Assembly (NCBI GenBank): GCA_965228895.1
Contig: OZ245842.1
Span: 4,192,001-4,256,000, forward strand
Length of the DNA: 64,000 nucleotides
Source of the DNA: Alphaproteobacteria bacterium
GTDB taxonomy: Bacteria > Pseudomonadota > Alphaproteobacteria > SP197
Direction of reading: 5' to 3'
Position numbers and translations under genes: made by a program. Each line of letters begins with the position of its first letter. Within the stretch, counting starts at the first letter, position 1. The notes under the pieces are model-generated. The model was not told where the DNA came from. It worked only from the letters and a program-made list of their open reading frames with translations, and searched no databases. Shown in pieces: positions 1 to 64,000 of the stretch.

Positions 1-2683
1 ACGCGCCGCGCTGGTTGCCGAGATCGTCGATGGCCGTTTGCGGTTGCGTTGGGTCGGCGCACAGGCGACAGCTGACGCGGCCATGGTCTTGCGCCACATT
101 GCCGACGATCTGGCGGCGTTCGCGGCTTGGGCGACGGAGCAGCGCGCGCCGCTCCGTACGCCCTTGGACTTCCCGTTGGCCAGCTTGACGGCGGATGAGC
201 TTAAGGCAATCTCAGGCGACGAGTCCGATATCCAGGACATCTATCCGCTGTCGCCGATGCAGGAAGCGATGCTGGTTCATTCGCTGTCGGCAACCGGGTC
301 GGAAGTGAACTTCGAGCAAAGCTGCACGCGTTTTACCGGTCCTCTCGATGTTGCGGCCTTTCAACGCGCCTGGACTTATGTCTTCGACCGCCATCCGGTT
401 CTGCGCACGACGTTTCGCTGGCGCGGACTCGAACGGCCGCTTCAGATCGTTCACCGTCACGTGCCGGCACCGTTGGCTGTCGAGACATGGTCCGCGTTCG
501 ACCAAACAAAGCTGGACGACACGCTGGCCGATGATCGCGCCTTGGGTTTCGATCTGGAAACCGGTCCGCTCGTGCGCATGCGGTTGATCAAGACAGCAAC
601 CGACGTAGCCTACCTGATCGCGAGCTTTCATCACCTGCTGGTCGACGGCTGGTGCCTTTCCCGATTGGATTGGGAAGTGCGCGCGGCCTATGAGGCCTTT
701 CATCGTGGTACGCCACCAATGCTTGAAACCGTTGCACCCTATCGCGACTACATCGCTTGGCTCGCCGAGGTCGATCGCGGCGCGATGCGGCGGTACTTCG
801 CGGCAGGCCTGGCGAACCCGCCGGACCAACTGCCGATCCGCACGGTCGAGCCGCAGCGGGGTTTTGCGACGGCGCGTGTCGTCCTTGATCCAGCGACAAG
901 CCGCGGGCTGAATGGATTGGCACGCCGGCGCGGCGTGACGATCGGCGCGCTGGCCCATCTGGCGTGGGGATTGTGGTCGGCGGCCAGTCGCGGCCGGGCG
1001 GACACGGTCTTCTGCACCACGGTCTCCGGGCGTCCGCCGAACATTCCGGGTGTCGAGCAGATGGTCGGTCTGTTCATCAACAACCTGCCGCTCAGGCTGC
1101 AGTTCGACGACCGGACGCCGGTCGGCGACCTCGCCGCCGGTGTGCAAACGCAACTCGGCGAGCTGCAAAGTCACGCCTACATCTCGCCCCTTGAAGTGTT
1201 GGACGCGGCCGATGCGGCCGATCGCGCGGCGGGCCTGTTCGATACGCTGGTGGTGGTCGAGAACGTGCCGTCGGGCACCAGCGCATGGGCCGGCTCCACT
1301 GACCTGTCGGTCGAGTCCGTCCACGGCACACTCAAGACAGCCTATGGCCTGACCTTTGTTGTCATCCCCGGCGAGGAGATCGTGCTCTCCCTGGTGCTGC
1401 CGGATGCCGATGGCGGCGCCGGCGAGGAGGGCGAGGCTATCCTCGCCGAGATCAGCGCCATCCTGACCGCCCTGCCGTCAACGATCGACGGGATGGTGGC
1501 AGACCTGCCTCTACCGGCCGCGCGGGATCCGGAGCGCCCGTCGCCCTCCCGGGCCGCCCGGACACCTGGCTCCCTGACCGAGAGGCCGCGCAGCACCCTG
1601 GAGGCGATCGTCGCCGATACCGTCGCCGCCTTGGTCGATGGTGATATCGGTCTTGATGATGACTTCGCGGCGCTGGGCCTGACCTCACTCAGCATTGCCA
1701 ATCTCGCGGCGCGTCTTGCCGCGCAGCTGGATCGGCCGGTGCCGGTGACACTGATGCTGGAGCATCGCAGCGTGGCCGCCTTGGCGGCGGCGCTCGGCAA
1801 GGGCCAAGCCTGGGACGCCGTCGTTCCGATGTCGGGCGGAACGGGCGAACCGTTCGTCTGTGTTCATCCGATTGCCGGCGATGTCAGCGCTTTTTTGGAT
1901 CTGGCGCAGGCCATGCCGGACGACATTCCTTTGTGGGCGCTTCAGGCACCAGGCTTGGAACCGGGGCAAGCGCCCATCGACAGCGTCGAATGTTTGGCCG
2001 CGGCAAATCTGGCGGCCCTATCCCAGCGCGGTCTTTCAGACCCGAAATGGCTGGGCGGCTATTCGTTCGGCGGCATCGTGGCCTTCGAGATGGCGCGCCA
2101 ACTGGCGGCAAATGACATGGTCACCGAACGCGTCGTCATCATCGATACGCCAGCGCCCCTCGGCCATGTTTCGGTTCTCAGCAGCGACCCCGATGACGCC
2201 CATGCCGAATGGCTGCTGCGCATGGCCGATGTCAGGGCGCGCTATCACAGATCGACGACGCCGTTCGATCTCAACGACCTGCTGCAACGTGACCGCACCG
2301 AACGGATCCGGTTCGCGACACAGCGTCTGCATGACAGCGGGATGCTGCCGCAGGACGCCGATGCCGCCTGGCTGGAGCGGGCCCACCACACGGGCATGAC
2401 GCTTTACGAAGCGTTCCTGAACTATGCACCGGACCCGGCCGCGGCACGTGACCTGCCCCTTGGCTTAATTCGCGCTTCAAACCAGGCGTCCGGCGACCTC
2501 GAAGAGGTGGAAGAACGTTGGCGCGACGATCCGACCATGGGTTGGTCTCAGTTCATCGATGGGCCGATTGATATCGTGACCGTCGAAGGCGACCACGTCT
2601 CGATCCTGGCCGGGAAACAAGCCGATGCGGTGGCGCGGGCGATCAAGGCGATGCTTGAACGTGTGCCCGCCGCGGCGCAGTGA
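1..2683 (+). CDS. NRPS, 5'-partial: end of epimerization domain - condensation - PCP - thioesterase (no A domain in the final module)
   Basis: Frame is open from the window start. TPLDFPLASL E-domain tail, IYPLSPMQ and HHLLVDGW (C domain), DFAALGLTSL (PCP Ser), GYSFGG and GDHVSI (TE). Confidence 0.93.
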   Translation, partial: RAALVAEIVDGRLRLRWVGAQATADAAMVLRHIADDLAAFAAWATEQRAPLRTPLDFPLASLTADELKAISGDESDIQDIYPLSPMQEAMLVHSLSATGSEVNFEQSCTRFTGPLDVAAFQRAWTYVFDRHPVLRTTFRWRGLERPLQIVHRHVPAPLAVETWSAFDQTKLDDTLADDRALGFDLETGPLVRMRLIKTATDVAYLIASFHHLLVDGWCLSRLDWEVRAAYEAFHRGTPPMLETVAPYRDYIAWLAEVDRGAMRRYFAAGLANPPDQLPIRTVEPQRGFATARVVLDPATSRGLNGLARRRGVTIGALAHLAWGLWSAASRGRADTVFCTTVSGRPPNIPGVEQMVGLFINNLPLRLQFDDRTPVGDLAAGVQTQLGELQSHAYISPLEVLDAADAADRAAGLFDTLVVVENVPSGTSAWAGSTDLSVESVHGTLKTAYGLTFVVIPGEEIVLSLVLPDADGGAGEEGEAILAEISAILTALPSTIDGMVADLPLPAARDPERPSPSRAARTPGSLTERPRSTLEAIVADTVAALVDGDIGLDDDFAALGLTSLSIANLAARLAAQLDRPVPVTLMLEHRSVAALAAALGKGQAWDAVVPMSGGTGEPFVCVHPIAGDVSAFLDLAQAMPDDIPLWALQAPGLEPGQAPIDSVECLAAANLAALSQRGLSDPKWLGGYSFGGIVAFEMARQLAANDMVTERVVIIDTPAPLGHVSVLSSDPDDAHAEWLLRMADVRARYHRSTTPFDLNDLLQRDRTERIRFATQRLHDSGMLPQDADAAWLERAHHTGMTLYEAFLNYAPDPAAARDLPLGLIRASNQASGDLEEVEERWRDDPTMGWSQFIDGPIDIVTVEGDHVSILAGKQADAVARAIKAMLERVPAAAQ

Positions 2684-2692
2684 CGGCCCGTT

Positions 2693-3559
2693 CTAGACGC
2701 GAACTTCCGGGAACATATCGCCGGTAATCGGTTTGCCGACATCAAGGTCCACATCAAAGCCGGCTTCGATCAATTGCTTGACGACGGGCTGGCCATGCGG
2801 CGCCAAGACGGCGGTTTCGTCGACCCATCGGGTGACCATGCGTCGGGTGTCGTAGTCCAGCGTGTTGCCGGGTGCGCCGTGCAACGCGCGGGCGTGAAAC
2901 ACAATGCAGTCGCCGGGTTCCATGTCCCAGGCGAGAATGTCGTACGCGTCGCGATCGGCCTCAATATCCGGCACCGGTGAAAAGACATCGCCGTCGGCGC
3001 GCAATCCCATCTTGCCGTGGTAGGCGACATAGAACTGTTCAGCACCGGCGACGTTGTCGTCGGTCTGTTGCTCAAAGAAACTCTTGGGCATAAGAAGCTG
3101 ATCCCACTTGTGCGAACCCCGCACAAACTCCAGCGCCGCCTCGCGTGGTATCGGATCGAGCGCAACCCAGACCGAGCAGAACGGCCCAAGGACGACGTTG
3201 TCGTGGTGCCACGGCGTACGCTCAAACGTGCCGGGGCTCTTGACGAACCACGTATCCTGCAGAAGCCGTACGCGATCTGTCCGAAGACACTGCGCGGCGA
3301 TCGAAGCGGAAGGCGAATGAAGCGCGAAGTCCTCGAACTCCTCAACATAGCGACGCGCCCACATATCAGACAGAAAGGCGCCGCCATCATCGCTGGACAT
3401 GCTCTGAAACAAGGCACTTGGGTGCTCAATGTTCTTGCGGATTCCGTCACCCGCCAGATCGACCCAGTGCTCTGAGAACGCGCCTCGAAGACAGATCGCA
3501 CCATTGACATCAAGCTCGGCTATTGCGGCGTTATCGAGCACGGCAGCTTCAGGACTCAT
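2693..3559 (-). CDS. Phytanoyl-CoA dioxygenase (PhyH)-family Fe(II)/2OG oxygenase
   Basis: TPWHHD and MEPGDCIVFHARALHG (HxD...H triad), VWVALD, LEFVRGSH. Start could extend to 3598. Confidence 0.88.
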   Translation of the reverse strand: MSPEAAVLDNAAIAELDVNGAICLRGAFSEHWVDLAGDGIRKNIEHPSALFQSMSSDDGGAFLSDMWARRYVEEFEDFALHSPSASIAAQCLRTDRVRLLQDTWFVKSPGTFERTPWHHDNVVLGPFCSVWVALDPIPREAALEFVRGSHKWDQLLMPKSFFEQQTDDNVAGAEQFYVAYHGKMGLRADGDVFSPVPDIEADRDAYDILAWDMEPGDCIVFHARALHGAPGNTLDYDTRRMVTRWVDETAVLAPHGQPVVKQLIEAGFDVDLDVGKPITGDMFPEVRV

Positions 3560-3766
3560 GTCGAACCTCGGGGCTGGTAGGTCGTGTGGTCGTCGCAATC
3601 AATTCGATATGACCACTGACTTGAGAGGCACGCCATTCTATCATCAACTTTGGTTGCACCTCTACGGAGCTTTTCAAAACCCACATGAACCAACGCATTT
3701 CGATTCCAAATCTGTGTGTTGCACAGTGAGACTGGATGCGTATTCCTGGAACGTGCTGGTCGCGCC

Positions 3767-4555
3767 GTGAGTGAACGGTCATCGATACACAGCGGATCCT
3801 GGATGCGGATCTTGCGCCCGTCGTCGTCCAACGTGACGATCGTCTGTTTTCCGCACGCCGGCGCGGGCATCCTGTCGGTCGCTAAGCTGGCACGGTCAAT
3901 CCCCGATCGATTCGGTCTCGTCGCGGTCACCCTGCCCGGCAGGGAACCCGGCGACAACGTGGCGCCGCCGCGCCGGGCCGCAGCGGCGGGCAGCAAACTC
4001 GCTGGCGATCTAGCCACGCACATCAAGTACGACGACGGGTCGGCTCGTCTCGTGTTGCTCGGCAACAGTTACGGCGCACTCCTCGCCTTCGAGACGGCCC
4101 GATCACTTCAAGCCTTGCCCGACGTTCATCTTGATCCAGACACGGTGCAACTCGTTGTTTCGGGATTCCGTTCGCCGTCATTGCCACCAAGTGAGGCCCC
4201 GCTCTTTCGCCTGCCAACACCGGATCTTTTTGCCGAACTTGCCGACCGGTTCGGTGTTCCCGTTGACGAACTGGAAGCAGCCGGCCTCTACGGCTTGGAG
4301 GACGCTCTGCGTGCGGACCTGGAGGCTTGTGACACGTACCGTGTCGGCGACGGCCCGATGCTCGACAATCGCATTGATATCCTGCGGATGACGCAAGATC
4401 CTTCGGTCTCTCGACCCGAGCTGAGGGCCTGGCAAGATGTGACGACGGGTCCGGTGGTCACGACCGACGTTGAGGCCGGTCATTTTCCGTGGACCTCCCA
4501 ACCCGACGCGGTGGCAGCGGTCATCGTCTCGCTAACGGCCGGCTTCGACGTCTGA
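3767..4555 (+). CDS. Type II (editing) thioesterase
   Basis: CFPHAGAG, LPGRE, GNSYGA nucleophile motif, ALRADL, W...TT, GHF. Start uncertain (3716/3767/3803). Confidence 0.9.
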   Translation: MSERSSIHSGSWMRILRPSSSNVTIVCFPHAGAGILSVAKLARSIPDRFGLVAVTLPGREPGDNVAPPRRAAAAGSKLAGDLATHIKYDDGSARLVLLGNSYGALLAFETARSLQALPDVHLDPDTVQLVVSGFRSPSLPPSEAPLFRLPTPDLFAELADRFGVPVDELEAAGLYGLEDALRADLEACDTYRVGDGPMLDNRIDILRMTQDPSVSRPELRAWQDVTTGPVVTTDVEAGHFPWTSQPDAVAAVIVSLTAGFDV

Positions 4556-4909
4556 GAACGACGTCGTTTGGCGTCCCGCCGCACACCGGTCGAATGGCGT
4601 TGTCGATGCGTTGGCGGCCGGTTGTTCATGGCCGTCCCAGCGCATAACTCGATTGCGTGTCACATTGTCATCACAGCAACAGAAGACTAAGTGGAAATGT
4701 GCGGATCTATTTGATTTTGCAGTATATTTTTTACTAGAAACTGGATTATGTTGTTGCACGAAAAAGCAATGAACCATAGCCTTACTGCGTCGGCGCAGTC
4801 AGATGAGATCCTTTAGGCAATGCGTGTCTTGAAGGCGGTTTCGCGGTTGCTTGGATACCGGATCTACGACGGCTTCAAGTAGCTTTTCTGGACGAAGACC
4901 GGTGGTGAT

Positions 4910-7690
4910 TTGAGTCGATTTGCAATAGGTCATTCCAAGAGCCGTACCAAAGAGAAGCTGGAGCAGATCTACGCGACAGCTTGTCAATGGCTGGAGGTGG
5001 AGCCCGATGACGGTTTCGTCGACGCGGTGCTGCACGAAGGGCTGGAAAGCCCAAACGGCGATCTCGGCAGCCTACTGATATCCAAGCTCCTGACCGAAAA
5101 GTTCGCCATGCCGTCGGGCGCACTTGGTCTGATCGGGATCGGTCTGCTCCACGCCATTGTGGATGCGAATGATACGAGCGACGTCGACGCTTCCGGGAAG
5201 TATGGCAACATTGTCGTGTCGACCGACGAGGTCTCTGACCTCGAAGGTCTCGCCTCGCGTTTGCTGCTTCCGCAAGTCGATCCGACCGATGTCAGACGCG
5301 CCGCGGCGTTTGTCGCGTTCTTGTTGTCGACTCACGGTCCCAAGGTTCTCATCGCGTTTGGGCGCGCCATGGGTCCCGGCGACTCGGTCGATAAGGCAAG
5401 CATGGCGGCCACCGGCAAGTCGGCTGCTGTCCTTGAACTCGAATGGCAAAGCACAGCCAGCGACCAGAACCTCACAATGGGGCCTTGGCATGTTCTGACG
5501 TGGACGGCCAAGGCCGCGCGACATTTTCCGAAACTGCTGCTCTTCTTCCTTGTCGCGAATGCCGTCCAGATCGCCTACAGCGTCGTTGTGCCCGTTTGGA
5601 TTCAGCAGTTGTTCGACGAAGGCATACAGAAAGACCACATCGGCGTTATTGAGCTCATGCTCACGTTTCTTGTTGTCGGGTTTCTTCTGACGTCAGCCGC
5701 CGGCGTCCTGCTGGATTATTGCGTTGCCGCCTTAGGCCCAAAGATGCTCGAACGCATGCGCTTTCGCATGTTCACCAAACTGCAGCAGATGTCCGCGCGA
5801 TCGCTGTCGCGATACGGAACCGACGAGATTGTCTCCAACTTCTCCAACGATCTGACGGTGCTGGAAAAAGCAGTCATTTGGTCGGTTCCCGGACTGTTCG
5901 CCAAGAGCCTGATACTCGTAGGGTCGGTGGGTATCGCGTTTCACCTCGATTGGCAGTTGGCCGTGCCCATGCTGACGGCAATGACTTTAGCGTTCTGGTT
6001 ACCGCGCCTGATCGGCAAGTGGGCGCTGAGGAAGACCCACGAACGCGGGATCGAGGATGCGAAACTCATTCGCGTGGTGAAAGAGAATGCCCTGTTGCAG
6101 CGCGTCATTCACGCATTCGGCTTGAGACCGACCCTTGTCGATCGGTTCAAGGAACAGCTCGACGGTCTCTACCGCTCAAGCTTGGGGCAGTACTTCTCTT
6201 CGGGATTGGTCGGCCGGGCCACCAACTTCGGCATTAGCGGCAGCCAACTGATCGTCATCGGTCTGGGCGCCGTTCTCTCGGTCGAGGGCGATGTATCGCC
6301 CGGCACGATTGTGGCGTTCATCACGCTGCTGCTCAGTATCGGTGGCGCGGCCGGTTTTATCGGCGCGCAGTTACCGGTCCTGATTCAGGCCGTCGGCAGC
6401 CTGCAGCGCATCGAGACCTTTCTGGCCCAACCGGTCGAGATCAAACAACCAGATACGGTTGAGTCGATGGCGTTGCCCTTGAAGGCCGTGACCTTCGACA
6501 GTGTTTCGTTCAGCTATCAAGGCGACAAGCTAAACCTGAGCAACGTATCGATGCAGATCGACACGCCACAGCGCGTCGCCATCGTGGGTCCTTCTGGGTC
6601 GGGCAAGAGCACGCTGCTTAGCCTGATCGAACATCAGTTCGATCCGACCAACGGGCGAATTTTTTTGAACGGCATTGATCTGCGGATGATCGGCGAAGAG
6701 CAGCATAACGCGCTGATCAATGTCGTGCCGCAGGAGCCACTTCTGTTCCAGACGTCCGTGCGCGAGAACATTCGCATGGGTAAACTTGATGCCACGGACG
6801 AGGAGATCGAGGAAGCGGCGAAGAAGGCGGAAATCCACGACTTCATCGCAAGTTTGCCCGACGGATACAACACAGACACGGGCGAAGCCGGCCGGAAGTT
6901 TTCCGGTGGTCAGCGCCAACGTATCGCAATTGCCCGCGCTATCATCAACAACCCGGAGATCCTGTTGCTCGATGAGGCGACATCGGCCTTGGACGAAGCC
7001 AGCGCCGCTGCGATCAATGAGACGCTGGAGCGGGTGACCCGCGGGCGCACCGTCTTTGCTGTTACCCACCATCTCAACGACTGCGAGGCGATGGATCTGG
7101 TTCTCGTGTTGAAGGACGGCGAGATTGTCGAAAGCGGGACTCACCAGGACCTGGTGGGGCGCGAAGGCGCCTATGCGGACCTGTGGAGCGCCCACACAAT
7201 CGCCAATGCAACCGATGATCTGTCGACGGACGACATCATCAGAATGCTGAGGCGTTTCGCCTTGTTCGAGGATCTTCCGACGGAAACGATCGAGAGCGTG
7301 TTCAAGGGGATGCGGCTCGAGACCGTGCAGACCGGCACCAATTTGCTGGAGGAGGGACAACCAGTTGAGCGTTTCATCCTCATTGTCAAAGGAACGGTCG
7401 AGAGAACCGTGCGTATGCCTAGTGGCCAAATTCATGAGCTGGAGTTGCTTGATGCCGGCGATGCGTTGGGTGAGTACACAATCCTCGACGATGCACGAAA
7501 CCCGGCTACCGCCACAACGACAACGGTCTGCTCACTCCTGTCGATCAACAAAGCAAAGCTCCTCAATCTGTTGGGTAGCGATGCGAGAATGCTGACGCAC
7601 ATCAAAACGATGCTTCGCGCACGCGAAGACGAGATAAGGGAGCACATCACGTGGAGGAAACTGCACGAGCTGGCCATCCCCCGAACTTAG
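4910..7690 (+). CDS. ABC exporter (TMD+ATPase) with ~200-aa N-terminal extension and C-terminal cyclic-nucleotide-binding domain
   Basis: Six-TM block, Walker A GPSGSGKST, FSGGQRQR, LLLDEATSALD. C-terminus LRRFALFEDL...GDALGEYTILDDARNPATATT resembles a cNMP-binding domain. Confidence 0.9.
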   Translation: MSRFAIGHSKSRTKEKLEQIYATACQWLEVEPDDGFVDAVLHEGLESPNGDLGSLLISKLLTEKFAMPSGALGLIGIGLLHAIVDANDTSDVDASGKYGNIVVSTDEVSDLEGLASRLLLPQVDPTDVRRAAAFVAFLLSTHGPKVLIAFGRAMGPGDSVDKASMAATGKSAAVLELEWQSTASDQNLTMGPWHVLTWTAKAARHFPKLLLFFLVANAVQIAYSVVVPVWIQQLFDEGIQKDHIGVIELMLTFLVVGFLLTSAAGVLLDYCVAALGPKMLERMRFRMFTKLQQMSARSLSRYGTDEIVSNFSNDLTVLEKAVIWSVPGLFAKSLILVGSVGIAFHLDWQLAVPMLTAMTLAFWLPRLIGKWALRKTHERGIEDAKLIRVVKENALLQRVIHAFGLRPTLVDRFKEQLDGLYRSSLGQYFSSGLVGRATNFGISGSQLIVIGLGAVLSVEGDVSPGTIVAFITLLLSIGGAAGFIGAQLPVLIQAVGSLQRIETFLAQPVEIKQPDTVESMALPLKAVTFDSVSFSYQGDKLNLSNVSMQIDTPQRVAIVGPSGSGKSTLLSLIEHQFDPTNGRIFLNGIDLRMIGEEQHNALINVVPQEPLLFQTSVRENIRMGKLDATDEEIEEAAKKAEIHDFIASLPDGYNTDTGEAGRKFSGGQRQRIAIARAIINNPEILLLDEATSALDEASAAAINETLERVTRGRTVFAVTHHLNDCEAMDLVLVLKDGEIVESGTHQDLVGREGAYADLWSAHTIANATDDLSTDDIIRMLRRFALFEDLPTETIESVFKGMRLETVQTGTNLLEEGQPVERFILIVKGTVERTVRMPSGQIHELELLDAGDALGEYTILDDARNPATATTTTVCSLLSINKAKLLNLLGSDARMLTHIKTMLRAREDEIREHITWRKLHELAIPRT

Positions 7691-9813
7691 ACGCCGAGCA
7701 GCCGGACCTAACCAACGCGACAACGCTGGCCCAGGTCCTTGCTCGCCGCGCCTCGGGGACCGACCCCAACTGGTCGATCACGTTTCTCGACAGCACCGGA
7801 AACGAGGCCGATCGCTGGAGTCTGGGTGATCTGGAGACCCGAACCCGTACGATTGCCGCACGGCTGGGCGCCGCCACCGCGCCTGGCGATCCCGTCCTGC
7901 TGGTGTTTCAACCGGGCTTGGAGTTTTTCGCCGGCTTCCTGGCATGCCAATGGTCCGGCCGGCTTGCGGTGCCGATCAATCCGCCGCGACGCAACCGTCT
8001 GCTTGGCCGGCTGGAGTCCGTGGTCCGCGACTGTGGTGCGAAGGTCGGGTTAAACGGTCCCGGCCTCCTGGACTCTGTCAGCCAATGGCAGTCGACCAGC
8101 CCGGTCCTCGCCGATATCGAGTGGCACGATGTCGACCGTTTGGACGAGGTACTTGCCGGCCAACCTCATGACGCCCAACCCGACGACGTTGCGTTCATCC
8201 AATACACCTCCGGCTCCACGTCCCAGCCCAAGGGCGTCAAAGTCTCGAACCGCAACCTGATGGACGACATGGCGCGTATGGCCGATGTCTGGGCGATCAC
8301 GCCCGACAGCGTCATGGTGACCTGGTTGCCGGCATTTCACGATCTCGGCCTCATCTTCGGCCTGCTACAGCCGCTCTTTTCCGGTTGTCCCGTGGTTCAG
8401 CTCGCGCCCAATTCATTTCTGCAACGTCCAGGCCTCTGGCTCGAGGCGATCACGCGCTATCGCGGCACGCACTCCGCGGCACCGAGCTTTGCCTACGACC
8501 TCTGCTGCCGGCGTATTCCTGAAGACCAGAGAGCCGCCCTGGACCTTTCAAGCCTGGTCATGACGATGAACGCGGCCGAACCCATCAACCCTGAGGTTTT
8601 TGAGCGTTTCGCCACGACGTTCGCTGCCGTCGGCTTTCAGCGCGATGCGTTCGCGCCTGCCTACGGGCTGGCGGAATCGACGCTGGCGGTAACCGCCAAC
8701 CCGACCGGTCATAAACCGGTCATGGTTCGCCTGGACACCGCCGCGCTGGAAAACCACACCATCAAACTGGCACCGGACGGCGACCCGTCGGGCAGGGTCC
8801 TGGCCGGTTGCGGTGCGCCGCTGCCGGATGTGCCGATCGCCATCGTCGACCCCGACACACAACGACGGTTGACGCCGGATCAGGTCGGCGAGATCTGGGT
8901 TGGCGGCCCGACGATTGCGCAGGGTTATTGGAAGCGCGACGACGAAACCGCCGCCACGTTCGGTGTCACGATTGATGGCGACACCGACACAGCGGGCTAC
9001 CTGCGTACAGGCGACCTGGGCGCCATGATCGATGGCGAGCTCGTCGTCACCGGACGTTTCAAGGACCTGATCATCATCAACGGCACCAACCACTATCCTC
9101 AGGATATCGAACGTACGGCTCAGTCAGCCCATCCGGCGCTTCGGATCGACAACGGCGCGGCTTTTTCGATTGAAGATGATCACGGCGTCGAACGGGTTAC
9201 CTTGGTGCAGGAGGTGGAGCGAACACAACGCAAGGCCGATCCCGCACCCGTCTTCGAAGCGGTCTCGGACGCGGTGTGGCGCACACTTGAGATTCCGATC
9301 GCCCGCACGGTCCTCGTCGACCCGGGCGCGGTCCTGCGGACATCCAGCGGCAAAATCCAACGCCTGGCGAACAAGCAAGCATACTTGGACGGCAAGCTGC
9401 CGATCATCGCCGAATGGCGCGCGACCACTGAGGCCGCCGCTGACGGGCCCGCTGCCGACCGCGACGCGCATGGTAAGGCCGATGGTCATGCCGACCTGAC
9501 GTCGTGGATCGTGACCTGGCTGGCCAAGCGGCTCGACGTGCCGGTTGGACAAATCGCCGTTGACCGCGGGTTCGCGGAGCTGGGGCTGGCCTCCATCGAT
9601 GCCGCAGAGTTTGCCTTCGATCTGGGCGACCACGTCGGACGCGAACTGCCCGAGACGCTCGCCTTCGACTACCCGACGGTGGCACGTGTTGTCGGACGCT
9701 TGTCAGGCGACACGGCGGACGGAAGATCGGAAACACCATCGCGGCGGGCCCCCGTCCAGCAAGGTTCCGACCTGGAGGATCTGTTGTCGGCCATTGAGCA
9801 GGAGAGCCCGTGA
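7651..9813 (+). CDS. Fatty acyl-AMP ligase fused to ACP (FAAL-ACP starter)
   Basis: AFIQYTSGSTSQPKGV, WLPAFHDLGLI, YGLAESTL, LRTGDLG, NHYPQDIE, RTSSGKIQR. C-terminal ACP FAELGLASIDA. Confidence 0.93.
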   Translation: MEETARAGHPPNLDAEQPDLTNATTLAQVLARRASGTDPNWSITFLDSTGNEADRWSLGDLETRTRTIAARLGAATAPGDPVLLVFQPGLEFFAGFLACQWSGRLAVPINPPRRNRLLGRLESVVRDCGAKVGLNGPGLLDSVSQWQSTSPVLADIEWHDVDRLDEVLAGQPHDAQPDDVAFIQYTSGSTSQPKGVKVSNRNLMDDMARMADVWAITPDSVMVTWLPAFHDLGLIFGLLQPLFSGCPVVQLAPNSFLQRPGLWLEAITRYRGTHSAAPSFAYDLCCRRIPEDQRAALDLSSLVMTMNAAEPINPEVFERFATTFAAVGFQRDAFAPAYGLAESTLAVTANPTGHKPVMVRLDTAALENHTIKLAPDGDPSGRVLAGCGAPLPDVPIAIVDPDTQRRLTPDQVGEIWVGGPTIAQGYWKRDDETAATFGVTIDGDTDTAGYLRTGDLGAMIDGELVVTGRFKDLIIINGTNHYPQDIERTAQSAHPALRIDNGAAFSIEDDHGVERVTLVQEVERTQRKADPAPVFEAVSDAVWRTLEIPIARTVLVDPGAVLRTSSGKIQRLANKQAYLDGKLPIIAEWRATTEAAADGPAADRDAHGKADGHADLTSWIVTWLAKRLDVPVGQIAVDRGFAELGLASIDAAEFAFDLGDHVGRELPETLAFDYPTVARVVGRLSGDTADGRSETPSRRAPVQQGSDLEDLLSAIEQESP

Positions 9814-12800
9814 CCGCCGATCCCGCAGCCAAGGACGTGCTGCGCGAACGTCTGGCGCGCCTGAAAGCAGACCAGATCGCCGAGCTGGTTCTGGACCTTC
9901 AGTCACGCATCGACGGGCTGCGCGCCGAGCTGACGGCCGGCCATGAACCGATCGCGATTGTCGGTCAGGCTTGCCGTTTGCCCCATGCCGGTGGTGTCGA
10001 GGACTTCAAGCGCTTGCTGTTCGCCGGCGAGAACGCCGTCGGCGCGCCGCCCACCGATCGTCCCGAGGCCGACGGCCTGCCGCCGGCAGGTTACATCGCC
10101 GATATCGATCGTTTCGATGCGGGCTTCTTTGGCTTCCGCGCCGGCGAAGCCGCCGCCATGGATCCGCAGCACCGTCTGCTGATGGAACTTGCGTGGCACG
10201 CTCTGGAGGACGCCGGCTATGCCGACCGCCATCGCCGGCCGTCCAACACCGGCATCTTTGTCGGTGTCAGCACCAGCGACTATGAAGAGCGGTTTCGCGG
10301 CGTCGCACACCGGGGCTTCACGCCCCAGGCGATAACCGGCAACGCGCGCAGCATCGCCGCCGGACGCCTGGCCCATTGGCTCGACACGACCGGACCGGCA
10401 TTGGCCTTGGACACCGCCTGCTCATCATCACTGGTCGCTGTCCACATCGCTTGCTTGTCGCTTCGGTCGGGTTCCTGCGACATGGCCGTCGCTGCCGGCG
10501 TCAATGCGTTGCTGGAAGGCGATCTGAGCGACGGTTTTGAAGCCGCCGGGATGCTGAGCACAGACCACGCCTGCAAGACATTTGATGCTGACGCCAACGG
10601 TTATGTCCGCGGCGAAGGCGGCGGGGTCATCGTGCTGAAACGCCTGTCCGATGCCGAACGTGACGGCGATGTCATCCGCGCTGTCGTAAGGGGCGGCGCG
10701 ATCAACCACGACGGCCGCGCAAGCGCGCTGACGGCACCCAACGGGTCCGCGCAAATTTCGGTCATTCGCGCAGCCCTGGAAAACGCCGGGTTGGCGCCAG
10801 CGGACGTGCAGGTCGTTGAGTGTCACGGGACCGGCACGCCCCTCGGCGATCCGATCGAGGTCCAAGCGCTCGGCGAGGCCTATGGCCCGACCCGAGAAAG
10901 CGACCTGATGCTGGGCGCCGTCAAAACTAACATTGGTCACCTTGAAGCCGCCGCAGGCATCGCCGGCCTGATCAAGATGGTGCTCGCTTTGGAGGCCGGC
11001 CAACTGCCGCCGACCCTCCACCAGACCAGCCTCAATCCCCGGATTGCATGGAACACGCTGCCTGTCCGCGTCATCGACAAGCCGACGGATTGGCCATCGT
11101 GCCCGACACGGCGGGGCGGCGTCAGCAGCTTCGGCTTCAGCGGCACCAACGCGCACATCATTCTGGAGGCCGCACCCGAGGTTGAGCCCAAGGCACCGAC
11201 CGAACAGGCGCTGACAGTCCTGCCGCTGAGCGCCCCCGATCAAGAGGGCGTCTCACGGCTCGCAGCCGCCCTAGCTCACGAGATCGACGTACGACCCGAC
11301 CTAGACCCGGCCGCCGTGACGGCTGCGTCGGCGTTCGGGCGCGAGACGTTCGCCGAGCGCGCCGCGGCGGCAGGCGCAACCCGCGACGATCTGATCGACG
11401 CGTTGAAAGCCATCGCCGACGGTGGAGGCGCCAGGGGCGCCGCCACGTCGGGACCCGTCAGAATTGCCTTCCTGTTTACCGGCCAGGGCAGCCAGTGGTC
11501 GGGCATGGGCCGGGACCTCTATGACGGCGACGCCGACTTCAAGGCGATCATCGACGCATGTGCCGGGGTGCTCGAACCGCACCTGCCCTACCCGCTTGCC
11601 GGCCTCATGTTCGACGACCGCCACGAGGACCTTCTGCTCGATACGGCGATCGCCCAGCCGACCTTGTTTGTTCTGGAGTATGCGCTGGCCAAGCGGCTCG
11701 AAGCCTGGGGCATCGTGCCCGACATTATGATCGGCCACAGTCTGGGCGAGTTGGTTGCCGCATGTCTGGCGGGCGTGATGCCGCTCGACGACGCGTTGAA
11801 GCTGACGGCCGAGCGCGGTCGCTTGATGGGTTCTCTGCCGCGCGATGGCGCCATGGCCGCCGTGTTCGCCCCGATCGCCGTCGTCGAACCGTTCTTGGCC
11901 GAGCATGCGGGCCACGTCGATATCGCCGCGATCAATGGCCCGGAAGACTGTGTGATATCCGGCGAGGCCAAGTCCGTCGACGCGATCTGCGATGCCTTGG
12001 AAGCTCAGGACATAGGCTGCCAGCGGCTGCGCGTCAGCCACGCATTCCATTCGGCTCTGATGGAACCGGTGCTCAAGACGTTTCAACAGGCCGTTGCCGG
12101 CGTGTCGTTGTCGCCACCGCGCATCCCGGTGGTCTCGAACGTCACGGCGACGATCGATGCGCCCCTTACCGATCCCGCCTATTGGGCGCGCCATGTTCGC
12201 GAACCCGTGCGCTTCGCCGACGGCATGGCCACTGTGATCGAACACGGCGCGACGGTTCTGGTGGAGGTCGGCGCGACAAGCGCGTTGATCGGCATGGCCC
12301 AACGGTCGCTCGCCGATGCCGGCAATCCGATCACGTTCATCCCGACCCTTCGCCGCAACAGGCCGGCGGCACAGGGCCTCGGCGCGGCGCTCGCCCAGCT
12401 GTTCGTCGCCGGTGCGCCGATCGAGTGGTCCGCGTTTGTCGCGGACACACCACGCGCCGTGCTGCCGGGTTATCCGTTCGCCGACGAACGCCATTGGACG
12501 CCACGGCCGTCACGGCAGGCCGGTGCGTTGCGGCAGCCGATCGCTGCCGGTTCATCCACACAGAGCAGCGAAGCGCCTTCGGCCGTCAGCACGCCCGCTT
12601 CGCCTCAAGAGATTCGCGAAACCGTGCGCGCCCTGCTTGCGCGCTCCATGCAGTTGGAGCCGGCCGCGTTGGATGCCGATATCGGGTTGTTCGAGCTTGG
12701 TGTCGACTCCCTCGCGTTGACCGAGGCTATCGCGGCGGTCGAACGGCGTTGGCGGATGACGCTCGCGCGCCAAGCCGTGTTCGCGGAATACAACAGCGCG

Positions 12801-15800
12801 CGCCGGCTGGTTGCGCATGTGGTCGACGCCATTTCGAACCAGGCCGGCAGCGCGGTGGGCGATGTCGCCCCTCAGCCCGTCGCCGACCAGTATGCCCCGC
12901 CGCCGCCCCGGCCATCGTCGGAAGCGCCGGCGGCAACGCAGCAAGCCGGCCTCAGTGAAAAGGCCCGGGCCTATCTGGACGGTTTCGCACGCGACTATGT
13001 CGAGCGAAGTGGCGCGTCGCGCCGGCAACGCGAGACCTACGGTAAGGTCCTTGCCGACAGCCGCGCCGTTGCCGGGTATCGCGCTGAAACCAAGGCAATG
13101 CTCTACCCCATCATCGGCGCCAAAGGATCCGGCAGTCACATCGTTGACCTGGACGGCAACGACTACGTTTCCTTGACGATGGGTTTCGGCGTCCAGCTAT
13201 TCGGCCATAACCCGGCGTTTGTGGTCGACGCCATGCAGCGTCACCTGGCCGAACAAGGTTTGTTTATGGGCCCGCAGGCATCGCTCGCCGGCGAGGTCGC
13301 CGCGCGGATTGCCCGGCTGACCGGTAACGAACGGGTTCTCTTCTGCAATACCGGCACCGAGGCCGTGATGACCGCGCTCAGGATCGCGCGGCACACGACC
13401 GGACGGTCCCTGGTCGCGATGTTCGCCGGCTCCTACCACGGGCATTTCGACGGCACGCTTGCCCGTTCCGGGCCTGACGGTCAAAGCGCGGCGCTGGCCG
13501 GCGGTACGCCCGACGGCATGGTCAGGGATGTGCTCGTTCTGGACTATGACGACCCCGATGGTTCCCTTGAGACGCTTCAGCAATTTGCCGGTCAATTGGC
13601 GGCGGTCATCGTCGAACCGGTTCAAAGCCGCCGGCCGAGCCTACAGCCACGCCAATTCCTGCAACAGCTCCGCGCCTTCACCGAAGAAGCCGGCGCGGCC
13701 CTCGTGTTCGACGATGTGTTGTTGGGTTTCCGCGTCGCCCAAGGCGGGTCACAGGCCTGGGCCGATGTGCGCGCCGATCTCGTCACCTACGGCAAGATCG
13801 TCGGCGGCGGCCTGCCAATCGGCGTCGTCGCCGGGCGGCACGCGTACTTGGACGCCATCGACGGCGGAACCTGGACGTTCGACGGCGATGACGTACCGCA
13901 GGAATCCCGCACCTTCTTCGCCGGTACGTTCAATAAGAACCCGATGACCATGGCGGCCTCGAACGCCGTTCTGACCCATCTGGAGGAAGCCGGGCCGCAG
14001 CTTCAGGAAACGCTGAACGCGCGCACGGCAGATTTCTGCGATCGTCTGAATGCCGTACTCGCGGAAGAACAGACGCCACTTCGCGTTGATCACTTTGCGT
14101 CGGTGTTCCGGTTCAGCGGCGCCAACGACCTCTTCTTCAACCACCTCATCGCCAACGGCGTTTACGTGTGGGAAGGACGCACGTGCTTCCTGTCGACGGC
14201 GCACACGGATGCGGATCTGGATCGTGTTGAAGACGCCGTGCGCAAAAGTGTCCGCGCCATGCTGCCCGCAGGCCTCATCGCGACGCGCACGTCATCCCGG
14301 GAACCCCGGACGGTTCTGACAACACCCGGGCAACAGGCGCTATGGGTCCTGGCAGCATTCAGCCCCGAGACATCATCGGCCTACAACCAATCGCTCGTGC
14401 TCGACCTCGGCGGCGATCTCGACCAGGCGGCGCTCACGCACGCGCTTCAAACCTTGGTCGAGCGGCATGATTCGTTGCGCTCCCGTTTTTCCGATGATGG
14501 CGAATACCAGACAATCCTTGACCCGGCCCCCGTCGACTTGGAACAGGTCGACCTAGCCGACACGGAAGACTCGACCGGCGACGCCTGGATCGAAACAGAG
14601 GCGTCGCAGGCGTTCGATCTGGAAGCCGGCCCGGTGCTGCGGGCCACCTTGCTGCGGCTGTCGCCCGATCGCCACAGGCTGGTTTTGATCCAACCCCATA
14701 TCGTGACCGACGGCTGGTCGATGCAGGTTTTGGCGGTCGAGTTGGGCGCACTCTATTCCGCTTTCCGTAGCGGGAAGAAACCCACGCTATCGTCGGCGCC
14801 GCCTTATCGTGTCTACGCCGACCGCGCGCGGGAGATGGCTGCGGCGCCGGAGGCCGCGGCCCATTGGCGCGGGCTCTACGCAACCGTGCCGCCAACCCTC
14901 GATCTGCCGACCGACCGGCCGCGACCCAAACTTCAAGCCTTTGACGGCGACTGCATCTACCACGGGCTATCCGCTGCTCTATCCGAGCGGCTGGAACAGC
15001 GTGCGCGCGCACTCGGTTGTTCGCTCTTCACCCTGTGCCTGGCCGGCTACGCACGGCTGCTCAGCCAATTGAGCGGACAAGGTGACCTGGCCATTGCGAT
15101 CTTCGCGGCAGGACAGCCGCTGGTCGGCGAACGGTCGCTGACCGGATACTGCGTCGCCACCTTGCCGGTCCGGCTCAACGGCGCGGACACATCCTCAAGC
15201 CGCGATCTTGTGACCGGGACACATCAGGCGATGTCGGACGCGTTGGCTTACCCCGGCTATCCCTTCTCGTCGCTGATCAAGGCACTTGGCATGAAGCGCG
15301 ACCCGTCGCGCCCGCCCTTGACCGGCGTTTCCTTCAATCTCGACCGGTTGGATGCCGAACCGCAATTCGACGGTCTGACGACAACGCTGGGGGCCAACGC
15401 CCATGGCAGCGTGCGGTGGGATCTCAACTGGAACATGCTGGCCAGTGCGGACGGCTTGCAGATCGAAGCCAACTTCAACAGCGGCCTGTTCGACCGGCAG
15501 CGTGTCGAAGACTGGGTTTCGACCTATGTTGCCATTCTCGACGACCTCTGCGACGAGACGGATAAGGCACCGCAGCCGGCAACGCCGGACACCCCATCCG
15601 ACGTGCAGACTCTCGCGCACCGGGTCGCCACGTGGGCAGCAACAACACCGGATGCCGTTGCGGTGCTGGATCGCGACGGTGCGACCGACTACGCGGCGCT
15701 TGACCGGTCGGCCGCCGGCCTTGCCGGGCGTCTGACGGCGGCCGGTATCGGTCGCGGTGACCGGGTCGCGTTCAAACTTGATCGAGGTGCCGGGCCGGTC

Positions 15801-18731
15801 GTCGCGATGCTTGCCGCCGCGCGCATCGGCGCGGCGTTCGTGCCCCTCGATCCCGATCATCCCGCCGATCACCATGCCTTTATCCTGCGCGATAGCGGCG
15901 CACGGCTGTTGATCACCGAACCGTCGGGCGACCACGCGGCGTTGGATCTACCGGTCATCGCCTGGCGATCGGATGACGATGAGCCGTCGAGCATGCCGGC
16001 GCCATGCGGTGTTGCGCCCGACGATCTCGCCTACGTGCTCTATACCTCCGGCTCGACCGGCAGGCCCAAGGGCGTCATGGTGCCGTGGCGGGCGGTCGAG
16101 ACCTATAGCGCCGCTCTGCTGGCGCGGCTCGGTGTCGACACGCCGACCTCGTTCGCCATCGTGACCTCGTTTGCCGCCGACCTCGGCTACACATCGGTGT
16201 TCGGCGCCCTGCGCTCGGGCGGCGCGCTGCACGCGATCGATGCCGAAGCCGCGCGTGATCCCAACCAGTTGATCGCGTGGTTCCAAGACCACCCGGTCGA
16301 CATGATGAAGATCGTGCCGACCCACATGGCCGCCCTGATGACGGCGCCCGACGCGCGTACCCTGCTACCGCGCAACGCCCTGATCTTCGGCGGCGACGTC
16401 TTGACCTATGACCTCGTCGACCGGTTCCGCGCGCTGGGCGGCGATTGCCGGATCTTCAACCACTATGGCCCGACGGAAACCACGGTCGGCGCCACCATGA
16501 TCGAGGTCACAGACGGTCTTCGGCAGCCCGATGACGTGGCGGTTCCGATAGGCCGGCCGCTTGACGGTTACACCATCGAGGTTATCGGAGAAGATGGTGG
16601 CCTGCTGGACGCCGGCATAACCGGCGAGCTGCGGATCGCGGGTCCGGCGGTCGCAGCCGGCTACGTGACGCCTCATGGACAAGAGCGCGCCAGGTTCAGC
16701 CGCGGCGTAGACGGCCTTGCCCGCTATGCCACGGGCGATCTCGGCCGCCGGCGTGACGACGGCATCATCGAGTTCGCCGGACGCAAGGACGATGTGGTGA
16801 AGATCCGCGGGCATCAGGTCGACCCCGCGGGGATCGCGACACTGATGCGCAGCCACCCGGCTGTCCGCGACGCCGCCGTCTTGATCGACCGGCAGGCGGG
16901 CCGCGCACCCCGTTTGGTGGCTGTTGTTGTTACCGACGACCCGGTGGACACGATTGCAGCCTGGCTGTCGGAGAAGGTGCCGGCCGCGCTGTGTCCCTCA
17001 CAGATGACAGCGCTTGACGCCATACCGCTGAATGCCAACGGCAAGGTGGATCGTACCGCCCTGCTCGCATCGCTCGAACGCCCCCATCACGATGCCGCGC
17101 ACGCCGCAGCGTCAGAAGGCGGCCGCGTCGAGATCATGTGTTCGATTTGGCGCGAGGTGCTGGAAGTCGAACTGGTTGGGCCAAATGACGACTTCTTTGC
17201 CCTGGGCGGCGACTCGATCGTGGCGATCCGCGTCGCCGGCAAGGCCCGATCGGCCGGTCTGACGATCAGCCCGTCTCAGATCTTCGAACACGCCACGCCA
17301 GCCACTTTGGCGGCCGTCGCGACATCCGTCGATGACGAGGCGCCGAAGAGCCGCGACCTGGTGGCCGGGATCACGCCGCTAACGCCCATCCAGCGCTGGT
17401 TCATGGCGATCGACATGGCAAAGCGGAACCAATGGGCGCTGACCGCGGTCTTCGACCTACCGGCGGCCACGACGCCCGACCGACTCACACAGGCGTTGTC
17501 GGTGCTGATCAAACGGCATGACGCCCTACGCACCGCGCTGCGGCACGATAACGGCGTTGCCGGTCAACAGGTCGTGGACGACGGGCACGCGCCCACGGTG
17601 ATTACGTGCGAGATGAGCGAAGAGAACACCGCCGACCGGACAAAAGCCGAAGATGAACTCGCAAACAGGCTGGTCGCAAGCCTGGACCTGGACCGGGGCC
17701 AGGTGATGGCCGCCGGCCTGATCACATCCCCGTCGGGTAACGTCAAACGCCTGGTTGTCGCCGCCCATCACGTCGCTTTCGACATGGTGTCCTGGGGTAT
17801 CGTCGCGGAAGATATCGAGATCGCCCTGACCAGAGGAGCCGACGCCATCCCACCAGTGGCAACGCCATGGTCGTGGTGGTGCAGCCAATTGGCCGGGTAC
17901 GCGGAGGCCGCGCGTCCGCAGCTGGACTATTGGCAGTCGGTGGAAAAAGAGGGTTCGACGGCTATCCCGTTCGATCACGTGGACGGTGCCAACGCCGAAG
18001 GCGACGCAAGGGAGATAGAACGGGAGATCAATGCTGAAGTCACGGAGACTCTGCTGACATCGTCCGCCGAGACCTACGGCATGCAGGCCCACGAAATCGT
18101 GCTGGCTGCACTTGGCCGCGCCCTGGTGGGTTGGTCAGAGGCGCCGACCATCGTGGAACTGGAAGGCCATGGACGCGAGCCGTTGGATCCCACGGTCGAT
18201 CTGTCACGCACCGTCGGCTGGTTCACGACACGTTACCCGCTTGCCCTGCCAATTGCGCCGGCGGGCGATCCGCGCGATTGGCTTGTCGCCGTCAAGGAAG
18301 CCGTTCGCGAGATACCGCAGCGCGGCATGGGCTATGGCCTGCTGCGATACCTCGACGGCGCCGATCTGACCGCCGGACCGACGGTCTCCTACAACTTCGT
18401 CGGCGAGATAACGCGGTATGGCGGTGATCTGGGCCTGGTTCGGCTGGGCGCAGGCCAGGAGCGCGATCCCGCGGCACAGCGCCCGCACCTGTTGGTCTTC
18501 ACCGCCTGGCTCGACAACGGCGCGCTTTGCCTGCGGTGCCAGCATGCCGGCAAGCACGCAACGGCCACCGTAAGCGCCCTGCTTGATAACATCGTCCTTG
18601 AGATCACGAACCTTGCCGAGCATTGCGCGACCGCATCGGGGCGCGTCTACACGCCTGGCGACTTTACCGATGTTGATTTCAGTCAGGATGAGTTGGATCA
18701 GCTCACCGCTGACATTCTGGGGTCAGACTGA
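9810..18731 (+). CDS. Hybrid PKS-NRPS: KS-AT-ACP-class III aminotransferase-C-A(Asp)-PCP-E
   Basis: DTACSSS and HGTGT (KS); GHSLG and HAFH (malonyl AT); LGVDSL (ACP); TYGKIVGGG (PLP Lys); PHIVTDG (C); YTSGSTGRPKG and NGKVDR (A); LGGDSI (PCP); HHVAFDMVSW, EGHGRE, RTVGWFT (E). GTG start overlaps the FAAL stop. Confidence 0.95.
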   Translation: MTADPAAKDVLRERLARLKADQIAELVLDLQSRIDGLRAELTAGHEPIAIVGQACRLPHAGGVEDFKRLLFAGENAVGAPPTDRPEADGLPPAGYIADIDRFDAGFFGFRAGEAAAMDPQHRLLMELAWHALEDAGYADRHRRPSNTGIFVGVSTSDYEERFRGVAHRGFTPQAITGNARSIAAGRLAHWLDTTGPALALDTACSSSLVAVHIACLSLRSGSCDMAVAAGVNALLEGDLSDGFEAAGMLSTDHACKTFDADANGYVRGEGGGVIVLKRLSDAERDGDVIRAVVRGGAINHDGRASALTAPNGSAQISVIRAALENAGLAPADVQVVECHGTGTPLGDPIEVQALGEAYGPTRESDLMLGAVKTNIGHLEAAAGIAGLIKMVLALEAGQLPPTLHQTSLNPRIAWNTLPVRVIDKPTDWPSCPTRRGGVSSFGFSGTNAHIILEAAPEVEPKAPTEQALTVLPLSAPDQEGVSRLAAALAHEIDVRPDLDPAAVTAASAFGRETFAERAAAAGATRDDLIDALKAIADGGGARGAATSGPVRIAFLFTGQGSQWSGMGRDLYDGDADFKAIIDACAGVLEPHLPYPLAGLMFDDRHEDLLLDTAIAQPTLFVLEYALAKRLEAWGIVPDIMIGHSLGELVAACLAGVMPLDDALKLTAERGRLMGSLPRDGAMAAVFAPIAVVEPFLAEHAGHVDIAAINGPEDCVISGEAKSVDAICDALEAQDIGCQRLRVSHAFHSALMEPVLKTFQQAVAGVSLSPPRIPVVSNVTATIDAPLTDPAYWARHVREPVRFADGMATVIEHGATVLVEVGATSALIGMAQRSLADAGNPITFIPTLRRNRPAAQGLGAALAQLFVAGAPIEWSAFVADTPRAVLPGYPFADERHWTPRPSRQAGALRQPIAAGSSTQSSEAPSAVSTPASPQEIRETVRALLARSMQLEPAALDADIGLFELGVDSLALTEAIAAVERRWRMTLARQAVFAEYNSARRLVAHVVDAISNQAGSAVGDVAPQPVADQYAPPPPRPSSEAPAATQQAGLSEKARAYLDGFARDYVERSGASRRQRETYGKVLADSRAVAGYRAETKAMLYPIIGAKGSGSHIVDLDGNDYVSLTMGFGVQLFGHNPAFVVDAMQRHLAEQGLFMGPQASLAGEVAARIARLTGNERVLFCNTGTEAVMTALRIARHTTGRSLVAMFAGSYHGHFDGTLARSGPDGQSAALAGGTPDGMVRDVLVLDYDDPDGSLETLQQFAGQLAAVIVEPVQSRRPSLQPRQFLQQLRAFTEEAGAALVFDDVLLGFRVAQGGSQAWADVRADLVTYGKIVGGGLPIGVVAGRHAYLDAIDGGTWTFDGDDVPQESRTFFAGTFNKNPMTMAASNAVLTHLEEAGPQLQETLNARTADFCDRLNAVLAEEQTPLRVDHFASVFRFSGANDLFFNHLIANGVYVWEGRTCFLSTAHTDADLDRVEDAVRKSVRAMLPAGLIATRTSSREPRTVLTTPGQQALWVLAAFSPETSSAYNQSLVLDLGGDLDQAALTHALQTLVERHDSLRSRFSDDGEYQTILDPAPVDLEQVDLADTEDSTGDAWIETEASQAFDLEAGPVLRATLLRLSPDRHRLVLIQPHIVTDGWSMQVLAVELGALYSAFRSGKKPTLSSAPPYRVYADRAREMAAAPEAAAHWRGLYATVPPTLDLPTDRPRPKLQAFDGDCIYHGLSAALSERLEQRARALGCSLFTLCLAGYARLLSQLSGQGDLAIAIFAAGQPLVGERSLTGYCVATLPVRLNGADTSSSRDLVTGTHQAMSDALAYPGYPFSSLIKALGMKRDPSRPPLTGVSFNLDRLDAEPQFDGLTTTLGANAHGSVRWDLNWNMLASADGLQIEANFNSGLFDRQRVEDWVSTYVAILDDLCDETDKAPQPATPDTPSDVQTLAHRVATWAATTPDAVAVLDRDGATDYAALDRSAAGLAGRLTAAGIGRGDRVAFKLDRGAGPVVAMLAAARIGAAFVPLDPDHPADHHAFILRDSGARLLITEPSGDHAALDLPVIAWRSDDDEPSSMPAPCGVAPDDLAYVLYTSGSTGRPKGVMVPWRAVETYSAALLARLGVDTPTSFAIVTSFAADLGYTSVFGALRSGGALHAIDAEAARDPNQLIAWFQDHPVDMMKIVPTHMAALMTAPDARTLLPRNALIFGGDVLTYDLVDRFRALGGDCRIFNHYGPTETTVGATMIEVTDGLRQPDDVAVPIGRPLDGYTIEVIGEDGGLLDAGITGELRIAGPAVAAGYVTPHGQERARFSRGVDGLARYATGDLGRRRDDGIIEFAGRKDDVVKIRGHQVDPAGIATLMRSHPAVRDAAVLIDRQAGRAPRLVAVVVTDDPVDTIAAWLSEKVPAALCPSQMTALDAIPLNANGKVDRTALLASLERPHHDAAHAAASEGGRVEIMCSIWREVLEVELVGPNDDFFALGGDSIVAIRVAGKARSAGLTISPSQIFEHATPATLAAVATSVDDEAPKSRDLVAGITPLTPIQRWFMAIDMAKRNQWALTAVFDLPAATTPDRLTQALSVLIKRHDALRTALRHDNGVAGQQVVDDGHAPTVITCEMSEENTADRTKAEDELANRLVASLDLDRGQVMAAGLITSPSGNVKRLVVAAHHVAFDMVSWGIVAEDIEIALTRGADAIPPVATPWSWWCSQLAGYAEAARPQLDYWQSVEKEGSTAIPFDHVDGANAEGDAREIEREINAEVTETLLTSSAETYGMQAHEIVLAALGRALVGWSEAPTIVELEGHGREPLDPTVDLSRTVGWFTTRYPLALPIAPAGDPRDWLVAVKEAVREIPQRGMGYGLLRYLDGADLTAGPTVSYNFVGEITRYGGDLGLVRLGAGQERDPAAQRPHLLVFTAWLDNGALCLRCQHAGKHATATVSALLDNIVLEITNLAEHCATASGRVYTPGDFTDVDFSQDELDQLTADILGSD

Positions 18732-18753
18732 TCTTACCAGGCTTTTGGTGCGC

Positions 18754-19659
18754 TTAAACGGTTTGCCATCGCGGTACGCCGCTCTCACCGCCGACATAAT
18801 CGATGTCGCTTGGCACTGATGGATAGGCGGGCGGATTGCCAGTGTCGACGAACTTGTTGAGTGGGCCGACGGTCATGGGCGCCACGTTCTGAAAAAAGGC
18901 CAGGCTGGTACGCGTCTGCGTGGTTTCCATGACGCGATGGCGGACCGCAGGGATGTGGCCGTTGGAGAACAACTCCATCCAATCACCGGGGATCACCAAC
19001 AAACTTGCCGCCGGATCGGCCGGCACGGTGAACCATCGACCGTCACGGTGCTTGATCTGCAGTGACTCCGTGCTTTGCGTGAGCATGGTGAACACCACGG
19101 CGTCAGAATGCTCCTGAAGTCCGGCGTCTTGCCCATCGCCACGCTGCTGACCCGGGTAGTGTTTCAGGGCCAAATAACCGGGCTCATAGCGCAGAAAGCC
19201 GGGCTCCTCTCCGAGCACCGTCTCAAACCCACGCAGCAATGCGCAAGCAACCGTCTCAAGAAGCGCTGCCGTTTCCGTCACGTTCGCCGCAAATCCAGGC
19301 GACACCTCGTCATCGGGCCACAGGGTGCGCGCCGTCTGGACGCTGAACCCATACTCCTGCTTGGGATCACGGCTCTGCATCTCGGACTCGCTCATATGGC
19401 TTGTATAGACCGGATGTTCACGCATCAAAGACCAGCCGCCGGTGGTTTCGCCAACCCGTACCGAATGGTGATACCGACGGCGGACGTCGATGGGCAGGGC
19501 CGTGAAATCGCTCCAGCTCGACAGGGCAGCGTGAACACACTGCAAGCGGCTTCCGGTCAACATGAGATAACCGCTGTCCATTAAGGCCGACTCGATGCCG
19601 CGCGCGACTGACGCGCCATCCTCGCCCGAGATAAGGTCTTCAATCTCCATCTGGGTCAC
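18754..19659 (-). CDS. Isopenicillin N synthase-like Fe(II)/2OG oxygenase
   Basis: KHYP, EHSD, AVRHRV, RTS (HxD...H and RxS motifs). Confidence 0.85.
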   Translation of the reverse strand: MTQMEIEDLISGEDGASVARGIESALMDSGYLMLTGSRLQCVHAALSSWSDFTALPIDVRRRYHHSVRVGETTGGWSLMREHPVYTSHMSESEMQSRDPKQEYGFSVQTARTLWPDDEVSPGFAANVTETAALLETVACALLRGFETVLGEEPGFLRYEPGYLALKHYPGQQRGDGQDAGLQEHSDAVVFTMLTQSTESLQIKHRDGRWFTVPADPAASLLVIPGDWMELFSNGHIPAVRHRVMETTQTRTSLAFFQNVAPMTVGPLNKFVDTGNPPAYPSVPSDIDYVGGESGVPRWQTV

Positions 19660-19757
19660 CGCACCAACATATGTCCTGATCGTGAATCACTGTGCCACAA
19701 GAGCTGCGGGATTGCAGCCGGGTGACCGTCAAAAGCCTCTTGCGCGCGGACGGATAT

Positions 19758-20228
19758 CTAATCCTCCGGGCTGTGCCGATAGGGTTCGTCGCCGCTGTCG
19801 TGCCATACACGATAGCGCGGCAAGGTATCGTGGATTTCGAGCCAGGGAAGGCGCTCCTGATGATGGATGTGGCATGCCGGTGCAAACTCCTCCGGATTAT
19901 CCAGGGTGTTGATCAGGAACTCGACCAGGGGTCCATGTTCGCCGCCGTCGCCTTCCCAGGTCAAAGGCGTACCGCAATCGCCACAAAAGGCGCGTCCCAC
20001 CCCCGGCGATGATTCAAAGACCTTCGGTTTTCCCTTGGTGTACGTCACCTGATCGAGCCTGTAGCCCGCCAGCGCGACGACAGGCGCGCCGGTGTGTTTC
20101 CGGCAAGACTTGCAGTGGCAGAAGATTGTCGATAGCGGTGCGCCGTCAACGCGGTAGCGGACAGCGCCACACAGACACCCCCCGGTCGCCTGGTCTGGGC
20201 AAGTGGTCATAGCGGCTCCATTCGTCAT
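19758..20228 (-). CDS. GFA (CENP-V/GFA) family Zn-binding protein
   Basis: GGCLCGAVRY, CHCKSCRK, RAFCGDCGTPL. Confidence 0.9.
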   Translation of the reverse strand: MTNGAAMTTCPDQATGGCLCGAVRYRVDGAPLSTIFCHCKSCRKHTGAPVVALAGYRLDQVTYTKGKPKVFESSPGVGRAFCGDCGTPLTWEGDGGEHGPLVEFLINTLDNPEEFAPACHIHHQERLPWLEIHDTLPRYRVWHDSGDEPYRHSPED

Positions 20229-20349
20229 GCCGGTTAGGGAGGCGACATGCTACACAAACGGTATCGGCAGGCGAATGGGCGGCTGTATCCAATGACCGCT
20301 AACGCAACGCTTGCACAATAAAGTTGAACAGGAACTCGGCGGGATTGCG

Positions 20350-21120
20350 ATGACGGACAAGACGGGAATCATTCGGCTGGAACGTGACGGCCCTGGCGGT
20401 GTGGGACTAGAGAGAATGGCGCTCGATCCGAAGGATTTTCAATCCGACCTGCCGGATCAGCACATCCATGTCTACTACGAAGACCCTGCGCTCGGCATGA
20501 CTGTCGGCGTGTGGACGACGACCGACATGCAGGAGGCGTTCGGTCCCTACCCGGACGACGAGTTCATGGTTGTGCTCGAGGGACGCGTCGTCATGATCGA
20601 CGGGAAAGGCCATGAAACGCCGGTCGAGCAAGGCGAGTCCTTCTTCCTGCGCAAGGCCATTCCGATCAGCTGGAAGCAGGAGGGTTTCCTGCGGAAATTC
20701 TTCATCACTTACTCCGATCCGAACGCCCCCGTCCCCCGGATCGACTCGGCCGAGGGCGGCGTCATCGTGTTCAACCCCCAGGCGCTTGAGGCAGGCCTTG
20801 TGCCCCAGGCCGAGCCCATCGGCGGCGGCACCCAACGCGACAACCTCGTCTTCACCAACGATAGGGGGAACATGACCGTCGGCATGTGGGAGACGTCAGC
20901 CTTCGAAAGTCAGATGCAGCCCTTCTCTGTCCATGAGTTTGCACAAATCGTCGCGGGCGACGTTACGATCACCGACGCTGACGGTACGCAACACACCTTC
21001 GCGGCCGGCGACGTCGTCTTTGTCCCCGAGGGCACGGTATGCAGCTGGAGAAGCGACGGTGGCCTGAAGAAGTTCTATGCCATCGTCGACCCCAACGCCG
21101 GTCGAGAGGTCGCGCGATGA
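20350..21120 (+). CDS. Tandem cupin (DUF861/EutQ-like) protein
   Basis: Two repeats of the G(V/M)W...E...G.V.(I/M).D..G pattern, ending RKFF and KKFY. Confidence 0.82.
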   Translation: MTDKTGIIRLERDGPGGVGLERMALDPKDFQSDLPDQHIHVYYEDPALGMTVGVWTTTDMQEAFGPYPDDEFMVVLEGRVVMIDGKGHETPVEQGESFFLRKAIPISWKQEGFLRKFFITYSDPNAPVPRIDSAEGGVIVFNPQALEAGLVPQAEPIGGGTQRDNLVFTNDRGNMTVGMWETSAFESQMQPFSVHEFAQIVAGDVTITDADGTQHTFAAGDVVFVPEGTVCSWRSDGGLKKFYAIVDPNAGREVAR

Positions 21121-21252
21121 CCTTCACGTCACGAATGCGCAGCTCGCGATACGAGCGAAGCGTTTGACGTCACAAAGATTGGGTTTCCTGGCTTAAACGG
21201 TTTAAGACAAGCGGCTGCAGCCCTTCTGGTAAGTGAGCGAGGTTAATCAGCC

Positions 21253-21399
21253 ATGAAACGCAACCTTCTTTATCTTCTCATCGGTGCGCTTGTCGTCGTC
21301 GTGGCGGTGTTGGGGTACGTCGTCTACGAAGATCAGCAGCGCTCCTCCAGCATCGACATCAGTGTCGGCGACGACGGGGTTTCCATCGAAACGGACTGA
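21253..21399 (+). CDS. Small (48 aa) single-pass membrane protein, not in the ORF track
   Basis: MKRNLLYLLIGALVVVVAVLGYVVYEDQQRSSSIDISVGDDGVSIETD, with a GAGG RBS upstream. Confidence 0.7.
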   Translation: MKRNLLYLLIGALVVVVAVLGYVVYEDQQRSSSIDISVGDDGVSIETD

Positions 21400-21617
21400 C
21401 GCGGCGGCAGAAGCCGGTGTCACCCCAAGGCGCTATTGCGACTCGCTGAGAACGTCGATGGTTTGAACCAGCCCGATGCGGCTGCATGTCACCGTGAGAA
21501 CGTAGCCGGGGATGCGCCGTCGACATCGCTCCGAGCAGCCGCTCTCGCTAGGTAGCCCTAGAGGACATTGCCCAATTCGCTTTGCCGAGAACGGTGGCGA
21601 GCGATCGTGGAGCAAAT

Positions 21618-21804
21618 AGTCTGCTGCGAACCTGACGGTGGCGAAACTTCCCTGTTCACAGGTAGATTCTGCATTCATTGCCAGCTTCTGAGATTATCCT
21701 GGCAACGCATGCAGTGTTTTAATCTGCTTAGAGAAATGTTCCCTGTGACACAGAACAGAGAACTATGGGCACCAAGCAGGCTATTCTCTTACCGGGTAAG
21801 GGAA
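21618..21804 (+). repeat. Degenerate copy A of the ~200-250 bp CAGGGAA-rich boundary repeat (no dif-like site)
   Basis: AGTCTGCTGCGAACC...TTCCCTGTTCACAGG...TTCCCTG...GAACAGAGAA aligns with the copies at 45.5 and 59.5 kb. Confidence 0.7.
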
Positions 21805-21809
21805 GCGCG

Positions 21810-22370
21810 GTGAGTGATTCGGCGCGCCTTCGCATGGATGCTCGGGCCAACTGGATACGTGGCGCAGTCTATTTCCTGGCGCCACTCATCATGGCGTTCG
21901 GACCGAATTGGGCTCCTCTGATTCTGGTTTCCGGTGCCATCTATGAAGGCATAGTGCTTGTCAAAAGGCGGACCTCTGTTCCGCAGCGGATTCTGATCCC
22001 GGCCATCATTTTTGCTGCTTTCGTCTTTTGGGCTGCACTATCGGCGTTCTGGTCGCTCACCCCCGCCGAATCAGTTGAAAAAGCGGCGGCGATCCTGGGT
22101 TTAGGCGCTTGCGGATTTCTGCTTTTGGTCGGCGCCGCCAACTGCACCGAAACGCACAAGCGGACCATCGCGCTTTCCATGGCCTTCGGCACCGCGCTGC
22201 TTGCCTTGCAGATTGCCTTCGAAGTTGTAAGCGGTGGCGCCATCGCGCGGTTGCTGCACCCGCCGGATACCGAATTCGGATTGAGTGTGCTGATTCGCCT
22301 GAAGCCGGGAACCAGTGTGCTCGCCATCTTTGTCTGGCCGGCCTTGTCGCGCCTGGTGGCGTCATGGTGA
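21810..22370 (+). pseudogene. O-antigen ligase-like membrane protein, N-terminal fragment only
   Basis: Hydrophobic helices with WAALSAFWS and LKPGTSVLAIFVWPA. Ends abruptly at the junction near 22340. Confidence 0.6.
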
Positions 22371-23098
22371 TCACCGCCGTACCGCTGGCGGGTTTCATGC
22401 CCAACATCCTGCGCAAACTGCTGGCGCTGCGCCTGATACGCCCGGACGAGGACTTCGACGCCACGACCGAGCGGTTGCTGGCCGCGTTTTCGCCGCATCT
22501 TGCGACCATCAACGGCATGACCCGCAGCCATCGGGACTGGGTCCACGACTGCATGATGAACCCGCACTATCTCCATGTCGCCCTGCCGTTCGACACCCTG
22601 CTGGATGCCATGGGCGACGGCATGGAGGTGCTGGCGACATCGCCCCGCTTTGCGCCGGACTGGCGCTGGTTCAAATCCATGACCGGCGCCGGACGTTCGT
22701 TCAACGATCACCTCCTGGCCGGCGAGCTGGCAGATCTGCACAACTTCATGGACTGTCGCAAGGTCTTGCCCAGACGCCAGCCCGACGACAACACGGCCCT
22801 GGCGCTTGCCCTTCGCGACGGCTACCGGGCCGCCCTTACCTGGCAGGACGCCCATGGTGGCGATGATGCCGACGCCCTTGCCGCAGCCGGCGCCTCAGTC
22901 TCCGGCTGCCTCCAGGCGCTCACCGAAGCGTTCGCGACGATCGATCCAGCCACCGCCGCGGCCTTTAAGGAACTGCAGGAGTTATGGGAAAGCCCGGACG
23001 TCACGGCGCAGGACGTCGCGTCCCTCGACCTGTTCGCTCAGTTGTTCGGCCGCGAGACCGTCTACGTGTCGCTGACCCGCACCGCCGACCATGGCTGA
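22334..23098 (+). pseudogene. Class I SAM methyltransferase, C-terminal fragment
   Basis: Begins at LAGLVAPGGVMVIT (late methyltransferase motif) and lacks the SAM-binding motif I. Its stop overlaps the next gene. Confidence 0.6.
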
Positions 23099-24032
23099 CC
23101 GCGGCCACGTGACGACGCGCTTGAGTGTCGTCACGTCGGTTCTTAACGGCGAACCCTTTATTGCCGACATGCTGGCATCGGTGCCGCCTCATGATGCCGT
23201 CGAGCATATCGCCATTGACGCCGGTTCGACCGACGGCACGGTCGAGCGGCTGCGGCGGACGCCATCGGTCAGGCTGCTCGAACGTCCCGGCGCCAGCCTC
23301 TACCAGGCGTGGAACGAAGCCATCGATCTGGCCAGCGGCGATAGCCTGCTGTTTCTCAACGCCGATGACCGGCTGCAGCCCGCCGGCATCGACGCGGTGC
23401 TGGACGCGCTGGCCGCCGATCCTCAGGCCGACATTGTGCAAGCCGGCGCAGAGGCTTTTGCCGCCGACCCCAACGAGGCCGGTAACGAGCGTCTGGTCAT
23501 GCGCTATCCCGAACCGCAGGCGGGATTCGATCTGATCGACCTGTCGTTCGGCGCGCCGACGATCAATGCCAAGGTTTTCAGGCGCCGGGTTTTCGAGCGC
23601 TACGGAAGATTCGACGACCGCTATCGGCTGGCGGCCGACCGGGCATTTCTGCTGCGCATGGCGTTGTCCGCTTCGCCACCGCGCTGCGCCGCGATCGCAA
23701 CCGTGCTCTACAACTACCGTATTCATCCCGGCTCGATGACCCTGGACTTTTCCTGGCGCCGCCGGGCGAGCATGGCGCGTGAGCACAGGCAGATTGCCGA
23801 CGCCCTCATCGCGCGCGATATGGTGGCGCCCGACATCGCCGCCACCTTATCGGCGTGGCGCGCACGCGAAGCCATCGCAGAGGTCGCAAGTGAGCTGGCC
23901 CAGGCTCACGTTACAGCCGTCTTCGAACCACTTGGCGCCTTGGCGCGCAGCTTTCCGGCCGCGCTTGTCGCGCTCGGCAGGGCGCGACGTTTGCGCCGGT
24001 GCTGGCTGAACCGCGTGGAGCAGCTTGCGTGA
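23091..24032 (+). CDS. Glycosyltransferase family 2
   Basis: LSVVTSVLNG, IDAGSTDGT, LFLNADD, FDDRYRLAAD. Confidence 0.9.
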   Translation: MADRGHVTTRLSVVTSVLNGEPFIADMLASVPPHDAVEHIAIDAGSTDGTVERLRRTPSVRLLERPGASLYQAWNEAIDLASGDSLLFLNADDRLQPAGIDAVLDALAADPQADIVQAGAEAFAADPNEAGNERLVMRYPEPQAGFDLIDLSFGAPTINAKVFRRRVFERYGRFDDRYRLAADRAFLLRMALSASPPRCAAIATVLYNYRIHPGSMTLDFSWRRRASMAREHRQIADALIARDMVAPDIAATLSAWRAREAIAEVASELAQAHVTAVFEPLGALARSFPAALVALGRARRLRRCWLNRVEQLA

Positions 24033-24704
24033 TTGGCCAAAACGGGAGGCAAAGCAGCGACCGTGCATATCGGGCTTGACCTCGACAACACGATCATCGA
24101 CTACAACCGCGCATTTCCGGCGGTCGCCGAATCATTGGGCCTGCTTCAGGCGGATCACGGCCTGATCGACAAGGCGGCGGTGAAAGCAAACCTGATGGCA
24201 TCCGAAGGCGGCATGGAACGATGGATGCGCCTTCAAGGCCAGGTCTATGGACCCTGCCTTAGCCAGGCACGGTCCTTTGACGGTCTTGACGATTTCCTCG
24301 CCCATGCGTCGTCACACGGCTACCGCGTCAGCGTCGTCAGCCACAAGACCGAAGCCGGCCATTTTGATGAGACACGCACGCATCTATGGGACGCTGCGCG
24401 TGACTGGCTCAGGACAGCAGGTTTGCTCGGCGGTTCGGGCCACCCCATTCGCGAAGACGACGTCTTTTTCGAAACCACACGTGCTGCGAAAATCCGGCGC
24501 ATCGGCACCATCGGTTGCGATGTCTTCGTCGATGACCTGGTTGAGGTTCTCGCTGATGCCGCCTTCCCGAGGCATGTCGCACGGGTTTGGTTCACCGGTG
24601 CATCCAACAGTATGTCCACACCTCATGCGATCGCTGGCTTGACGAGGGTCGACCATTGGTGCGACATGGCTATGGTGGTTGATAGCATGCAGAAAGCGAC
24701 CTAA
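24033..24704 (+). CDS. HAD-superfamily hydrolase-like protein
   Basis: IGLDLDNTI (motif I), VSHKT, FVDDL (motif IV). Confidence 0.75.
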   Translation: MAKTGGKAATVHIGLDLDNTIIDYNRAFPAVAESLGLLQADHGLIDKAAVKANLMASEGGMERWMRLQGQVYGPCLSQARSFDGLDDFLAHASSHGYRVSVVSHKTEAGHFDETRTHLWDAARDWLRTAGLLGGSGHPIREDDVFFETTRAAKIRRIGTIGCDVFVDDLVEVLADAAFPRHVARVWFTGASNSMSTPHAIAGLTRVDHWCDMAMVVDSMQKAT

Positions 24705-24810
24705 AGTTGCCGTCACGTCGATATGTTGTTTCATAGCGTGTATTTTCGATCCGTCTGCCTTACGGCAGCCACGGCGCAAGACCACACGGCTTGGTTTGGC
24801 GGTTTGAACG

Positions 24811-25674
24811 ATGGGTCGTCGGCGCGTGGACCAGGCCTTGTCTGATCTCGCCATCAACGACCTGCCCTTGGACGAGAGATCGCTCCAACTCCGCAGGCTG
24901 GTCGTGCGCGGCCTCAAGGGCGGCAATCGCGGCCATGTCGGTTCGTCGATGTCCCTGATCGAGTTGCTGCGTGTGCTCTATGACGACATCTTGCGTTACG
25001 ACACCGCTAAGCCGACATGGCCTGATCGCGACCGCTGCATACTCAGCAAAGGGCACGGCTGTCTGGCGCTCTATGCGCTGCTTGTCGACAAGGGCTTTGT
25101 TAACGCCGACGAACTCGATCGCTTCTGCCGGCCCGGTGGTACCATGGGCGGCCACCCCGAACGCGACAAGGTGCCTGGTGTCGAGGCGTCGACCGGCGCG
25201 CTTGGCCACGGCCTGTCGATCGGTATCGGCATGGCCCTTGCCGCGCGTGCCCAACGGCGTGACAGCCGGATATTCGTCGTGATGGGCGATGGCGAGATCA
25301 ACGAGGGCTCGGTCTGGGAAGCAGCCCTGTGCGCGGGCAAACACGGTCTGCACAGTCTCACGGCAATCGTCGACTACAACAAAATTCAATCCGCCGGCTT
25401 CACCCGTGACATCCAGGATCTTGAGCCGCTTGTCGACAAGTGGCGCAGCTTTGGGTTTGCGACGACGGAGGTCGATGGCCATGACGTCAACGCTCTACGT
25501 GCGGTGTTTCAGGACCTGCCGCTCGATGGCGCACGGCCCACCACCGTGATCTGCCACACGGTCAAGGGCAAAGGCCTGCCATTCGCCGAAAATGAACCCA
25601 AATGGCACCATCATTCGAATTTCAAGCCGGATGTTCTGGAGGCGATGGACGCAGCGCTCGGAGGGTCGGCGTGA
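24811..25674 (+). CDS. Transketolase, N-terminal (TPP-binding) subunit
   Basis: GHVGSS, DRCILSKGH, STGALGHGL, GDGEINEG, HTVKGKG. Confidence 0.93.
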   Translation: MGRRRVDQALSDLAINDLPLDERSLQLRRLVVRGLKGGNRGHVGSSMSLIELLRVLYDDILRYDTAKPTWPDRDRCILSKGHGCLALYALLVDKGFVNADELDRFCRPGGTMGGHPERDKVPGVEASTGALGHGLSIGIGMALAARAQRRDSRIFVVMGDGEINEGSVWEAALCAGKHGLHSLTAIVDYNKIQSAGFTRDIQDLEPLVDKWRSFGFATTEVDGHDVNALRAVFQDLPLDGARPTTVICHTVKGKGLPFAENEPKWHHHSNFKPDVLEAMDAALGGSA

Positions 25675-26618
25675 GAAAGACTTGCATCAACATGGTCTAC
25701 AATCTGGCCAAACGCGATGAACGCGTGACGTTCATCGGTTCGGACTTGAGCCCCGGCCTGCTTGACGACATGAAACAGGAGATGCCCGAACGGCATTTCA
25801 TGGAGGGCGTGACCGAGGCCAATGTCATTGGCATGGCGGCCGGCATGGCGATGGACGGGTTTGTTCCCTACGTCAACACGATCGCAACGTTCATCACGCG
25901 GCGCTGCTACGAACAGGTGGCGCTTGACTTGTGTCTGCACGACCTGCCGGTTCGGCTGATCGGCAACGGCGGCGGCCTGGTCTACGCACCACTGGGCCCG
26001 AGCCATCTGGCCGTCGAAGACATCGCGATCATGCGCGCCCTGCCCAACATGACGGTTACCGCCGTCGCCGATGCCGACGAGATGGTGCGGCTGATGGAGG
26101 CATCGCTCGACTGGCCGCACCCCATCTATATTCGTCTCGGTAAAGGTGGCGACCCAATCGTCAGTGATCCCGCGGGCGGATTCGAAATCGGCAAAGGGAT
26201 CGTCATGCGCGGCGCAGAGACCGCGGACTATGCGTTGATGATTTCGACCGGCATCATGACCAGCCGCGCCCTCGAAGCCGCCAAGCAACTCGCCAAAGAA
26301 GGTGTGGATGTCGAAGTCATCCACCTTCACACGCTCAAACCGTTGGACACGCAACTTGTTGTCGAACGCGCCCGCCACGCGCAGTGCATCTGCACGATCG
26401 AGGAGCACACGATCATCGGTGGCCTGGGCAGTGCCGTCCTCGATACGCTCGTCGAAGCGGGGCTGGATCGATTGCCGCCGATACGCCGCTTCGGCATTCC
26501 CGACCGCTTCGTCGACAGCTACGGTGTCCAAGATGACCTGCTTGAGCGCTTTGGCCTGCAAGCGCCCCAGATCGCAGCGTCCTTGCGCGCTCTGATGCGT
26601 CTGGAGGACGTTGCCTGA
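25671..26618 (+). CDS. Transketolase, C-terminal subunit
   Basis: EGVTEAN, GPSHLAVED, YIRLGK, TLKPLD, TIEEH..IGGLGS. GTGA overlap with the upstream stop. Confidence 0.93.
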   Translation: MRKTCINMVYNLAKRDERVTFIGSDLSPGLLDDMKQEMPERHFMEGVTEANVIGMAAGMAMDGFVPYVNTIATFITRRCYEQVALDLCLHDLPVRLIGNGGGLVYAPLGPSHLAVEDIAIMRALPNMTVTAVADADEMVRLMEASLDWPHPIYIRLGKGGDPIVSDPAGGFEIGKGIVMRGAETADYALMISTGIMTSRALEAAKQLAKEGVDVEVIHLHTLKPLDTQLVVERARHAQCICTIEEHTIIGGLGSAVLDTLVEAGLDRLPPIRRFGIPDRFVDSYGVQDDLLERFGLQAPQIAASLRALMRLEDVA

Positions 26619-27433
26619 TGGCTGTTGTGGAACACTTCGAGTCATCTGGCGACAACACGGCAAGCGCAGCCTTCCTGCGTGACGGCTATGTCGTTGTCGA
26701 GGCCGAAAACCGGTCCGGGCTCGATCAGATCAGATCCTTGGCCGCGAGCAGCGCGCGCGATCATTTGGGCCTGCCATCGTCAGATGATGATGGACGATTG
26801 CTGAACGAGATCCATGCCCACGTCGACGCCGATACCCTCAACGCGCTACGCCTGGCAGCGATCAACCGCCTGCGGACAGCTGCGTGGTTCCGCCCGACCT
26901 ATTATTCGCTGGCACGCACGGCGCTTCAGCAGATCGTCGGCAACGAGCTGGCCATGCAGCGCGGTATCGGCCTCAGCATTCAACTGCCGGACGATGAGAG
27001 CTCTCTCCTGCCGATTCACGCCGATGTTTGGGACGGCGATTCACCCTTTGAGGTCGTCGCTTGGGTGCCGCTGGTCGACTGCTATCAAACCAAGAGCATG
27101 TACATCCTGCCGCTTGAAAGGGATCGGGCGCGTCAGGCAGATGTCTCGGCCAATCAGCACGGCGGCGCAGAGGCGCTCTTCACCGCGGTGTCGGATGACG
27201 TAACGTTTCTCGACATCCAATATGGCTCGGTGCTCGTCTTCAGCCAAACGTTGATGCACGGCAATCGGGTGAACCGCGAAACGGAGACGCGGTGGAGCAT
27301 GAACTGCCGTTTCAAGAGCGCCATGTCGCCCTATGCCGGCAAGAAGCTTGGTGAATTCTTTGAGCCGATCACGTTGCGGCCAGCATCGAAGCTTGGTCTC
27401 GCCTACAAGCTTCCGGACGGGTTCCATGAATGA
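26618..27433 (+). CDS. Fe(II)/2OG oxygenase of the 'sporadic carbohydrate cluster' type
   Basis: GNELAMQR, LSIQLPDDESSLLPIHADVW.GDSPFEVV, HGNRVN.E.ETRWSMNCRFK. Family recognised from memory. Confidence 0.75.
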   Translation: MAVVEHFESSGDNTASAAFLRDGYVVVEAENRSGLDQIRSLAASSARDHLGLPSSDDDGRLLNEIHAHVDADTLNALRLAAINRLRTAAWFRPTYYSLARTALQQIVGNELAMQRGIGLSIQLPDDESSLLPIHADVWDGDSPFEVVAWVPLVDCYQTKSMYILPLERDRARQADVSANQHGGAEALFTAVSDDVTFLDIQYGSVLVFSQTLMHGNRVNRETETRWSMNCRFKSAMSPYAGKKLGEFFEPITLRPASKLGLAYKLPDGFHE

Positions 27434-27836
27434 GCGTAGAGGCCATCGTGGCTATATTGGCTCACGCAGCTACTTTGGCGCCAACCCGCCACAACATGTC
27501 CAGAACCTGGTGATCCGCGATTTCTGTACGCGCAATGACTTTCGGTTCCTCCTCTCTGCGACGGAATACGCGATGCCCAGCTGCTACATGATCCTGGAAG
27601 ACGTCATCCAAGAGGCGCCAAGACTTGATGGTATCGTCTTCTACTCGATCTTCATGCTGCCCATGCGCCAAGATCGCCGCGTGAGCTCTGTGCGACGCGT
27701 TCTTGAGTCCGGAGCGACGTTACATGGCGCGGTTGAGAGCATGCATGTCCGAAACGACGATGAACTTGCCAGCATGGAACTGCTTTGGGCCATGCGCGAG
27801 ATGCAGAACGCCTCGACCTGCCAATCACCACGTTAA
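27426..27836 (+). CDS. Sporadic carbohydrate cluster protein (LIC12192-like)
   Basis: RGYI.SR, PQHVQNLVIRDFC, LSATEYAMP, GIVFYSIFMLP. Overlaps the upstream oxygenase. Confidence 0.72.
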   Translation: MNERRGHRGYIGSRSYFGANPPQHVQNLVIRDFCTRNDFRFLLSATEYAMPSCYMILEDVIQEAPRLDGIVFYSIFMLPMRQDRRVSSVRRVLESGATLHGAVESMHVRNDDELASMELLWAMREMQNASTCQSPR

Positions 27837-28149
27837 CATGCGGGAATTTTGCATGGTTCGAACGCGTCGATCGCTCCCAGCATCACGCACCAACCGATCG
27901 CAGGACAGGTCCTGGGCCATCGCAGCCGACGGCAGCGTCCGAATAGTACTGAGCCGGACGCCCCTGTCACGGCGTGTCGTGCACGAGTGAAAGCCTGGAT
28001 CGCGAAACCCCATGACGACAGCATTCGCCATCGGCGACGTACGCCTTCTCGTTGAATACCGACATCGATCCGCTAACCTCAACAAGCATTGTCGTTAAGG
28101 CCGTGGCCGTGGCCGACGCCGGCCGCTCCCCGACTGTCGTCGCAATGCG

Positions 28150-29760
28150 TCAGGCAGACCCGTCGTCGAGCCAGACATCTTCCCAGTACATCCATCCGGC
28201 AAACCCATGCGGGTGACCCTTAAGGTTCTTGACCTTGTCGCTATAGGCGTCCAGCCAATTGGTGAAGACCGGTGTCAGGGTTGAGCCTTCGTCACGCATG
28301 ATGATCTGAATGTCGCGGTAGATCTCTTTGCGGACGGCAACGTCCGTCTCCTTGCGTCCCTGAAAAACCAGTTTGTCGAACTCTTCGTTCGACCAGTAGC
28401 TCTCGTTCCAAGCAGCGCCAGACAGATACGCAACAGAGAGCATCAGGTCAGCGGTCGGACGACCATACCAACTTGACGCACACCAAGGCACAACCATCCA
28501 GACCGCACTCCAATACCCGTCTGACGGTGCCTTCTGGACGCTGACGTTCAAGCCGGACTCGTTCATCAGTTCCGCCATGACGACGCTGGCATTGGTTCCG
28601 CCGAACGTCTGGTCCGAGGCGCTCAGCTCGAACGTCGCGTTTTCCATCCCCGCCTCCCTCAGGTAAAAGGCGACCTTGTCGGGATCGTGCGGCAAGGCGT
28701 CGACATCGGCCGCAAAAAACGGATCGAACCGCGGGATCGGGTGGTCGCGACCCACACTGCCGAATCCATCCCATGCAAGCTCCAGCATGCGGCCACGATC
28801 GATCGCATGCTTGATCGCCAGCCTGACATTGTTGTCACTGTAGGGTGCCGTATCAAACCGCATCGGGTATGTGGCATGGGCGCCGCCTGGTTGGTTCAAC
28901 ACATGTGCATCACCAGCGGCTTCGACGCTGCCGATAAGCTGGGCGTCCAGGTCAACCATGATGTCGGCTTCGCCAGCCAGCAACGCATTCACACGCGAGG
29001 CGTTGTCAGGAATACCGAACGTCTCGATCTCGTCGACATAGGGCAATCCCGTGCGGTGATAGTTGGGGAATCGCTCGAACACAGCGACAATGCCGGGGTC
29101 GAACTCCTGCACCTTCCAAGGGCCAGTGCCGACCGCCTCGCCGGCGGCATAGGCTTCGGTATCCTGGCCCTCCGGCTGAACCGTGAAGCGATACTCCGTT
29201 AGCAGGTAGGGAATATCGGCATTGGGCTGTTTCATGTTGAAGACAATGTAGTTTTCACCGTCAGCGACGATGGTGTCGACATCACCCAGATAAGCGTTGG
29301 CCGGCGAACCGACCTCCGGATCGAGGTGACGGTTGAACGAATAAGCGACATCCGCCGCCGTCATCGTTTTGCCGTTGTGGAACTCGACGCCATCCAGCAG
29401 TTCGAACGTCCACTGTGTCGCGTCGCCATTAGGCTCCCAGCTCGTTGCCAGATTGCCGACAAGACCCCGCTCGGGCAGGAAGTCAATCAGCCGGTTATAG
29501 AGCAAGCCGGAACGCATGATATCCGTGCCGCTGGTAATTTTCGCCGGATCAAGCGTGTCGCCGGCATGGCTGCTGTCGGAGGCGACGCGCATATAGCCGC
29601 CCTGCTTCGGCCCGTCCGCGCTTGCTTCCTTGATGGCTTGGCTGACAAACACGCCGGCCGCCGCGGCGGTCAATCCCATGTTCGCCAAACCGGTGTTGAA
29701 GTCCCGTCGCGAAACCTTGCCCTTGAGGAACTCGCGCTTCAGAAGTTCTTTTTTGTCCAA
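28150..29760 (-). CDS. ABC substrate-binding protein, family 5 (peptide/nickel type), Tat signal
   Basis: SRRDF Tat-like motif, LATSWE, FHNGKTMTAADV, GTGPW. AAGGAGG RBS before TTG at 29760. Confidence 0.9.
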   Translation of the reverse strand: MDKKELLKREFLKGKVSRRDFNTGLANMGLTAAAAGVFVSQAIKEASADGPKQGGYMRVASDSSHAGDTLDPAKITSGTDIMRSGLLYNRLIDFLPERGLVGNLATSWEPNGDATQWTFELLDGVEFHNGKTMTAADVAYSFNRHLDPEVGSPANAYLGDVDTIVADGENYIVFNMKQPNADIPYLLTEYRFTVQPEGQDTEAYAAGEAVGTGPWKVQEFDPGIVAVFERFPNYHRTGLPYVDEIETFGIPDNASRVNALLAGEADIMVDLDAQLIGSVEAAGDAHVLNQPGGAHATYPMRFDTAPYSDNNVRLAIKHAIDRGRMLELAWDGFGSVGRDHPIPRFDPFFAADVDALPHDPDKVAFYLREAGMENATFELSASDQTFGGTNASVVMAELMNESGLNVSVQKAPSDGYWSAVWMVVPWCASSWYGRPTADLMLSVAYLSGAAWNESYWSNEEFDKLVFQGRKETDVAVRKEIYRDIQIIMRDEGSTLTPVFTNWLDAYSDKVKNLKGHPHGFAGWMYWEDVWLDDGSA

Positions 29761-29959
29761 TGTCGCCTCCTTGTCTTGCGGGTTGCTGGATCGACTCAAG
29801 CTGATTGGTCTTAAGGCCACCTCTGGCGCATAGACTTCAGCTCGTGCGAACTCTTGATGCCCGCCGACTTTGCAGGTGATGACGTTAGCGCCGCGCGATT
29901 CACGGCGACATCGAACCGGGTTATTTGAAACGGGGAAGCGTTATGGATATCGAACGACG

Positions 29960-30743
29960 TCAGCTCTGTGCTCTTCGATCGAACACACGTGGCGGGATCG
30001 ACCACGTCGCATCGACGTCATGGTCTGGCCAGATCCGGCTGAGATGCCTTGGCATGCCCCCTGGCGTGTAGAACGACAGGCCGGGACTTGCGATAAGGAG
30101 CGGAACGGCGATGCCATCGAAGTTCAGTTCGAAGTGGTAGCCGGACTTCACCACGATGAAGTCCAGGCCTTCTATGGCGACGCCCTGACTCTCGAAAGCA
30201 TTGGGATCGTGACTGAAGGCAGGGTTTGACGAGATGACAATGGACAAACGATCGTCGATGGTCACCACGGCCGATGGCCCCATGGACGTCGGTTCGCCTT
30301 CCTGATAGGGCCCGCGCATCTGAAAGCGGCCATCGGTCAGGTTGGCGACGGTTCCCGTGATCGCCAGGGGCTCAAATCCGGGCGTCATGGCACCGCCCAA
30401 GGACAGTGAAACGGTGGACTCGAGGCCGGCCGCCTGCGCGGCCTGGACGGCGGCAGCATCGGTGACCGGGAAAGCCGCCTTGAACGGGTATGGGTGATCA
30501 AGCGTTGCCGCAAGGATGCTCGTGCTGTCGCCCGGCGCGCCCGCGAGAACGCGGTCGCCCATGTCGCCGATTACAAACGGTAGGGCGTCATCGGATCTTT
30601 CGGTGCTGATCTTGTTGAGGGCATCGTCGATCGATACGAGGTCGTCGACAAACTCTAAGCGTCTTTCCCAAAATGTAGCCGCCAACTCCGACGCGATCGC
30701 GTTCGCGCTCGGCTGCGTCTCATGGGTCAAGACAACCACGGCC
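29960..30743 (-). pseudogene. MlrC/M81-family metallopeptidase, C-terminal part only
   Basis: D.GDRVLAGAPGDST and VVKSGYHF. The N-terminal half is missing; there is an in-frame stop just upstream of the junction. Confidence 0.72.
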
Positions 30744-32116
30744 AAACGACCGCGCGCGACCTACTCGAAGGATGCCTTGAGGCGATAAGCCGACACAATG
30801 ACCGCATCAATGCCGTGGTCTATCAAGTTGCGGAAGAGGCCCGCAAGACAGCTGACGCATGCGATGCCGCCACAAAACAGGGTCGTTCTGTCGGTCCGCT
30901 GCATGGTCTTCCCGTAACAATCAAGGAGTGTTTTGACGTCAAGGGTATGCCGACAACCTGGGGCGATCCCGCCTTGTCGTCTTCTTACGCAGGGCAAGAC
31001 TCGGGCATTGCGAAACGCCTCAAAGCCTCGGGCGCGGTTCTGATAGGAAAGACCAACATTCCGGCCAACTTGGGAGACTGGGAAACCGATAACCCCCTGT
31101 ATGGCGGCACACGGAACCCTTTTGACCAAGCCATGAGCGCTGGCGGGTCTTCCGGTGGCTCGGCCGCCGCTGTTGCGTGCGGCTTTTCATATGGCGATGT
31201 CGGCAGCGATCAGGGCGGATCCGTGAGACTGCCGGCACATTACTGCGGCGTGAACGGTCTCAAGCCGACGTGGAACATTCTTCCGATGAGCGGCCACAGC
31301 ATGACGGGAGAGCTCCGCGTCCCCGACATTGGCGTCTCAGGCCCAATTGCCCGACAAGCCAATGATATCTCGCTGATGCTTAACGCTTTAGCGGGCGCAG
31401 AGGAAAACAATAGCGCGTGGCAGCTCAGACTTCCAAAGTCGAAAACAACAACGCTCCGCAACGTTCGATTCGCGGCTATGCTTGATCATCCTGAATGCCC
31501 GGTGGATGTATCCTATCGAGACGCACTGGAGCATTTGTTGGAGACGCTGGAACGTTCTGGCGCCAGGGTTGACCGCGGCGCTCGCCCCGGGATTGATTTT
31601 GATCGCGCCAATGACTTGATGAACCTCCTCGTGCGCGCCGAAACATCGACCCGTCTCAATGATCAAACGTTGAAGGAAAAGCGTCGTATCCTGAAAGCGG
31701 ACGCTTCACACGCCTCTCGATTTGACATCCTGAATGCCAGAGGCGAGACGATGTCACATCGCGACTGGTTGCTGCTGCATGAAGAGAGGCTGAGATTGTA
31801 CCGGGCTTGGGACGCGTTCTTTGGCGAGTTCGACTTTTTCCTGTGCCCGGTTTCCGCGAGCGCCGCCGCGCCATTTAGGAAAGCCGTTGCCAATCGCACC
31901 CGAACGATCCCTGTTAACGGCACAGAGCTCCCCGTCCTCGCCCAACACTTTTGGTTTTCATTCGCTAGTCTTGCTTACATGCCGGCAAATGCGGCACCGT
32001 TCGGACATCTGCCATCAGGATTACCGGTCGGTGTTCAAGTACTGGGCGCACGATTTCGCGACCATGATGTTGCAAGTGTGTCCGGATTGATCCAGCAAGC
32101 CACGAAGACATTCTAG
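30722..32116 (+). CDS. Amidase signature family protein, probably 5'-truncated
   Basis: GPLHGLPVTIKE, GKTN, GGSSGGSAAAVA, GSDQGGSVRLPAHYCG, GLPVGVQ. The first residues appear to derive from antisense mlrC. Confidence 0.8.
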   Translation: MGQDNHGQTTARDLLEGCLEAISRHNDRINAVVYQVAEEARKTADACDAATKQGRSVGPLHGLPVTIKECFDVKGMPTTWGDPALSSSYAGQDSGIAKRLKASGAVLIGKTNIPANLGDWETDNPLYGGTRNPFDQAMSAGGSSGGSAAAVACGFSYGDVGSDQGGSVRLPAHYCGVNGLKPTWNILPMSGHSMTGELRVPDIGVSGPIARQANDISLMLNALAGAEENNSAWQLRLPKSKTTTLRNVRFAAMLDHPECPVDVSYRDALEHLLETLERSGARVDRGARPGIDFDRANDLMNLLVRAETSTRLNDQTLKEKRRILKADASHASRFDILNARGETMSHRDWLLLHEERLRLYRAWDAFFGEFDFFLCPVSASAAAPFRKAVANRTRTIPVNGTELPVLAQHFWFSFASLAYMPANAAPFGHLPSGLPVGVQVLGARFRDHDVASVSGLIQQATKTF

Positions 32117-32333
32117 GGTCTGATCAGACCGCGTTGCACATCTTTCAACACATGCGGAATGTGCAAGCGAGCCACGATGCGCGATCTTGTGACACCACAC
32201 GATAGAACGCCGAGAGCCGAAAAAACTCCGGGCCGCGTAACGATAGGTGTGCCGAACGCCTTTCAGGGTCATTGGCGGACATGTGCGATGGCTACTCATG
32301 AGTCTGCTTTGGCTCGAGAAACGAACATGTCGT

Positions 32334-32361
32334 AAATCCCATAATCTGCATTATGGGAAAT
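32334..32361 (+). other. dif/XerCD-like recombination site (copy B)
   Basis: AAATCCCATAA-TCTGCA-TTATGGGAAAT. The right arm matches the E. coli XerD arm TTATGTTAAAT at 9/11. Confidence 0.65.
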
Positions 32362-32482
32362 GGTGGTGCGGGCAGTTCCCCAAATTCCGAGTCACTTGTT
32401 CTAGCTCTCAAGGTCTCTTCAGTTAATCAACAGCAGAGCCCCTACGCGACGGGGAAGGGAACTTTTTCTACGGAACGGGAAA
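32334..32482 (+). repeat. Internally deleted copy B of the boundary repeat
   Basis: CATAATCTGCATTATGGGAAATGGTGGTGCGGGCAGT is nearly identical to 45514-45550, followed by degenerate AGGGAA/ACGGGAA units. Confidence 0.7.
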
Positions 32483-32748
32483 TCACCATGAACATCATGG
32501 CAATGCAACTTGGCGATAGCCAGATAGATTTGATCTATTCTCCGTCGCGATTGTGAACGATACGGGGATTGGTTGACGGACCCAGACGGTCTGCGAACTC
32601 GATAGTATGAGGCGCCCTGGCAAACTCATCATGAGTATCGGATGCGAGGTGATGTGAATAAGGCGGAGTGTTGTGAGGCCCAGGCGTCTTCGCTAAAAGC
32701 GCGCGTAAAGTTTCGCGCCACGCACTCGAGTCTGCGTCAAAGCCCGTT

Positions 32749-34083
32749 CTAATCCCGAAATGATCGGCTCAGTCCTGCGACAAGGGGATCAAGCATATAG
32801 GCGAGCGCCGTCTGCTCGCCGGTAAGGATCATGACTTCCGCTGGCATGCCCGGCATCAGGTCGACGTCGCCCAGTTTTTCGAGTTCGTTTTGAGCAATCC
32901 TGACGCGCGCCTCGTAATAAGGTTCCCCCGTTTGCTGATCCGTCAGCCGGTCGGCGGACAGGCCGATGACCTCGCCGTGAAGAACAGGCGTCTCGCGTTG
33001 GTTTAGGCCGGAAAATCTGACCTCGGCGTTTAGGCCGATTGACGTGTTCTCGATATCATCGGGCCGCACGCGTGCCTTCACGATCAATGCGTCGCCGGCA
33101 GGCACAATGTTCATGATCGGCTCGCTTGGCTTGATGACGCCACCAACGGTATGGGCGTTCATGCCAAGCACCGTTCCGTCTTCCGGCGCGACGATGTCAA
33201 CGCGCTCGAACTGATCCGCCGCCGCCACCCGACGCTGCTCCAGATCGAAGATCTCCGCTTGAACGTCGCGCAACTCGGCGACAACCTGCTCTTGAAAACC
33301 CTTCTCAAGCTGAATGATCTGCAGTTCGGACTCCCCGATCGCGGTTCTGGCGCGCGCGATGGCCGCCAGATCCTCACCGCGTTCACCGCGCAGGCGTTCG
33401 GACTCGCGTTCCAGCGACAGGATACGCGACCGGGTCACATACCCTTCTTCATAAAGCGCGCGCAGACCCTCCAGTTCATCTTCGATCAGCACGATCTGTT
33501 CATTGCTGGCGGATTGCTGAACCTCCAGGCCGCCGATCTCGTCGTGAAGCTGTTCGATGCGTTGACGCAGAATCGCGGCCTCGCCGCTCAGGTTGGCGCG
33601 CCGGGCCTGGAAAAGAAGCTCCTGGCCGTCAAGGATCGTACCGACATCGGGGTCGCTGTCACGAACGTCCAGCAGGTCTTTGGGGAAGGTGATGGTCTCA
33701 AGGCCATCGCGTTCAGCGAGCAGGCGCGCCTCCGTCGCCTGCGCCAGATTGAGCTGGCTGTCGATAATCTGCAGCGAAGCTTCGGACCGCGTAGCGTCGA
33801 GTCTGAGGACGACGTCGCCCTGTTCGACGTGATCGCCGTCGCTCACCAGGATCTCATCGACGATGCCGCCTTCCAGGTGTTGGATGGTTCGCCAGTTGCT
33901 GTTGACCGCGATGACGCCAGGTGCGATCGCGGCGCTGCTCAGCTCGGCCGTTGCCGCCCATGTACCTAAACCGCCGAACATCGCCAGAACGATGACGATG
34001 CCGGTGACAGCGATCGGTTTTATGTGGACCTTCGGCTCGGACGGTGTCGCGCCACCGTGGGCGAAGGCAAGTGCCTTGTTCAT
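32749..34083 (-). CDS. Type I secretion membrane fusion protein (HlyD/PrtE family)
   Basis: N-terminal TM, IQHLEGGIV, IVAPEDGTV, LMPGMPAEV. Confidence 0.93.
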   Translation of the reverse strand: MNKALAFAHGGATPSEPKVHIKPIAVTGIVIVLAMFGGLGTWAATAELSSAAIAPGVIAVNSNWRTIQHLEGGIVDEILVSDGDHVEQGDVVLRLDATRSEASLQIIDSQLNLAQATEARLLAERDGLETITFPKDLLDVRDSDPDVGTILDGQELLFQARRANLSGEAAILRQRIEQLHDEIGGLEVQQSASNEQIVLIEDELEGLRALYEEGYVTRSRILSLERESERLRGERGEDLAAIARARTAIGESELQIIQLEKGFQEQVVAELRDVQAEIFDLEQRRVAAADQFERVDIVAPEDGTVLGMNAHTVGGVIKPSEPIMNIVPAGDALIVKARVRPDDIENTSIGLNAEVRFSGLNQRETPVLHGEVIGLSADRLTDQQTGEPYYEARVRIAQNELEKLGDVDLMPGMPAEVMILTGEQTALAYMLDPLVAGLSRSFRD

Positions 34084-35789
34084 GATGCCGTCCTCAAACG
34101 TGGATTGTCGGTTGGCCGTGCAAGCACCTGCTCCAGGATTGCTTCTTTGTTGCCGAAGGCCTCGATCTGGCCGTTCCGCAAGACGATCAGCTTGTCGACG
34201 GACGCGATCGCGCTGCGCCGGTGGGTCATGACGACAACCGTCTTGCCGAGCTCTTTCATGGCGCGTGTCGCGAGGCCCAGCGCCCGATCGCCTTCCGCAT
34301 CAAGACTGGCATTCGGCTCGTCGAGCACGATCAGCGGCGGCTCCTTATAGAGGGCGCGCGCCAATGCTATGCGTTGGCGTTGACCGCCCGAAAGGCTGCG
34401 TCCGCCTTCGCCGACGACCGTATCGTACCCGTCGGGCAAGCGCAGGATCATGTCGTGAACGCTCGCCAGGCGTGCGGCCGTTACGATGGCTTCCGGCGAC
34501 GCATCGTCGACGAACCGCGATATGTTCTCGCCGACCGTGCCGTCGAACAGATCAACGTCCTGCGGCAGGTAGCCTATATGGCGCCCCAGATCTTCGGGAT
34601 CGTAGTTCTCCAGTTCTGCGCCATCGAGCCTGACGCTGCCGTCATAGGGCCGCCACACGCCAACCAACAAACGCGCCAGGCTGGACTTGCCAGCGCCCGT
34701 CGGACCGATGACACCGACCACATCACCGGGGTCGAGGACAAAGCTGATGCGCTTCAGCGACGGTTCCGTTCCACCGGGCGGCACCACAATGGCCTGCTCA
34801 ACGGAGATCAGGCCACGCGGTGCTGGCAGGCTCATCCGTTCCATGCCGGCCCGCCTGCCGTCCATCAGATTTTGCAGCCGGCGATAGGCATGGCGCGCCG
34901 ACACGACCGTGCGCCAATTGCCGATGGCCTGTTCGACGGGCTGTAACGCGCGCGCCAGGATGATGGATGCCGCGATCATGACACCGGGCGTGATGATCTG
35001 ATCGATAGCAAGAAACGCGCCGACGCCCAGCATGGCTATCTGGATAACCAGACGAACCGCTTTCGAGATCGCACTGATGGTGCCGCCGCGGTCGCTGGCT
35101 TCGCCTTGCAAGATCAGCGATGCCCTGTGTTTCCTACGCCAGCGCCGCTCCAGTGCCGGCAGCATGCCCATCGCTTGAATGGCGTCGGCGTTGCGCAGGC
35201 TGGACTGGGCGAAGACCGCGGCTTCGGCGGCATGACGATTGGCTTCGTCCAGCGGCGATCGGGTCCTTTGCTCGTTGGCCAGCGCCAGCGCAGCCAGGAC
35301 CACCGCGCCCGCCACGGCAACGAAACCGAGCAACGGATGAAACAGGAAGATCACCGCGATAAAGACAGGCGTCCATGGCGCATCGAACAGAGCAAACGGT
35401 GCGGTGCCGGTCAGGAAATGGCGCAGGGTTTCGAGGTCGCGCAGCGCCTGGCCGCGGTCGATCCGCGCCGCACCGAGGCTGCGTTCGAATGTCGCCTGAA
35501 AGACATGGCTGCTGAGCTGTTCGTCAAGGCGCGTTCCGACCCGCACCAGGATGCGGCTGCGGATAACCTCCAGGCCGGCCATGACGGCGATCATGCCGAT
35601 CGCCAGGATCGTCAGGGCGACCAGCGTCGACTGGCTGCCGCTTGCCAAGACCCGGTCATAGATCTGCAGCATGTAGAGCGGTGCGGTCAGCATCAGCAGG
35701 TTGATGAAGAAACTGAAGAAACCGATGAGGCCAAATGACCGGCGCATACGGCGCACGGTCTCTTCCAACAAGTTTGGATCTTTTTCCAT
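34080..35789 (-). CDS. Type I secretion ABC transporter (PrtD/AprD family)
   Basis: PLYMLQIYDRVL, FDAPWTP, GPTGAGKSS, LSGGQRQRIALARALY, LDEPNASLD. Confidence 0.95.
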   Translation of the reverse strand: MEKDPNLLEETVRRMRRSFGLIGFFSFFINLLMLTAPLYMLQIYDRVLASGSQSTLVALTILAIGMIAVMAGLEVIRSRILVRVGTRLDEQLSSHVFQATFERSLGAARIDRGQALRDLETLRHFLTGTAPFALFDAPWTPVFIAVIFLFHPLLGFVAVAGAVVLAALALANEQRTRSPLDEANRHAAEAAVFAQSSLRNADAIQAMGMLPALERRWRRKHRASLILQGEASDRGGTISAISKAVRLVIQIAMLGVGAFLAIDQIITPGVMIAASIILARALQPVEQAIGNWRTVVSARHAYRRLQNLMDGRRAGMERMSLPAPRGLISVEQAIVVPPGGTEPSLKRISFVLDPGDVVGVIGPTGAGKSSLARLLVGVWRPYDGSVRLDGAELENYDPEDLGRHIGYLPQDVDLFDGTVGENISRFVDDASPEAIVTAARLASVHDMILRLPDGYDTVVGEGGRSLSGGQRQRIALARALYKEPPLIVLDEPNASLDAEGDRALGLATRAMKELGKTVVVMTHRRSAIASVDKLIVLRNGQIEAFGNKEAILEQVLARPTDNPRLRTAS

Positions 35790-35931
35790 ACGATCTCTCT
35801 TTCGTCTTCATCGTGTCGACGACGGATCCCCACGCGCCATCGACTGTTTGAGTTTTCTGGATAAGGCCTTGGTCACACCAACGGACGCGCGGGCATCACA
35901 TCGTGACACCCGCGCAGCCGTCGAAACCAAA

Positions 35932-38130
35932 CTACGAGAGCCAGCCGTCGAAACCGAGTTCGGTAAGCTGGTCAACAACACCGCCTGAACCGTCCAGGAC
36001 ATTGTTGTAGGCAGCCGCGGTAAGGTTATCGGCGGTCAAGTCTTCGGCCTGAACATCCTCCAGGACGTAGCGGCGACCGCCGTTGTTGAGGACCTCGATA
36101 ACCAGGTCATCGCCATTCTCGGTAATGCCGATCTGGGATGGCGCAAGATGACCGAAATCGATGACATCGGCGGCAGGGTCGAAGTCGTCGATGACCTCCT
36201 CGACACCCCACTTCCAGGTAATCGCGACGGTTTCTGCGTCGCCGGTGCCTGGATCGCCTGAACCAGGATCACCGGCGCCCGGATCACCTGTACCAGGGTC
36301 ACCGGTACCGGGGTCACCCGTACCGGGATCGCCGGTTCCCGGATCCTGCCCGCCGGTGTCACCGTCGTCGCCGATCAACGCAAAAACCTCAGTCTGGGCG
36401 GTGCTGTCGAGAATGGTGAAGTTCGACGGCGACAGATCCGCAAGGGCAACGTCCTCAAGCGTCGTGGTCTGGTTGTTTGACGGCACGGCGAAGATGGTGC
36501 TGCCGTTGACCTCGCTCACTGCAAGCTGGTCGGCACCGATCCAGTCGATGAAGACGGTATCGTTGGCCGGATCGAAGTCGCTGACCACGGCGTTCTGTCC
36601 CCAGCTCCACGTAACGACCACGGTCTGGGGATCGGCTGTTCCGGGGTCACCTGTGCCGGGGTCACCTGTGCCGGGGTCGCCGGTGCCCGGATCGCCGGCG
36701 CCGTCACCAATCAATGCGTAGACTTCAGCTTGGGCGGTGCTGTCGAGGATGTCGAAGTTGGCGGGCGACAGGTCCGCGAGCGTCACCCCTTCAAGCGTTG
36801 TCGTCTGGTTGTTCGACACCACCGAGAACACGACGTTGCCATTGATCTCACTGACGTCGAGCTGCTCGGCGCTGATCCAGTCGATGAATACGGTATCGTT
36901 CGCCGGATCGAAGTCGCTGACCACGGCCTGCTGACCCCACGCCCAGGTGATGACAACCGTCTGACCGTTGCCTGTGCCAGGGTCGCCGGTGCCAGGGTCG
37001 CCCGTGCCGGGATCGCCGGTGCCGGGATCGCCGGTGCCAGGGTCGCCCGTGCCCGGATCACCTGTACCGGGATCGCCTGTGCCGGGATCGCCGCTGCCGA
37101 TCAGTGCGAACACCTCTGCTGCAGCGCTCAGGTCAAGCACCGTGAAGTTCGCGGTCGTCAGGTCCGCCAGCGCGACACCTTGCAGTGTCGTCGTCTGGTT
37201 GTTGGACGGCACCGCGAAGACAATGTTACCGTCGACTTCTCGCACCTCAAGCTGATCGGCGGTGATCCAATCGATGAAGATGGTGTCGCTCGCCGGGTCA
37301 AAGCCGGTGATGACGTTGTCCTGGCCCCAAGTCCAGGTGACGACGACATCGGCGGTTTCGGCCGTCACGTCGGCCAGTCCGGTACCGTCACCTGTGCCGG
37401 GCGCACCCAGGCCTTCGTCGCCGGTCAACCGGGCTTCGAAGTAAGCGATCATCTCGTCGACGGTGGGCGTGTCGAAGTCGCCGAACTGGGCGACATACTG
37501 CAGGATCGATGTGCCGTATTCGTCAGCGCCGACAGTCCCATCCAGCAGCAGGTTGGCGACGCCATCGAAGCCACGCAGATGGGCAGCGGCCAGAATGCCG
37601 CTCAAGGTCAGCGTGACCTCGACCACCTGGCCGTTGTCGATGTAACTGCGTGTCGTGCCGACATAGTCATCGAGGCTGGCGCCGCCGGCGGCGAGCAGCT
37701 CTTCGATCAGGCCAAGGTTGAAGCCGAACGCCTCCTGAATGGCGACGTCCTGGGCGCCCTTGGTCATGAAGTCTTCAAGTGAGTTAACGCCGTTCTTCCC
37801 GGTCCAGGTGCCGTCCCAGGTAATCTCCGTGGCGCCGTTACCGTAGTAGAAGTCGTCGTCGTAGTAGCCGAGGTCGATCAGCAGAGCTTCGCCGAACTGA
37901 TAACCGACAAAACCCAGACTGTTCATCGAGCGGTAGGACATCGCATCCCATTCCGCATCGCTCAGGTCTCCCCAGCTTGAATACTGCGGAAAGAAGTCCT
38001 GGACCGTTCCGCCGGCCCATTGATCGAGCTGCCAGTCTTGGATTTCACCCGTTTCGTATCGTGGGCGATCCCATCCGGATTCAAACGCCCGTAACGCATT
38101 GAGAAAGTCGTCAAATGTGCCTGCACTCAT
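35932..38130 (-). CDS. Probable T1SS substrate: lysozyme-like N-terminal domain, 3-4 repeated ~85-aa domains, (GDPGT)n linkers
   Basis: No signal peptide; directly upstream of the T1SS genes. FESG...GYQFG...GILAAAHL...DEYGTS; repeated TWxWG...FDPAxD...NNQTTTL. Confidence 0.8.
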   Translation of the reverse strand: MSAGTFDDFLNALRAFESGWDRPRYETGEIQDWQLDQWAGGTVQDFFPQYSSWGDLSDAEWDAMSYRSMNSLGFVGYQFGEALLIDLGYYDDDFYYGNGATEITWDGTWTGKNGVNSLEDFMTKGAQDVAIQEAFGFNLGLIEELLAAGGASLDDYVGTTRSYIDNGQVVEVTLTLSGILAAAHLRGFDGVANLLLDGTVGADEYGTSILQYVAQFGDFDTPTVDEMIAYFEARLTGDEGLGAPGTGDGTGLADVTAETADVVVTWTWGQDNVITGFDPASDTIFIDWITADQLEVREVDGNIVFAVPSNNQTTTLQGVALADLTTANFTVLDLSAAAEVFALIGSGDPGTGDPGTGDPGTGDPGTGDPGTGDPGTGDPGTGDPGTGNGQTVVITWAWGQQAVVSDFDPANDTVFIDWISAEQLDVSEINGNVVFSVVSNNQTTTLEGVTLADLSPANFDILDSTAQAEVYALIGDGAGDPGTGDPGTGDPGTGDPGTADPQTVVVTWSWGQNAVVSDFDPANDTVFIDWIGADQLAVSEVNGSTIFAVPSNNQTTTLEDVALADLSPSNFTILDSTAQTEVFALIGDDGDTGGQDPGTGDPGTGDPGTGDPGTGDPGAGDPGSGDPGTGDAETVAITWKWGVEEVIDDFDPAADVIDFGHLAPSQIGITENGDDLVIEVLNNGGRRYVLEDVQAEDLTADNLTAAAYNNVLDGSGGVVDQLTELGFDGWLS
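36240..36347 (-). repeat. 15-bp tandem coding repeat, ~7 x GDPG(T/A/S)
   Basis: Visible in both DNA and translation. Confidence 0.85.
36637..36698 (-). repeat. 15-bp tandem coding repeat, 4 x GDPGT
   Basis: Visible in both DNA and translation. Confidence 0.85.
36971..37093 (-). repeat. 15-bp tandem coding repeat, 8 x GDPGT
   Basis: Visible in both DNA and translation; synonymous variation between units. Confidence 0.9.
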
Positions 38131-39009
38131 GGCGGGCCTCCTGTCGGTATTTGTGTTTTTATGTAGGTCGGCCGTTCAGCCGAGATCCCCCGTGGTACCC
38201 GGAGGTGTGTCCAAAAAATCTAGTCGATGGTCTCTCCTGCGTTGTAGGACTGGGAATGGTTAACCTTTTGCCCGGCGCGCAACGCGTCGGATGTCGTGGC
38301 AGTTGAAGCGCTGTTGTGGATTCGGAATCGCTTGATGCGATGAACGACCGGACGACCTAAACCGGATGGGACGGCGCCCGGAACATCAGTCGTCCTTATG
38401 ACCCGAGGACTGGCATTTCTTGCGCCAATGATGCTGGGCTTGATAAGCACGTCAGACGGCGACTGCGCCGGCATTGTGGGCTTTACTGACGTCAAACTTG
38501 CGCGAACGTCATCGTCAGGGATCTTCGACATTACGGCAACGGTTCCAAAGCAGCGTGTCCTTATTGTGACGCCGCATGCAATTCGTTAACCGCTCTCCCT
38601 CCGATACGGCGCTTCGAACTCACACGTAGACAACGCTCGTACGTAGGTTCTCTTGGGAACCCTACGCGGCAAAAGTGTTAACGCAAGGTGATCGCTGGCG
38701 TTGCGGTCAGCCGTTAGGAGCATGAGACCGACATGCCGTTCGCGTACGGCGACGCAGACGGGCGCGACGAGAGGTGTCACTTTGGGCGGAACCGCCCGTA
38801 GATTTTCGTGATGGGAGGTGCACGGACGTACACCTCCGCGCGTCCATGCGTCAGTTCTCGTCATGTGGCTCTTGCATGCCGCAACAGCGTCGGTGCGTCC
38901 GTGAAGGTGCACGCCGACGAGGCAGCACCGGCTGATAGCTTTGCGGTCTAAGAGGCGGTCGCGACGCGCCGGTTACACGGACCCCATACGTCGACGACCG
39001 CCCCTATCG

Positions 39010-40539
39010 TTAATCGCCTTCCACTTCCAGCGGGGCGCCGCCGGCACCAGGTGCGCCGAACGTCAGGGTGTTGTCGACATAGGCGCGCATTGCTTCCGCC
39101 CACTTGGTCAGCGTGTCGCAGATTTCTGGCTTGTCGGCGACATCGACTGTACACCGCAACGAACTGAAGTTGGTCAGGCTCATGGCCATCTGCAGCGAAT
39201 AGTCGGCCGAATAGAGCTGACTGTCGCTAAACACCGTTCCCGCCTGGACGTTGCGGTAAAAGGACATCTGGAAGTCCTGATGCGTTGCCACTGAATCGGC
39301 CGTCGTTATGCCCAACACCGGCGCGAGCGTAGATGCCGCAGGCTCAATTGCCGTCGCCGGGAAGCCGGCTGTCTGATGACACCCCATACAGGCAGCCTGC
39401 GGATTGTCGACCGGGCCAGCAAGACGACCTCCATAGCCCAGATGGTCGAGGCTCAACTCGTTTGCCGTCAGCTCCTTCAAGGCATCCATGTTGATCCACT
39501 GCTGCGTGAGTTTCGACTCATCGCAGTTACCGTCCGCATCACACGAATCGGCATAGGTGACACTCGGATCGCTGCCCCACTGGAGGCCGAGGGTAACCAT
39601 ACGATCCCACGGCGTCTCTCCGTCTCTTGTGCCGTCATAGGCGAAGGTCCCGAACAGCCAGCCGGTCAGACTGCGGTCGTCACGAACGGCCACGTCGATC
39701 TGCAGCATGCGCACCGGCTGAACCTCGCGGTCGTACTTCGACAGCGGTCCTTCGTTTCTGACTTCCGGGTTTTGCTCGACGTATCTGTCGGCTTGCCACA
39801 CGAGCGAGTTGACCATGGTCGGTAACTGTTCATCTTGGACCGTCGAGAATAGCAGTTTGATGATGTAGGACCCGTCGGGGAAGTTGTTCAGCCCGGTGGG
39901 ATCTGGATTGAGTGCCGAGGGATCGGGCGAATCCGGATCGCAATAGACCTGTCCGATAGCGAAGCCGCCTCGGTCGTTATAGTACGCGCCCGACCACGTA
40001 TCGACGAACTTGCCCTGGATTGTTGAGAACGTCTTGGGGAATGAGTCGAATTCGTGGGTCAGGCCGTGCACAAACTCTCGCCCGTCGGTGCCCGGCCAAT
40101 CGCCGGCCACCTCCGTATTCCAGTCCATCCACGGCATCGAGTACCAGTCCCGTACCGTGTTGTCCTCGACATAGAAGTCGACCTCGATGTTGCCTTCGAC
40201 GCCATACGCCAACAACGCCTCAAGATAGGCCTTCGGGTCCGTCGGACCGCCATTTTCGAACTCGATCGCGAGCCAGGGATAATCCTCCATCGGAGGAAGC
40301 TGATCGGGATAGTCCTGGCTAAGCTTGAAAACCCGCCCGGTGTAGTCGTCCGGCGGGTCGCCGCCTTCGCCCTGCAGATAGTAGTCCTTGAACATGCCGC
40401 GCACGCAGTCCTGCTTGGCATGGGCGTTGCGGACATCGTCCGACGAAGCCGCAGCAAGATCGGCACCAGCGAGAGCAAACGCGCCAGCGACAAAAACGGA
40501 TAACCCCAAGGCAAGCTTGGTCGCGTCTTTCTTGCTCAC
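39010..40539 (-). CDS. Exported protein with a single c-type heme motif (CMGCH)
   Basis: Sec-type signal peptide; GPVDNPQAACMGCHQTA; GGAG-type RBS. Confidence 0.75.
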   Translation of the reverse strand: MSKKDATKLALGLSVFVAGAFALAGADLAAASSDDVRNAHAKQDCVRGMFKDYYLQGEGGDPPDDYTGRVFKLSQDYPDQLPPMEDYPWLAIEFENGGPTDPKAYLEALLAYGVEGNIEVDFYVEDNTVRDWYSMPWMDWNTEVAGDWPGTDGREFVHGLTHEFDSFPKTFSTIQGKFVDTWSGAYYNDRGGFAIGQVYCDPDSPDPSALNPDPTGLNNFPDGSYIIKLLFSTVQDEQLPTMVNSLVWQADRYVEQNPEVRNEGPLSKYDREVQPVRMLQIDVAVRDDRSLTGWLFGTFAYDGTRDGETPWDRMVTLGLQWGSDPSVTYADSCDADGNCDESKLTQQWINMDALKELTANELSLDHLGYGGRLAGPVDNPQAACMGCHQTAGFPATAIEPAASTLAPVLGITTADSVATHQDFQMSFYRNVQAGTVFSDSQLYSADYSLQMAMSLTNFSSLRCTVDVADKPEICDTLTKWAEAMRAYVDNTLTFGAPGAGGAPLEVEGD

Positions 40540-40572
40540 TTCTCACATCTCCTCTTCGTTCGTCTGGTACGG

Positions 40573-42264
40573 CTAGTGGTCTCCGTGGCTTCCCGACGAA
40601 TCGACGATCAGGAAGTTATGCATCATGCCGGTATCCTCGTGCGGCAGGATGTGACAGTGATAGACGGCCTTGCCGACAAACTGCTTGAAGCGCATGCGCA
40701 CTACGACCGTCTTGCCGGCCGGCACCCAGACCGTATCCTGGATCAAGCCGTGTGGTTGCGCGTCATCACCAATCGAGATCACTTCGAACGAGTTCACGTG
40801 GATGTGGAAGGGGTGGCCTTCGAACGCACCGTGATGGGTATCGGCCACCGAAAGGTGCCATTCCTCGACCCCGTTTAGGTCGACGACGGTCGGCACCTCC
40901 CGTTCACTGTAGGGGATGTCGTTGATGACGTAATCGCCACCGACGATCGTGTTGATCAGCGCCGGTGTCCTGCCGCTAAAGACGAACTCGCGAATGCGCT
41001 GGACCTCGTCCGGTTTGATCAAGGGGTATTCGCGTGATGGAAGTGGCAACTCAGTAGGCAGGTCCATGTCTTTTGCCTGACCCGTCACCTCGATTTCGGC
41101 GATCACTTTCTCGCTGCTATCAAGGAACTGTTGATCCTGGGCAAGCTCGCGTATCTGGTAGATACCTGGTGTCGCGTTTGCCTTGATCAGAAATTCCGTT
41201 CGGTTCGCGGACGCAAGGAGGATCTGTCCGTTGGCGCTGTCATACCCCTCAGCCGACACGGTGCGCAGCTCGGGAAAGTTGATACCGTCCATCGCGATGA
41301 GATGCAGGTCATGCCCATCGACAACAAGTGGCATGAGGTTGTCGGAACAGCCGTTGAGCATGAGGAACCGCACCACCTCGCCCGGCGCCACGGTGAACCG
41401 CTGAACCGGAAGCTGGGTCCCAATCGGATTGGTCGATTCATTGGGGGCGTCGTTGTGCGTCTCCTTGAAGAACGGCTCACCGTTAAGCAAGAAGTACCGA
41501 AGCTTGTAGTCGCCGGTCGTGAAACCGCCGCGAAGCGACGTGCGTTCTCCTTTGATCGTCACATAACCGCCTTCGGTCTGCCAAACCGCGTTCTGGACGG
41601 GTTCGTAAGTCCACAGGTCGGGGTCGTCCTCGCTGGGAAACAGGCCGATGTCCTGGACGACCAGCGGAATTGAACGCGCGGCCTTGATTTCTGGGACTTC
41701 GTCCAGGGCTCCTTTAACAATAAGCGGACCGGCCATGCCGCTGACGGCCTGAACCGCTGTCGCGCCATGTTTGTGCGGGTGATACCAGTTGAGCCCGGGC
41801 GGATGGTCCGACGGAATCTCGAAGACATAGTCAAGATGCTCGCCCGGCGGAATCTTGATCATCGGCGCAAGCGGTTCCGATGTGCCCACCGGCACAAACA
41901 GATGCGGTATCACATCCATGCCGTGGAGGTGCAAAGAGGTATGGCCGAGTTCGTGGGGAACGTTATGGTCGCCGTTCCAGTCCGAGGAGTCATACGGCGG
42001 CAGGGCGTTCTTCATCCGAATGCGGAGCGTTTGACCAGGCTCAACCGTGATCGTCGGACCCGGAATCTGACCGTTGTAGGCTCTCAGCCTCACGCGATGA
42101 CCGTCGAGGACGGTTTCCTTGATCGCGCTTTCCAGCACGAACCATTCACCGTCGTCCGGGGTGGTGCTGTCGCTCTCTTGCGCAACGGTCGGCGATTGCA
42201 TGTGGGCCGCGCCAACCGCCGCCGCAACCGAACCACCGACGACCTGCCGACGGGTAAACTTCAC
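40573..42264 (-). CDS. Multicopper oxidase, Tat-exported
   Basis: TRRQVV, HLHG, WYHPHKHG, HPFHIH, YHCHILPHEDTGMM. Confidence 0.95.
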   Translation of the reverse strand: MKFTRRQVVGGSVAAAVGAAHMQSPTVAQESDSTTPDDGEWFVLESAIKETVLDGHRVRLRAYNGQIPGPTITVEPGQTLRIRMKNALPPYDSSDWNGDHNVPHELGHTSLHLHGMDVIPHLFVPVGTSEPLAPMIKIPPGEHLDYVFEIPSDHPPGLNWYHPHKHGATAVQAVSGMAGPLIVKGALDEVPEIKAARSIPLVVQDIGLFPSEDDPDLWTYEPVQNAVWQTEGGYVTIKGERTSLRGGFTTGDYKLRYFLLNGEPFFKETHNDAPNESTNPIGTQLPVQRFTVAPGEVVRFLMLNGCSDNLMPLVVDGHDLHLIAMDGINFPELRTVSAEGYDSANGQILLASANRTEFLIKANATPGIYQIRELAQDQQFLDSSEKVIAEIEVTGQAKDMDLPTELPLPSREYPLIKPDEVQRIREFVFSGRTPALINTIVGGDYVINDIPYSEREVPTVVDLNGVEEWHLSVADTHHGAFEGHPFHIHVNSFEVISIGDDAQPHGLIQDTVWVPAGKTVVVRMRFKQFVGKAVYHCHILPHEDTGMMHNFLIVDSSGSHGDH

Positions 42265-42920
42265 GATACGCTAGCCGCTGAGAAAACGGCTCTGGCTGCC
42301 GCGGTCACCGCGTCACCGGTCACGTCGTTCTCGCCCTTTGGTGTGGCAAACAAACTCGATACCGAACATCCAATAACGTGTGGGGCACCAATAGATACGG
42401 CTTCAACGCAAACATCCGAAGAACTTCAAAGTAAATACACGCCACATCCAATTAGAATCGAATGTATCAAGAACTGTCAAGAACTAATGGTTGTGAAAGT
42501 CGGGACGACACAGACAAGCGACGCTCATCTCAACTCTGTCACCTAAGTCGTTCCGCATTCGATGCTGAACCTGCGACAAGCGCAACGTCCTCAACCAACG
42601 ATTGAGCGCCCGGACATGCCGAGGTGCATCGTCTCGCTTCTCCATAGTCGGGAATCCTGGCATGACGGATAACATTCTTCATGAGCAGGCACGGCAAACC
42701 AGAAAGACGTTGCAACACGACAGTTGGTTCGATTTCGCGAAGTAAGGCCGATTGTTTGGTGCAAAAAAGTGTGACGATCTGCACAATTCCGGCGTCATAA
42801 CTTGCCTCAGTGGGACCAACCTTTGAGGGTGGAATGGTTAACTTTGGAGCCGTTCCGAAGTCTTGGGGTCTTCGGATGAAACGGCGACACGCAGCCACCA
42901 CCAAAGCAAAGGTCTCAACG

Positions 42921-43613
42921 ATGCCCACCATTCAAGCAAATCCTTTCGAGTACGAGTTTGATCCCGACCACATCGCGCTCCTGTGCATCGATATGCAGCG
43001 CGATTTCCTGGAGCCCGGCGGCTTCGCCGATACGCTCGGCAACAATCTCGACAACGTCACGCCCTGCGTCCCGGTCATCGGCAAGTTGCAGGCGGCGTTT
43101 CGCAAAGCCGGCCTGCCGGTGATTCACACCAAAGAATGCCACAAGCCCGACCTTTCCGACCTGCCGACCGCCAAACGCAACCGCGGGCGCCCGAAGCAGC
43201 GGATCGGCGACGAAGGGCCGATGGGCCGCATCCTGATCGACGGCGAGCCGGGATCGGATTTCGTTGCTGAGAACAAACCGCTTGAGCACGAGCTGGTCAT
43301 TGCCAAACCGGGCAAGGACTCGTTCTACCGCACCGAGTTGCTCGACTATCTGGTGACGCGCAGGATCTCCAACCTGGTGATCACGGGCGTCACGACCGAA
43401 GTCTGCGTGCAGACCACCATGCGCTGCGCAAACGACCGCGGCTTCGACTGCCTGCTGGTCGAGGACGGCACCGACAGCTACTTCCCCGAGTTCAAGGAAG
43501 CCACCTTACGAGCCCTTGTCGCCCAGGGCGGCATCGTCGGTTGGACGTGCCCGTCCGACACGATTCTGGCGCTTCTGGACTCGTTCTCACCCGCCTTGGC
43601 GGACGCCGCGTAA
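42921..43613 (+). CDS. Isochorismatase-like cysteine hydrolase, triuret/biuret hydrolase clade
   Basis: IDMQRDF.EPGGF, KPGK, GVTTEVCV, ANDRG, QGGIVGW. Confidence 0.85.
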   Translation: MPTIQANPFEYEFDPDHIALLCIDMQRDFLEPGGFADTLGNNLDNVTPCVPVIGKLQAAFRKAGLPVIHTKECHKPDLSDLPTAKRNRGRPKQRIGDEGPMGRILIDGEPGSDFVAENKPLEHELVIAKPGKDSFYRTELLDYLVTRRISNLVITGVTTEVCVQTTMRCANDRGFDCLLVEDGTDSYFPEFKEATLRALVAQGGIVGWTCPSDTILALLDSFSPALADAA

Positions 43614-43708
43614 GCCTTCGCCGCGGCGACTGCTTTGCCTGGGCGACGCAGCGGTGGCAGGACGGATGCGAGATCGGACAGCAATCGCGATGACCCGGCG
43701 GTGTCACG

Positions 43709-44710
43709 GTGGTTAGACCAGCCTTGAAATCGCCGGTCGACGCCATTCTGCCGCAGGTCGAGCCGGAGCGCATGGCCTACTGGCGGTTCGCGCTGCGCGG
43801 CTGCTCGCAGCTTTGCTTCCAGTCCAATGAGCTGACTGGGGCCTTCTTCCTGCTCGCGGCTCTCGTTCACTCGCCCATCGCGTTTGCTTACTTTCTGGTG
43901 GCCGCGCTCGTGGCGCCGGCCGCCCGTATGCTGCTGGGCGCGCGCCGTTCGGTTCTGGCAACCGGACTGCCCGGTCTCAATCCCAGCTTGATCGCGCTGT
44001 CGCTGCCGGCGTTCTTCGAGACCGGTTGGCTCGATTTCGGCATGTGGGGCGTACTCATCGTGTGCGTGGCATGCGCCGTTGTGTTGACTCATTTGTGCGT
44101 CGCCATCCTGCCGTTTCCGACACTTGCCTTGCCGTTTGTCGTGACGTTCTGGGCGCTTTACGCGCTTGCACCGGAGATCGATGTCCTCAGGCCCCTGTCC
44201 GGCGGCAGCATCTCGCCCACGGCGTTTGAACCATTGACGGCGCTTCTGCTGGGGCTGGGGCAGGCGGTGTTCTCCGCCAGCATTTGGTCGGGCCTGCTGT
44301 TCATTATCGGCATTCTGCTCAGCAACTGGCGGCACGCGGTGATTGCGTTGCTTGGCGCTGTTATCGGTACGGCGTTGGCCTACTACTACCGCGACGTCGA
44401 TCCAGCGATCGTCGACTTGGGTCTCTATGGCTTCAACGGCGTTCTGACGGCGGTGTCCGTCTACGTAGTATGCGGAAGCAAACTGCGCCTTGCCGTGCTC
44501 GGCTCCTTGATCGCGACCATCATGATGCCGGCGATAGGCGCGCTTGATGTCCAGATCGTGTCGGCCCCCTTTGTCTTGACCACCTGGCTCATGCTCGCGT
44601 TGGGCTGGATTGAAGACAAGTGGTTCAACGTGACGTCCGAACCGAACGAAGAATCGTCAACACGCGCTCAAACTGCCTCGCGGACCGAGCACAGCGCAGC
44701 TGGAGATTGA
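43709..44710 (+). CDS. Urea transporter (UT family)
   Basis: RGCSQLCFQ, GL.G.N, LALPFV, GLGQAVF, GLYGFNGVL, SAPFVLTTW. Confidence 0.88.
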   Translation: MVRPALKSPVDAILPQVEPERMAYWRFALRGCSQLCFQSNELTGAFFLLAALVHSPIAFAYFLVAALVAPAARMLLGARRSVLATGLPGLNPSLIALSLPAFFETGWLDFGMWGVLIVCVACAVVLTHLCVAILPFPTLALPFVVTFWALYALAPEIDVLRPLSGGSISPTAFEPLTALLLGLGQAVFSASIWSGLLFIIGILLSNWRHAVIALLGAVIGTALAYYYRDVDPAIVDLGLYGFNGVLTAVSVYVVCGSKLRLAVLGSLIATIMMPAIGALDVQIVSAPFVLTTWLMLALGWIEDKWFNVTSEPNEESSTRAQTASRTEHSAAGD

Positions 44711-44713
44711 TCC

Positions 44714-45079
44714 ATGACAGAACCCGTTGCACCCATCATCGTCAGCAGCCTTCTGGAGCACGTCGCGAGCCTGCCTGACGACGTCAACTGGGAACCGTTC
44801 CGACCGGGCGTGACCGCCCATTGGCTCTACCGCGAAGACAACGGCGGATCGAGCGCTGTCCTGCTGCAGTATGAGCCGGGTGCGCGTGTGGCGCGTCACG
44901 AACATGTCGGCTACGAACACCTGCTGATACTCGAGGGCGACCAATACGATGAGGACGGTTCATATCCGGAGGGCAGTCTCTTGATTCACCCTCCCGGCAC
45001 CAGCCACTCACCCGGTAGCGTTGGCGGCTGTCTGGCGCTGCTGATCTATGAGAAAGCCGTCCTCTTTCCAGACCCATGA
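44714..45079 (+). CDS. ChrR-like cupin protein
   Basis: WEPFRPGV, LLQYEPGARVARHEHVGYE, HPPGTSHS. Confidence 0.85.
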   Translation: MTEPVAPIIVSSLLEHVASLPDDVNWEPFRPGVTAHWLYREDNGGSSAVLLQYEPGARVARHEHVGYEHLLILEGDQYDEDGSYPEGSLLIHPPGTSHSPGSVGGCLALLIYEKAVLFPDP

Positions 45080-45114
45080 CGAGGCATCCGCGTCGCGCGT
45101 CGGCAGACCCTTTT

Positions 45115-45502
45115 TCAGGACCGCGACCTTCCGTAATGCCGCGGCCTCGAAACCGTCGGTGTGGTGCCTAGCGACGATACCCGATCACCAAACGGGGCGG
45201 CGCCATGGCGGTTATTCAAAGGCTTGGCGCGGCGGTGATTCGCGATTGCTGCCGCACCAACATCACGCAACCACTTCAAAAGGTGGAACGTCTGGCGCTC
45301 GCTCAAGCCAATCAACTCCGCCACAACGCAGGCCGTCAAACGCTCCTCGTTCACGCGTCCCAGAATCTCCACACGATCCAGTTCGCGGCTGCTCATCAGC
45401 AACAAGGCTATCGCCAGCACCATCCCTGAAATCCCCATCAACAGGGATGGCAACTGACATCTCTACTTTGCTCAGTACTGACGTTCTAATGCTGCGCCTA
45501 CT
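45115..45502 (-). mobile_element. IS1202 (ex-ISNCY) family remnant: transposase N-terminal HTH fragment plus left end
   Basis: MSSRELDRVEIL...LSERQTFHLLK...RRAKPLNNR. Left end 45454-45502 carries two TGAC-type motifs and ends ...GCGCCTACT. Confidence 0.75.
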
Positions 45503-45507
45503 GTGTT

Positions 45508-45535
45508 CGGCCGCATAATCTGCATTATGGAAAAT
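45508..45535 (+). other. dif/XerCD-like recombination site (copy C)
   Basis: CGGCCGCATAA-TCTGCA-TTATGGAAAAT versus E. coli dif GGTGCGCATAA-TGTATA-TTATGTTAAAT: arms match 8/11 and 9/11. Confidence 0.75.
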
Positions 45536-45750
45536 GGTGGTGCGGGCAGTCCGCTGCGAACCCGTCTCCGGCGAGATTTCCCTGTTAACAGGGAAAATAC
45601 AGGGAAATATTGCGATTTTCGGTCGAATTCTGAGCTCTTTCACCCGAGATCCCACCGACTTTTCATGAGCTTAGCGGGATTTTCCCTGCGCGATAGAACA
45701 AGGAAAGCCTCTGATCAAACAGGGATCGTCCTGAGCGTATCAGGGAAACC
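45508..45750 (+). repeat. Full copy C of the boundary repeat
   Basis: dif-like site, then GGTGGTGCGGGCAGTCCGCTGCGAACCCGTCTC, the palindrome TTTCCCTGTTAACAGGGAAA and repeated (AA)CAGGGAA units. Confidence 0.85.
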
Positions 45751-46100
45751 TCTCTCGATTGGTGGATGCGAGTTCAGAAAAATGCATAGACCCTCAATTG
45801 TCTTGGCTTGCCGTTTCAAGCCGCGATCTCGGAGCCTATCGGGCGGACGATCGAAACATCACGACGCGACGCACCGCGCCAGGGATCACAGATCGCATGT
45901 CATGAAGACCAGGTCGACCCGCTCTGGGAGGGGCAACGACGCCGGTCATGTTGCTGAGGCCAGGTCTGTTCGGCCAACTGGTTACGGTTTCAGATGGAAC
46001 CGACGTGTCGATCAGGCCAAGAGTCGATCATCGATCCTCTTGGCGACCTGACGACACACGTCCGGTACAGTCTCAACGGGCAGCGTTCATCGTCTTCACC

Positions 46101-46946
46101 TCACCCCTGGCCGACCAGCACGCGGGGGCCGAAAACCGAGGCGTTGACCTCTGGCCGACCGACAACGCCCGGCCTGTCCTCATAGGACATGACCGACATC
46201 AAGCGCATATGCTCCCCTGTGACTTCCGTGACCCGGTGAACACTGCGGTTGCCACGAAAGATCACAAGCGAACCAGGAACGCGGTGCACCTGGAGCACGC
46301 GCTCACCTCCCTTGCCATCGAGAACGTCCAGCAGCTCGACCGGGTCGGCATCGTCATCCGGCCAGATTTCTGGTGCGATCTCAAAAATCCCACCTCCTTC
46401 CGGCTCCTGCAGCATGAGTGTGACCGTAAAGGCGTTGCCCCGATCGAAATGCCATGGCGAGTTGTCACCTTCTCGCATGCCCAGGACTACCGTCGGCTGA
46501 TAAGGGTCCTCATTCATATAGAGCGTCTCGATTCCGACGATTTGAGCGATCGCCCGCCTAATCGGCTCCCAGCCATAGAACCGGACCGTCGGACCATCAG
46601 GGTCGAACTGATCGAACGCGAGGATTCGAAAGCGTGCGTCGAAGAAGACGTTCATCGGATGATCATCGGCCCTGTCGAGTGATGGCTGCTGGTTCAAGAA
46701 ACAGGTTCGGCGCGACCGGTTTGTGTGGGCGTCAGGCATCGCAGCGAGCGCTTCAGCCGCCATGGCTTTACGTGCGCTCTCGGTGACAAAGTCGGGGAGA
46801 ACGCAGAACTGCTGCCGGTCGAGATCGGTTCGTGCTGACACAATCGCATCGGCCAGCTGCGGAGATGACGGGTCGTCCAACGGATAGAGATCGAGGCGGA
46901 TGAGATCGGCGGCATCGGTTTCGCGGGCCATGGTTGGAACCTTCAT
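46101..46946 (-). CDS. Fe(II)/2OG oxygenase (BesD/ArpA-like fold, hydroxylase-type HxD)
   Basis: WHFD, TLMLQEPEGGG.FE, PGSLVIFRG..SVHRVT.V.G...R. Confidence 0.78.
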   Translation of the reverse strand: MKVPTMARETDAADLIRLDLYPLDDPSSPQLADAIVSARTDLDRQQFCVLPDFVTESARKAMAAEALAAMPDAHTNRSRRTCFLNQQPSLDRADDHPMNVFFDARFRILAFDQFDPDGPTVRFYGWEPIRRAIAQIVGIETLYMNEDPYQPTVVLGMREGDNSPWHFDRGNAFTVTLMLQEPEGGGIFEIAPEIWPDDDADPVELLDVLDGKGGERVLQVHRVPGSLVIFRGNRSVHRVTEVTGEHMRLMSVMSYEDRPGVVGRPEVNASVFGPRVLVGQG

Positions 46947-46963
46947 CTGTGTTGAGCGGTGTC

Positions 46964-48523
46964 TCAGAGCGCGTCGGCGGGCAGTTCCGCCGTTCGACGC
47001 GCAACAAACTCAAGAAGGGCTTCGTCGAGGCCGGGATCAATGGCGGGCGCTTCATAGCGTTCAAGCTGACGTCTGGCCTCGTCACGTCCGTCGTCGATCG
47101 CTTCAAGGCCGCCCTCTTCCTCCCACTGTTCGTAGGTCGCCGTGTTCTGAAGTTCGAGATTAAAAAGTCCGCTGCGTCGCGTGTGGGCGGAACCTAGGAA
47201 GTGCCCGCCCGGTCCGACCTCGCGCATGGCATCTAGAAGTTCGTCGGGGTCTTCCATGGCAGCGCCACAGGCGAAATGATAGAGCGCGTCGACCTGTCCG
47301 TAATCGATGACCAGCTTTCCGAAGCACAGCGTCAAGGTGTTCTCGGTGCTGCCGCCGGCGTGGCTGATCCAGTTCGCGCCCGCCGTAATCGCCGAGAACG
47401 CGCTCCACATGGACTCGTATCCCGCGTTGAGATCGGCGGTTTTGGCCGTACCGATATTGAGCATGCCGCGATGGGGCACACCGTAACGCCGGGCCATCAT
47501 GCCGGCGAGAAGCTGGATAAGGGCCGAATCCGGATGACCGAACACCGGCGCGCCGGTCTTGAGCGCCACCGTCATCGGTGGACAGCCGAACAACGCCGGA
47601 CAGCCGGGCCGGATAAGCTGGGCAAGCGCGATCGCCATGACGTTCTCAGCCGCTACCACGGCCATCGTACCCACGGGACTGGCCGGTGTGCTGGCGCCGG
47701 CCATGGAGAACGGCGAACATAGTACCGCCTGATTGCTTGCGGCATAGACCTTCAACGCATCGAGCATGGTGCCGTCCCATACCAATGGCGAGGTTGAGTT
47801 GATCAGCGACGTCGTCACGGTATTGTCGGCGACAAAACCTTCGCCGAATACAAGCCGCATCATGGCGAGCGTGTCGTCGGCCCGCGAGCGGGCGGTCACG
47901 TTGCCCAGCACCGGCTTATCGGACCATTTGAGCGCGCTATAGGTCATGTGCAGATGGCGATGCGGCACGGGAACATCCGTGATTTCGACGATCGGTCCGC
48001 CGGTGATGTGGACCGCACGCGCCATGTGGGTCAGCTTCTGCAGCGCATCGAGATCGGCCAGCGTCGCATTACGTCTGACACCGTCGAGATCACGAACGAA
48101 GGGATTGCCGTAGGACGGCGAGAAGACCGTATTGCGGCCACCCACCGTGACCGAGCGTTCGGGGTTGCGGGCATGCTGGACGTACTCCGCCGGGGCCGTC
48201 GCGATCAATTCCATCAGCATCTCGCGCGAGGCTCTGACCCGTTGGTCTTTCACATCGGCGCCGGCGCGGCGCCAGATTTCCAAAGACTCGGGATCGCGAA
48301 ACTCGACACCGATCTCCTCGACAATGCGCATGGCCATGTCGTGGATCTTCTCGACACCCTCGGCATCCAGTAGATCGAGGACGGGGATGTTTCGCATCAA
48401 CGTCGGCCTGTGCACTATCGGCGCATCCGAAATCGCGGCATGGCGTCCAGCGCGACCGCCCCGCCGGCGTTTACCGGCATCGCGCATCGGCGCTTCAATA
48501 TCGATGGCCCGATCGGCGCTCAT
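46964..48523 (-). CDS. Trimethylamine methyltransferase (MttB) superfamily, non-pyrrolysine
   Basis: RRGGRAGR N-terminus, HARNPERSV, INSTSPLVWD, PF.MAGA, VGPGGHFLG; no in-frame TAG. Confidence 0.9.
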   Translation of the reverse strand: MSADRAIDIEAPMRDAGKRRRGGRAGRHAAISDAPIVHRPTLMRNIPVLDLLDAEGVEKIHDMAMRIVEEIGVEFRDPESLEIWRRAGADVKDQRVRASREMLMELIATAPAEYVQHARNPERSVTVGGRNTVFSPSYGNPFVRDLDGVRRNATLADLDALQKLTHMARAVHITGGPIVEITDVPVPHRHLHMTYSALKWSDKPVLGNVTARSRADDTLAMMRLVFGEGFVADNTVTTSLINSTSPLVWDGTMLDALKVYAASNQAVLCSPFSMAGASTPASPVGTMAVVAAENVMAIALAQLIRPGCPALFGCPPMTVALKTGAPVFGHPDSALIQLLAGMMARRYGVPHRGMLNIGTAKTADLNAGYESMWSAFSAITAGANWISHAGGSTENTLTLCFGKLVIDYGQVDALYHFACGAAMEDPDELLDAMREVGPGGHFLGSAHTRRSGLFNLELQNTATYEQWEEEGGLEAIDDGRDEARRQLERYEAPAIDPGLDEALLEFVARRTAELPADAL

Positions 48524-49644
48524 ACCGCCGATCCTTTCGCTTGTCGCACGCTCTTGCCCAGCCGCGACACGCCCTCTTCGATTTCGGCGACGCTCGGAAA
48601 CCCGAAGGCCAGGCGGATGTGGGGACCGGCATCGTTGCGGATGTGAAAGTCCGAGCCGTGTGCGAAGTCGACACCGTTGTCGACAGCGATCTCCTTCAGA
48701 CGTCCCGGATCGACATCGTCAGGCAGGCGTATCCAGATGAACAGCCCGCCTGGCGGCTGCGACACCGCACATTCGTTGCCAAGCTGGCGGTGCAGCGCGG
48801 CAAGCATGGTGTCGCGTTTGACCTTTAGGCCGTCATTGGCCATCTCGACATGCTGCCACAGACGGTCTTTCAGGTATTCGTGGGTAATGGCCGAGGCCAG
48901 CGTGTTCGGGCCGGCGTCGTTGCGCTTGGCGAGCACCTTCTCGAGCATGGGCGGACGAACCACGAGATAGCCGAGCCTGACGCCCGGCGCGAAGATCTTG
49001 GATAGCGAACACAGATAGATTTGGCGCGGATCGTCGTCGAGCGCATAGAGCGCCTGCGGCTTGTCGCCGTCATAGTGGACGTCGCCGTAACAATTATCTT
49101 CGATGACCGGAACATCGTGACAACGGGCCAACTCGATCAATTGCAGGCGGCGTTCGCGTGACATGACGGCGTCGGTCGGATTCTGATAGGTCGCGAGCGT
49201 ATAGATGCACCGCGGCCTGCGCCCTTCATCCGCCAGGCGATCCAACGTCTCGGCAAGCGCGTCCATGCGCATGCCTTCCTGGTCCAGAGGCACGCCGGCC
49301 ATCTCGATGCCCATGGCCTCGAAGGCACGGATGCTGCCGACATAGCAGTACTCCTCCATCACCACGATGTCGTCGTGACCGGTGCGCAACGCCTCGACCG
49401 CCAGTGTGATGGCCTGCATGGAACCGTTGGTGATCAAGATGTGCTCGGGATCGACAGCGGCGCCTTCGCGCTCCATCTCCCGTTGCGCCATCAAGGCGCG
49501 AAGACCGTCGTGGCCCAGCTTGCCCGGATAGGTGTTGAGCGCCACGGTCATGTTGCATATGGCACGCTGGGCCGCATCGGCGAACCCGTCGGCCGGGAAG
49601 GTCTCAGGATTGGTGTTGCCGGTGGCGAAACTGATCAGGTCCAC
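48520..49644 (-). CDS. PLP-dependent aminotransferase, class I/II (MocR-like AT domain)
   Basis: ITNGSMQA, YQNPT, IEDNCY, SLSKIFAPGVRLG, PGGLFIW. Confidence 0.9.
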   Translation of the reverse strand: MDLISFATGNTNPETFPADGFADAAQRAICNMTVALNTYPGKLGHDGLRALMAQREMEREGAAVDPEHILITNGSMQAITLAVEALRTGHDDIVVMEEYCYVGSIRAFEAMGIEMAGVPLDQEGMRMDALAETLDRLADEGRRPRCIYTLATYQNPTDAVMSRERRLQLIELARCHDVPVIEDNCYGDVHYDGDKPQALYALDDDPRQIYLCSLSKIFAPGVRLGYLVVRPPMLEKVLAKRNDAGPNTLASAITHEYLKDRLWQHVEMANDGLKVKRDTMLAALHRQLGNECAVSQPPGGLFIWIRLPDDVDPGRLKEIAVDNGVDFAHGSDFHIRNDAGPHIRLAFGFPSVAEIEEGVSRLGKSVRQAKGSAV

Positions 49645-49653
49645 ATACCGCTC

Positions 49654-50424
49654 CTAGTCCTTGACCGAAAAACCGCCATCGACGGCGATGGACGCGCCCG
49701 TGATGTAGTCGGATGCCGCGCTCGCCAGGAACACGGCCGTTCCCGCCAGATCGTCCGGCTCGCCCCAACGGCCGGCCGGCGTGCGTGCGCTGATCGCCTT
49801 TTCTTTCTCCGGGAACTGTTCGAGATAAGAGCCGGTCAACTCGGTCACGAACCAGCCCGGCAGGATGGCGTTGACCTGGATGTTGTCCTTGGCCCAGGCA
49901 ATCGCACAGACCTTGGTGAACTGGACCAGGCCGCCTTTGCTGGTGGCGTAGGCGCTGTCGTTGGCGCCGCCAAAGATCGCGTACATTGACGCGATATTGA
50001 TGACCTTGCCGCCGCCGGCAGCCTTCATCTGCGGATGAACCGCCTTCGACAGCATGAAAGCGCCCTTGACGTTCGTATCCATCACCCGGTCCCACTCGTC
50101 ATCGGGCGTTTCCTCAGGCGCGAAGCGACACGAAGTGCCGGAGTTGTTGACCAGGATGTGGATCCCCTGCATCGCGTCGGCAGCGGCCGAGACCGCCGCC
50201 GCGATGGACTCCGATGACGCGACATCACAGTCGACCGCCATGGCGCGGCGCCCGGCGCCTTCAATCTCGGCTACTGCCTCGGCGGCCTTCGTCTGATCAC
50301 GGCAGGCGATGACGATATCCGCGCCGGCCCTGGCCATGCCGACCGCCATGCCGAGGCCAAGCCCCCGGTTACCGCCGCTGATCATCGCTACCCTGCCGCT
50401 AAGGTCGAAGGGGTTGTCACTCAT
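49654..50424 (-). CDS. Short-chain dehydrogenase/reductase (KduD-like)
   Basis: SGGNRGLG, NNSG, YATSK, VNAILPGW, VDGG. ATG overlaps the betA stop. Confidence 0.92.
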   Translation of the reverse strand: MSDNPFDLSGRVAMISGGNRGLGLGMAVGMARAGADIVIACRDQTKAAEAVAEIEGAGRRAMAVDCDVASSESIAAAVSAAADAMQGIHILVNNSGTSCRFAPEETPDDEWDRVMDTNVKGAFMLSKAVHPQMKAAGGGKVINIASMYAIFGGANDSAYATSKGGLVQFTKVCAIAWAKDNIQVNAILPGWFVTELTGSYLEQFPEKEKAISARTPAGRWGEPDDLAGTAVFLASAASDYITGASIAVDGGFSVKD

Positions 50425-52151
50425 GCCTGTCTCTCCGCGTCGCTGACGCGCGTAGCTTCGTCGTGGGGTCGCTGCAAGGTGCCCGGACGCTGTGTGGTGT
50501 CCCAGTTGTCCGCATAACCCACCGCCGCATTCGATGGCGGCAGCGGATCGCGTCCCAGGATCATGTCCGAGGCCTTTTCGCCGATCATGATCGTCGGCGC
50601 ATTGAGATTGCCGTTGGTGATGACCGGCATGATCGACGAGTCGACGACCCGCAAGCCGCCGATGCCGTGTACCCGCAGTTGCGAGTCGAGCACCGCGTCC
50701 TTTCCCGTACCCATCGGACAAGTGCAGCTGGGGTGGTAAGCGGTTTCCGCATGATCTGCGGTCCACCTATCCAGCGCCTCGTCGCTCACCACGTCCGCGC
50801 CGGGCAAAACCTCCTTGTCCCGATAGGCATCAAAGGCTGGTTGCGCGAAGATCTCGCGCGTCAAACGGATGGCGCGGCGGAAGGTGATGCGGTCTTCTTC
50901 CTCGGCAAGATAGTTAAACCGTATGTGCGGCTTGTCGGCGGGCTCTGCCGAACGCAACCAGACCCGGCCACGGCTCTTGGGTTTGGTCGGGCTGAGATGC
51001 GCCTGATAGCCATGGCCCTTGAACTTCGACGACCCATCGAACCCCATGGCAACCGGGATGAAGTGATACTGGATATCGGGGAACGACAGCCCTGCGCGGC
51101 TGCGGATGTATCCGTTCGCCTCGAAGTGGTTGGTCGCGCCCAGGCCATCGTGAAACATCAACCAGCGCAAGCCGACCAAGAGCTTGCCGATCGGATTCAG
51201 CCTGCTGTTCAGCGTGACCGGCTTCGTGCAGGAGACCTGGTACCAGAGCTCAAGATGATCCTGCAGGTTGCCCCCGACGCCGGGCAGGTCGTGCACAGGC
51301 TCGATCCCGTTTTCCATCAGGTGGGCGGCCTCGCCGATACCCGAGAGCATCAGGAGTTTCGGTGAGTTGATGGGCCCCGCCGACAAGATGACTTCGCGGC
51401 GGGCGAAGGCACGCTTGACCACGCCGCCCTGCTCGTACTCGACGCCGCTGGCGCGCCTGCCCTCCGTCAAGACGCGCCGGGTCAACGCATGCAAGACGAC
51501 GGTAAGGTTGGTGCGAGTCCTGGCGGGTTTGAGATAGGCATTCGCGGTCGACCAGCGCCGGCCGTCCTTGACCGTCATGTCCATGCGCCCGAAACCTTCC
51601 TGGCGCCATCCGTTGACGTCATCGGATCGCGGATAGCCCGCTTCCACCCCAGCCTCGACCAAGGCGCGGTAAAGCGGGTTCGCCATGTTGCTGCCGTTGC
51701 AGGTGTGGAGCGGTCCGTCGCTGCCCCGATAGTCGTCACCGCCGAAGGCCGAGGTCTCGGCGCGCCGGAAGTAAGGCAGGCAGTGACGGTAACCCCAGCC
51801 TTCGTTGCCAAGCGCCTCCCACTCATCAAAGTCGCCGGCATGCCCGCGCACGTAACACATGCCGTTGATCGATGATGTGCCGCCGATGACCTTGCCGCGC
51901 GCCTGATGGATCTGTCGGCCATTGAGTCCCGGCTCCGGCTCGGTCATGAAACCCCAGTCGAAGCGCGGTTTCGTCATTGGGATAGCGCAGGCTGCCGGCA
52001 TCTGGATAACCACGCTGTCATCCCGACCGCCATATTCCAGCACCAGGACGCTGTTGCCGCTGTTCTCGCTGAGCCGCGCGGCCAGCACGGCACCGGCCGA
52101 ACCGGCACCGATAACGATGAAGTCGTATGTCTGGGTTTCCGTCGCCGTCAC
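50421..52151 (-). CDS. betA: Choline dehydrogenase-like GMC oxidoreductase
   Basis: IGAGSAG, RGKVIGGTSSING, QEGFG.MD.TV..GRRWS, TNHFE, ETAYHPSCTC, NGNLNAPTIMIGEK. Start at 52151 or 52166. Confidence 0.85.
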   Translation of the reverse strand: MTATETQTYDFIVIGAGSAGAVLAARLSENSGNSVLVLEYGGRDDSVVIQMPAACAIPMTKPRFDWGFMTEPEPGLNGRQIHQARGKVIGGTSSINGMCYVRGHAGDFDEWEALGNEGWGYRHCLPYFRRAETSAFGGDDYRGSDGPLHTCNGSNMANPLYRALVEAGVEAGYPRSDDVNGWRQEGFGRMDMTVKDGRRWSTANAYLKPARTRTNLTVVLHALTRRVLTEGRRASGVEYEQGGVVKRAFARREVILSAGPINSPKLLMLSGIGEAAHLMENGIEPVHDLPGVGGNLQDHLELWYQVSCTKPVTLNSRLNPIGKLLVGLRWLMFHDGLGATNHFEANGYIRSRAGLSFPDIQYHFIPVAMGFDGSSKFKGHGYQAHLSPTKPKSRGRVWLRSAEPADKPHIRFNYLAEEEDRITFRRAIRLTREIFAQPAFDAYRDKEVLPGADVVSDEALDRWTADHAETAYHPSCTCPMGTGKDAVLDSQLRVHGIGGLRVVDSSIMPVITNGNLNAPTIMIGEKASDMILGRDPLPPSNAAVGYADNWDTTQRPGTLQRPHDEATRVSDAERQA

Positions 52152-52185
52152 GACAGAAACCCACATGTCGAACCGCGCACGGCGG

Positions 52186-53037
52186 TCATGGCGATGGCCG
52201 GGGATCGCGGACGACCGCGCGGTGCATGCGGCGCAGGAAACCCTTGCCGTGCAGCTTGGCTTCAAGGTCGTCATCAAGCGCCTCGTGCACCGTTGCGCGA
52301 TTGTCCCACATGACAATCGTGTCGGGCTGCCAGCGAATACGGCAAGTCAGTTCGTTGCGCGTGGCGTGGCCGTTCAGGAAGTTCAGCAACGCCGCACTTT
52401 CCTCGCGCGTCATGCCTTCAATCTCGCGCGCATAGTAGGGGCTGATCGACAGCAACCGCGCGCCGCTCTCCGGATGAACACCGGCGAGCGGATGGCGTGC
52501 GACCTCGCGTGGCTTGTCGAGATCCTTGAACCCCATACCGCCGAACGGCGTCGGATCGGGCGGCCACGACTCGTGCACGGCGACTAATCCCTTGAGCAGA
52601 TCGCGCATGCTTTCGGAAAGCGTCAGCCAAGCATTGGTCAGACTGGCAAAGCAGGTATCGCCGCCGACAGCCGGGACATCCTTGCCGTGCAGAAAGGTTC
52701 CCATGGGCGGGCGTGCGCGGAACGACATGTCCATATGCCAGCCGCTGCCAAAGGCCTGCACGTCATCGGGCAGCTTCAGGATCTCGGTGAGTTCCGGCAC
52801 GCCCTCGACGCTGGTTGCGTAAGGATAGTCCTCGATCTCACCGAACCGGCGCACGAAGGCCAGAAACTGCTGCGGGCTGATCGGCTGGTCACGGATAGCG
52901 AGCACGCCAAAGCGGACCCAGGCTGCCCTTAGCGCATCAAAGCTGGCCTCACTAAGCGGCTCGGAAAGATCGAGACCAAACACCTCCGCCCCCAATGCGG
53001 TCGCCAGCGGCCGCAACTCAAAGGAGTTCTGCGTCAT
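52186..53037 (-). CDS. TauD/TfdA family Fe(II)/2OG dioxygenase
   Basis: LGAEV.GLDL, WHMD, GGDT.FA, HPESG, WDNRATVH. Confidence 0.92.
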   Translation of the reverse strand: MTQNSFELRPLATALGAEVFGLDLSEPLSEASFDALRAAWVRFGVLAIRDQPISPQQFLAFVRRFGEIEDYPYATSVEGVPELTEILKLPDDVQAFGSGWHMDMSFRARPPMGTFLHGKDVPAVGGDTCFASLTNAWLTLSESMRDLLKGLVAVHESWPPDPTPFGGMGFKDLDKPREVARHPLAGVHPESGARLLSISPYYAREIEGMTREESAALLNFLNGHATRNELTCRIRWQPDTIVMWDNRATVHEALDDDLEAKLHGKGFLRRMHRAVVRDPRPSP

Positions 53038-53071
53038 GTCGTCTGCCCCCCTCTCCGTGGCCAACAAGAAG

Positions 53072-54322
53072 TCATGCCGCCGTCTCCATACGCAGCCTGA
53101 TGTGCCCGGCAAGATGGGCGGGGTCGTCGCCGATCCCGTAGAAACCGCCAGATGCGAAGGTGTGGAGCCAGTGTTGACCGCAAAAGTAGAGACCCGGCAG
53201 ATCACTCACACCGCGCTGCTGGCGCGGAAACCCGCGTCTGTCGAGGACGGGTTCGTGAATCCAGTCGAAATCGCAGTTGAATCCCGTCGCCCAGATGATC
53301 GAGGTGATGCCGGCGGCCGCCAGATCGATCCGCTCGGTTTCCGCGTAGCCTGAGCCTTCGCAAGGCTGGCCCTCATCAGTATTGTCCGCATTGACCTCGG
53401 GTACATCAAGACCATGTTCGCGGACGAAACCGTCGACTTTCTGCTTAAAGTCGACGGCAAAGGCATCGGACTCGGCAATCCGCTGATTGAGGTCCGAACC
53501 GAATAGTGCCACGCCGTCTTCAACACCATTAAGCCGCCCGGTGAGCGCCACGCCACGTGCGGCAAGAGAATGCAGGTTGACACCATGCCGGTCGCGCGCA
53601 CCGGTCAGCATCATGCTGGCGGCGTATCGTTCCTCATGGGTGACCGGATTGACCGGCGTCGTCAGCCAACCCATGTCGACCATCCAGGCAAAGGCATCTC
53701 GTCCGCGATAGACCCGAGGAATTCGGTTACCGGCGCCGACCGCCAAAAAAACCTCACGACCTGCCTCGATAAAGTCCTCGCAAATCTGCACACCCGTCAT
53801 GGACGAACCGACGATCAGTGCCGCACCGCCGGGCAGCCCCGACGGGTTCTTGTATGTGTAGGGATCCAACTGCATGACATCGCCGGAAGCCGCCGTTGCA
53901 AAGCCGGGCACGTTGGGCCGGTGAAAGAAGCCGGTGGCCACGATGACATTGCGGGCCTGCAACGTGCCGCTGCTGGTTTCCACGCGCCAGCCATCGCCAC
54001 TGCGCCGCAGATCGGTCACCTCAACGCCATGCCGGATCGGCGGGCGGACCATCGCGCAGAAATCGTTGAGGTAGCCGACAACTTCATCACCCGTCAGAAA
54101 GGCGTCGGGCTCATCGCCGTCATAGGCAAAGTCGGGAAGGCGCAGAAACCAATTCGGCGTGACAAGCGTGAAGCTGTCCCAGCGTTCATGGCTCCATGCG
54201 TGACCGACCTGGTCTTCTCGTTCCAGGACGACATGTTCCATGCCGTACTGGGCGAGCCGATAGCTGACCGAGAGTCCGGCCTGGCTGCCGCCGATGACAA
54301 CGATGTCGTGCCGTTCACTCAC
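53072..54322 (-). CDS. Flavin-containing monooxygenase-like oxidoreductase
   Basis: IGGSQAGL, RWDSFTLVTPNW, VATG, VGSSMTG.QI, WATGF, GLYF.G. Confidence 0.85.
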   Translation of the reverse strand: MSERHDIVVIGGSQAGLSVSYRLAQYGMEHVVLEREDQVGHAWSHERWDSFTLVTPNWFLRLPDFAYDGDEPDAFLTGDEVVGYLNDFCAMVRPPIRHGVEVTDLRRSGDGWRVETSSGTLQARNVIVATGFFHRPNVPGFATAASGDVMQLDPYTYKNPSGLPGGAALIVGSSMTGVQICEDFIEAGREVFLAVGAGNRIPRVYRGRDAFAWMVDMGWLTTPVNPVTHEERYAASMMLTGARDRHGVNLHSLAARGVALTGRLNGVEDGVALFGSDLNQRIAESDAFAVDFKQKVDGFVREHGLDVPEVNADNTDEGQPCEGSGYAETERIDLAAAGITSIIWATGFNCDFDWIHEPVLDRRGFPRQQRGVSDLPGLYFCGQHWLHTFASGGFYGIGDDPAHLAGHIRLRMETAA

Positions 54323-54466
54323 GTTTCATTACCGCCCCGGCGCCCGGTCGTGTAGCGCAACCGCAAAGTAGTCGCTCACGATTCGGCGCCGCTCCATACC
54401 GACATGACTGGAGGTCATCTTTGCCCAAGCACAAACCCAGTAAAAATTCCAAATACTGGGCCGGAT

Positions 54467-55459
54467 CTATGCGATCAGATCATCGTTGGCTGCGGTTGGG
54501 GACAGCGCCAGGGTAGTCGCGACCTCGGATTTCAGCCAATCGCAGAACGCGACGATGTCGGACCTGCCGGCGCGGTCTGCTGGCACCACCATGAAGTGGC
54601 CGCGGTCCCAACGGCAAATCTCGGGAATTGGCCGCACCAGGCTACCTTCGCGCAAGAGGTCACCGGCGCAATGATGCCAGCCTATGGCGACACCCAGGCC
54701 GCGTTGCGCCGCTTGAATAACCATCTGGTAGCTGGTGAAGGTCATGCCGTGGGGCGGCAGTGGCAGTTCGACGTCGAAGTGGCCGAGCCAGACCTTCCAG
54801 TTGATCGGTGTCGGCCACGGATAGCCAATCCACGTCGCATCGTCGAGGTGGAGCAAGGTTGCGTTCAGCAGATCCTTCGGACCGGTCATCGGAGCGTGCT
54901 GGGCAACGTACTCGGAGCTGCACACCGGATAGGCTTCCTCCATGAACAGCAGCTCGGCGTGAAACTGGGGATCGTCTTGATGGCCAACCACGATCGATAC
55001 ATCAAAGTCGTCGACGGTGGGACTGGGATTGCGTTCCAGCGAGACGATATGGACATCGAGCTCGGGGTACTTCTGGCGGAAGGCCGCCATGCGCGGTACG
55101 ACATAGAGGCTCGCCTGGGACGTCAGCATGCCGACTGTCAGCTTGCCGGATTCACGTTGCTGGCGGATTTCCTGCGCTACCAGGCTCATATGGGACAACG
55201 CCATGGAAACCGCTTCCATCAACTTGCGTCCATCGGCGGTCAGGCGAACGGTCCGGTTCTTGCGCTCGAAGAGTCGGACGCCAAGGTCGTCCTCCAGGTT
55301 ACGTACGTGGCGGCTCACGGCCGACTGTGTCAGCAGAAGCTCATCGGCGGCGCGCGTGAAGTTCTGATGCCGCGCGGCAGCTTCAAATGCCCGCAGAGCA
55401 CTCAGCGGCGGCAGTTTGCGGTGGGAAACCATGCCAGCTTGGCTCTTCAATCCCTTCAA
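54467..55459 (-). CDS. LysR family regulator (GcvA/AmpR type)
   Basis: LPPLSALRAFEAAARHQNFTRAADEL.LTQSAVSRHVR.LE. Confidence 0.93.
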   Translation of the reverse strand: MKGLKSQAGMVSHRKLPPLSALRAFEAAARHQNFTRAADELLLTQSAVSRHVRNLEDDLGVRLFERKNRTVRLTADGRKLMEAVSMALSHMSLVAQEIRQQRESGKLTVGMLTSQASLYVVPRMAAFRQKYPELDVHIVSLERNPSPTVDDFDVSIVVGHQDDPQFHAELLFMEEAYPVCSSEYVAQHAPMTGPKDLLNATLLHLDDATWIGYPWPTPINWKVWLGHFDVELPLPPHGMTFTSYQMVIQAAQRGLGVAIGWHHCAGDLLREGSLVRPIPEICRWDRGHFMVVPADRAGRSDIVAFCDWLKSEVATTLALSPTAANDDLIA

Positions 55460-55830
55460 GTGTCGTCGGCGTCGATCGCACGGTTCGGTCCATGCAGATA
55501 AACCAGAATGGTACAGCCTCGCGGCGACTGCGAGGCATGCCGGCTTCCCGCACCGTAACTTACGATACTGCCGGGACCGAACACCCGGCCATCCCCATCG
55601 ACGAGTTCGCCGGCAACAATATAGGAGTCTTCACCGCCCGTATGAATGTGCGGCAACGACTTGGTGCCGGGGTCGAGCCGAACAAGAAACGAGCCCCGCA
55701 CCGCCTGACTATCAAAGTTGATCGGTTTCCAGAAGATGCCTGGAACCGGATCGCCGTAGAGGTCGTAGGGGCGAAAGTCCGCAGTCTCTACAGTAAGGAT
55801 CGTGCGTCCCGGAACGTCGTTGTGGGTCAT
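55456..55830 (-). CDS. ChrR-like cupin protein
   Basis: LVRLDPG..SLPHIHTGGE, SRHASQSPRGC; GGAG RBS. Confidence 0.82.
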   Translation of the reverse strand: MTHNDVPGRTILTVETADFRPYDLYGDPVPGIFWKPINFDSQAVRGSFLVRLDPGTKSLPHIHTGGEDSYIVAGELVDGDGRVFGPGSIVSYGAGSRHASQSPRGCTILVYLHGPNRAIDADDT

Positions 55831-55855
55831 GGTGTTCTCCGTTGCGTCAGGTCTT

Positions 55856-58039
55856 TCACTCCGCGTCGATGCCGTACTCTCTCTTCTTGCGTGCACTCCA
55901 GCTTTGAATAATGCGGTCGGTGGTCATGGCGATGAAGGCCATGCACAACGCCGCGGTAATGCCGACACCAAAACCGCCATCGGCAAGGCTTTGATAGATG
56001 ATTTGGCCAAGACCCTTGGTGCCGACGAGCGCCGTGATCACCAGCATCGCCAATGCGAACAAGACGGTTTGGTTGATACCCAGCATGATTTCCGGCAGCG
56101 CCAGGGGAAGCTGGACACGGAACAGGAGTTGCCTGTCTGTACAACCCATCACGCGGGCCGCTTCCACCGCGTCCGCGTCGACCCGGCGGACACCCAATTC
56201 CGTGTACCGGATACAGGGCACGATCGCGTACATCACAATTGCCAGCAGACCCGCGAAGTCGCCGACCTTGAACAGTACGACCACTGGGATCAGGAAAACG
56301 AAAAGCGGGATCGATTGCAGCGTGTCGTTCAGCGGCCGCACGATGGCGGAAACGCGGTTGCTCAGTGCCGCCCAGACGCCGATCGAAACGCCGAGCAGAA
56401 TACAGACCAACACCGCCGAGCCGCATAAATAGACCGAGATCATCGATCGCATCCAAAAACCGCTCGTCAGCATGAAGGTGAGACAGAAGATCGCAAAAAG
56501 ACCGATCTTCCAGCCGCCCACTTGCCAGGCGAGCGCGACGACAGGCACAAGAACCGCGGGCCAAGGCATCTCGGTCAGACCGACGTAGTAGATCAGCGCG
56601 ACGTAGAGTACCGCTAGCGCGGCCCGCCACGACCACGACCGCGCGGCCCAAGCAGCCGCGGCGGCGGCCAGGGTCGCGTACACAACGATGACCGGTGTTG
56701 TCAGGGCAAAGCCCCATGAGAAGGGACTGACGGCCTTGTTAAAGCCTATCTTGATAGGCAGCATGAAGTAGAAAAGCGTCCAGTTTCGAATGCTGTCGGT
56801 GATCGCGTGATAGTTCGTGTTGATCCACGTGATCGCCGCATCGAGTGGTTGATGGGGCAGCACCGTCCAGGCGGCCGGATAGGTCTGAAGAACCGGGACA
56901 AACATGCTGGCGGCAAGAAGCGGGACGGCGACAGCGATGGTTCCGACCATCACCGGATGACGCCGCCAGAAATCGCCGGACGCGCCGGCGGCAAGTGTGG
57001 TGTCGCCCCTGCGCGAAAAGCCGAGCGTGATACGGTCCATCATCATGGCAACCAGCACGATGGCGAGGCCTGTGAGCAGGCTTTTGCCGAACTCGGCCTG
57101 GCGCATGGTGTAGAGCACCTCCCAGCCAAGATCCTCGCCACTGCCAAGCACAGCGGCGATGACCACCATCGACAGGGTCGCAAGGATCGTCTGGTTGATG
57201 CCCAACATGATGGTCGGCATGGCGGCAGGCAGTTTGACGAGCCAGAGTATCTGCCGGGTTGTCGCACCGGACATGACCGCCGAGTCAACGACATCGTCGG
57301 GCACGCGGCCCAGCCCCAGCATCACGGTGCGCGCCATCGGCGGCATGGCGAACGTCGCCGATGCGATCAGACCCACGGTCGGGCCAAACCCGAACAGCAC
57401 CAGGCAAGGCACCAGGTAGGCAAAGGTCGGTATGGTTTGCATGAAATCGAGCATCGGCTCGATGGCACGGCGTAAGTTCGGACTTCTGTGACCGATGATC
57501 CCGACGACGAGGCCGACAGTGATGGCGAGCGGCAACGCGACACTGACAAGCGCTATGGTTAGCGCCGTCTTCTCCCAAAACCCGGCCACAAGAATGTAGG
57601 TCAGCGCAACCAGGCAGAACACGGCAAGACGCCAGCCGCCCGCAACGTGCGCGGCGGCAACGACGGCGACCATGACCAAGGGCCAGGGCAGCCACAGATA
57701 AAAGTTGCGTAGACCGTAGACCGGCCATTCGAGAGTCCACGAGATCGCCCGGAAGATCGATTTGAAGATGCCGACAAACCAGTCCATGCCAGCATCGAAG
57801 AGGTCGGGGATTGGCAGCCCCTGGCCTTCTTCGAGACGCAGGAGCCACGCGTTGTCGGACGCGAACAGAAAACTTGCGGCAACGATGACGCAGACAGCCA
57901 ACCAAACCAAGCCGCTGCGGCCGACGCCCGCATCTACGCCACCGATCAGGCGGTTATAGAGGCCGCGCGACGTCGCGGCGGCATTCGTGCCCTCGACCAT
58001 CACGGCACGTTGTCCGACGATAGCGGCATAGATCCTCAT
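55856..58039 (-). CDS. Glycine betaine/proline-type ABC permease with two fused ProW domains
   Basis: Two copies of the Q(T/S)IP.F..L.P and IMLGINQT motifs. Confidence 0.9.
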   Translation of the reverse strand: MRIYAAIVGQRAVMVEGTNAAATSRGLYNRLIGGVDAGVGRSGLVWLAVCVIVAASFLFASDNAWLLRLEEGQGLPIPDLFDAGMDWFVGIFKSIFRAISWTLEWPVYGLRNFYLWLPWPLVMVAVVAAAHVAGGWRLAVFCLVALTYILVAGFWEKTALTIALVSVALPLAITVGLVVGIIGHRSPNLRRAIEPMLDFMQTIPTFAYLVPCLVLFGFGPTVGLIASATFAMPPMARTVMLGLGRVPDDVVDSAVMSGATTRQILWLVKLPAAMPTIMLGINQTILATLSMVVIAAVLGSGEDLGWEVLYTMRQAEFGKSLLTGLAIVLVAMMMDRITLGFSRRGDTTLAAGASGDFWRRHPVMVGTIAVAVPLLAASMFVPVLQTYPAAWTVLPHQPLDAAITWINTNYHAITDSIRNWTLFYFMLPIKIGFNKAVSPFSWGFALTTPVIVVYATLAAAAAAWAARSWSWRAALAVLYVALIYYVGLTEMPWPAVLVPVVALAWQVGGWKIGLFAIFCLTFMLTSGFWMRSMISVYLCGSAVLVCILLGVSIGVWAALSNRVSAIVRPLNDTLQSIPLFVFLIPVVVLFKVGDFAGLLAIVMYAIVPCIRYTELGVRRVDADAVEAARVMGCTDRQLLFRVQLPLALPEIMLGINQTVLFALAMLVITALVGTKGLGQIIYQSLADGGFGVGITAALCMAFIAMTTDRIIQSWSARKKREYGIDAE

Positions 58040-58075
58040 TGGGGGTTTCCGGGCGCGGGAGCCCGGCGGGGAGAA

Positions 58076-58108
58076 GCGGTCCGGAGCAGCGAAGGCAACC
58101 GGACCGCA
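58076..58108. terminator. GC-rich stem-loop between the SBP and permease genes
   Basis: GCGGTCCGG...CCGGACCGC inverted repeat; no clear U-tract, so possibly an mRNA-stabilising hairpin. Confidence 0.35.
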
Positions 58109-58127
58109 TCATCACCTGTGCCGACGG

Positions 58128-59111
58128 TTAGGGGTTCTTGGCCACCTCGATCCACGCCTGCCAGCGATCGCTGTTGTCGGCCATCCATTGATCGAGGAAA
58201 ACGTCGATGTCCGTGCCGTCAGAGACCGCCTTTTCCATTTGGATTTGGTCATCCGCATTCATGTCGATGTTCTGGAGAATGCGGTATGCCGTGGGCCACT
58301 GGTCGGGCGTTCCCGGCCAGGCGGTGTTCCATATTCTGGCAGCCGACCAGTCGCAGTCATAGGTCGCATCCGGATTGACGCCGCCCGAGGGGTCCTCGTT
58401 GCAGCCATCCCAGTATTCGGGAAGGCCAACCTCGGCCAGCGGGTAGTCGGCCAGGATGCCGTGCGGCGACCAGAACTGGATGAGCAATGGTTCGCCGCGT
58501 TCGTGAGCCGACTTGATCTCGGCAACCAACGCGCCCTCGCTTCCCGCCGGTTGGGATACTAAGGGAAGACCAAGCGCCTCGATGCGCCACTCGTTGGTCA
58601 CGCCCCACTCGATCGGATAGTCGAGCAAGCGTCCGTTCGGAAAGGTCTCGGCGGTCGCGAGCGATTGAGCGCATTCGTGCAGGACCGTGTAGTCCGTGTC
58701 GAGATCCGGACAGGCTTCCAACGCCTTGTCGTTGGCGTACCAAGTCTCGATACCCGAATAGCCGATCTCGCCGGCATCCAGCACCTGACCGCTCTCAAAG
58801 AGCTCCATCCAGCCTTCGCCGATATTGGACGACCACAGACCCAAGGCCATGTGAATGTCACCGTCGGCCACACCCTGGACTTGCGGATAGTAGCCTGCCG
58901 AAATGTACTCGACTTTGTATCCCGCCGCCTCGAGCACCCGGCCAAGTACATGGGCATTGAAGTACTGTCCGGCCGCACCTTGAACCGCAATCTTGATGGG
59001 ATCCTCGCTTTCGGGAACCTCGGCCACCACAGCGGTCCCTGTTCCACCAGCGTACAGTCCGGCTGCAACGGCCGCCGACATAGCCCACTGCTTAATCTCC
59101 AGCGCCTTCAT
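58128..59111 (-). CDS. Glycine betaine-type ABC substrate-binding protein (ProX-like)
   Basis: Signal peptide, ESEDPIK, AGSEGAL, FWSPH, YDCDW; GGGAGGG RBS. Confidence 0.88.
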   Translation of the reverse strand: MKALEIKQWAMSAAVAAGLYAGGTGTAVVAEVPESEDPIKIAVQGAAGQYFNAHVLGRVLEAAGYKVEYISAGYYPQVQGVADGDIHMALGLWSSNIGEGWMELFESGQVLDAGEIGYSGIETWYANDKALEACPDLDTDYTVLHECAQSLATAETFPNGRLLDYPIEWGVTNEWRIEALGLPLVSQPAGSEGALVAEIKSAHERGEPLLIQFWSPHGILADYPLAEVGLPEYWDGCNEDPSGGVNPDATYDCDWSAARIWNTAWPGTPDQWPTAYRILQNIDMNADDQIQMEKAVSDGTDIDVFLDQWMADNSDRWQAWIEVAKNP

Positions 59112-59205
59112 TCGGTCACCCTCCCATTGTTGTGGCGTCATCAGAAGTGTGACTCATCCTAGTGATCGTGATTTGTCGCTCAAAATGAGAAACAGACATG
59201 CTCAT

Positions 59206-59530
59206 TCATGCGCCTGCCTCATGGTTGATATGCTGAGTGGGTTGCGGTTGGGTCTGACCGTCAGGCCTCAAGTGAACCAACGAAGGCATCGTCGCGCCGG
59301 CAGTGACCTCGCCCATCAAACCGCGCCAGGCCCGACGCCGCAGATCCAGGCTGAGCATTATGGTTAGCGCGACAGAGGACCGCTTTGCCCCACGAAGCAA
59401 TGGCAATACGAGAGTGTGTGGCTAGTGCCAAACCCTTCCTTTGCCCAGCCGTTTCGCCGTCGGTGTCGAGAGAGACGGACACAGCCATCTCTTCTTTTCT
59501 CAGCGCCTACCTTTGGTCCTGAACCTCAAA
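59206..59530 (-). mobile_element. Highly decayed IS1202-like relic
   Basis: 59482-59503 CAGCCATCTCTTCTTTTCTCAG matches the IS end at 45454-45475 at 18/22. Frameshifted DDA/LVHLR fragments lie near 59270-59295. Confidence 0.4.
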
Positions 59531-59534
59531 GCGC

Positions 59535-59562
59535 GAGGGTCATAATCTGCATTATGGAAAGT
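59535..59562 (+). other. dif/XerCD-like recombination site (copy D)
   Basis: GAGGGTCATAA-TCTGCA-TTATGGAAAGT; same spacer as copies B and C. Confidence 0.65.
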
Positions 59563-59747
59563 GGGCGGATAAGGAGAATGGCGGTGCGGGCAGTCTGCTG
59601 CGAACCCGTCTCTGCCGAAATTTCCCTGTTAACAGGGAAATTACAGGGAAATTTTGCAGATACTGGCGGAATCTGAGTTTTTCACCGCAGTTCCTGCCAT
59701 ATTTTCAGTAACTTAGATGAAAATTCGCTACGCATCCGAACAGGGAA
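59535..59747 (+). repeat. Copy D of the boundary repeat, left part (interrupted by IS1111; resumes 61165-61230)
   Basis: GGCGGTGCGGGCAGTCTGCTGCGAACCCGTCTC...TTTCCCTGTTAACAGGGAAATTACAGGGAA is nearly identical to copy C. Confidence 0.85.
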
Positions 59748-59799
59748 TATATGGCCTGCTCCCGGGCTGGAAGAGGGAATTTCGGGAACGGCATCAGGG

Positions 59800-59990
59800 A
59801 AGTCTGCTCGAATATATCCGGCTTTGATATGCGGCGTGGTACCCGCCGCTGCCACGATGGAAATGCGCACATCCGGTGCCTTTAAAATTTACGCGGCCTT
59901 GGTGGCCGTTCGCTGTTCCAGGTTGGCCGGATGCCGATCGACTGTGATGCCATCCTGTCTGGTCCCACTTCGCAGATCAGGTGAGCTCTC
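59800..59990 (-). ncRNA. Putative bridge/seekRNA of the IS1111 element
   Basis: Structured downstream non-coding region (stem CATCCGG...CCGGATG, hairpins CGGCC/GGCCG and GCGGCG/CGCCGC) with segments matching the target. Boundaries are approximate. Confidence 0.6.
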
Positions 59991-60037
59991 TGGCCTCCTT
60001 GTCCCTGTTTATTCGCCTTTGCCTTAATGCCTGACGA

Positions 60038-61087
60038 TCACGCCGATGCTGCTGTCCTCTCGGTCCTGGCAACGGCGAACTCGGTGTAGTGGTCGCCGGC
60101 CGTCAGCACCGCCCAGGCGATGCGCACCAGCTTGTTGGCGAGCGCCACGATGGCGACGTTGCGGTGCCGTCGCTCGAGCACCCCGTTCACCCAAAGGCCC
60201 AGTCGTGTTCGTTTGCCCTCAAGCGAACGCATCGCCGCCCGCGCGCCGTGAATGAACAAGCGTCGCAAGTAGGCATTGCCGTGCTTGGTGATGCCGAGCA
60301 GCTTAGGCTTGCCGCCGGTTGTCACCTGCCGCGGCACCAGGCCCATCCAGGCCGCCAGATCGCGCCCGGACTCGAAAGCCTCCCCTTTGCCGATCGCCGC
60401 CACCAGCGCCGTTGCCGTCAGTGGGCCGATCCCCGGGATCTCGACCAGCCGCCGCGTTGCTTCGTCCTGGCGCGCCAGCATGACGAACTCTGCATCGAGG
60501 TCGGCAACCCGGTCGTCAAGGACCCGCCACTCACCTCGAAGCTCCTCGATCAGCGTCCGGATGCGTTCGCTCAGGCCCACGCTCTCGTCAGCCAGGATCT
60601 CCGGTAACGCCCGCACCAAGTGATACTTGCCCTTCGGCACCATGATGCCGCGCTCCAGCAGAATGCCCCGGATCTGATTGATCAGCGCCGTACGCTGCTG
60701 TACGACCCGCTCGCGCACCCGGTGCAGGGTCTGCAGGTCGAGCTGACCCTGGCTCTTCACTGTCACAAACCTCATCGTCGGACGTAACGCCGCCTCGGCA
60801 ATCGCCTCCGCGTCCCGATCGTCGTTCTTCTGCGACTTCACGAACGGCTTCACATATTGCGGTGCGATCAGCCGCACGTCGTAATCCAGGTCCAGCAGCT
60901 GCCGGCCCACGTAGTGCGCCCCGCAACACGACTCCATCGCTACCGCACATACCGGCAGGGTTGAAAGGACCGGCACCAGACCCGAACGCTTCACACGCCG
61001 TGACATCACCACCTGTCCTTGTTCGTCAAGACCAGCAAGACTGCAAACGCTCTTGCCCAAATCAACGCCCACAATAACAATGCTCAT
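60038..61087 (-). CDS. IS110 family DEDD transposase/recombinase
   Basis: GVDLGK, AMESC, KNDDRDAEAI, IPGIGPLTA, GLVPRQVTTGGK, ALANKLVRIAW. Confidence 0.95.
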   Translation of the reverse strand: MSIVIVGVDLGKSVCSLAGLDEQGQVVMSRRVKRSGLVPVLSTLPVCAVAMESCCGAHYVGRQLLDLDYDVRLIAPQYVKPFVKSQKNDDRDAEAIAEAALRPTMRFVTVKSQGQLDLQTLHRVRERVVQQRTALINQIRGILLERGIMVPKGKYHLVRALPEILADESVGLSERIRTLIEELRGEWRVLDDRVADLDAEFVMLARQDEATRRLVEIPGIGPLTATALVAAIGKGEAFESGRDLAAWMGLVPRQVTTGGKPKLLGITKHGNAYLRRLFIHGARAAMRSLEGKRTRLGLWVNGVLERRHRNVAIVALANKLVRIAWAVLTAGDHYTEFAVARTERTAASA

Positions 61088-61297
61088 CGGTCTGCTCCTC
61101 TCGCTTTGGATCACTCACAAATCCAGAGTACCCCACCAAGGGGTGGGAGCAGGCCATCCCATAAATATTTAGACCGAACAGGGAAATGTTTCCGTGGATC
61201 AGAGAATCGTCGCACGCGCTCAGGGAACGCACCCTTGGCGGGAGCCGGACTGATCTGAACTGTTCTCCTTTCCGTTTTTGAACGAAAGAAGATCGAG

Positions 61298-61510
61298 ATG
61301 ACGGACGATACCGGGCCGCGGGCTCGCGTTCTGGCGGGCGCATCACGAGACGTTCTAGCGTAGTGACCTGAATCAGCGGGAGTATTGCGTGGCTCACGGC
61401 CTGTCGCAGAAGGCGTTCGGGAACTGGCGCGCGAAGTTCAAGGCCGAGCCTCAGGCGCCGACGCACAAGCTGTTGTACCGGCGGGGCGGCGTAAGTCACA
61501 CCAGTCAAAT
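61298..61510 (+). pseudogene. IS66 TnpA-like accessory gene remnant
   Basis: AFWRAHHETF*RSDLNQREYC.AHGLSQKAFGNWRAKFK with an in-frame TAG. Confidence 0.65.
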
Positions 61511-61670
61511 GACTTATCTCTCATTGGCGCTGTCTGCGGTCCCTATCGTCCCGTATGACCTGACAGTTTCACCTGATCTTCTCGCATCAGCGCAGGACTG
61601 GCGGTACCGGGTCAAGAACCGCCTTTACGGGATCGCGAGATCGATCGCCTCTAATCGACCAATATCTCTC

Positions 61671-61701
61671 TTGAACCTCTAGTAACTGTAGAGTTCATGC
61701 T
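61671..61701 (+). promoter_or_regulatory. MerR-family (CadR/PbrR-type) metal-responsive promoter/operator
   Basis: TTGAAC-19 bp-CATGCT with dyad CTCTAGTAACTGTAGAG. Confidence 0.65.
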
Positions 61702-62200
61702 AGAGGAATTGATAGACGAAGGTTGGCGTTGTGCTACCGGTTGACCATGTCATGAGCGATGGTGGTGAACAGAAAGTGCGGCATGAACCGACGACTCGGA
61801 CAGTTGTGCCTCCCGTCACGGTATCGCTGCAATCGGTGGTAACAGGGCAAAAACGTTCGGCCTCCCCATGGCCGCTTGTTCCATCTCATTGAAGTCATCT
61901 GAGGTGACTGTCGACATGTATCTGCATTTGGCGACCTCGCATGATGAACTCACTCTCGTTTCAGGATACACGGCATGACGTGTACAGCCCGAGTGGAACG
62001 CAGGAGTTGAAAAAACCTGTCAAGAATTGGAGTTGTCCGAACAGTAATCATAGCAGTCTGCTGCATTGTGACCGCACCCATGATGACCTTCGCACCTTGA
62101 TCCCCCTGTACTCATCGGCCGGCTCGGCTATGTACATTTTCCGCACCGGTAGAATTCAAAGCACTTCTATCTACCCCAATTGGAAGATGCAGTCGGCGTG

Positions 62201-62410
62201 ATGAACACGCGATACACAATGACCTGCCCGCATGGGCACCAACACACTGAAACCACACCCAGCGACATTGGTCAGCTCTTCGTTACCCGTGCCCATTATG
62301 GCGAAGGTTTGCCGCCCAACACGCGCAACTGCTGCGTCTTCTGTCAAGACGGTACGGCGCCGTGCCCTCCAATTCGATGCGCCAAAGGGCTAGATGAAAA
62401 GCCTGATTGA
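62201..62410 (+). CDS. Degenerate GDCCVxC-domain small Cys-rich protein (possible pseudogene)
   Basis: TCPH...TETTP...NCCVFC.DG..PCPPI; several expected Cys are lost. Confidence 0.55.
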   Translation: MNTRYTMTCPHGHQHTETTPSDIGQLFVTRAHYGEGLPPNTRNCCVFCQDGTAPCPPIRCAKGLDEKPD

Positions 62411-62945
62411 TACGATCGTTGGCAAGTTGAACGGGCCATGGTTTGGAAACAGCAGAACGCTGAGACGACTGGCGTTGGCTGCAGCGTTAACCACCGGGAT
62501 CGTTGCACTCGATCAGTTCACCAAGTGGCTCGCCGAAAACATCATGCAGGGCACTACTCAACCCCTCAATGTGACAGCGTTCTTCAATCTCGTGCTGAGC
62601 TATAATCGCGGGGTCAGCTTTGGTTTGTTGAGCACACAACACCCCCTCATGCCTTATGTGCTGGGCACGGTGGCTTTGGCTCTGATCGTCCTGCTTGGCC
62701 TATGGCTCTGGCGTACGTCAAGCTCTCTTCTGGCAATCGGGCTCACCTGTGTTTTTGCCGGCGCGATCAGCAACGCGGTCGATAGGATGCACGATGGTGC
62801 CGTTACAGATTTCTTGGACTTCTATGCTGGAAGTTACCATTGGCCAACGTTTAACCTGGCCGATGTCGCCATTTCATGTGGCGTCTTCGTCATTGTTTTC
62901 GAGACGTTCTTGATCAATCCGGACCGACGGAGCAACAAGACGTAA
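62394..62945 (+). CDS. lspA: Lipoprotein signal peptidase II
   Basis: LDQFTK, YNRGVSFG, GAISNAVDR, GAVTDFLD, WPTFNLAD. Confidence 0.93.
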   Translation: MKSLIDTIVGKLNGPWFGNSRTLRRLALAAALTTGIVALDQFTKWLAENIMQGTTQPLNVTAFFNLVLSYNRGVSFGLLSTQHPLMPYVLGTVALALIVLLGLWLWRTSSSLLAIGLTCVFAGAISNAVDRMHDGAVTDFLDFYAGSYHWPTFNLADVAISCGVFVIVFETFLINPDRRSNKT

Positions 62946-63500
62946 GGGATCGCAATGAACGCCCCGCTACACGCCGAATGTGTGAAGCCAGACAAAAAGG
63001 CACGGCTATCAAACGGCGGAGAATCTCGCTTCTTAGGCACTGAAGAAGAACCGGATAGCGTAGGCTACGACGCCAACTATCGTGATTGCCGCTGCACAAG
63101 CGGCGAGAACAACGAAAGCGCGGACTAGGATCTTCTGCATCATCAGAACTCTCCCGTATCAGCACACTCAACAGCCACAGCCACTCACGTTCATTCGGTT
63201 ACCGCGCGCCATCGTGATGGCAGCGCTCCTTCCTTATCGGTGCGGCAAGCTTTGATCGGCCGTGAACCATCATCAAGCAGTTGCAGCGTACGCCTGGAAT
63301 GAACGAGGCGACCTACGCAGCAATTTCTGATGCGATGGTTCGCATGACTTTGTGCGACGTGACTGATCTGCCGACACAACATGCTTAGACTTGACGATGT
63401 CATGGCACTGCACGGTCGCGTGGATCTCCTCGCAGCCGCAGCAGTGCGCCAAACTCACTCTGGTGATGATCCGCTGTCCCGCTACTTTAAATTTGCGCTG

Positions 63501-63531
63501 ACTTTAGGACCTACAGCAGCTGTAGGATCAA
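63501..63531 (-). promoter_or_regulatory. Second MerR-family promoter/operator
   Basis: Minus strand TTGATC-19 bp-TAAAGT with perfect dyad CCTACAGC-n-GCTGTAGG. Confidence 0.65.
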
Positions 63532-63783
63532 GTGAACAAATCCCAATGGAAACATCACTGGTGTGTCTTTGTGCTGCAAGCGTTGGGCCGGTAGTGTCAC
63601 ATCAACGTGCCGCAGTCAGGCTAAGAAGACTAACCTCACGACCGGGTGATGATGGCATGTTGTGAATGACCATCAGTGTGCCGCCTTCTAGTTCTAAGCG
63701 GTATGATCTCAGCAGCAAGATCGATGCTCATCCATTGGACCACAGCGGCCTGACACCACTACGGAGAAGTTGAGAATCGGAAC

Positions 63784-64000
63784 ATGATCACACGACGAAA
63801 AGTGCTTCACATCGGAGTATTCGTTGCGGCGATGCTGCAGCTATCAAGTATGGCCTTGGCCCAGGAACCACTGCCCGACATGATAGTGGGTGATTCTGAC
63901 GCGCCGGTCGAAATCATCGAGTACGCCTCTATGACCTGCCCGCACTGTGCGGCATTCCACACCGATACACTGCCAACAATCAAAGAACGCTATATCGATA
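63784..64000 (+). CDS. DsbA-family thioredoxin-fold protein, 3'-partial
   Basis: MITRRKVL...G..DAPVEIIEYASMTCPHCAAFH; runs off the window end. Confidence 0.9.
   Translation, partial: MITRRKVLHIGVFVAAMLQLSSMALAQEPLPDMIVGDSDAPVEIIEYASMTCPHCAAFHTDTLPTIKERYID

Follow-up and report, generated by a model that had tools for sequence, protein, structure and literature searches.

Dif modules and dif islands of Acinetobacter and the IMEX arrays of Vibrio cholerae are the closest described counterparts of the locus analyzed here. In the Acinetobacter accounts, unrelated modules lacking a dedicated recombinase are bounded by 28-bp XerC/XerD-like sites and clustered in linear arrays (PMC12907356), the sites bounding pdif modules are inversely oriented (C/D, then D/C), and insertion sequences of the IS1202 family face the XerC arm with their left end at a distance of 5 bp (PMC10132070). 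The accounts of IMEX, such as the CTX/RS1/TLC arrays at dif1, describe elements without an integrase of their own that are flanked by direct dif-like sites with a less conserved XerC arm and that form tandem arrays by repeated integration at the chromosomal dif (PMC4246890; PMC5357621; PMC9226527).

The locus shares much with both systems. As in Acinetobacter, unrelated modules lie in linear clusters between 28-bp XerC/XerD-like sites, a dedicated recombinase is absent, and 5 bp separate IS1202-family sequences from the XerC arm; in contrast to the inverted pdif sites and small resistance modules described there, however, all sites are direct and the modules comprise metabolic, transport and metal operons of 1–35 kb. 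Moreover, the arrays are chromosomal, tRNA-anchored and harbored by a member of the Hyphomicrobiales, and their sites (referred to as cores) have one spacer and mostly continue into a fused attP arm from a serine-recombinase island. With IMEX the arrays have in common the lack of an own integrase, the direct flanks, the tandem arrangement and the weak XerC arm, whereas their modules are free of genes for phage or replication functions, a Xaf-like factor was not found, and they lie beside tRNA genes instead of at dif. Chromosomal integron arrays are likewise long and co-oriented, with unrelated cargo between recombination sites, but neither IntI nor attC-type sites were found here and the modules are operon-sized. 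On balance, we lean slightly towards an array of modules that exploits Xer and varies the theme of both dif-module islands and IMEX arrays, with XerCD as the enzymes that would carry out the recombination.

Dif-like cores and the chromosomal dif

Two genomic islands of this genome (G000) are tandem arrays with about 18 operon-sized cargo modules in all, anchored at tRNA-Ser(gga) (genome position 4,310,749) and at tRNA-Met (321,968). The window, i.e., the whole stretch of 64,000 nucleotides that was analyzed, holds part of the tRNA-Ser(gga) island; the earlier sequence-only reading of the window had overlooked the tRNA anchoring and the second, larger array. A genome-wide scan with the 17-mer CATAATCTGCATTATGG (up to four mismatches), together with the site table, located 18 dif-like cores: 14 in the tRNA-Met island, all on the minus strand (345,446–561,859; 0.345–0.562 Mb), and four in the tRNA-Ser island, all on the plus strand (4,224,340–4,295,113; 4.224–4.295 Mb), the weakest being that at 4,295,113. 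All 18 are co-oriented within their island, and flanking sites are not inverted. Over 28 bp the layout is 11-6-11: the XerC arm closes with CATAA, TCTGCA forms the spacer, and TTATGGAAAAT makes up the XerD arm. Three members of the set lie on the plus strand of the window and read CATAA-TCTGCA-TTATGG: core B (32334..32361; AAATCCCATAA-TCTGCA-TTATGGGAAAT), core C (45508..45535; CGGCCGCATAA-TCTGCA-TTATGGAAAAT) and core D (59535..59562; GAGGGTCATAA-TCTGCA-TTATGGAAAGT). The 20-mer CATAATCTGCATTATGGAAA (up to three mismatches) gave three matches in the window, all on the plus strand, as compared to a mean of 0.00 and a largest value of 0 in 100 dinucleotide shuffles of the window. The sequence-only reading had described three 28-mers with identical spacers and XerD-like right arms, and both statements were borne out: the spacer is TCTGCA in all three, and the right arms of B, C and D agree at 9, 9 and 8 of 11 positions with the XerD consensus TTATGTTAAAT given in PMC10132070.

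The chromosomal dif, to be sought by GC skew according to the same reading, was found at 2,268,582 as AAGTCGCATAA-TATATA-TTATGGAAAAT; the maximum of the cumulative GC skew is 88 kb away. Compared with this dif, the XerD arms of cores B, C and D match at 10, 11 and 10 of 11 positions and the XerC arm of core B at 9 of 11; over both islands, the XerD arm matches at 9 or more positions in 16 of the 18 cores and fully in five, that of core 463,557 being degenerate (7/11). The XerC arm is weakly conserved (5–9/11), with CATAA intact in 13/18. The spacer TCTGCA, present in 15/18 cores, differs from that of dif at four of six positions. Among 33 family genomes, the pattern CATAA-N6-TTATGGAAA was matched in ten, with exactly one site in each of the eight matching genomes outside the genus (spacer TATATA in four of these) and a mid-chromosomal position in the complete genomes G009 and G012. 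These findings support the view that the 28-mers are real dif derivatives, combining the arms of a family-wide dif with a common private spacer. Since the spacer is identical in 15 of the 18 cores while the core flanks have diverged by 20–40%, selection on the site is suggested. Because the spacer is unlike that of dif, the partner site would be another array core and not dif, in contrast to IMEX. Neither array is integrated at the chromosomal dif, and what speaks against XerCD is the distance of the sites from it (approximately 1.9 Mb), the XerC arms of 5–9/11 and the lack of an encoded Xaf-like DUF3653 protein in the genome; that far from dif, FtsK would not be expected to activate XerD.

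Remnants of IS1202-family "dif-hunter" sequences were detected at four of the 18 cores (345,446; 366,749; 427,166; and 4,237,514, i.e., core C of the window), in all four with the left end exactly 5 bp from the XerC arm, which is the geometry described in PMC10132070. This end reads TGTAGG.GCAG.. in three remnants and AGT in the window copy, and alignment of the ends with ISMex6 and an Agrobacterium copy revealed the same orientation as that of these two beside their own dif-like sites. The ISMex6-like remnant of the window (45115..45502, minus strand), whose left terminal repeat stops 5 bp short of the XerC arm in core C, keeps a 112-aa N-terminal transposase fragment (NCBIfam NF033594, E = 5.8e-5) with tblastn matches to "ISNCY-like element ISMex6 family transposase" and related entries. 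All four remnants are truncated and an intact IS1202-family copy is absent from the genome; old and degenerate, they show past recognition of the cores and not present activity.

Modules and repeat copies in the window

Genes were called with a purpose-made ORF and codon-usage caller and domains were assigned by Pfam, which bore out the earlier claim that gene content changes at every repeat copy in the window. Between repeats A and B, glycosyltransferase, transketolase-like, SBP5, MlrC and amidase domains were recognized. Module B–C (32749..45079) encodes HlyD and ABC proteins (type I secretion), multicopper oxidase, isochorismatase, urea transporter and cupin as well as a 732-aa repeat protein, and module C–D (46101..59111, minus strand) encodes HalD-like, MttB, aminotransferase, SDR, GMC oxidoreductase, TauD, flavoprotein, LysR and cupin proteins and a betaine-type ABC transporter. 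A copper island lies beyond repeat D. Public runs consist of assembled contigs broken at repeats, and among these no product of recombination was observed: in run X3, a 14,070-nt contig ending in repeats corresponds to 45579–59648 (module C–D) with 133 differing letters, i.e., about 99% identity. An Rfam search of the window gave no matches.

The four copies of the repeat, which is about 250 bp long, lie on the plus strand at the places read earlier, with A degenerate, B internally deleted and the full motifs in C and D. Repeat A (21604..21780; nhmmer E = 4e-15 and 1.8e-13) is cut at its 5' end and lacks a core; no other copy of the tRNA-Ser(gga) island is as distal, and the backbone shared with the sister species G002 stops about 2 kb to its left. 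Repeat B (32362..32502) keeps the first ~17 nt and, weakly, the distal boxes around its internal deletion (weak nhmmer match at 32386–32502, E = 0.018). Repeat C (45536..45799) is complete, with a GG linker, a 20-bp palindrome, about six CAGGGAA boxes and the pseudo-tRNA-3'-end segment TGGTGCGGGCAGTC..GCGAACCCGTCTC. At D, core and repeat are present as had been read, but the repeat is split by an IS110-family element (59751..61157, minus strand) into a first part (59563..59750) with an extra ~17-nt linker ahead of TGGCGGTGCGGGCAG and a tail of distal boxes (61158..61234; weak nhmmer match at 61173–61234, E = 0.018). The element, whose ends were read from the sequence, has 13-bp terminal inverted repeats and a transposase gene (60038–61087; Pfam DEDD_Tnp_IS110 and Transposase_20) and is the sole copy in the genome. 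Repeats C and D have in common the stretch GGTGCGGGCAGT..GCTGCGAACCCGTCTC, the palindrome TTTCCCTGTTAACAGGGAAA and the CAGGGAA boxes. Elsewhere in the genome, the copy at ~535,960 is degenerate like A and B, and that at 451 kb is a hybrid in which the front of the repeat is joined to an IS110 end, as in D. Long-linker repeats (n = 3) all start with TGGCG and GG-linker repeats with TGGTG; since linker type thus tracks repeat subtype, linker and repeat are inherited together, which puts the exchanges on the left-hand side of the linker, within the core or next to it. The expected co-occurrence of core and repeat held for 12 of the 18 cores and failed for six, where the core stands alone with a similarity of ~20–28 bp, still co-oriented and still at module borders.

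The repeat as attP arm of serine-recombinase islands

In four genomes of other families (G038, G057, G011 and G028), the repeat occurs without any dif-like core. Its boxes are kept across families in number and spacing, with the palindrome and about five further boxes over ~200 bp, a pattern typical of what may be a protein-binding array. In G038 and G028, large serine recombinase genes are found immediately upstream of the repeat: a Recombinase-domain match precedes four of the eight copies in G038, where about 0.4 kb separate the gene from the repeat and the upstream sequence is common to L061–L065, and the same arrangement was seen at one of the two copies in G028. In G000 itself, the island at 875,635–934,915 (59.3 kb) has a recombinase gene abutting tRNA-Ser(cga), the repeat as its distal end, CCGCCA at both junctions and an empty site in G002, so that the tRNA 3' end, the empty site and the repeated crossover sequence of serine-recombinase tRNA islands are all present; of these properties, the two arrays display only the adjacency of recombinase gene and tRNA. 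Taken together, these results show that a family of islands which target tRNA genes by means of a large serine recombinase has the repeat as its conserved attP arm, and that the repeat begins with a mimic of the tRNA 3' end.

The claim that the window holds no integrase stands, but outside the window both islands have homologous large serine recombinase genes (45–52% identity) at their tRNA end. As the repeat is the attP arm of the family to which these enzymes belong, a part for serine recombination in building the arrays is possible. The serine recombinases were named LSR323, LSR4308, LSR877 and LSR4293; the last is the one unrelated serine recombinase in the arrays, with a gene that starts ~0.9 kb away from the weakest core. 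A tblastn search with five recombinase proteins returned these four known genes alone and no remnants. Tyrosine recombinase genes (PF00589) number four in the genome, among them one XerC-like and one XerD-like, and none of the genome-wide PF00589 matches lies in or beside the arrays.

Accordingly, one may ask whether large serine recombinases alone accreted the modules in tandem, as in SCC-type composite islands, the modules being decayed members of the island family; crossover would occur between core and repeat, at the CCA-end mimic (GG|TGG), the core would be a mere P' arm, and modules without a recombinase would have been moved in trans. The tRNA 3' end, the tRNA-proximal recombinase gene, the element end repeated at the boundaries and the recombinase-less state of most modules agree with such islands, and composite cassette islands of the SCC type do include recombinase-less members. 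The island at 875,635–934,915 with its empty site, the recombinase genes upstream of repeats in G038 and G028 and the homologous recombinases at both tRNA ends all argue in the same direction. Nevertheless, we consider this explanation unlikely: tblastn found no gene or remnant of the tRNA-end family beside any of the 18 cores, the tRNA junctions of the three resident recombinase elements are devoid of dif-like sequence whereas the array boundaries carry a Xer site, and the repeats of the four other genomes have no core. The dif right arm matched at 11/11, the 6-bp spacer geometry and the IS1202 ends at 5 bp would be left unexplained, and the linker type on one side of the assumed crossover changes together with the repeat subtype on the other.

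Module borders and the proposed mechanism of exchange

Comparison with G002 provided the check, set in advance, of whether module borders in a related genome coincide with cores, which they do. Homology between the two species switches at the cores, with species-specific modules in between. Two modules, core-bounded in both species, are shared (G002 C4 110,393–122,385 = G000 463,291–451,292; G002 C4 125,651–138,975 = G000 396,814–383,520), whereas four G002 modules have no counterpart in G000. The shared modules are adjacent in G002 and 51.6 kb, i.e., three modules, apart in G000, and between the two species compared they have unlike neighbors. In addition, a 930-bp core-adjacent module tail is located in the tRNA-Ser island of G002 and in the tRNA-Met island of G000. 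The pattern of presence and absence can also be explained by deletions through homologous recombination between direct repeats of ~100–250 bp, and insertion is not proved by it. This bears on the possibility that cores and 250-bp repeats are inactive relics, the modules being lost by RecA-dependent deletion and replaced via flanking homology after gene transfer. The many degenerate copies (A, B, ~535,960 and the core at 463,557), the hybrid repeats at 451 kb and D, the truncated state of all IS1202 remnants and the fact that all differences between the species could be deletions are in line with such passive repeats. However, we regard this as improbable, too: the six core-only boundaries (~20–28 bp) are too short for efficient homologous recombination, the spacer has stayed the same in 15/18 cores despite the divergence of the flanks, and the 930-bp tail occupies different islands in the two species.

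The cassette system driven by host XerCD that the sequence-only reading had put forward retains the dif-derived cores, the IS1202 targeting, the lack of a nearby tyrosine recombinase and the module borders, and loses the accessory role of the repeat. Its full form, with the CAGGGAA array as required accessory-factor DNA as at cer and psi, draws on the conserved box number and spacing and on ~200 bp of conserved non-coding DNA with repeated motifs directly beside the Xer core at 12/18 sites, but is very improbable, as the array lies on the XerD side (at cer and psi, it is the XerC side that the accessory sequences adjoin), is coreless in four other genomes and belongs to serine-recombinase islands as attP arm, and as a third of the sites do without it.

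For the Xer-exploiting array, the dif-like boundaries with their private spacer suggest that host XerC and XerD add and remove whole gene modules. Following this, we propose that both proteins would bind the cores. Given that these are directly repeated and have the same spacer, recombination between two of them would delete the intervening module as a circle with a single core; for the same reason, excision of B–C and C–D as circles is plausible. The reverse reaction would put the circle into any core, so that modules could be gained, lost and shuffled as units, and the private spacer would stop recombination between array and dif. Somewhat more doubtfully, and as a tentative extension, the arrays may constitute a chromosomal host-Xer cassette platform for whole operons, in which a private dif-like site fused to a serine-recombinase attP arm at a tRNA gene gave rise to circles that XerCD inserts or excises at any of ~18 positions. 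If so, modules would pass from one tRNA-anchored array to the other as well as among strains, amounting to a "super-integron" for metabolic modules of 1–35 kb that works without a dedicated integrase. In the main proposal, the repeat would be either a relic or a binding array that came with the elements and was co-opted, instead of cer-like accessory DNA, and its link to the core would most likely stem from a serine-recombinase island that integrated at the CCA end of tRNA-Met. In the sister species, a dif-like core lies 2 bp downstream of the CCA end of tRNA-Met.

Cores and repeats in the window and in the genome

Inspection of the sequence confirmed the four repeat copies proposed in the sequence-only reading at about 21.6, 32.3, 45.5 and 59.5 kb (copies A, B, C and D), as well as the 28-bp dif-like sites with a XerC arm, a spacer and a XerD arm (11-6-11; here called cores) that open copies B, C and D at 32334, 45508 and 59535, all reading CATAA-TCTGCA-TTATGG. 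The 20-mer CATAATCTGCATTATGGAAA, with up to three mismatches, was detected three times in the window, always on the + strand, and never in 100 dinucleotide shuffles. In copies C and D the core is followed by a GGTGCGGGCAGT...GCGAACCCGTCTC stretch, the palindrome TTTCCCTGTTAACAGGGAAA and CAGGGAA boxes; copy B carries an internal deletion, and copy A has no core and lacks the initial part of the repeat. Genes predicted with a custom ORF and codon-usage caller and compared to Pfam change in content at every repeat copy, as had been claimed, and a copper island follows copy D. Rfam searches yielded no family at gathering scores across the window and none at E<=1 across 45450-45900. Repeat D is split by an IS110-family element (59751-61157) with 13-bp inverted ends and a transposase gene at 60038-61087, and the tail of the repeat lies beyond it at 61158-61234. 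IS110-family elements are positioned inside or just past the CAGGGAA boxes in two unrelated genomes, namely here and at loci L063 and L065 of G038, a genome of another family, and a remnant of the same IS110 end is joined to the repeat at ~451,300 of the source genome; IS110 elements may favour the boxes as insertion targets.

The source genome consists of one 5.53-Mb contig, of which the window covers 4,192,001-4,256,000, with the minimum of the cumulative GC skew at 5.05 Mb and the maximum at 2.36 Mb. A repeat profile built from copies C and D identified 17 loci at E<1e-3: 12 on the - strand at 345-562 kb, one on the - strand at 934,784 and four on the + strand at 4.2136-4.2515 Mb. The 18 cores show a wider spread than the repeat, with 14 on the - strand (345,446-561,859) and four on the + strand (4,224,340-4,295,113), besides one degenerate copy near 535,960; the repeat follows directly after 12 of them and six stand alone. 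They lie in two module islands, one at 0.345-0.562 Mb beside tRNA-Met and one at 4.224-4.295 Mb beside tRNA-Ser, referred to as the arrays. The replication polarity of the cores (- strand on one replichore, + strand on the other) was dropped as a separate finding, since the direction in which the anchoring tRNA genes point in the two islands suffices to explain it.

Relation of the cores to dif

GC skew had been suggested as the guide to the chromosomal dif, and the best candidate of the source genome, AAGTCGCATAA-TATATA-TTATGGAAAAT at 2,268,582, indeed lies 88 kb off the skew maximum. The pattern CATAA-N6-TTATGGAAA was found in 10 of the 33 genomes of the family (23 are without an exact match), and the eight matching genomes outside the genus have exactly one such site each, with the spacer TATATA in four of the eight. 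In the complete genomes G009 and G012 the site is located mid-chromosome, and the sister species G002 possesses a TATATA site along with sites of the array type. Given the single site per genome outside the genus, the TATATA spacers, the mid-chromosome location and the TATATA site of G002, the site at 2,268,582 is, judged by sequence comparison, the dif of the family. A second site in which both arms equal those of dif (AAGTCGCATAA ... TTATGGAAAAT), with the spacer GCTACA, was noticed at 2,598,514-2,598,541 (locus L099), 330 kb from dif and in the same orientation, with the GC-skew maximum between both; the same pattern gave no counterpart of it in G002. This site may stem from a very large element integrated via Xer or from an old co-integrate.

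Compared to dif, the XerD arm is identical (11/11) in 5 of the 18 cores and matches at no fewer than 9 of 11 positions in 16 of them; the inner XerC-arm motif CATAA is intact in 13 and the spacer TCTGCA is present in 15. The outer XerC arm is weakly conserved (5-9/11 vs dif), and a poorly conserved outer XerC arm is usual for plasmid and IMEX sites. Four tyrosine recombinase genes were detected in the genome, among them a XerD-like gene (TIGR02225, 323.6 bits) and a XerC-like gene (TIGR02224, 318.2 bits). The remaining two are distant from both arrays, and one of these is separated by ~0.8 kb from a tRNA-Thr gene. As to a Xaf-like factor, DUF3653 had no match in the genome.

Insertion sequences are associated with some of the cores. 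Harmer, Pong and Hall (PMC10132070) describe insertion sequences of the IS1202 family to target dif-like sites at a distance of 5 bp from the XerC arm, with their left end toward the site and with ends starting 5'-TGT, and ISMex6, ISRel10 and ISRel26 to insert likewise at CATAA-N6-TTATGGAA sites in Rhizobiales. A 112-aa ORF left of core C, at 45115-45453 (-), corresponds to the N-terminal part of an ISNCY transposase model (E=5.8e-5), and its tblastn matches, found in 1,595 plasmid records, include an 'ISNCY-like element ISMex6 family transposase' and ISNCY transposases of Rhizobium, Agrobacterium and Klebsiella. The sequences of ISMex6 and of one Agrobacterium copy were inspected and both have the 5-bp XerC-arm geometry. 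In the source genome, a homologous IS1202 left end lies exactly 5 bp off the XerC arm at four cores (345,446; 366,749; 427,166; window core C), starting with TGTAGG.GCAG... in three copies and with AGT in the window copy; the assignment of these remnants to IS1202 is based on the tblastn matches and on end alignment. All four remnants are truncated, and the 5-bp spacers and XerC arms are not the same among the four cores. No intact copy of an IS1202-type element was detected in the source genome, and a search of 5.8 billion proteins gave no full-length relative of the 112-aa fragment among the longer proteins. Full-length NF033594 transposases in relatives adjoin dif-like sites at none of 10 loci; this NCBIfam model covers a different ISNCY group. 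There is a loose resemblance between the beginning of the repeat and the terminal repeat of IS1202; the idea that the repeat is a right transposon end of this family was rejected because the right end of ISMex6 is without CAGGGAA boxes.

Serine recombinases and the origin of the repeat

Three homologous large serine recombinases, with 45-52% identity to one another and to a G038 protein, are encoded in the source genome. Their genes abut the 3' ends of tRNA-Met (321,892-321,968) and tRNA-Ser(gga) (4,310,749-4,310,838), each of which anchors an array, and of tRNA-Ser(cga) (875,546-875,634), which anchors a single 59.3-kb island. The distal end of this island is the repeat at 934,784, its empty site is present in G002, and CCGCCA is common to the three junctions of the comparison. 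These observations identify the first ~35 nt of the repeat as the putative attP arm of the serine recombinase, a mimic of the tRNA 3' end. The gene of a fourth, unrelated serine recombinase (LSR4293, 25% identity to the others) runs on the strand opposite to the weakest core, 4,295,113, and has its start ~0.9 kb away from it. It lies with two RepB-like partition genes at L034:14955-18189 (genome 4,290,955-4,294,189) beside this core-like site, and the stretch may be a plasmid-derived piece inside the island.

The repeat is present in 14 of 61 sampled genomes of the class (source genome counted) from three families, and in G038, G057, G011 and G028, all outside the genus, it occurs without a dif-like core. 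When 185,579 species genomes were scanned, the core-repeat junction turned up in only one other genome, a Hyphomicrobiales MAG, and PLSDB plasmids gave no match to the repeat at E<=1e-6. In G038 a large serine recombinase gene precedes the repeat by ~0.4 kb. Copies L061-L065 of this genome have upstream sequence in common, and Recombinase-domain matches are found ahead of four of the eight copies, as well as ahead of one of the two copies in G028. No resolvase genes were found near the single repeat copies of nine other genomes, which is uninformative since it is expected if the recombinase sits at the other island end. The eight copies of G038 (complete, 5.03 Mb) are 40-68 kb apart, with the five + strand copies at 4.29-4.50 Mb and the three - strand copies at 0.42, 0.46 and 1.97 Mb, and several are accompanied by near-identical serine recombinase genes; they look like tandem arrays of complete islands of a family apparently ancestral to the modules of the source genome. 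In G002, 2 bp separate the last array core from the CCA end of tRNA-Met, a spacing that equals core-GG-repeat. This is a hint at the origin of the core-repeat linkage and suggests a route by which core and repeat may have become joined.

Modules in other genomes and a proposed mechanism

The sister species G002 belongs to the same genus as the source genome, with a backbone identity of 80-90%, and its contig C4 carries an array with cores at 60,430, 72,295, 85,592, 96,083, 110,059, 122,299 and 139,139, all on the + strand. The expectation that module borders in a relative coincide with the cores was borne out, as two modules are common to both genomes and each lies between cores in both. The first (C4 110,393-122,385, corresponding to 463,291-451,292 of the source genome at 84% identity) is flanked by cores 110,059/122,299 and 463,557/451,377, respectively, and the second (125,651-138,975, corresponding to 396,814-383,520, also at 84% identity) by cores 122,299/139,139 and 399,801/383,056. 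These modules are neighbours in G002, and 51.6 kb with two more cores lie between them in the source genome. The left flank of G002 core 122,299 matches the 451,377 junction at 75% vs a baseline of ~60%, and its right flank is a better match to the 399,801 junction. Moreover, a 930-bp module tail adjoining a core is found in the tRNA-Ser island in G002 and in the tRNA-Met island in the source genome. Four G002 modules are without counterpart in the source genome, and modules B-C and C-D were not found as blocks in G001 or G002.

Public sequencing runs were examined as assembled Logan contigs, a form in which circle junctions are not visible, and no recombination product was observed in them. 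In run X3, one contig of 14,070 nt extends over 45579-59648 with 133 letters different; cover of this run is near zero at 41000-45000 and beyond 59676, which was not counted as evidence of absence. The joint 45596->59749 seen in runs X2 and X3 was rejected as an excision product, being the same as the hybrid repeat copy at 451 kb. One contig of the source-like run X2 (side 37; window 45514-45550 and 59600-59636) contains joints that go back, 59636->45514 (14,123) and 45550->41000, of which the former is off the position expected of a core-to-core circle junction; both were tentatively taken as alignment artefacts at the contig end.

Taken from sequence comparison, the arrays are probably Xer-exploiting module arrays. 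Host XerC and XerD would bind the cores, a module would leave as a circle and re-enter via direct cores with identical spacers, the private spacer would keep the array insulated from dif, and the repeat would be an inheritance from serine-recombinase islands. Two main alternatives are less likely. That the repeats are passive relics which change by homologous recombination only is made less probable by the six boundaries consisting of a core alone and by the conservation of the spacer. Accretion by serine recombinases alone has no place for the identity of the cores to dif, and it is further weakened by the lack of recombinase remnants beside the cores (tblastn found no relatives of the tRNA-end family beside any core), by junctions of the resident recombinase elements that are not dif-like and by the co-variation of linker type and repeat subtype.

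Xer-bounded modules have so far been described essentially from Acinetobacter resistance plasmids and from one 'chromosomal dif module island' in 2026 (PMC12907356), and IMEX elements and their arrays from dif itself (PMC4246890, PMC5357621, PMC9226527); beside ISRel and ISMex elements, PMC10132070 describes single dif-like sites only. No description of such arrays in Hyphomicrobiales was found in the literature searched. The Acinetobacter dif modules and the IMEX arrays are the closest known systems, from which the arrays reported here differ in the direct orientation of their sites and in that they are tRNA-anchored and ~1.9 Mb from dif, the modules are operon-sized, one private spacer (TCTGCA) is common to 15/18 cores, and most cores are joined to the putative attP arm of a serine-recombinase island. 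In cer and psi, the accessory DNA flanks the XerC side. If the arrays are active, XerCD activity would extend to the assembly of large islands of accessory metabolism that lie outside the terminus in environmental Alphaproteobacteria, the direct-site geometry would permit simple excision, and a tRNA-targeting serine-recombinase island would have turned to the host recombinase. The 18 natural variants of one site, with or without the repeat, offer a clean test bed for the features that let a dif-like site recombine without FtsK.

Further gene groups were observed in and around the islands. An NRP/polyketide-type cluster at window 1-19650, just outside the arrays, comprises genes for an AMP-binding/PP-binding protein, a thioesterase, an ABC exporter with a cNMP-binding domain, and PhyH and 2OG-Fe(II) oxygenases, as well as a 2,973-aa ORF at 9810-18731. 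A 732-aa protein without Pfam match (35932-38130, -) is encoded next to HlyD and ABC genes and is therefore probably a repeat-rich substrate of type I secretion; its gene contains three ~300-nt repeats as well as 15-nt periodic repeats. Within the copper island, two IS3-family transposase genes with identical Pfam scores (L033:11094-11969, +, and L034:12318-13193, -; genome 4,267,094-4,289,193) have ~21 kb between them with genes for a CDF transporter, a thioredoxin-like protein, SCO1 and a multicopper oxidase, and genes for PCuAC, Cox11 and a P-type ATPase are located outside the pair, between copy D and the first IS3 copy. The copper stretch bracketed by the IS3 genes looks like a composite transposon.
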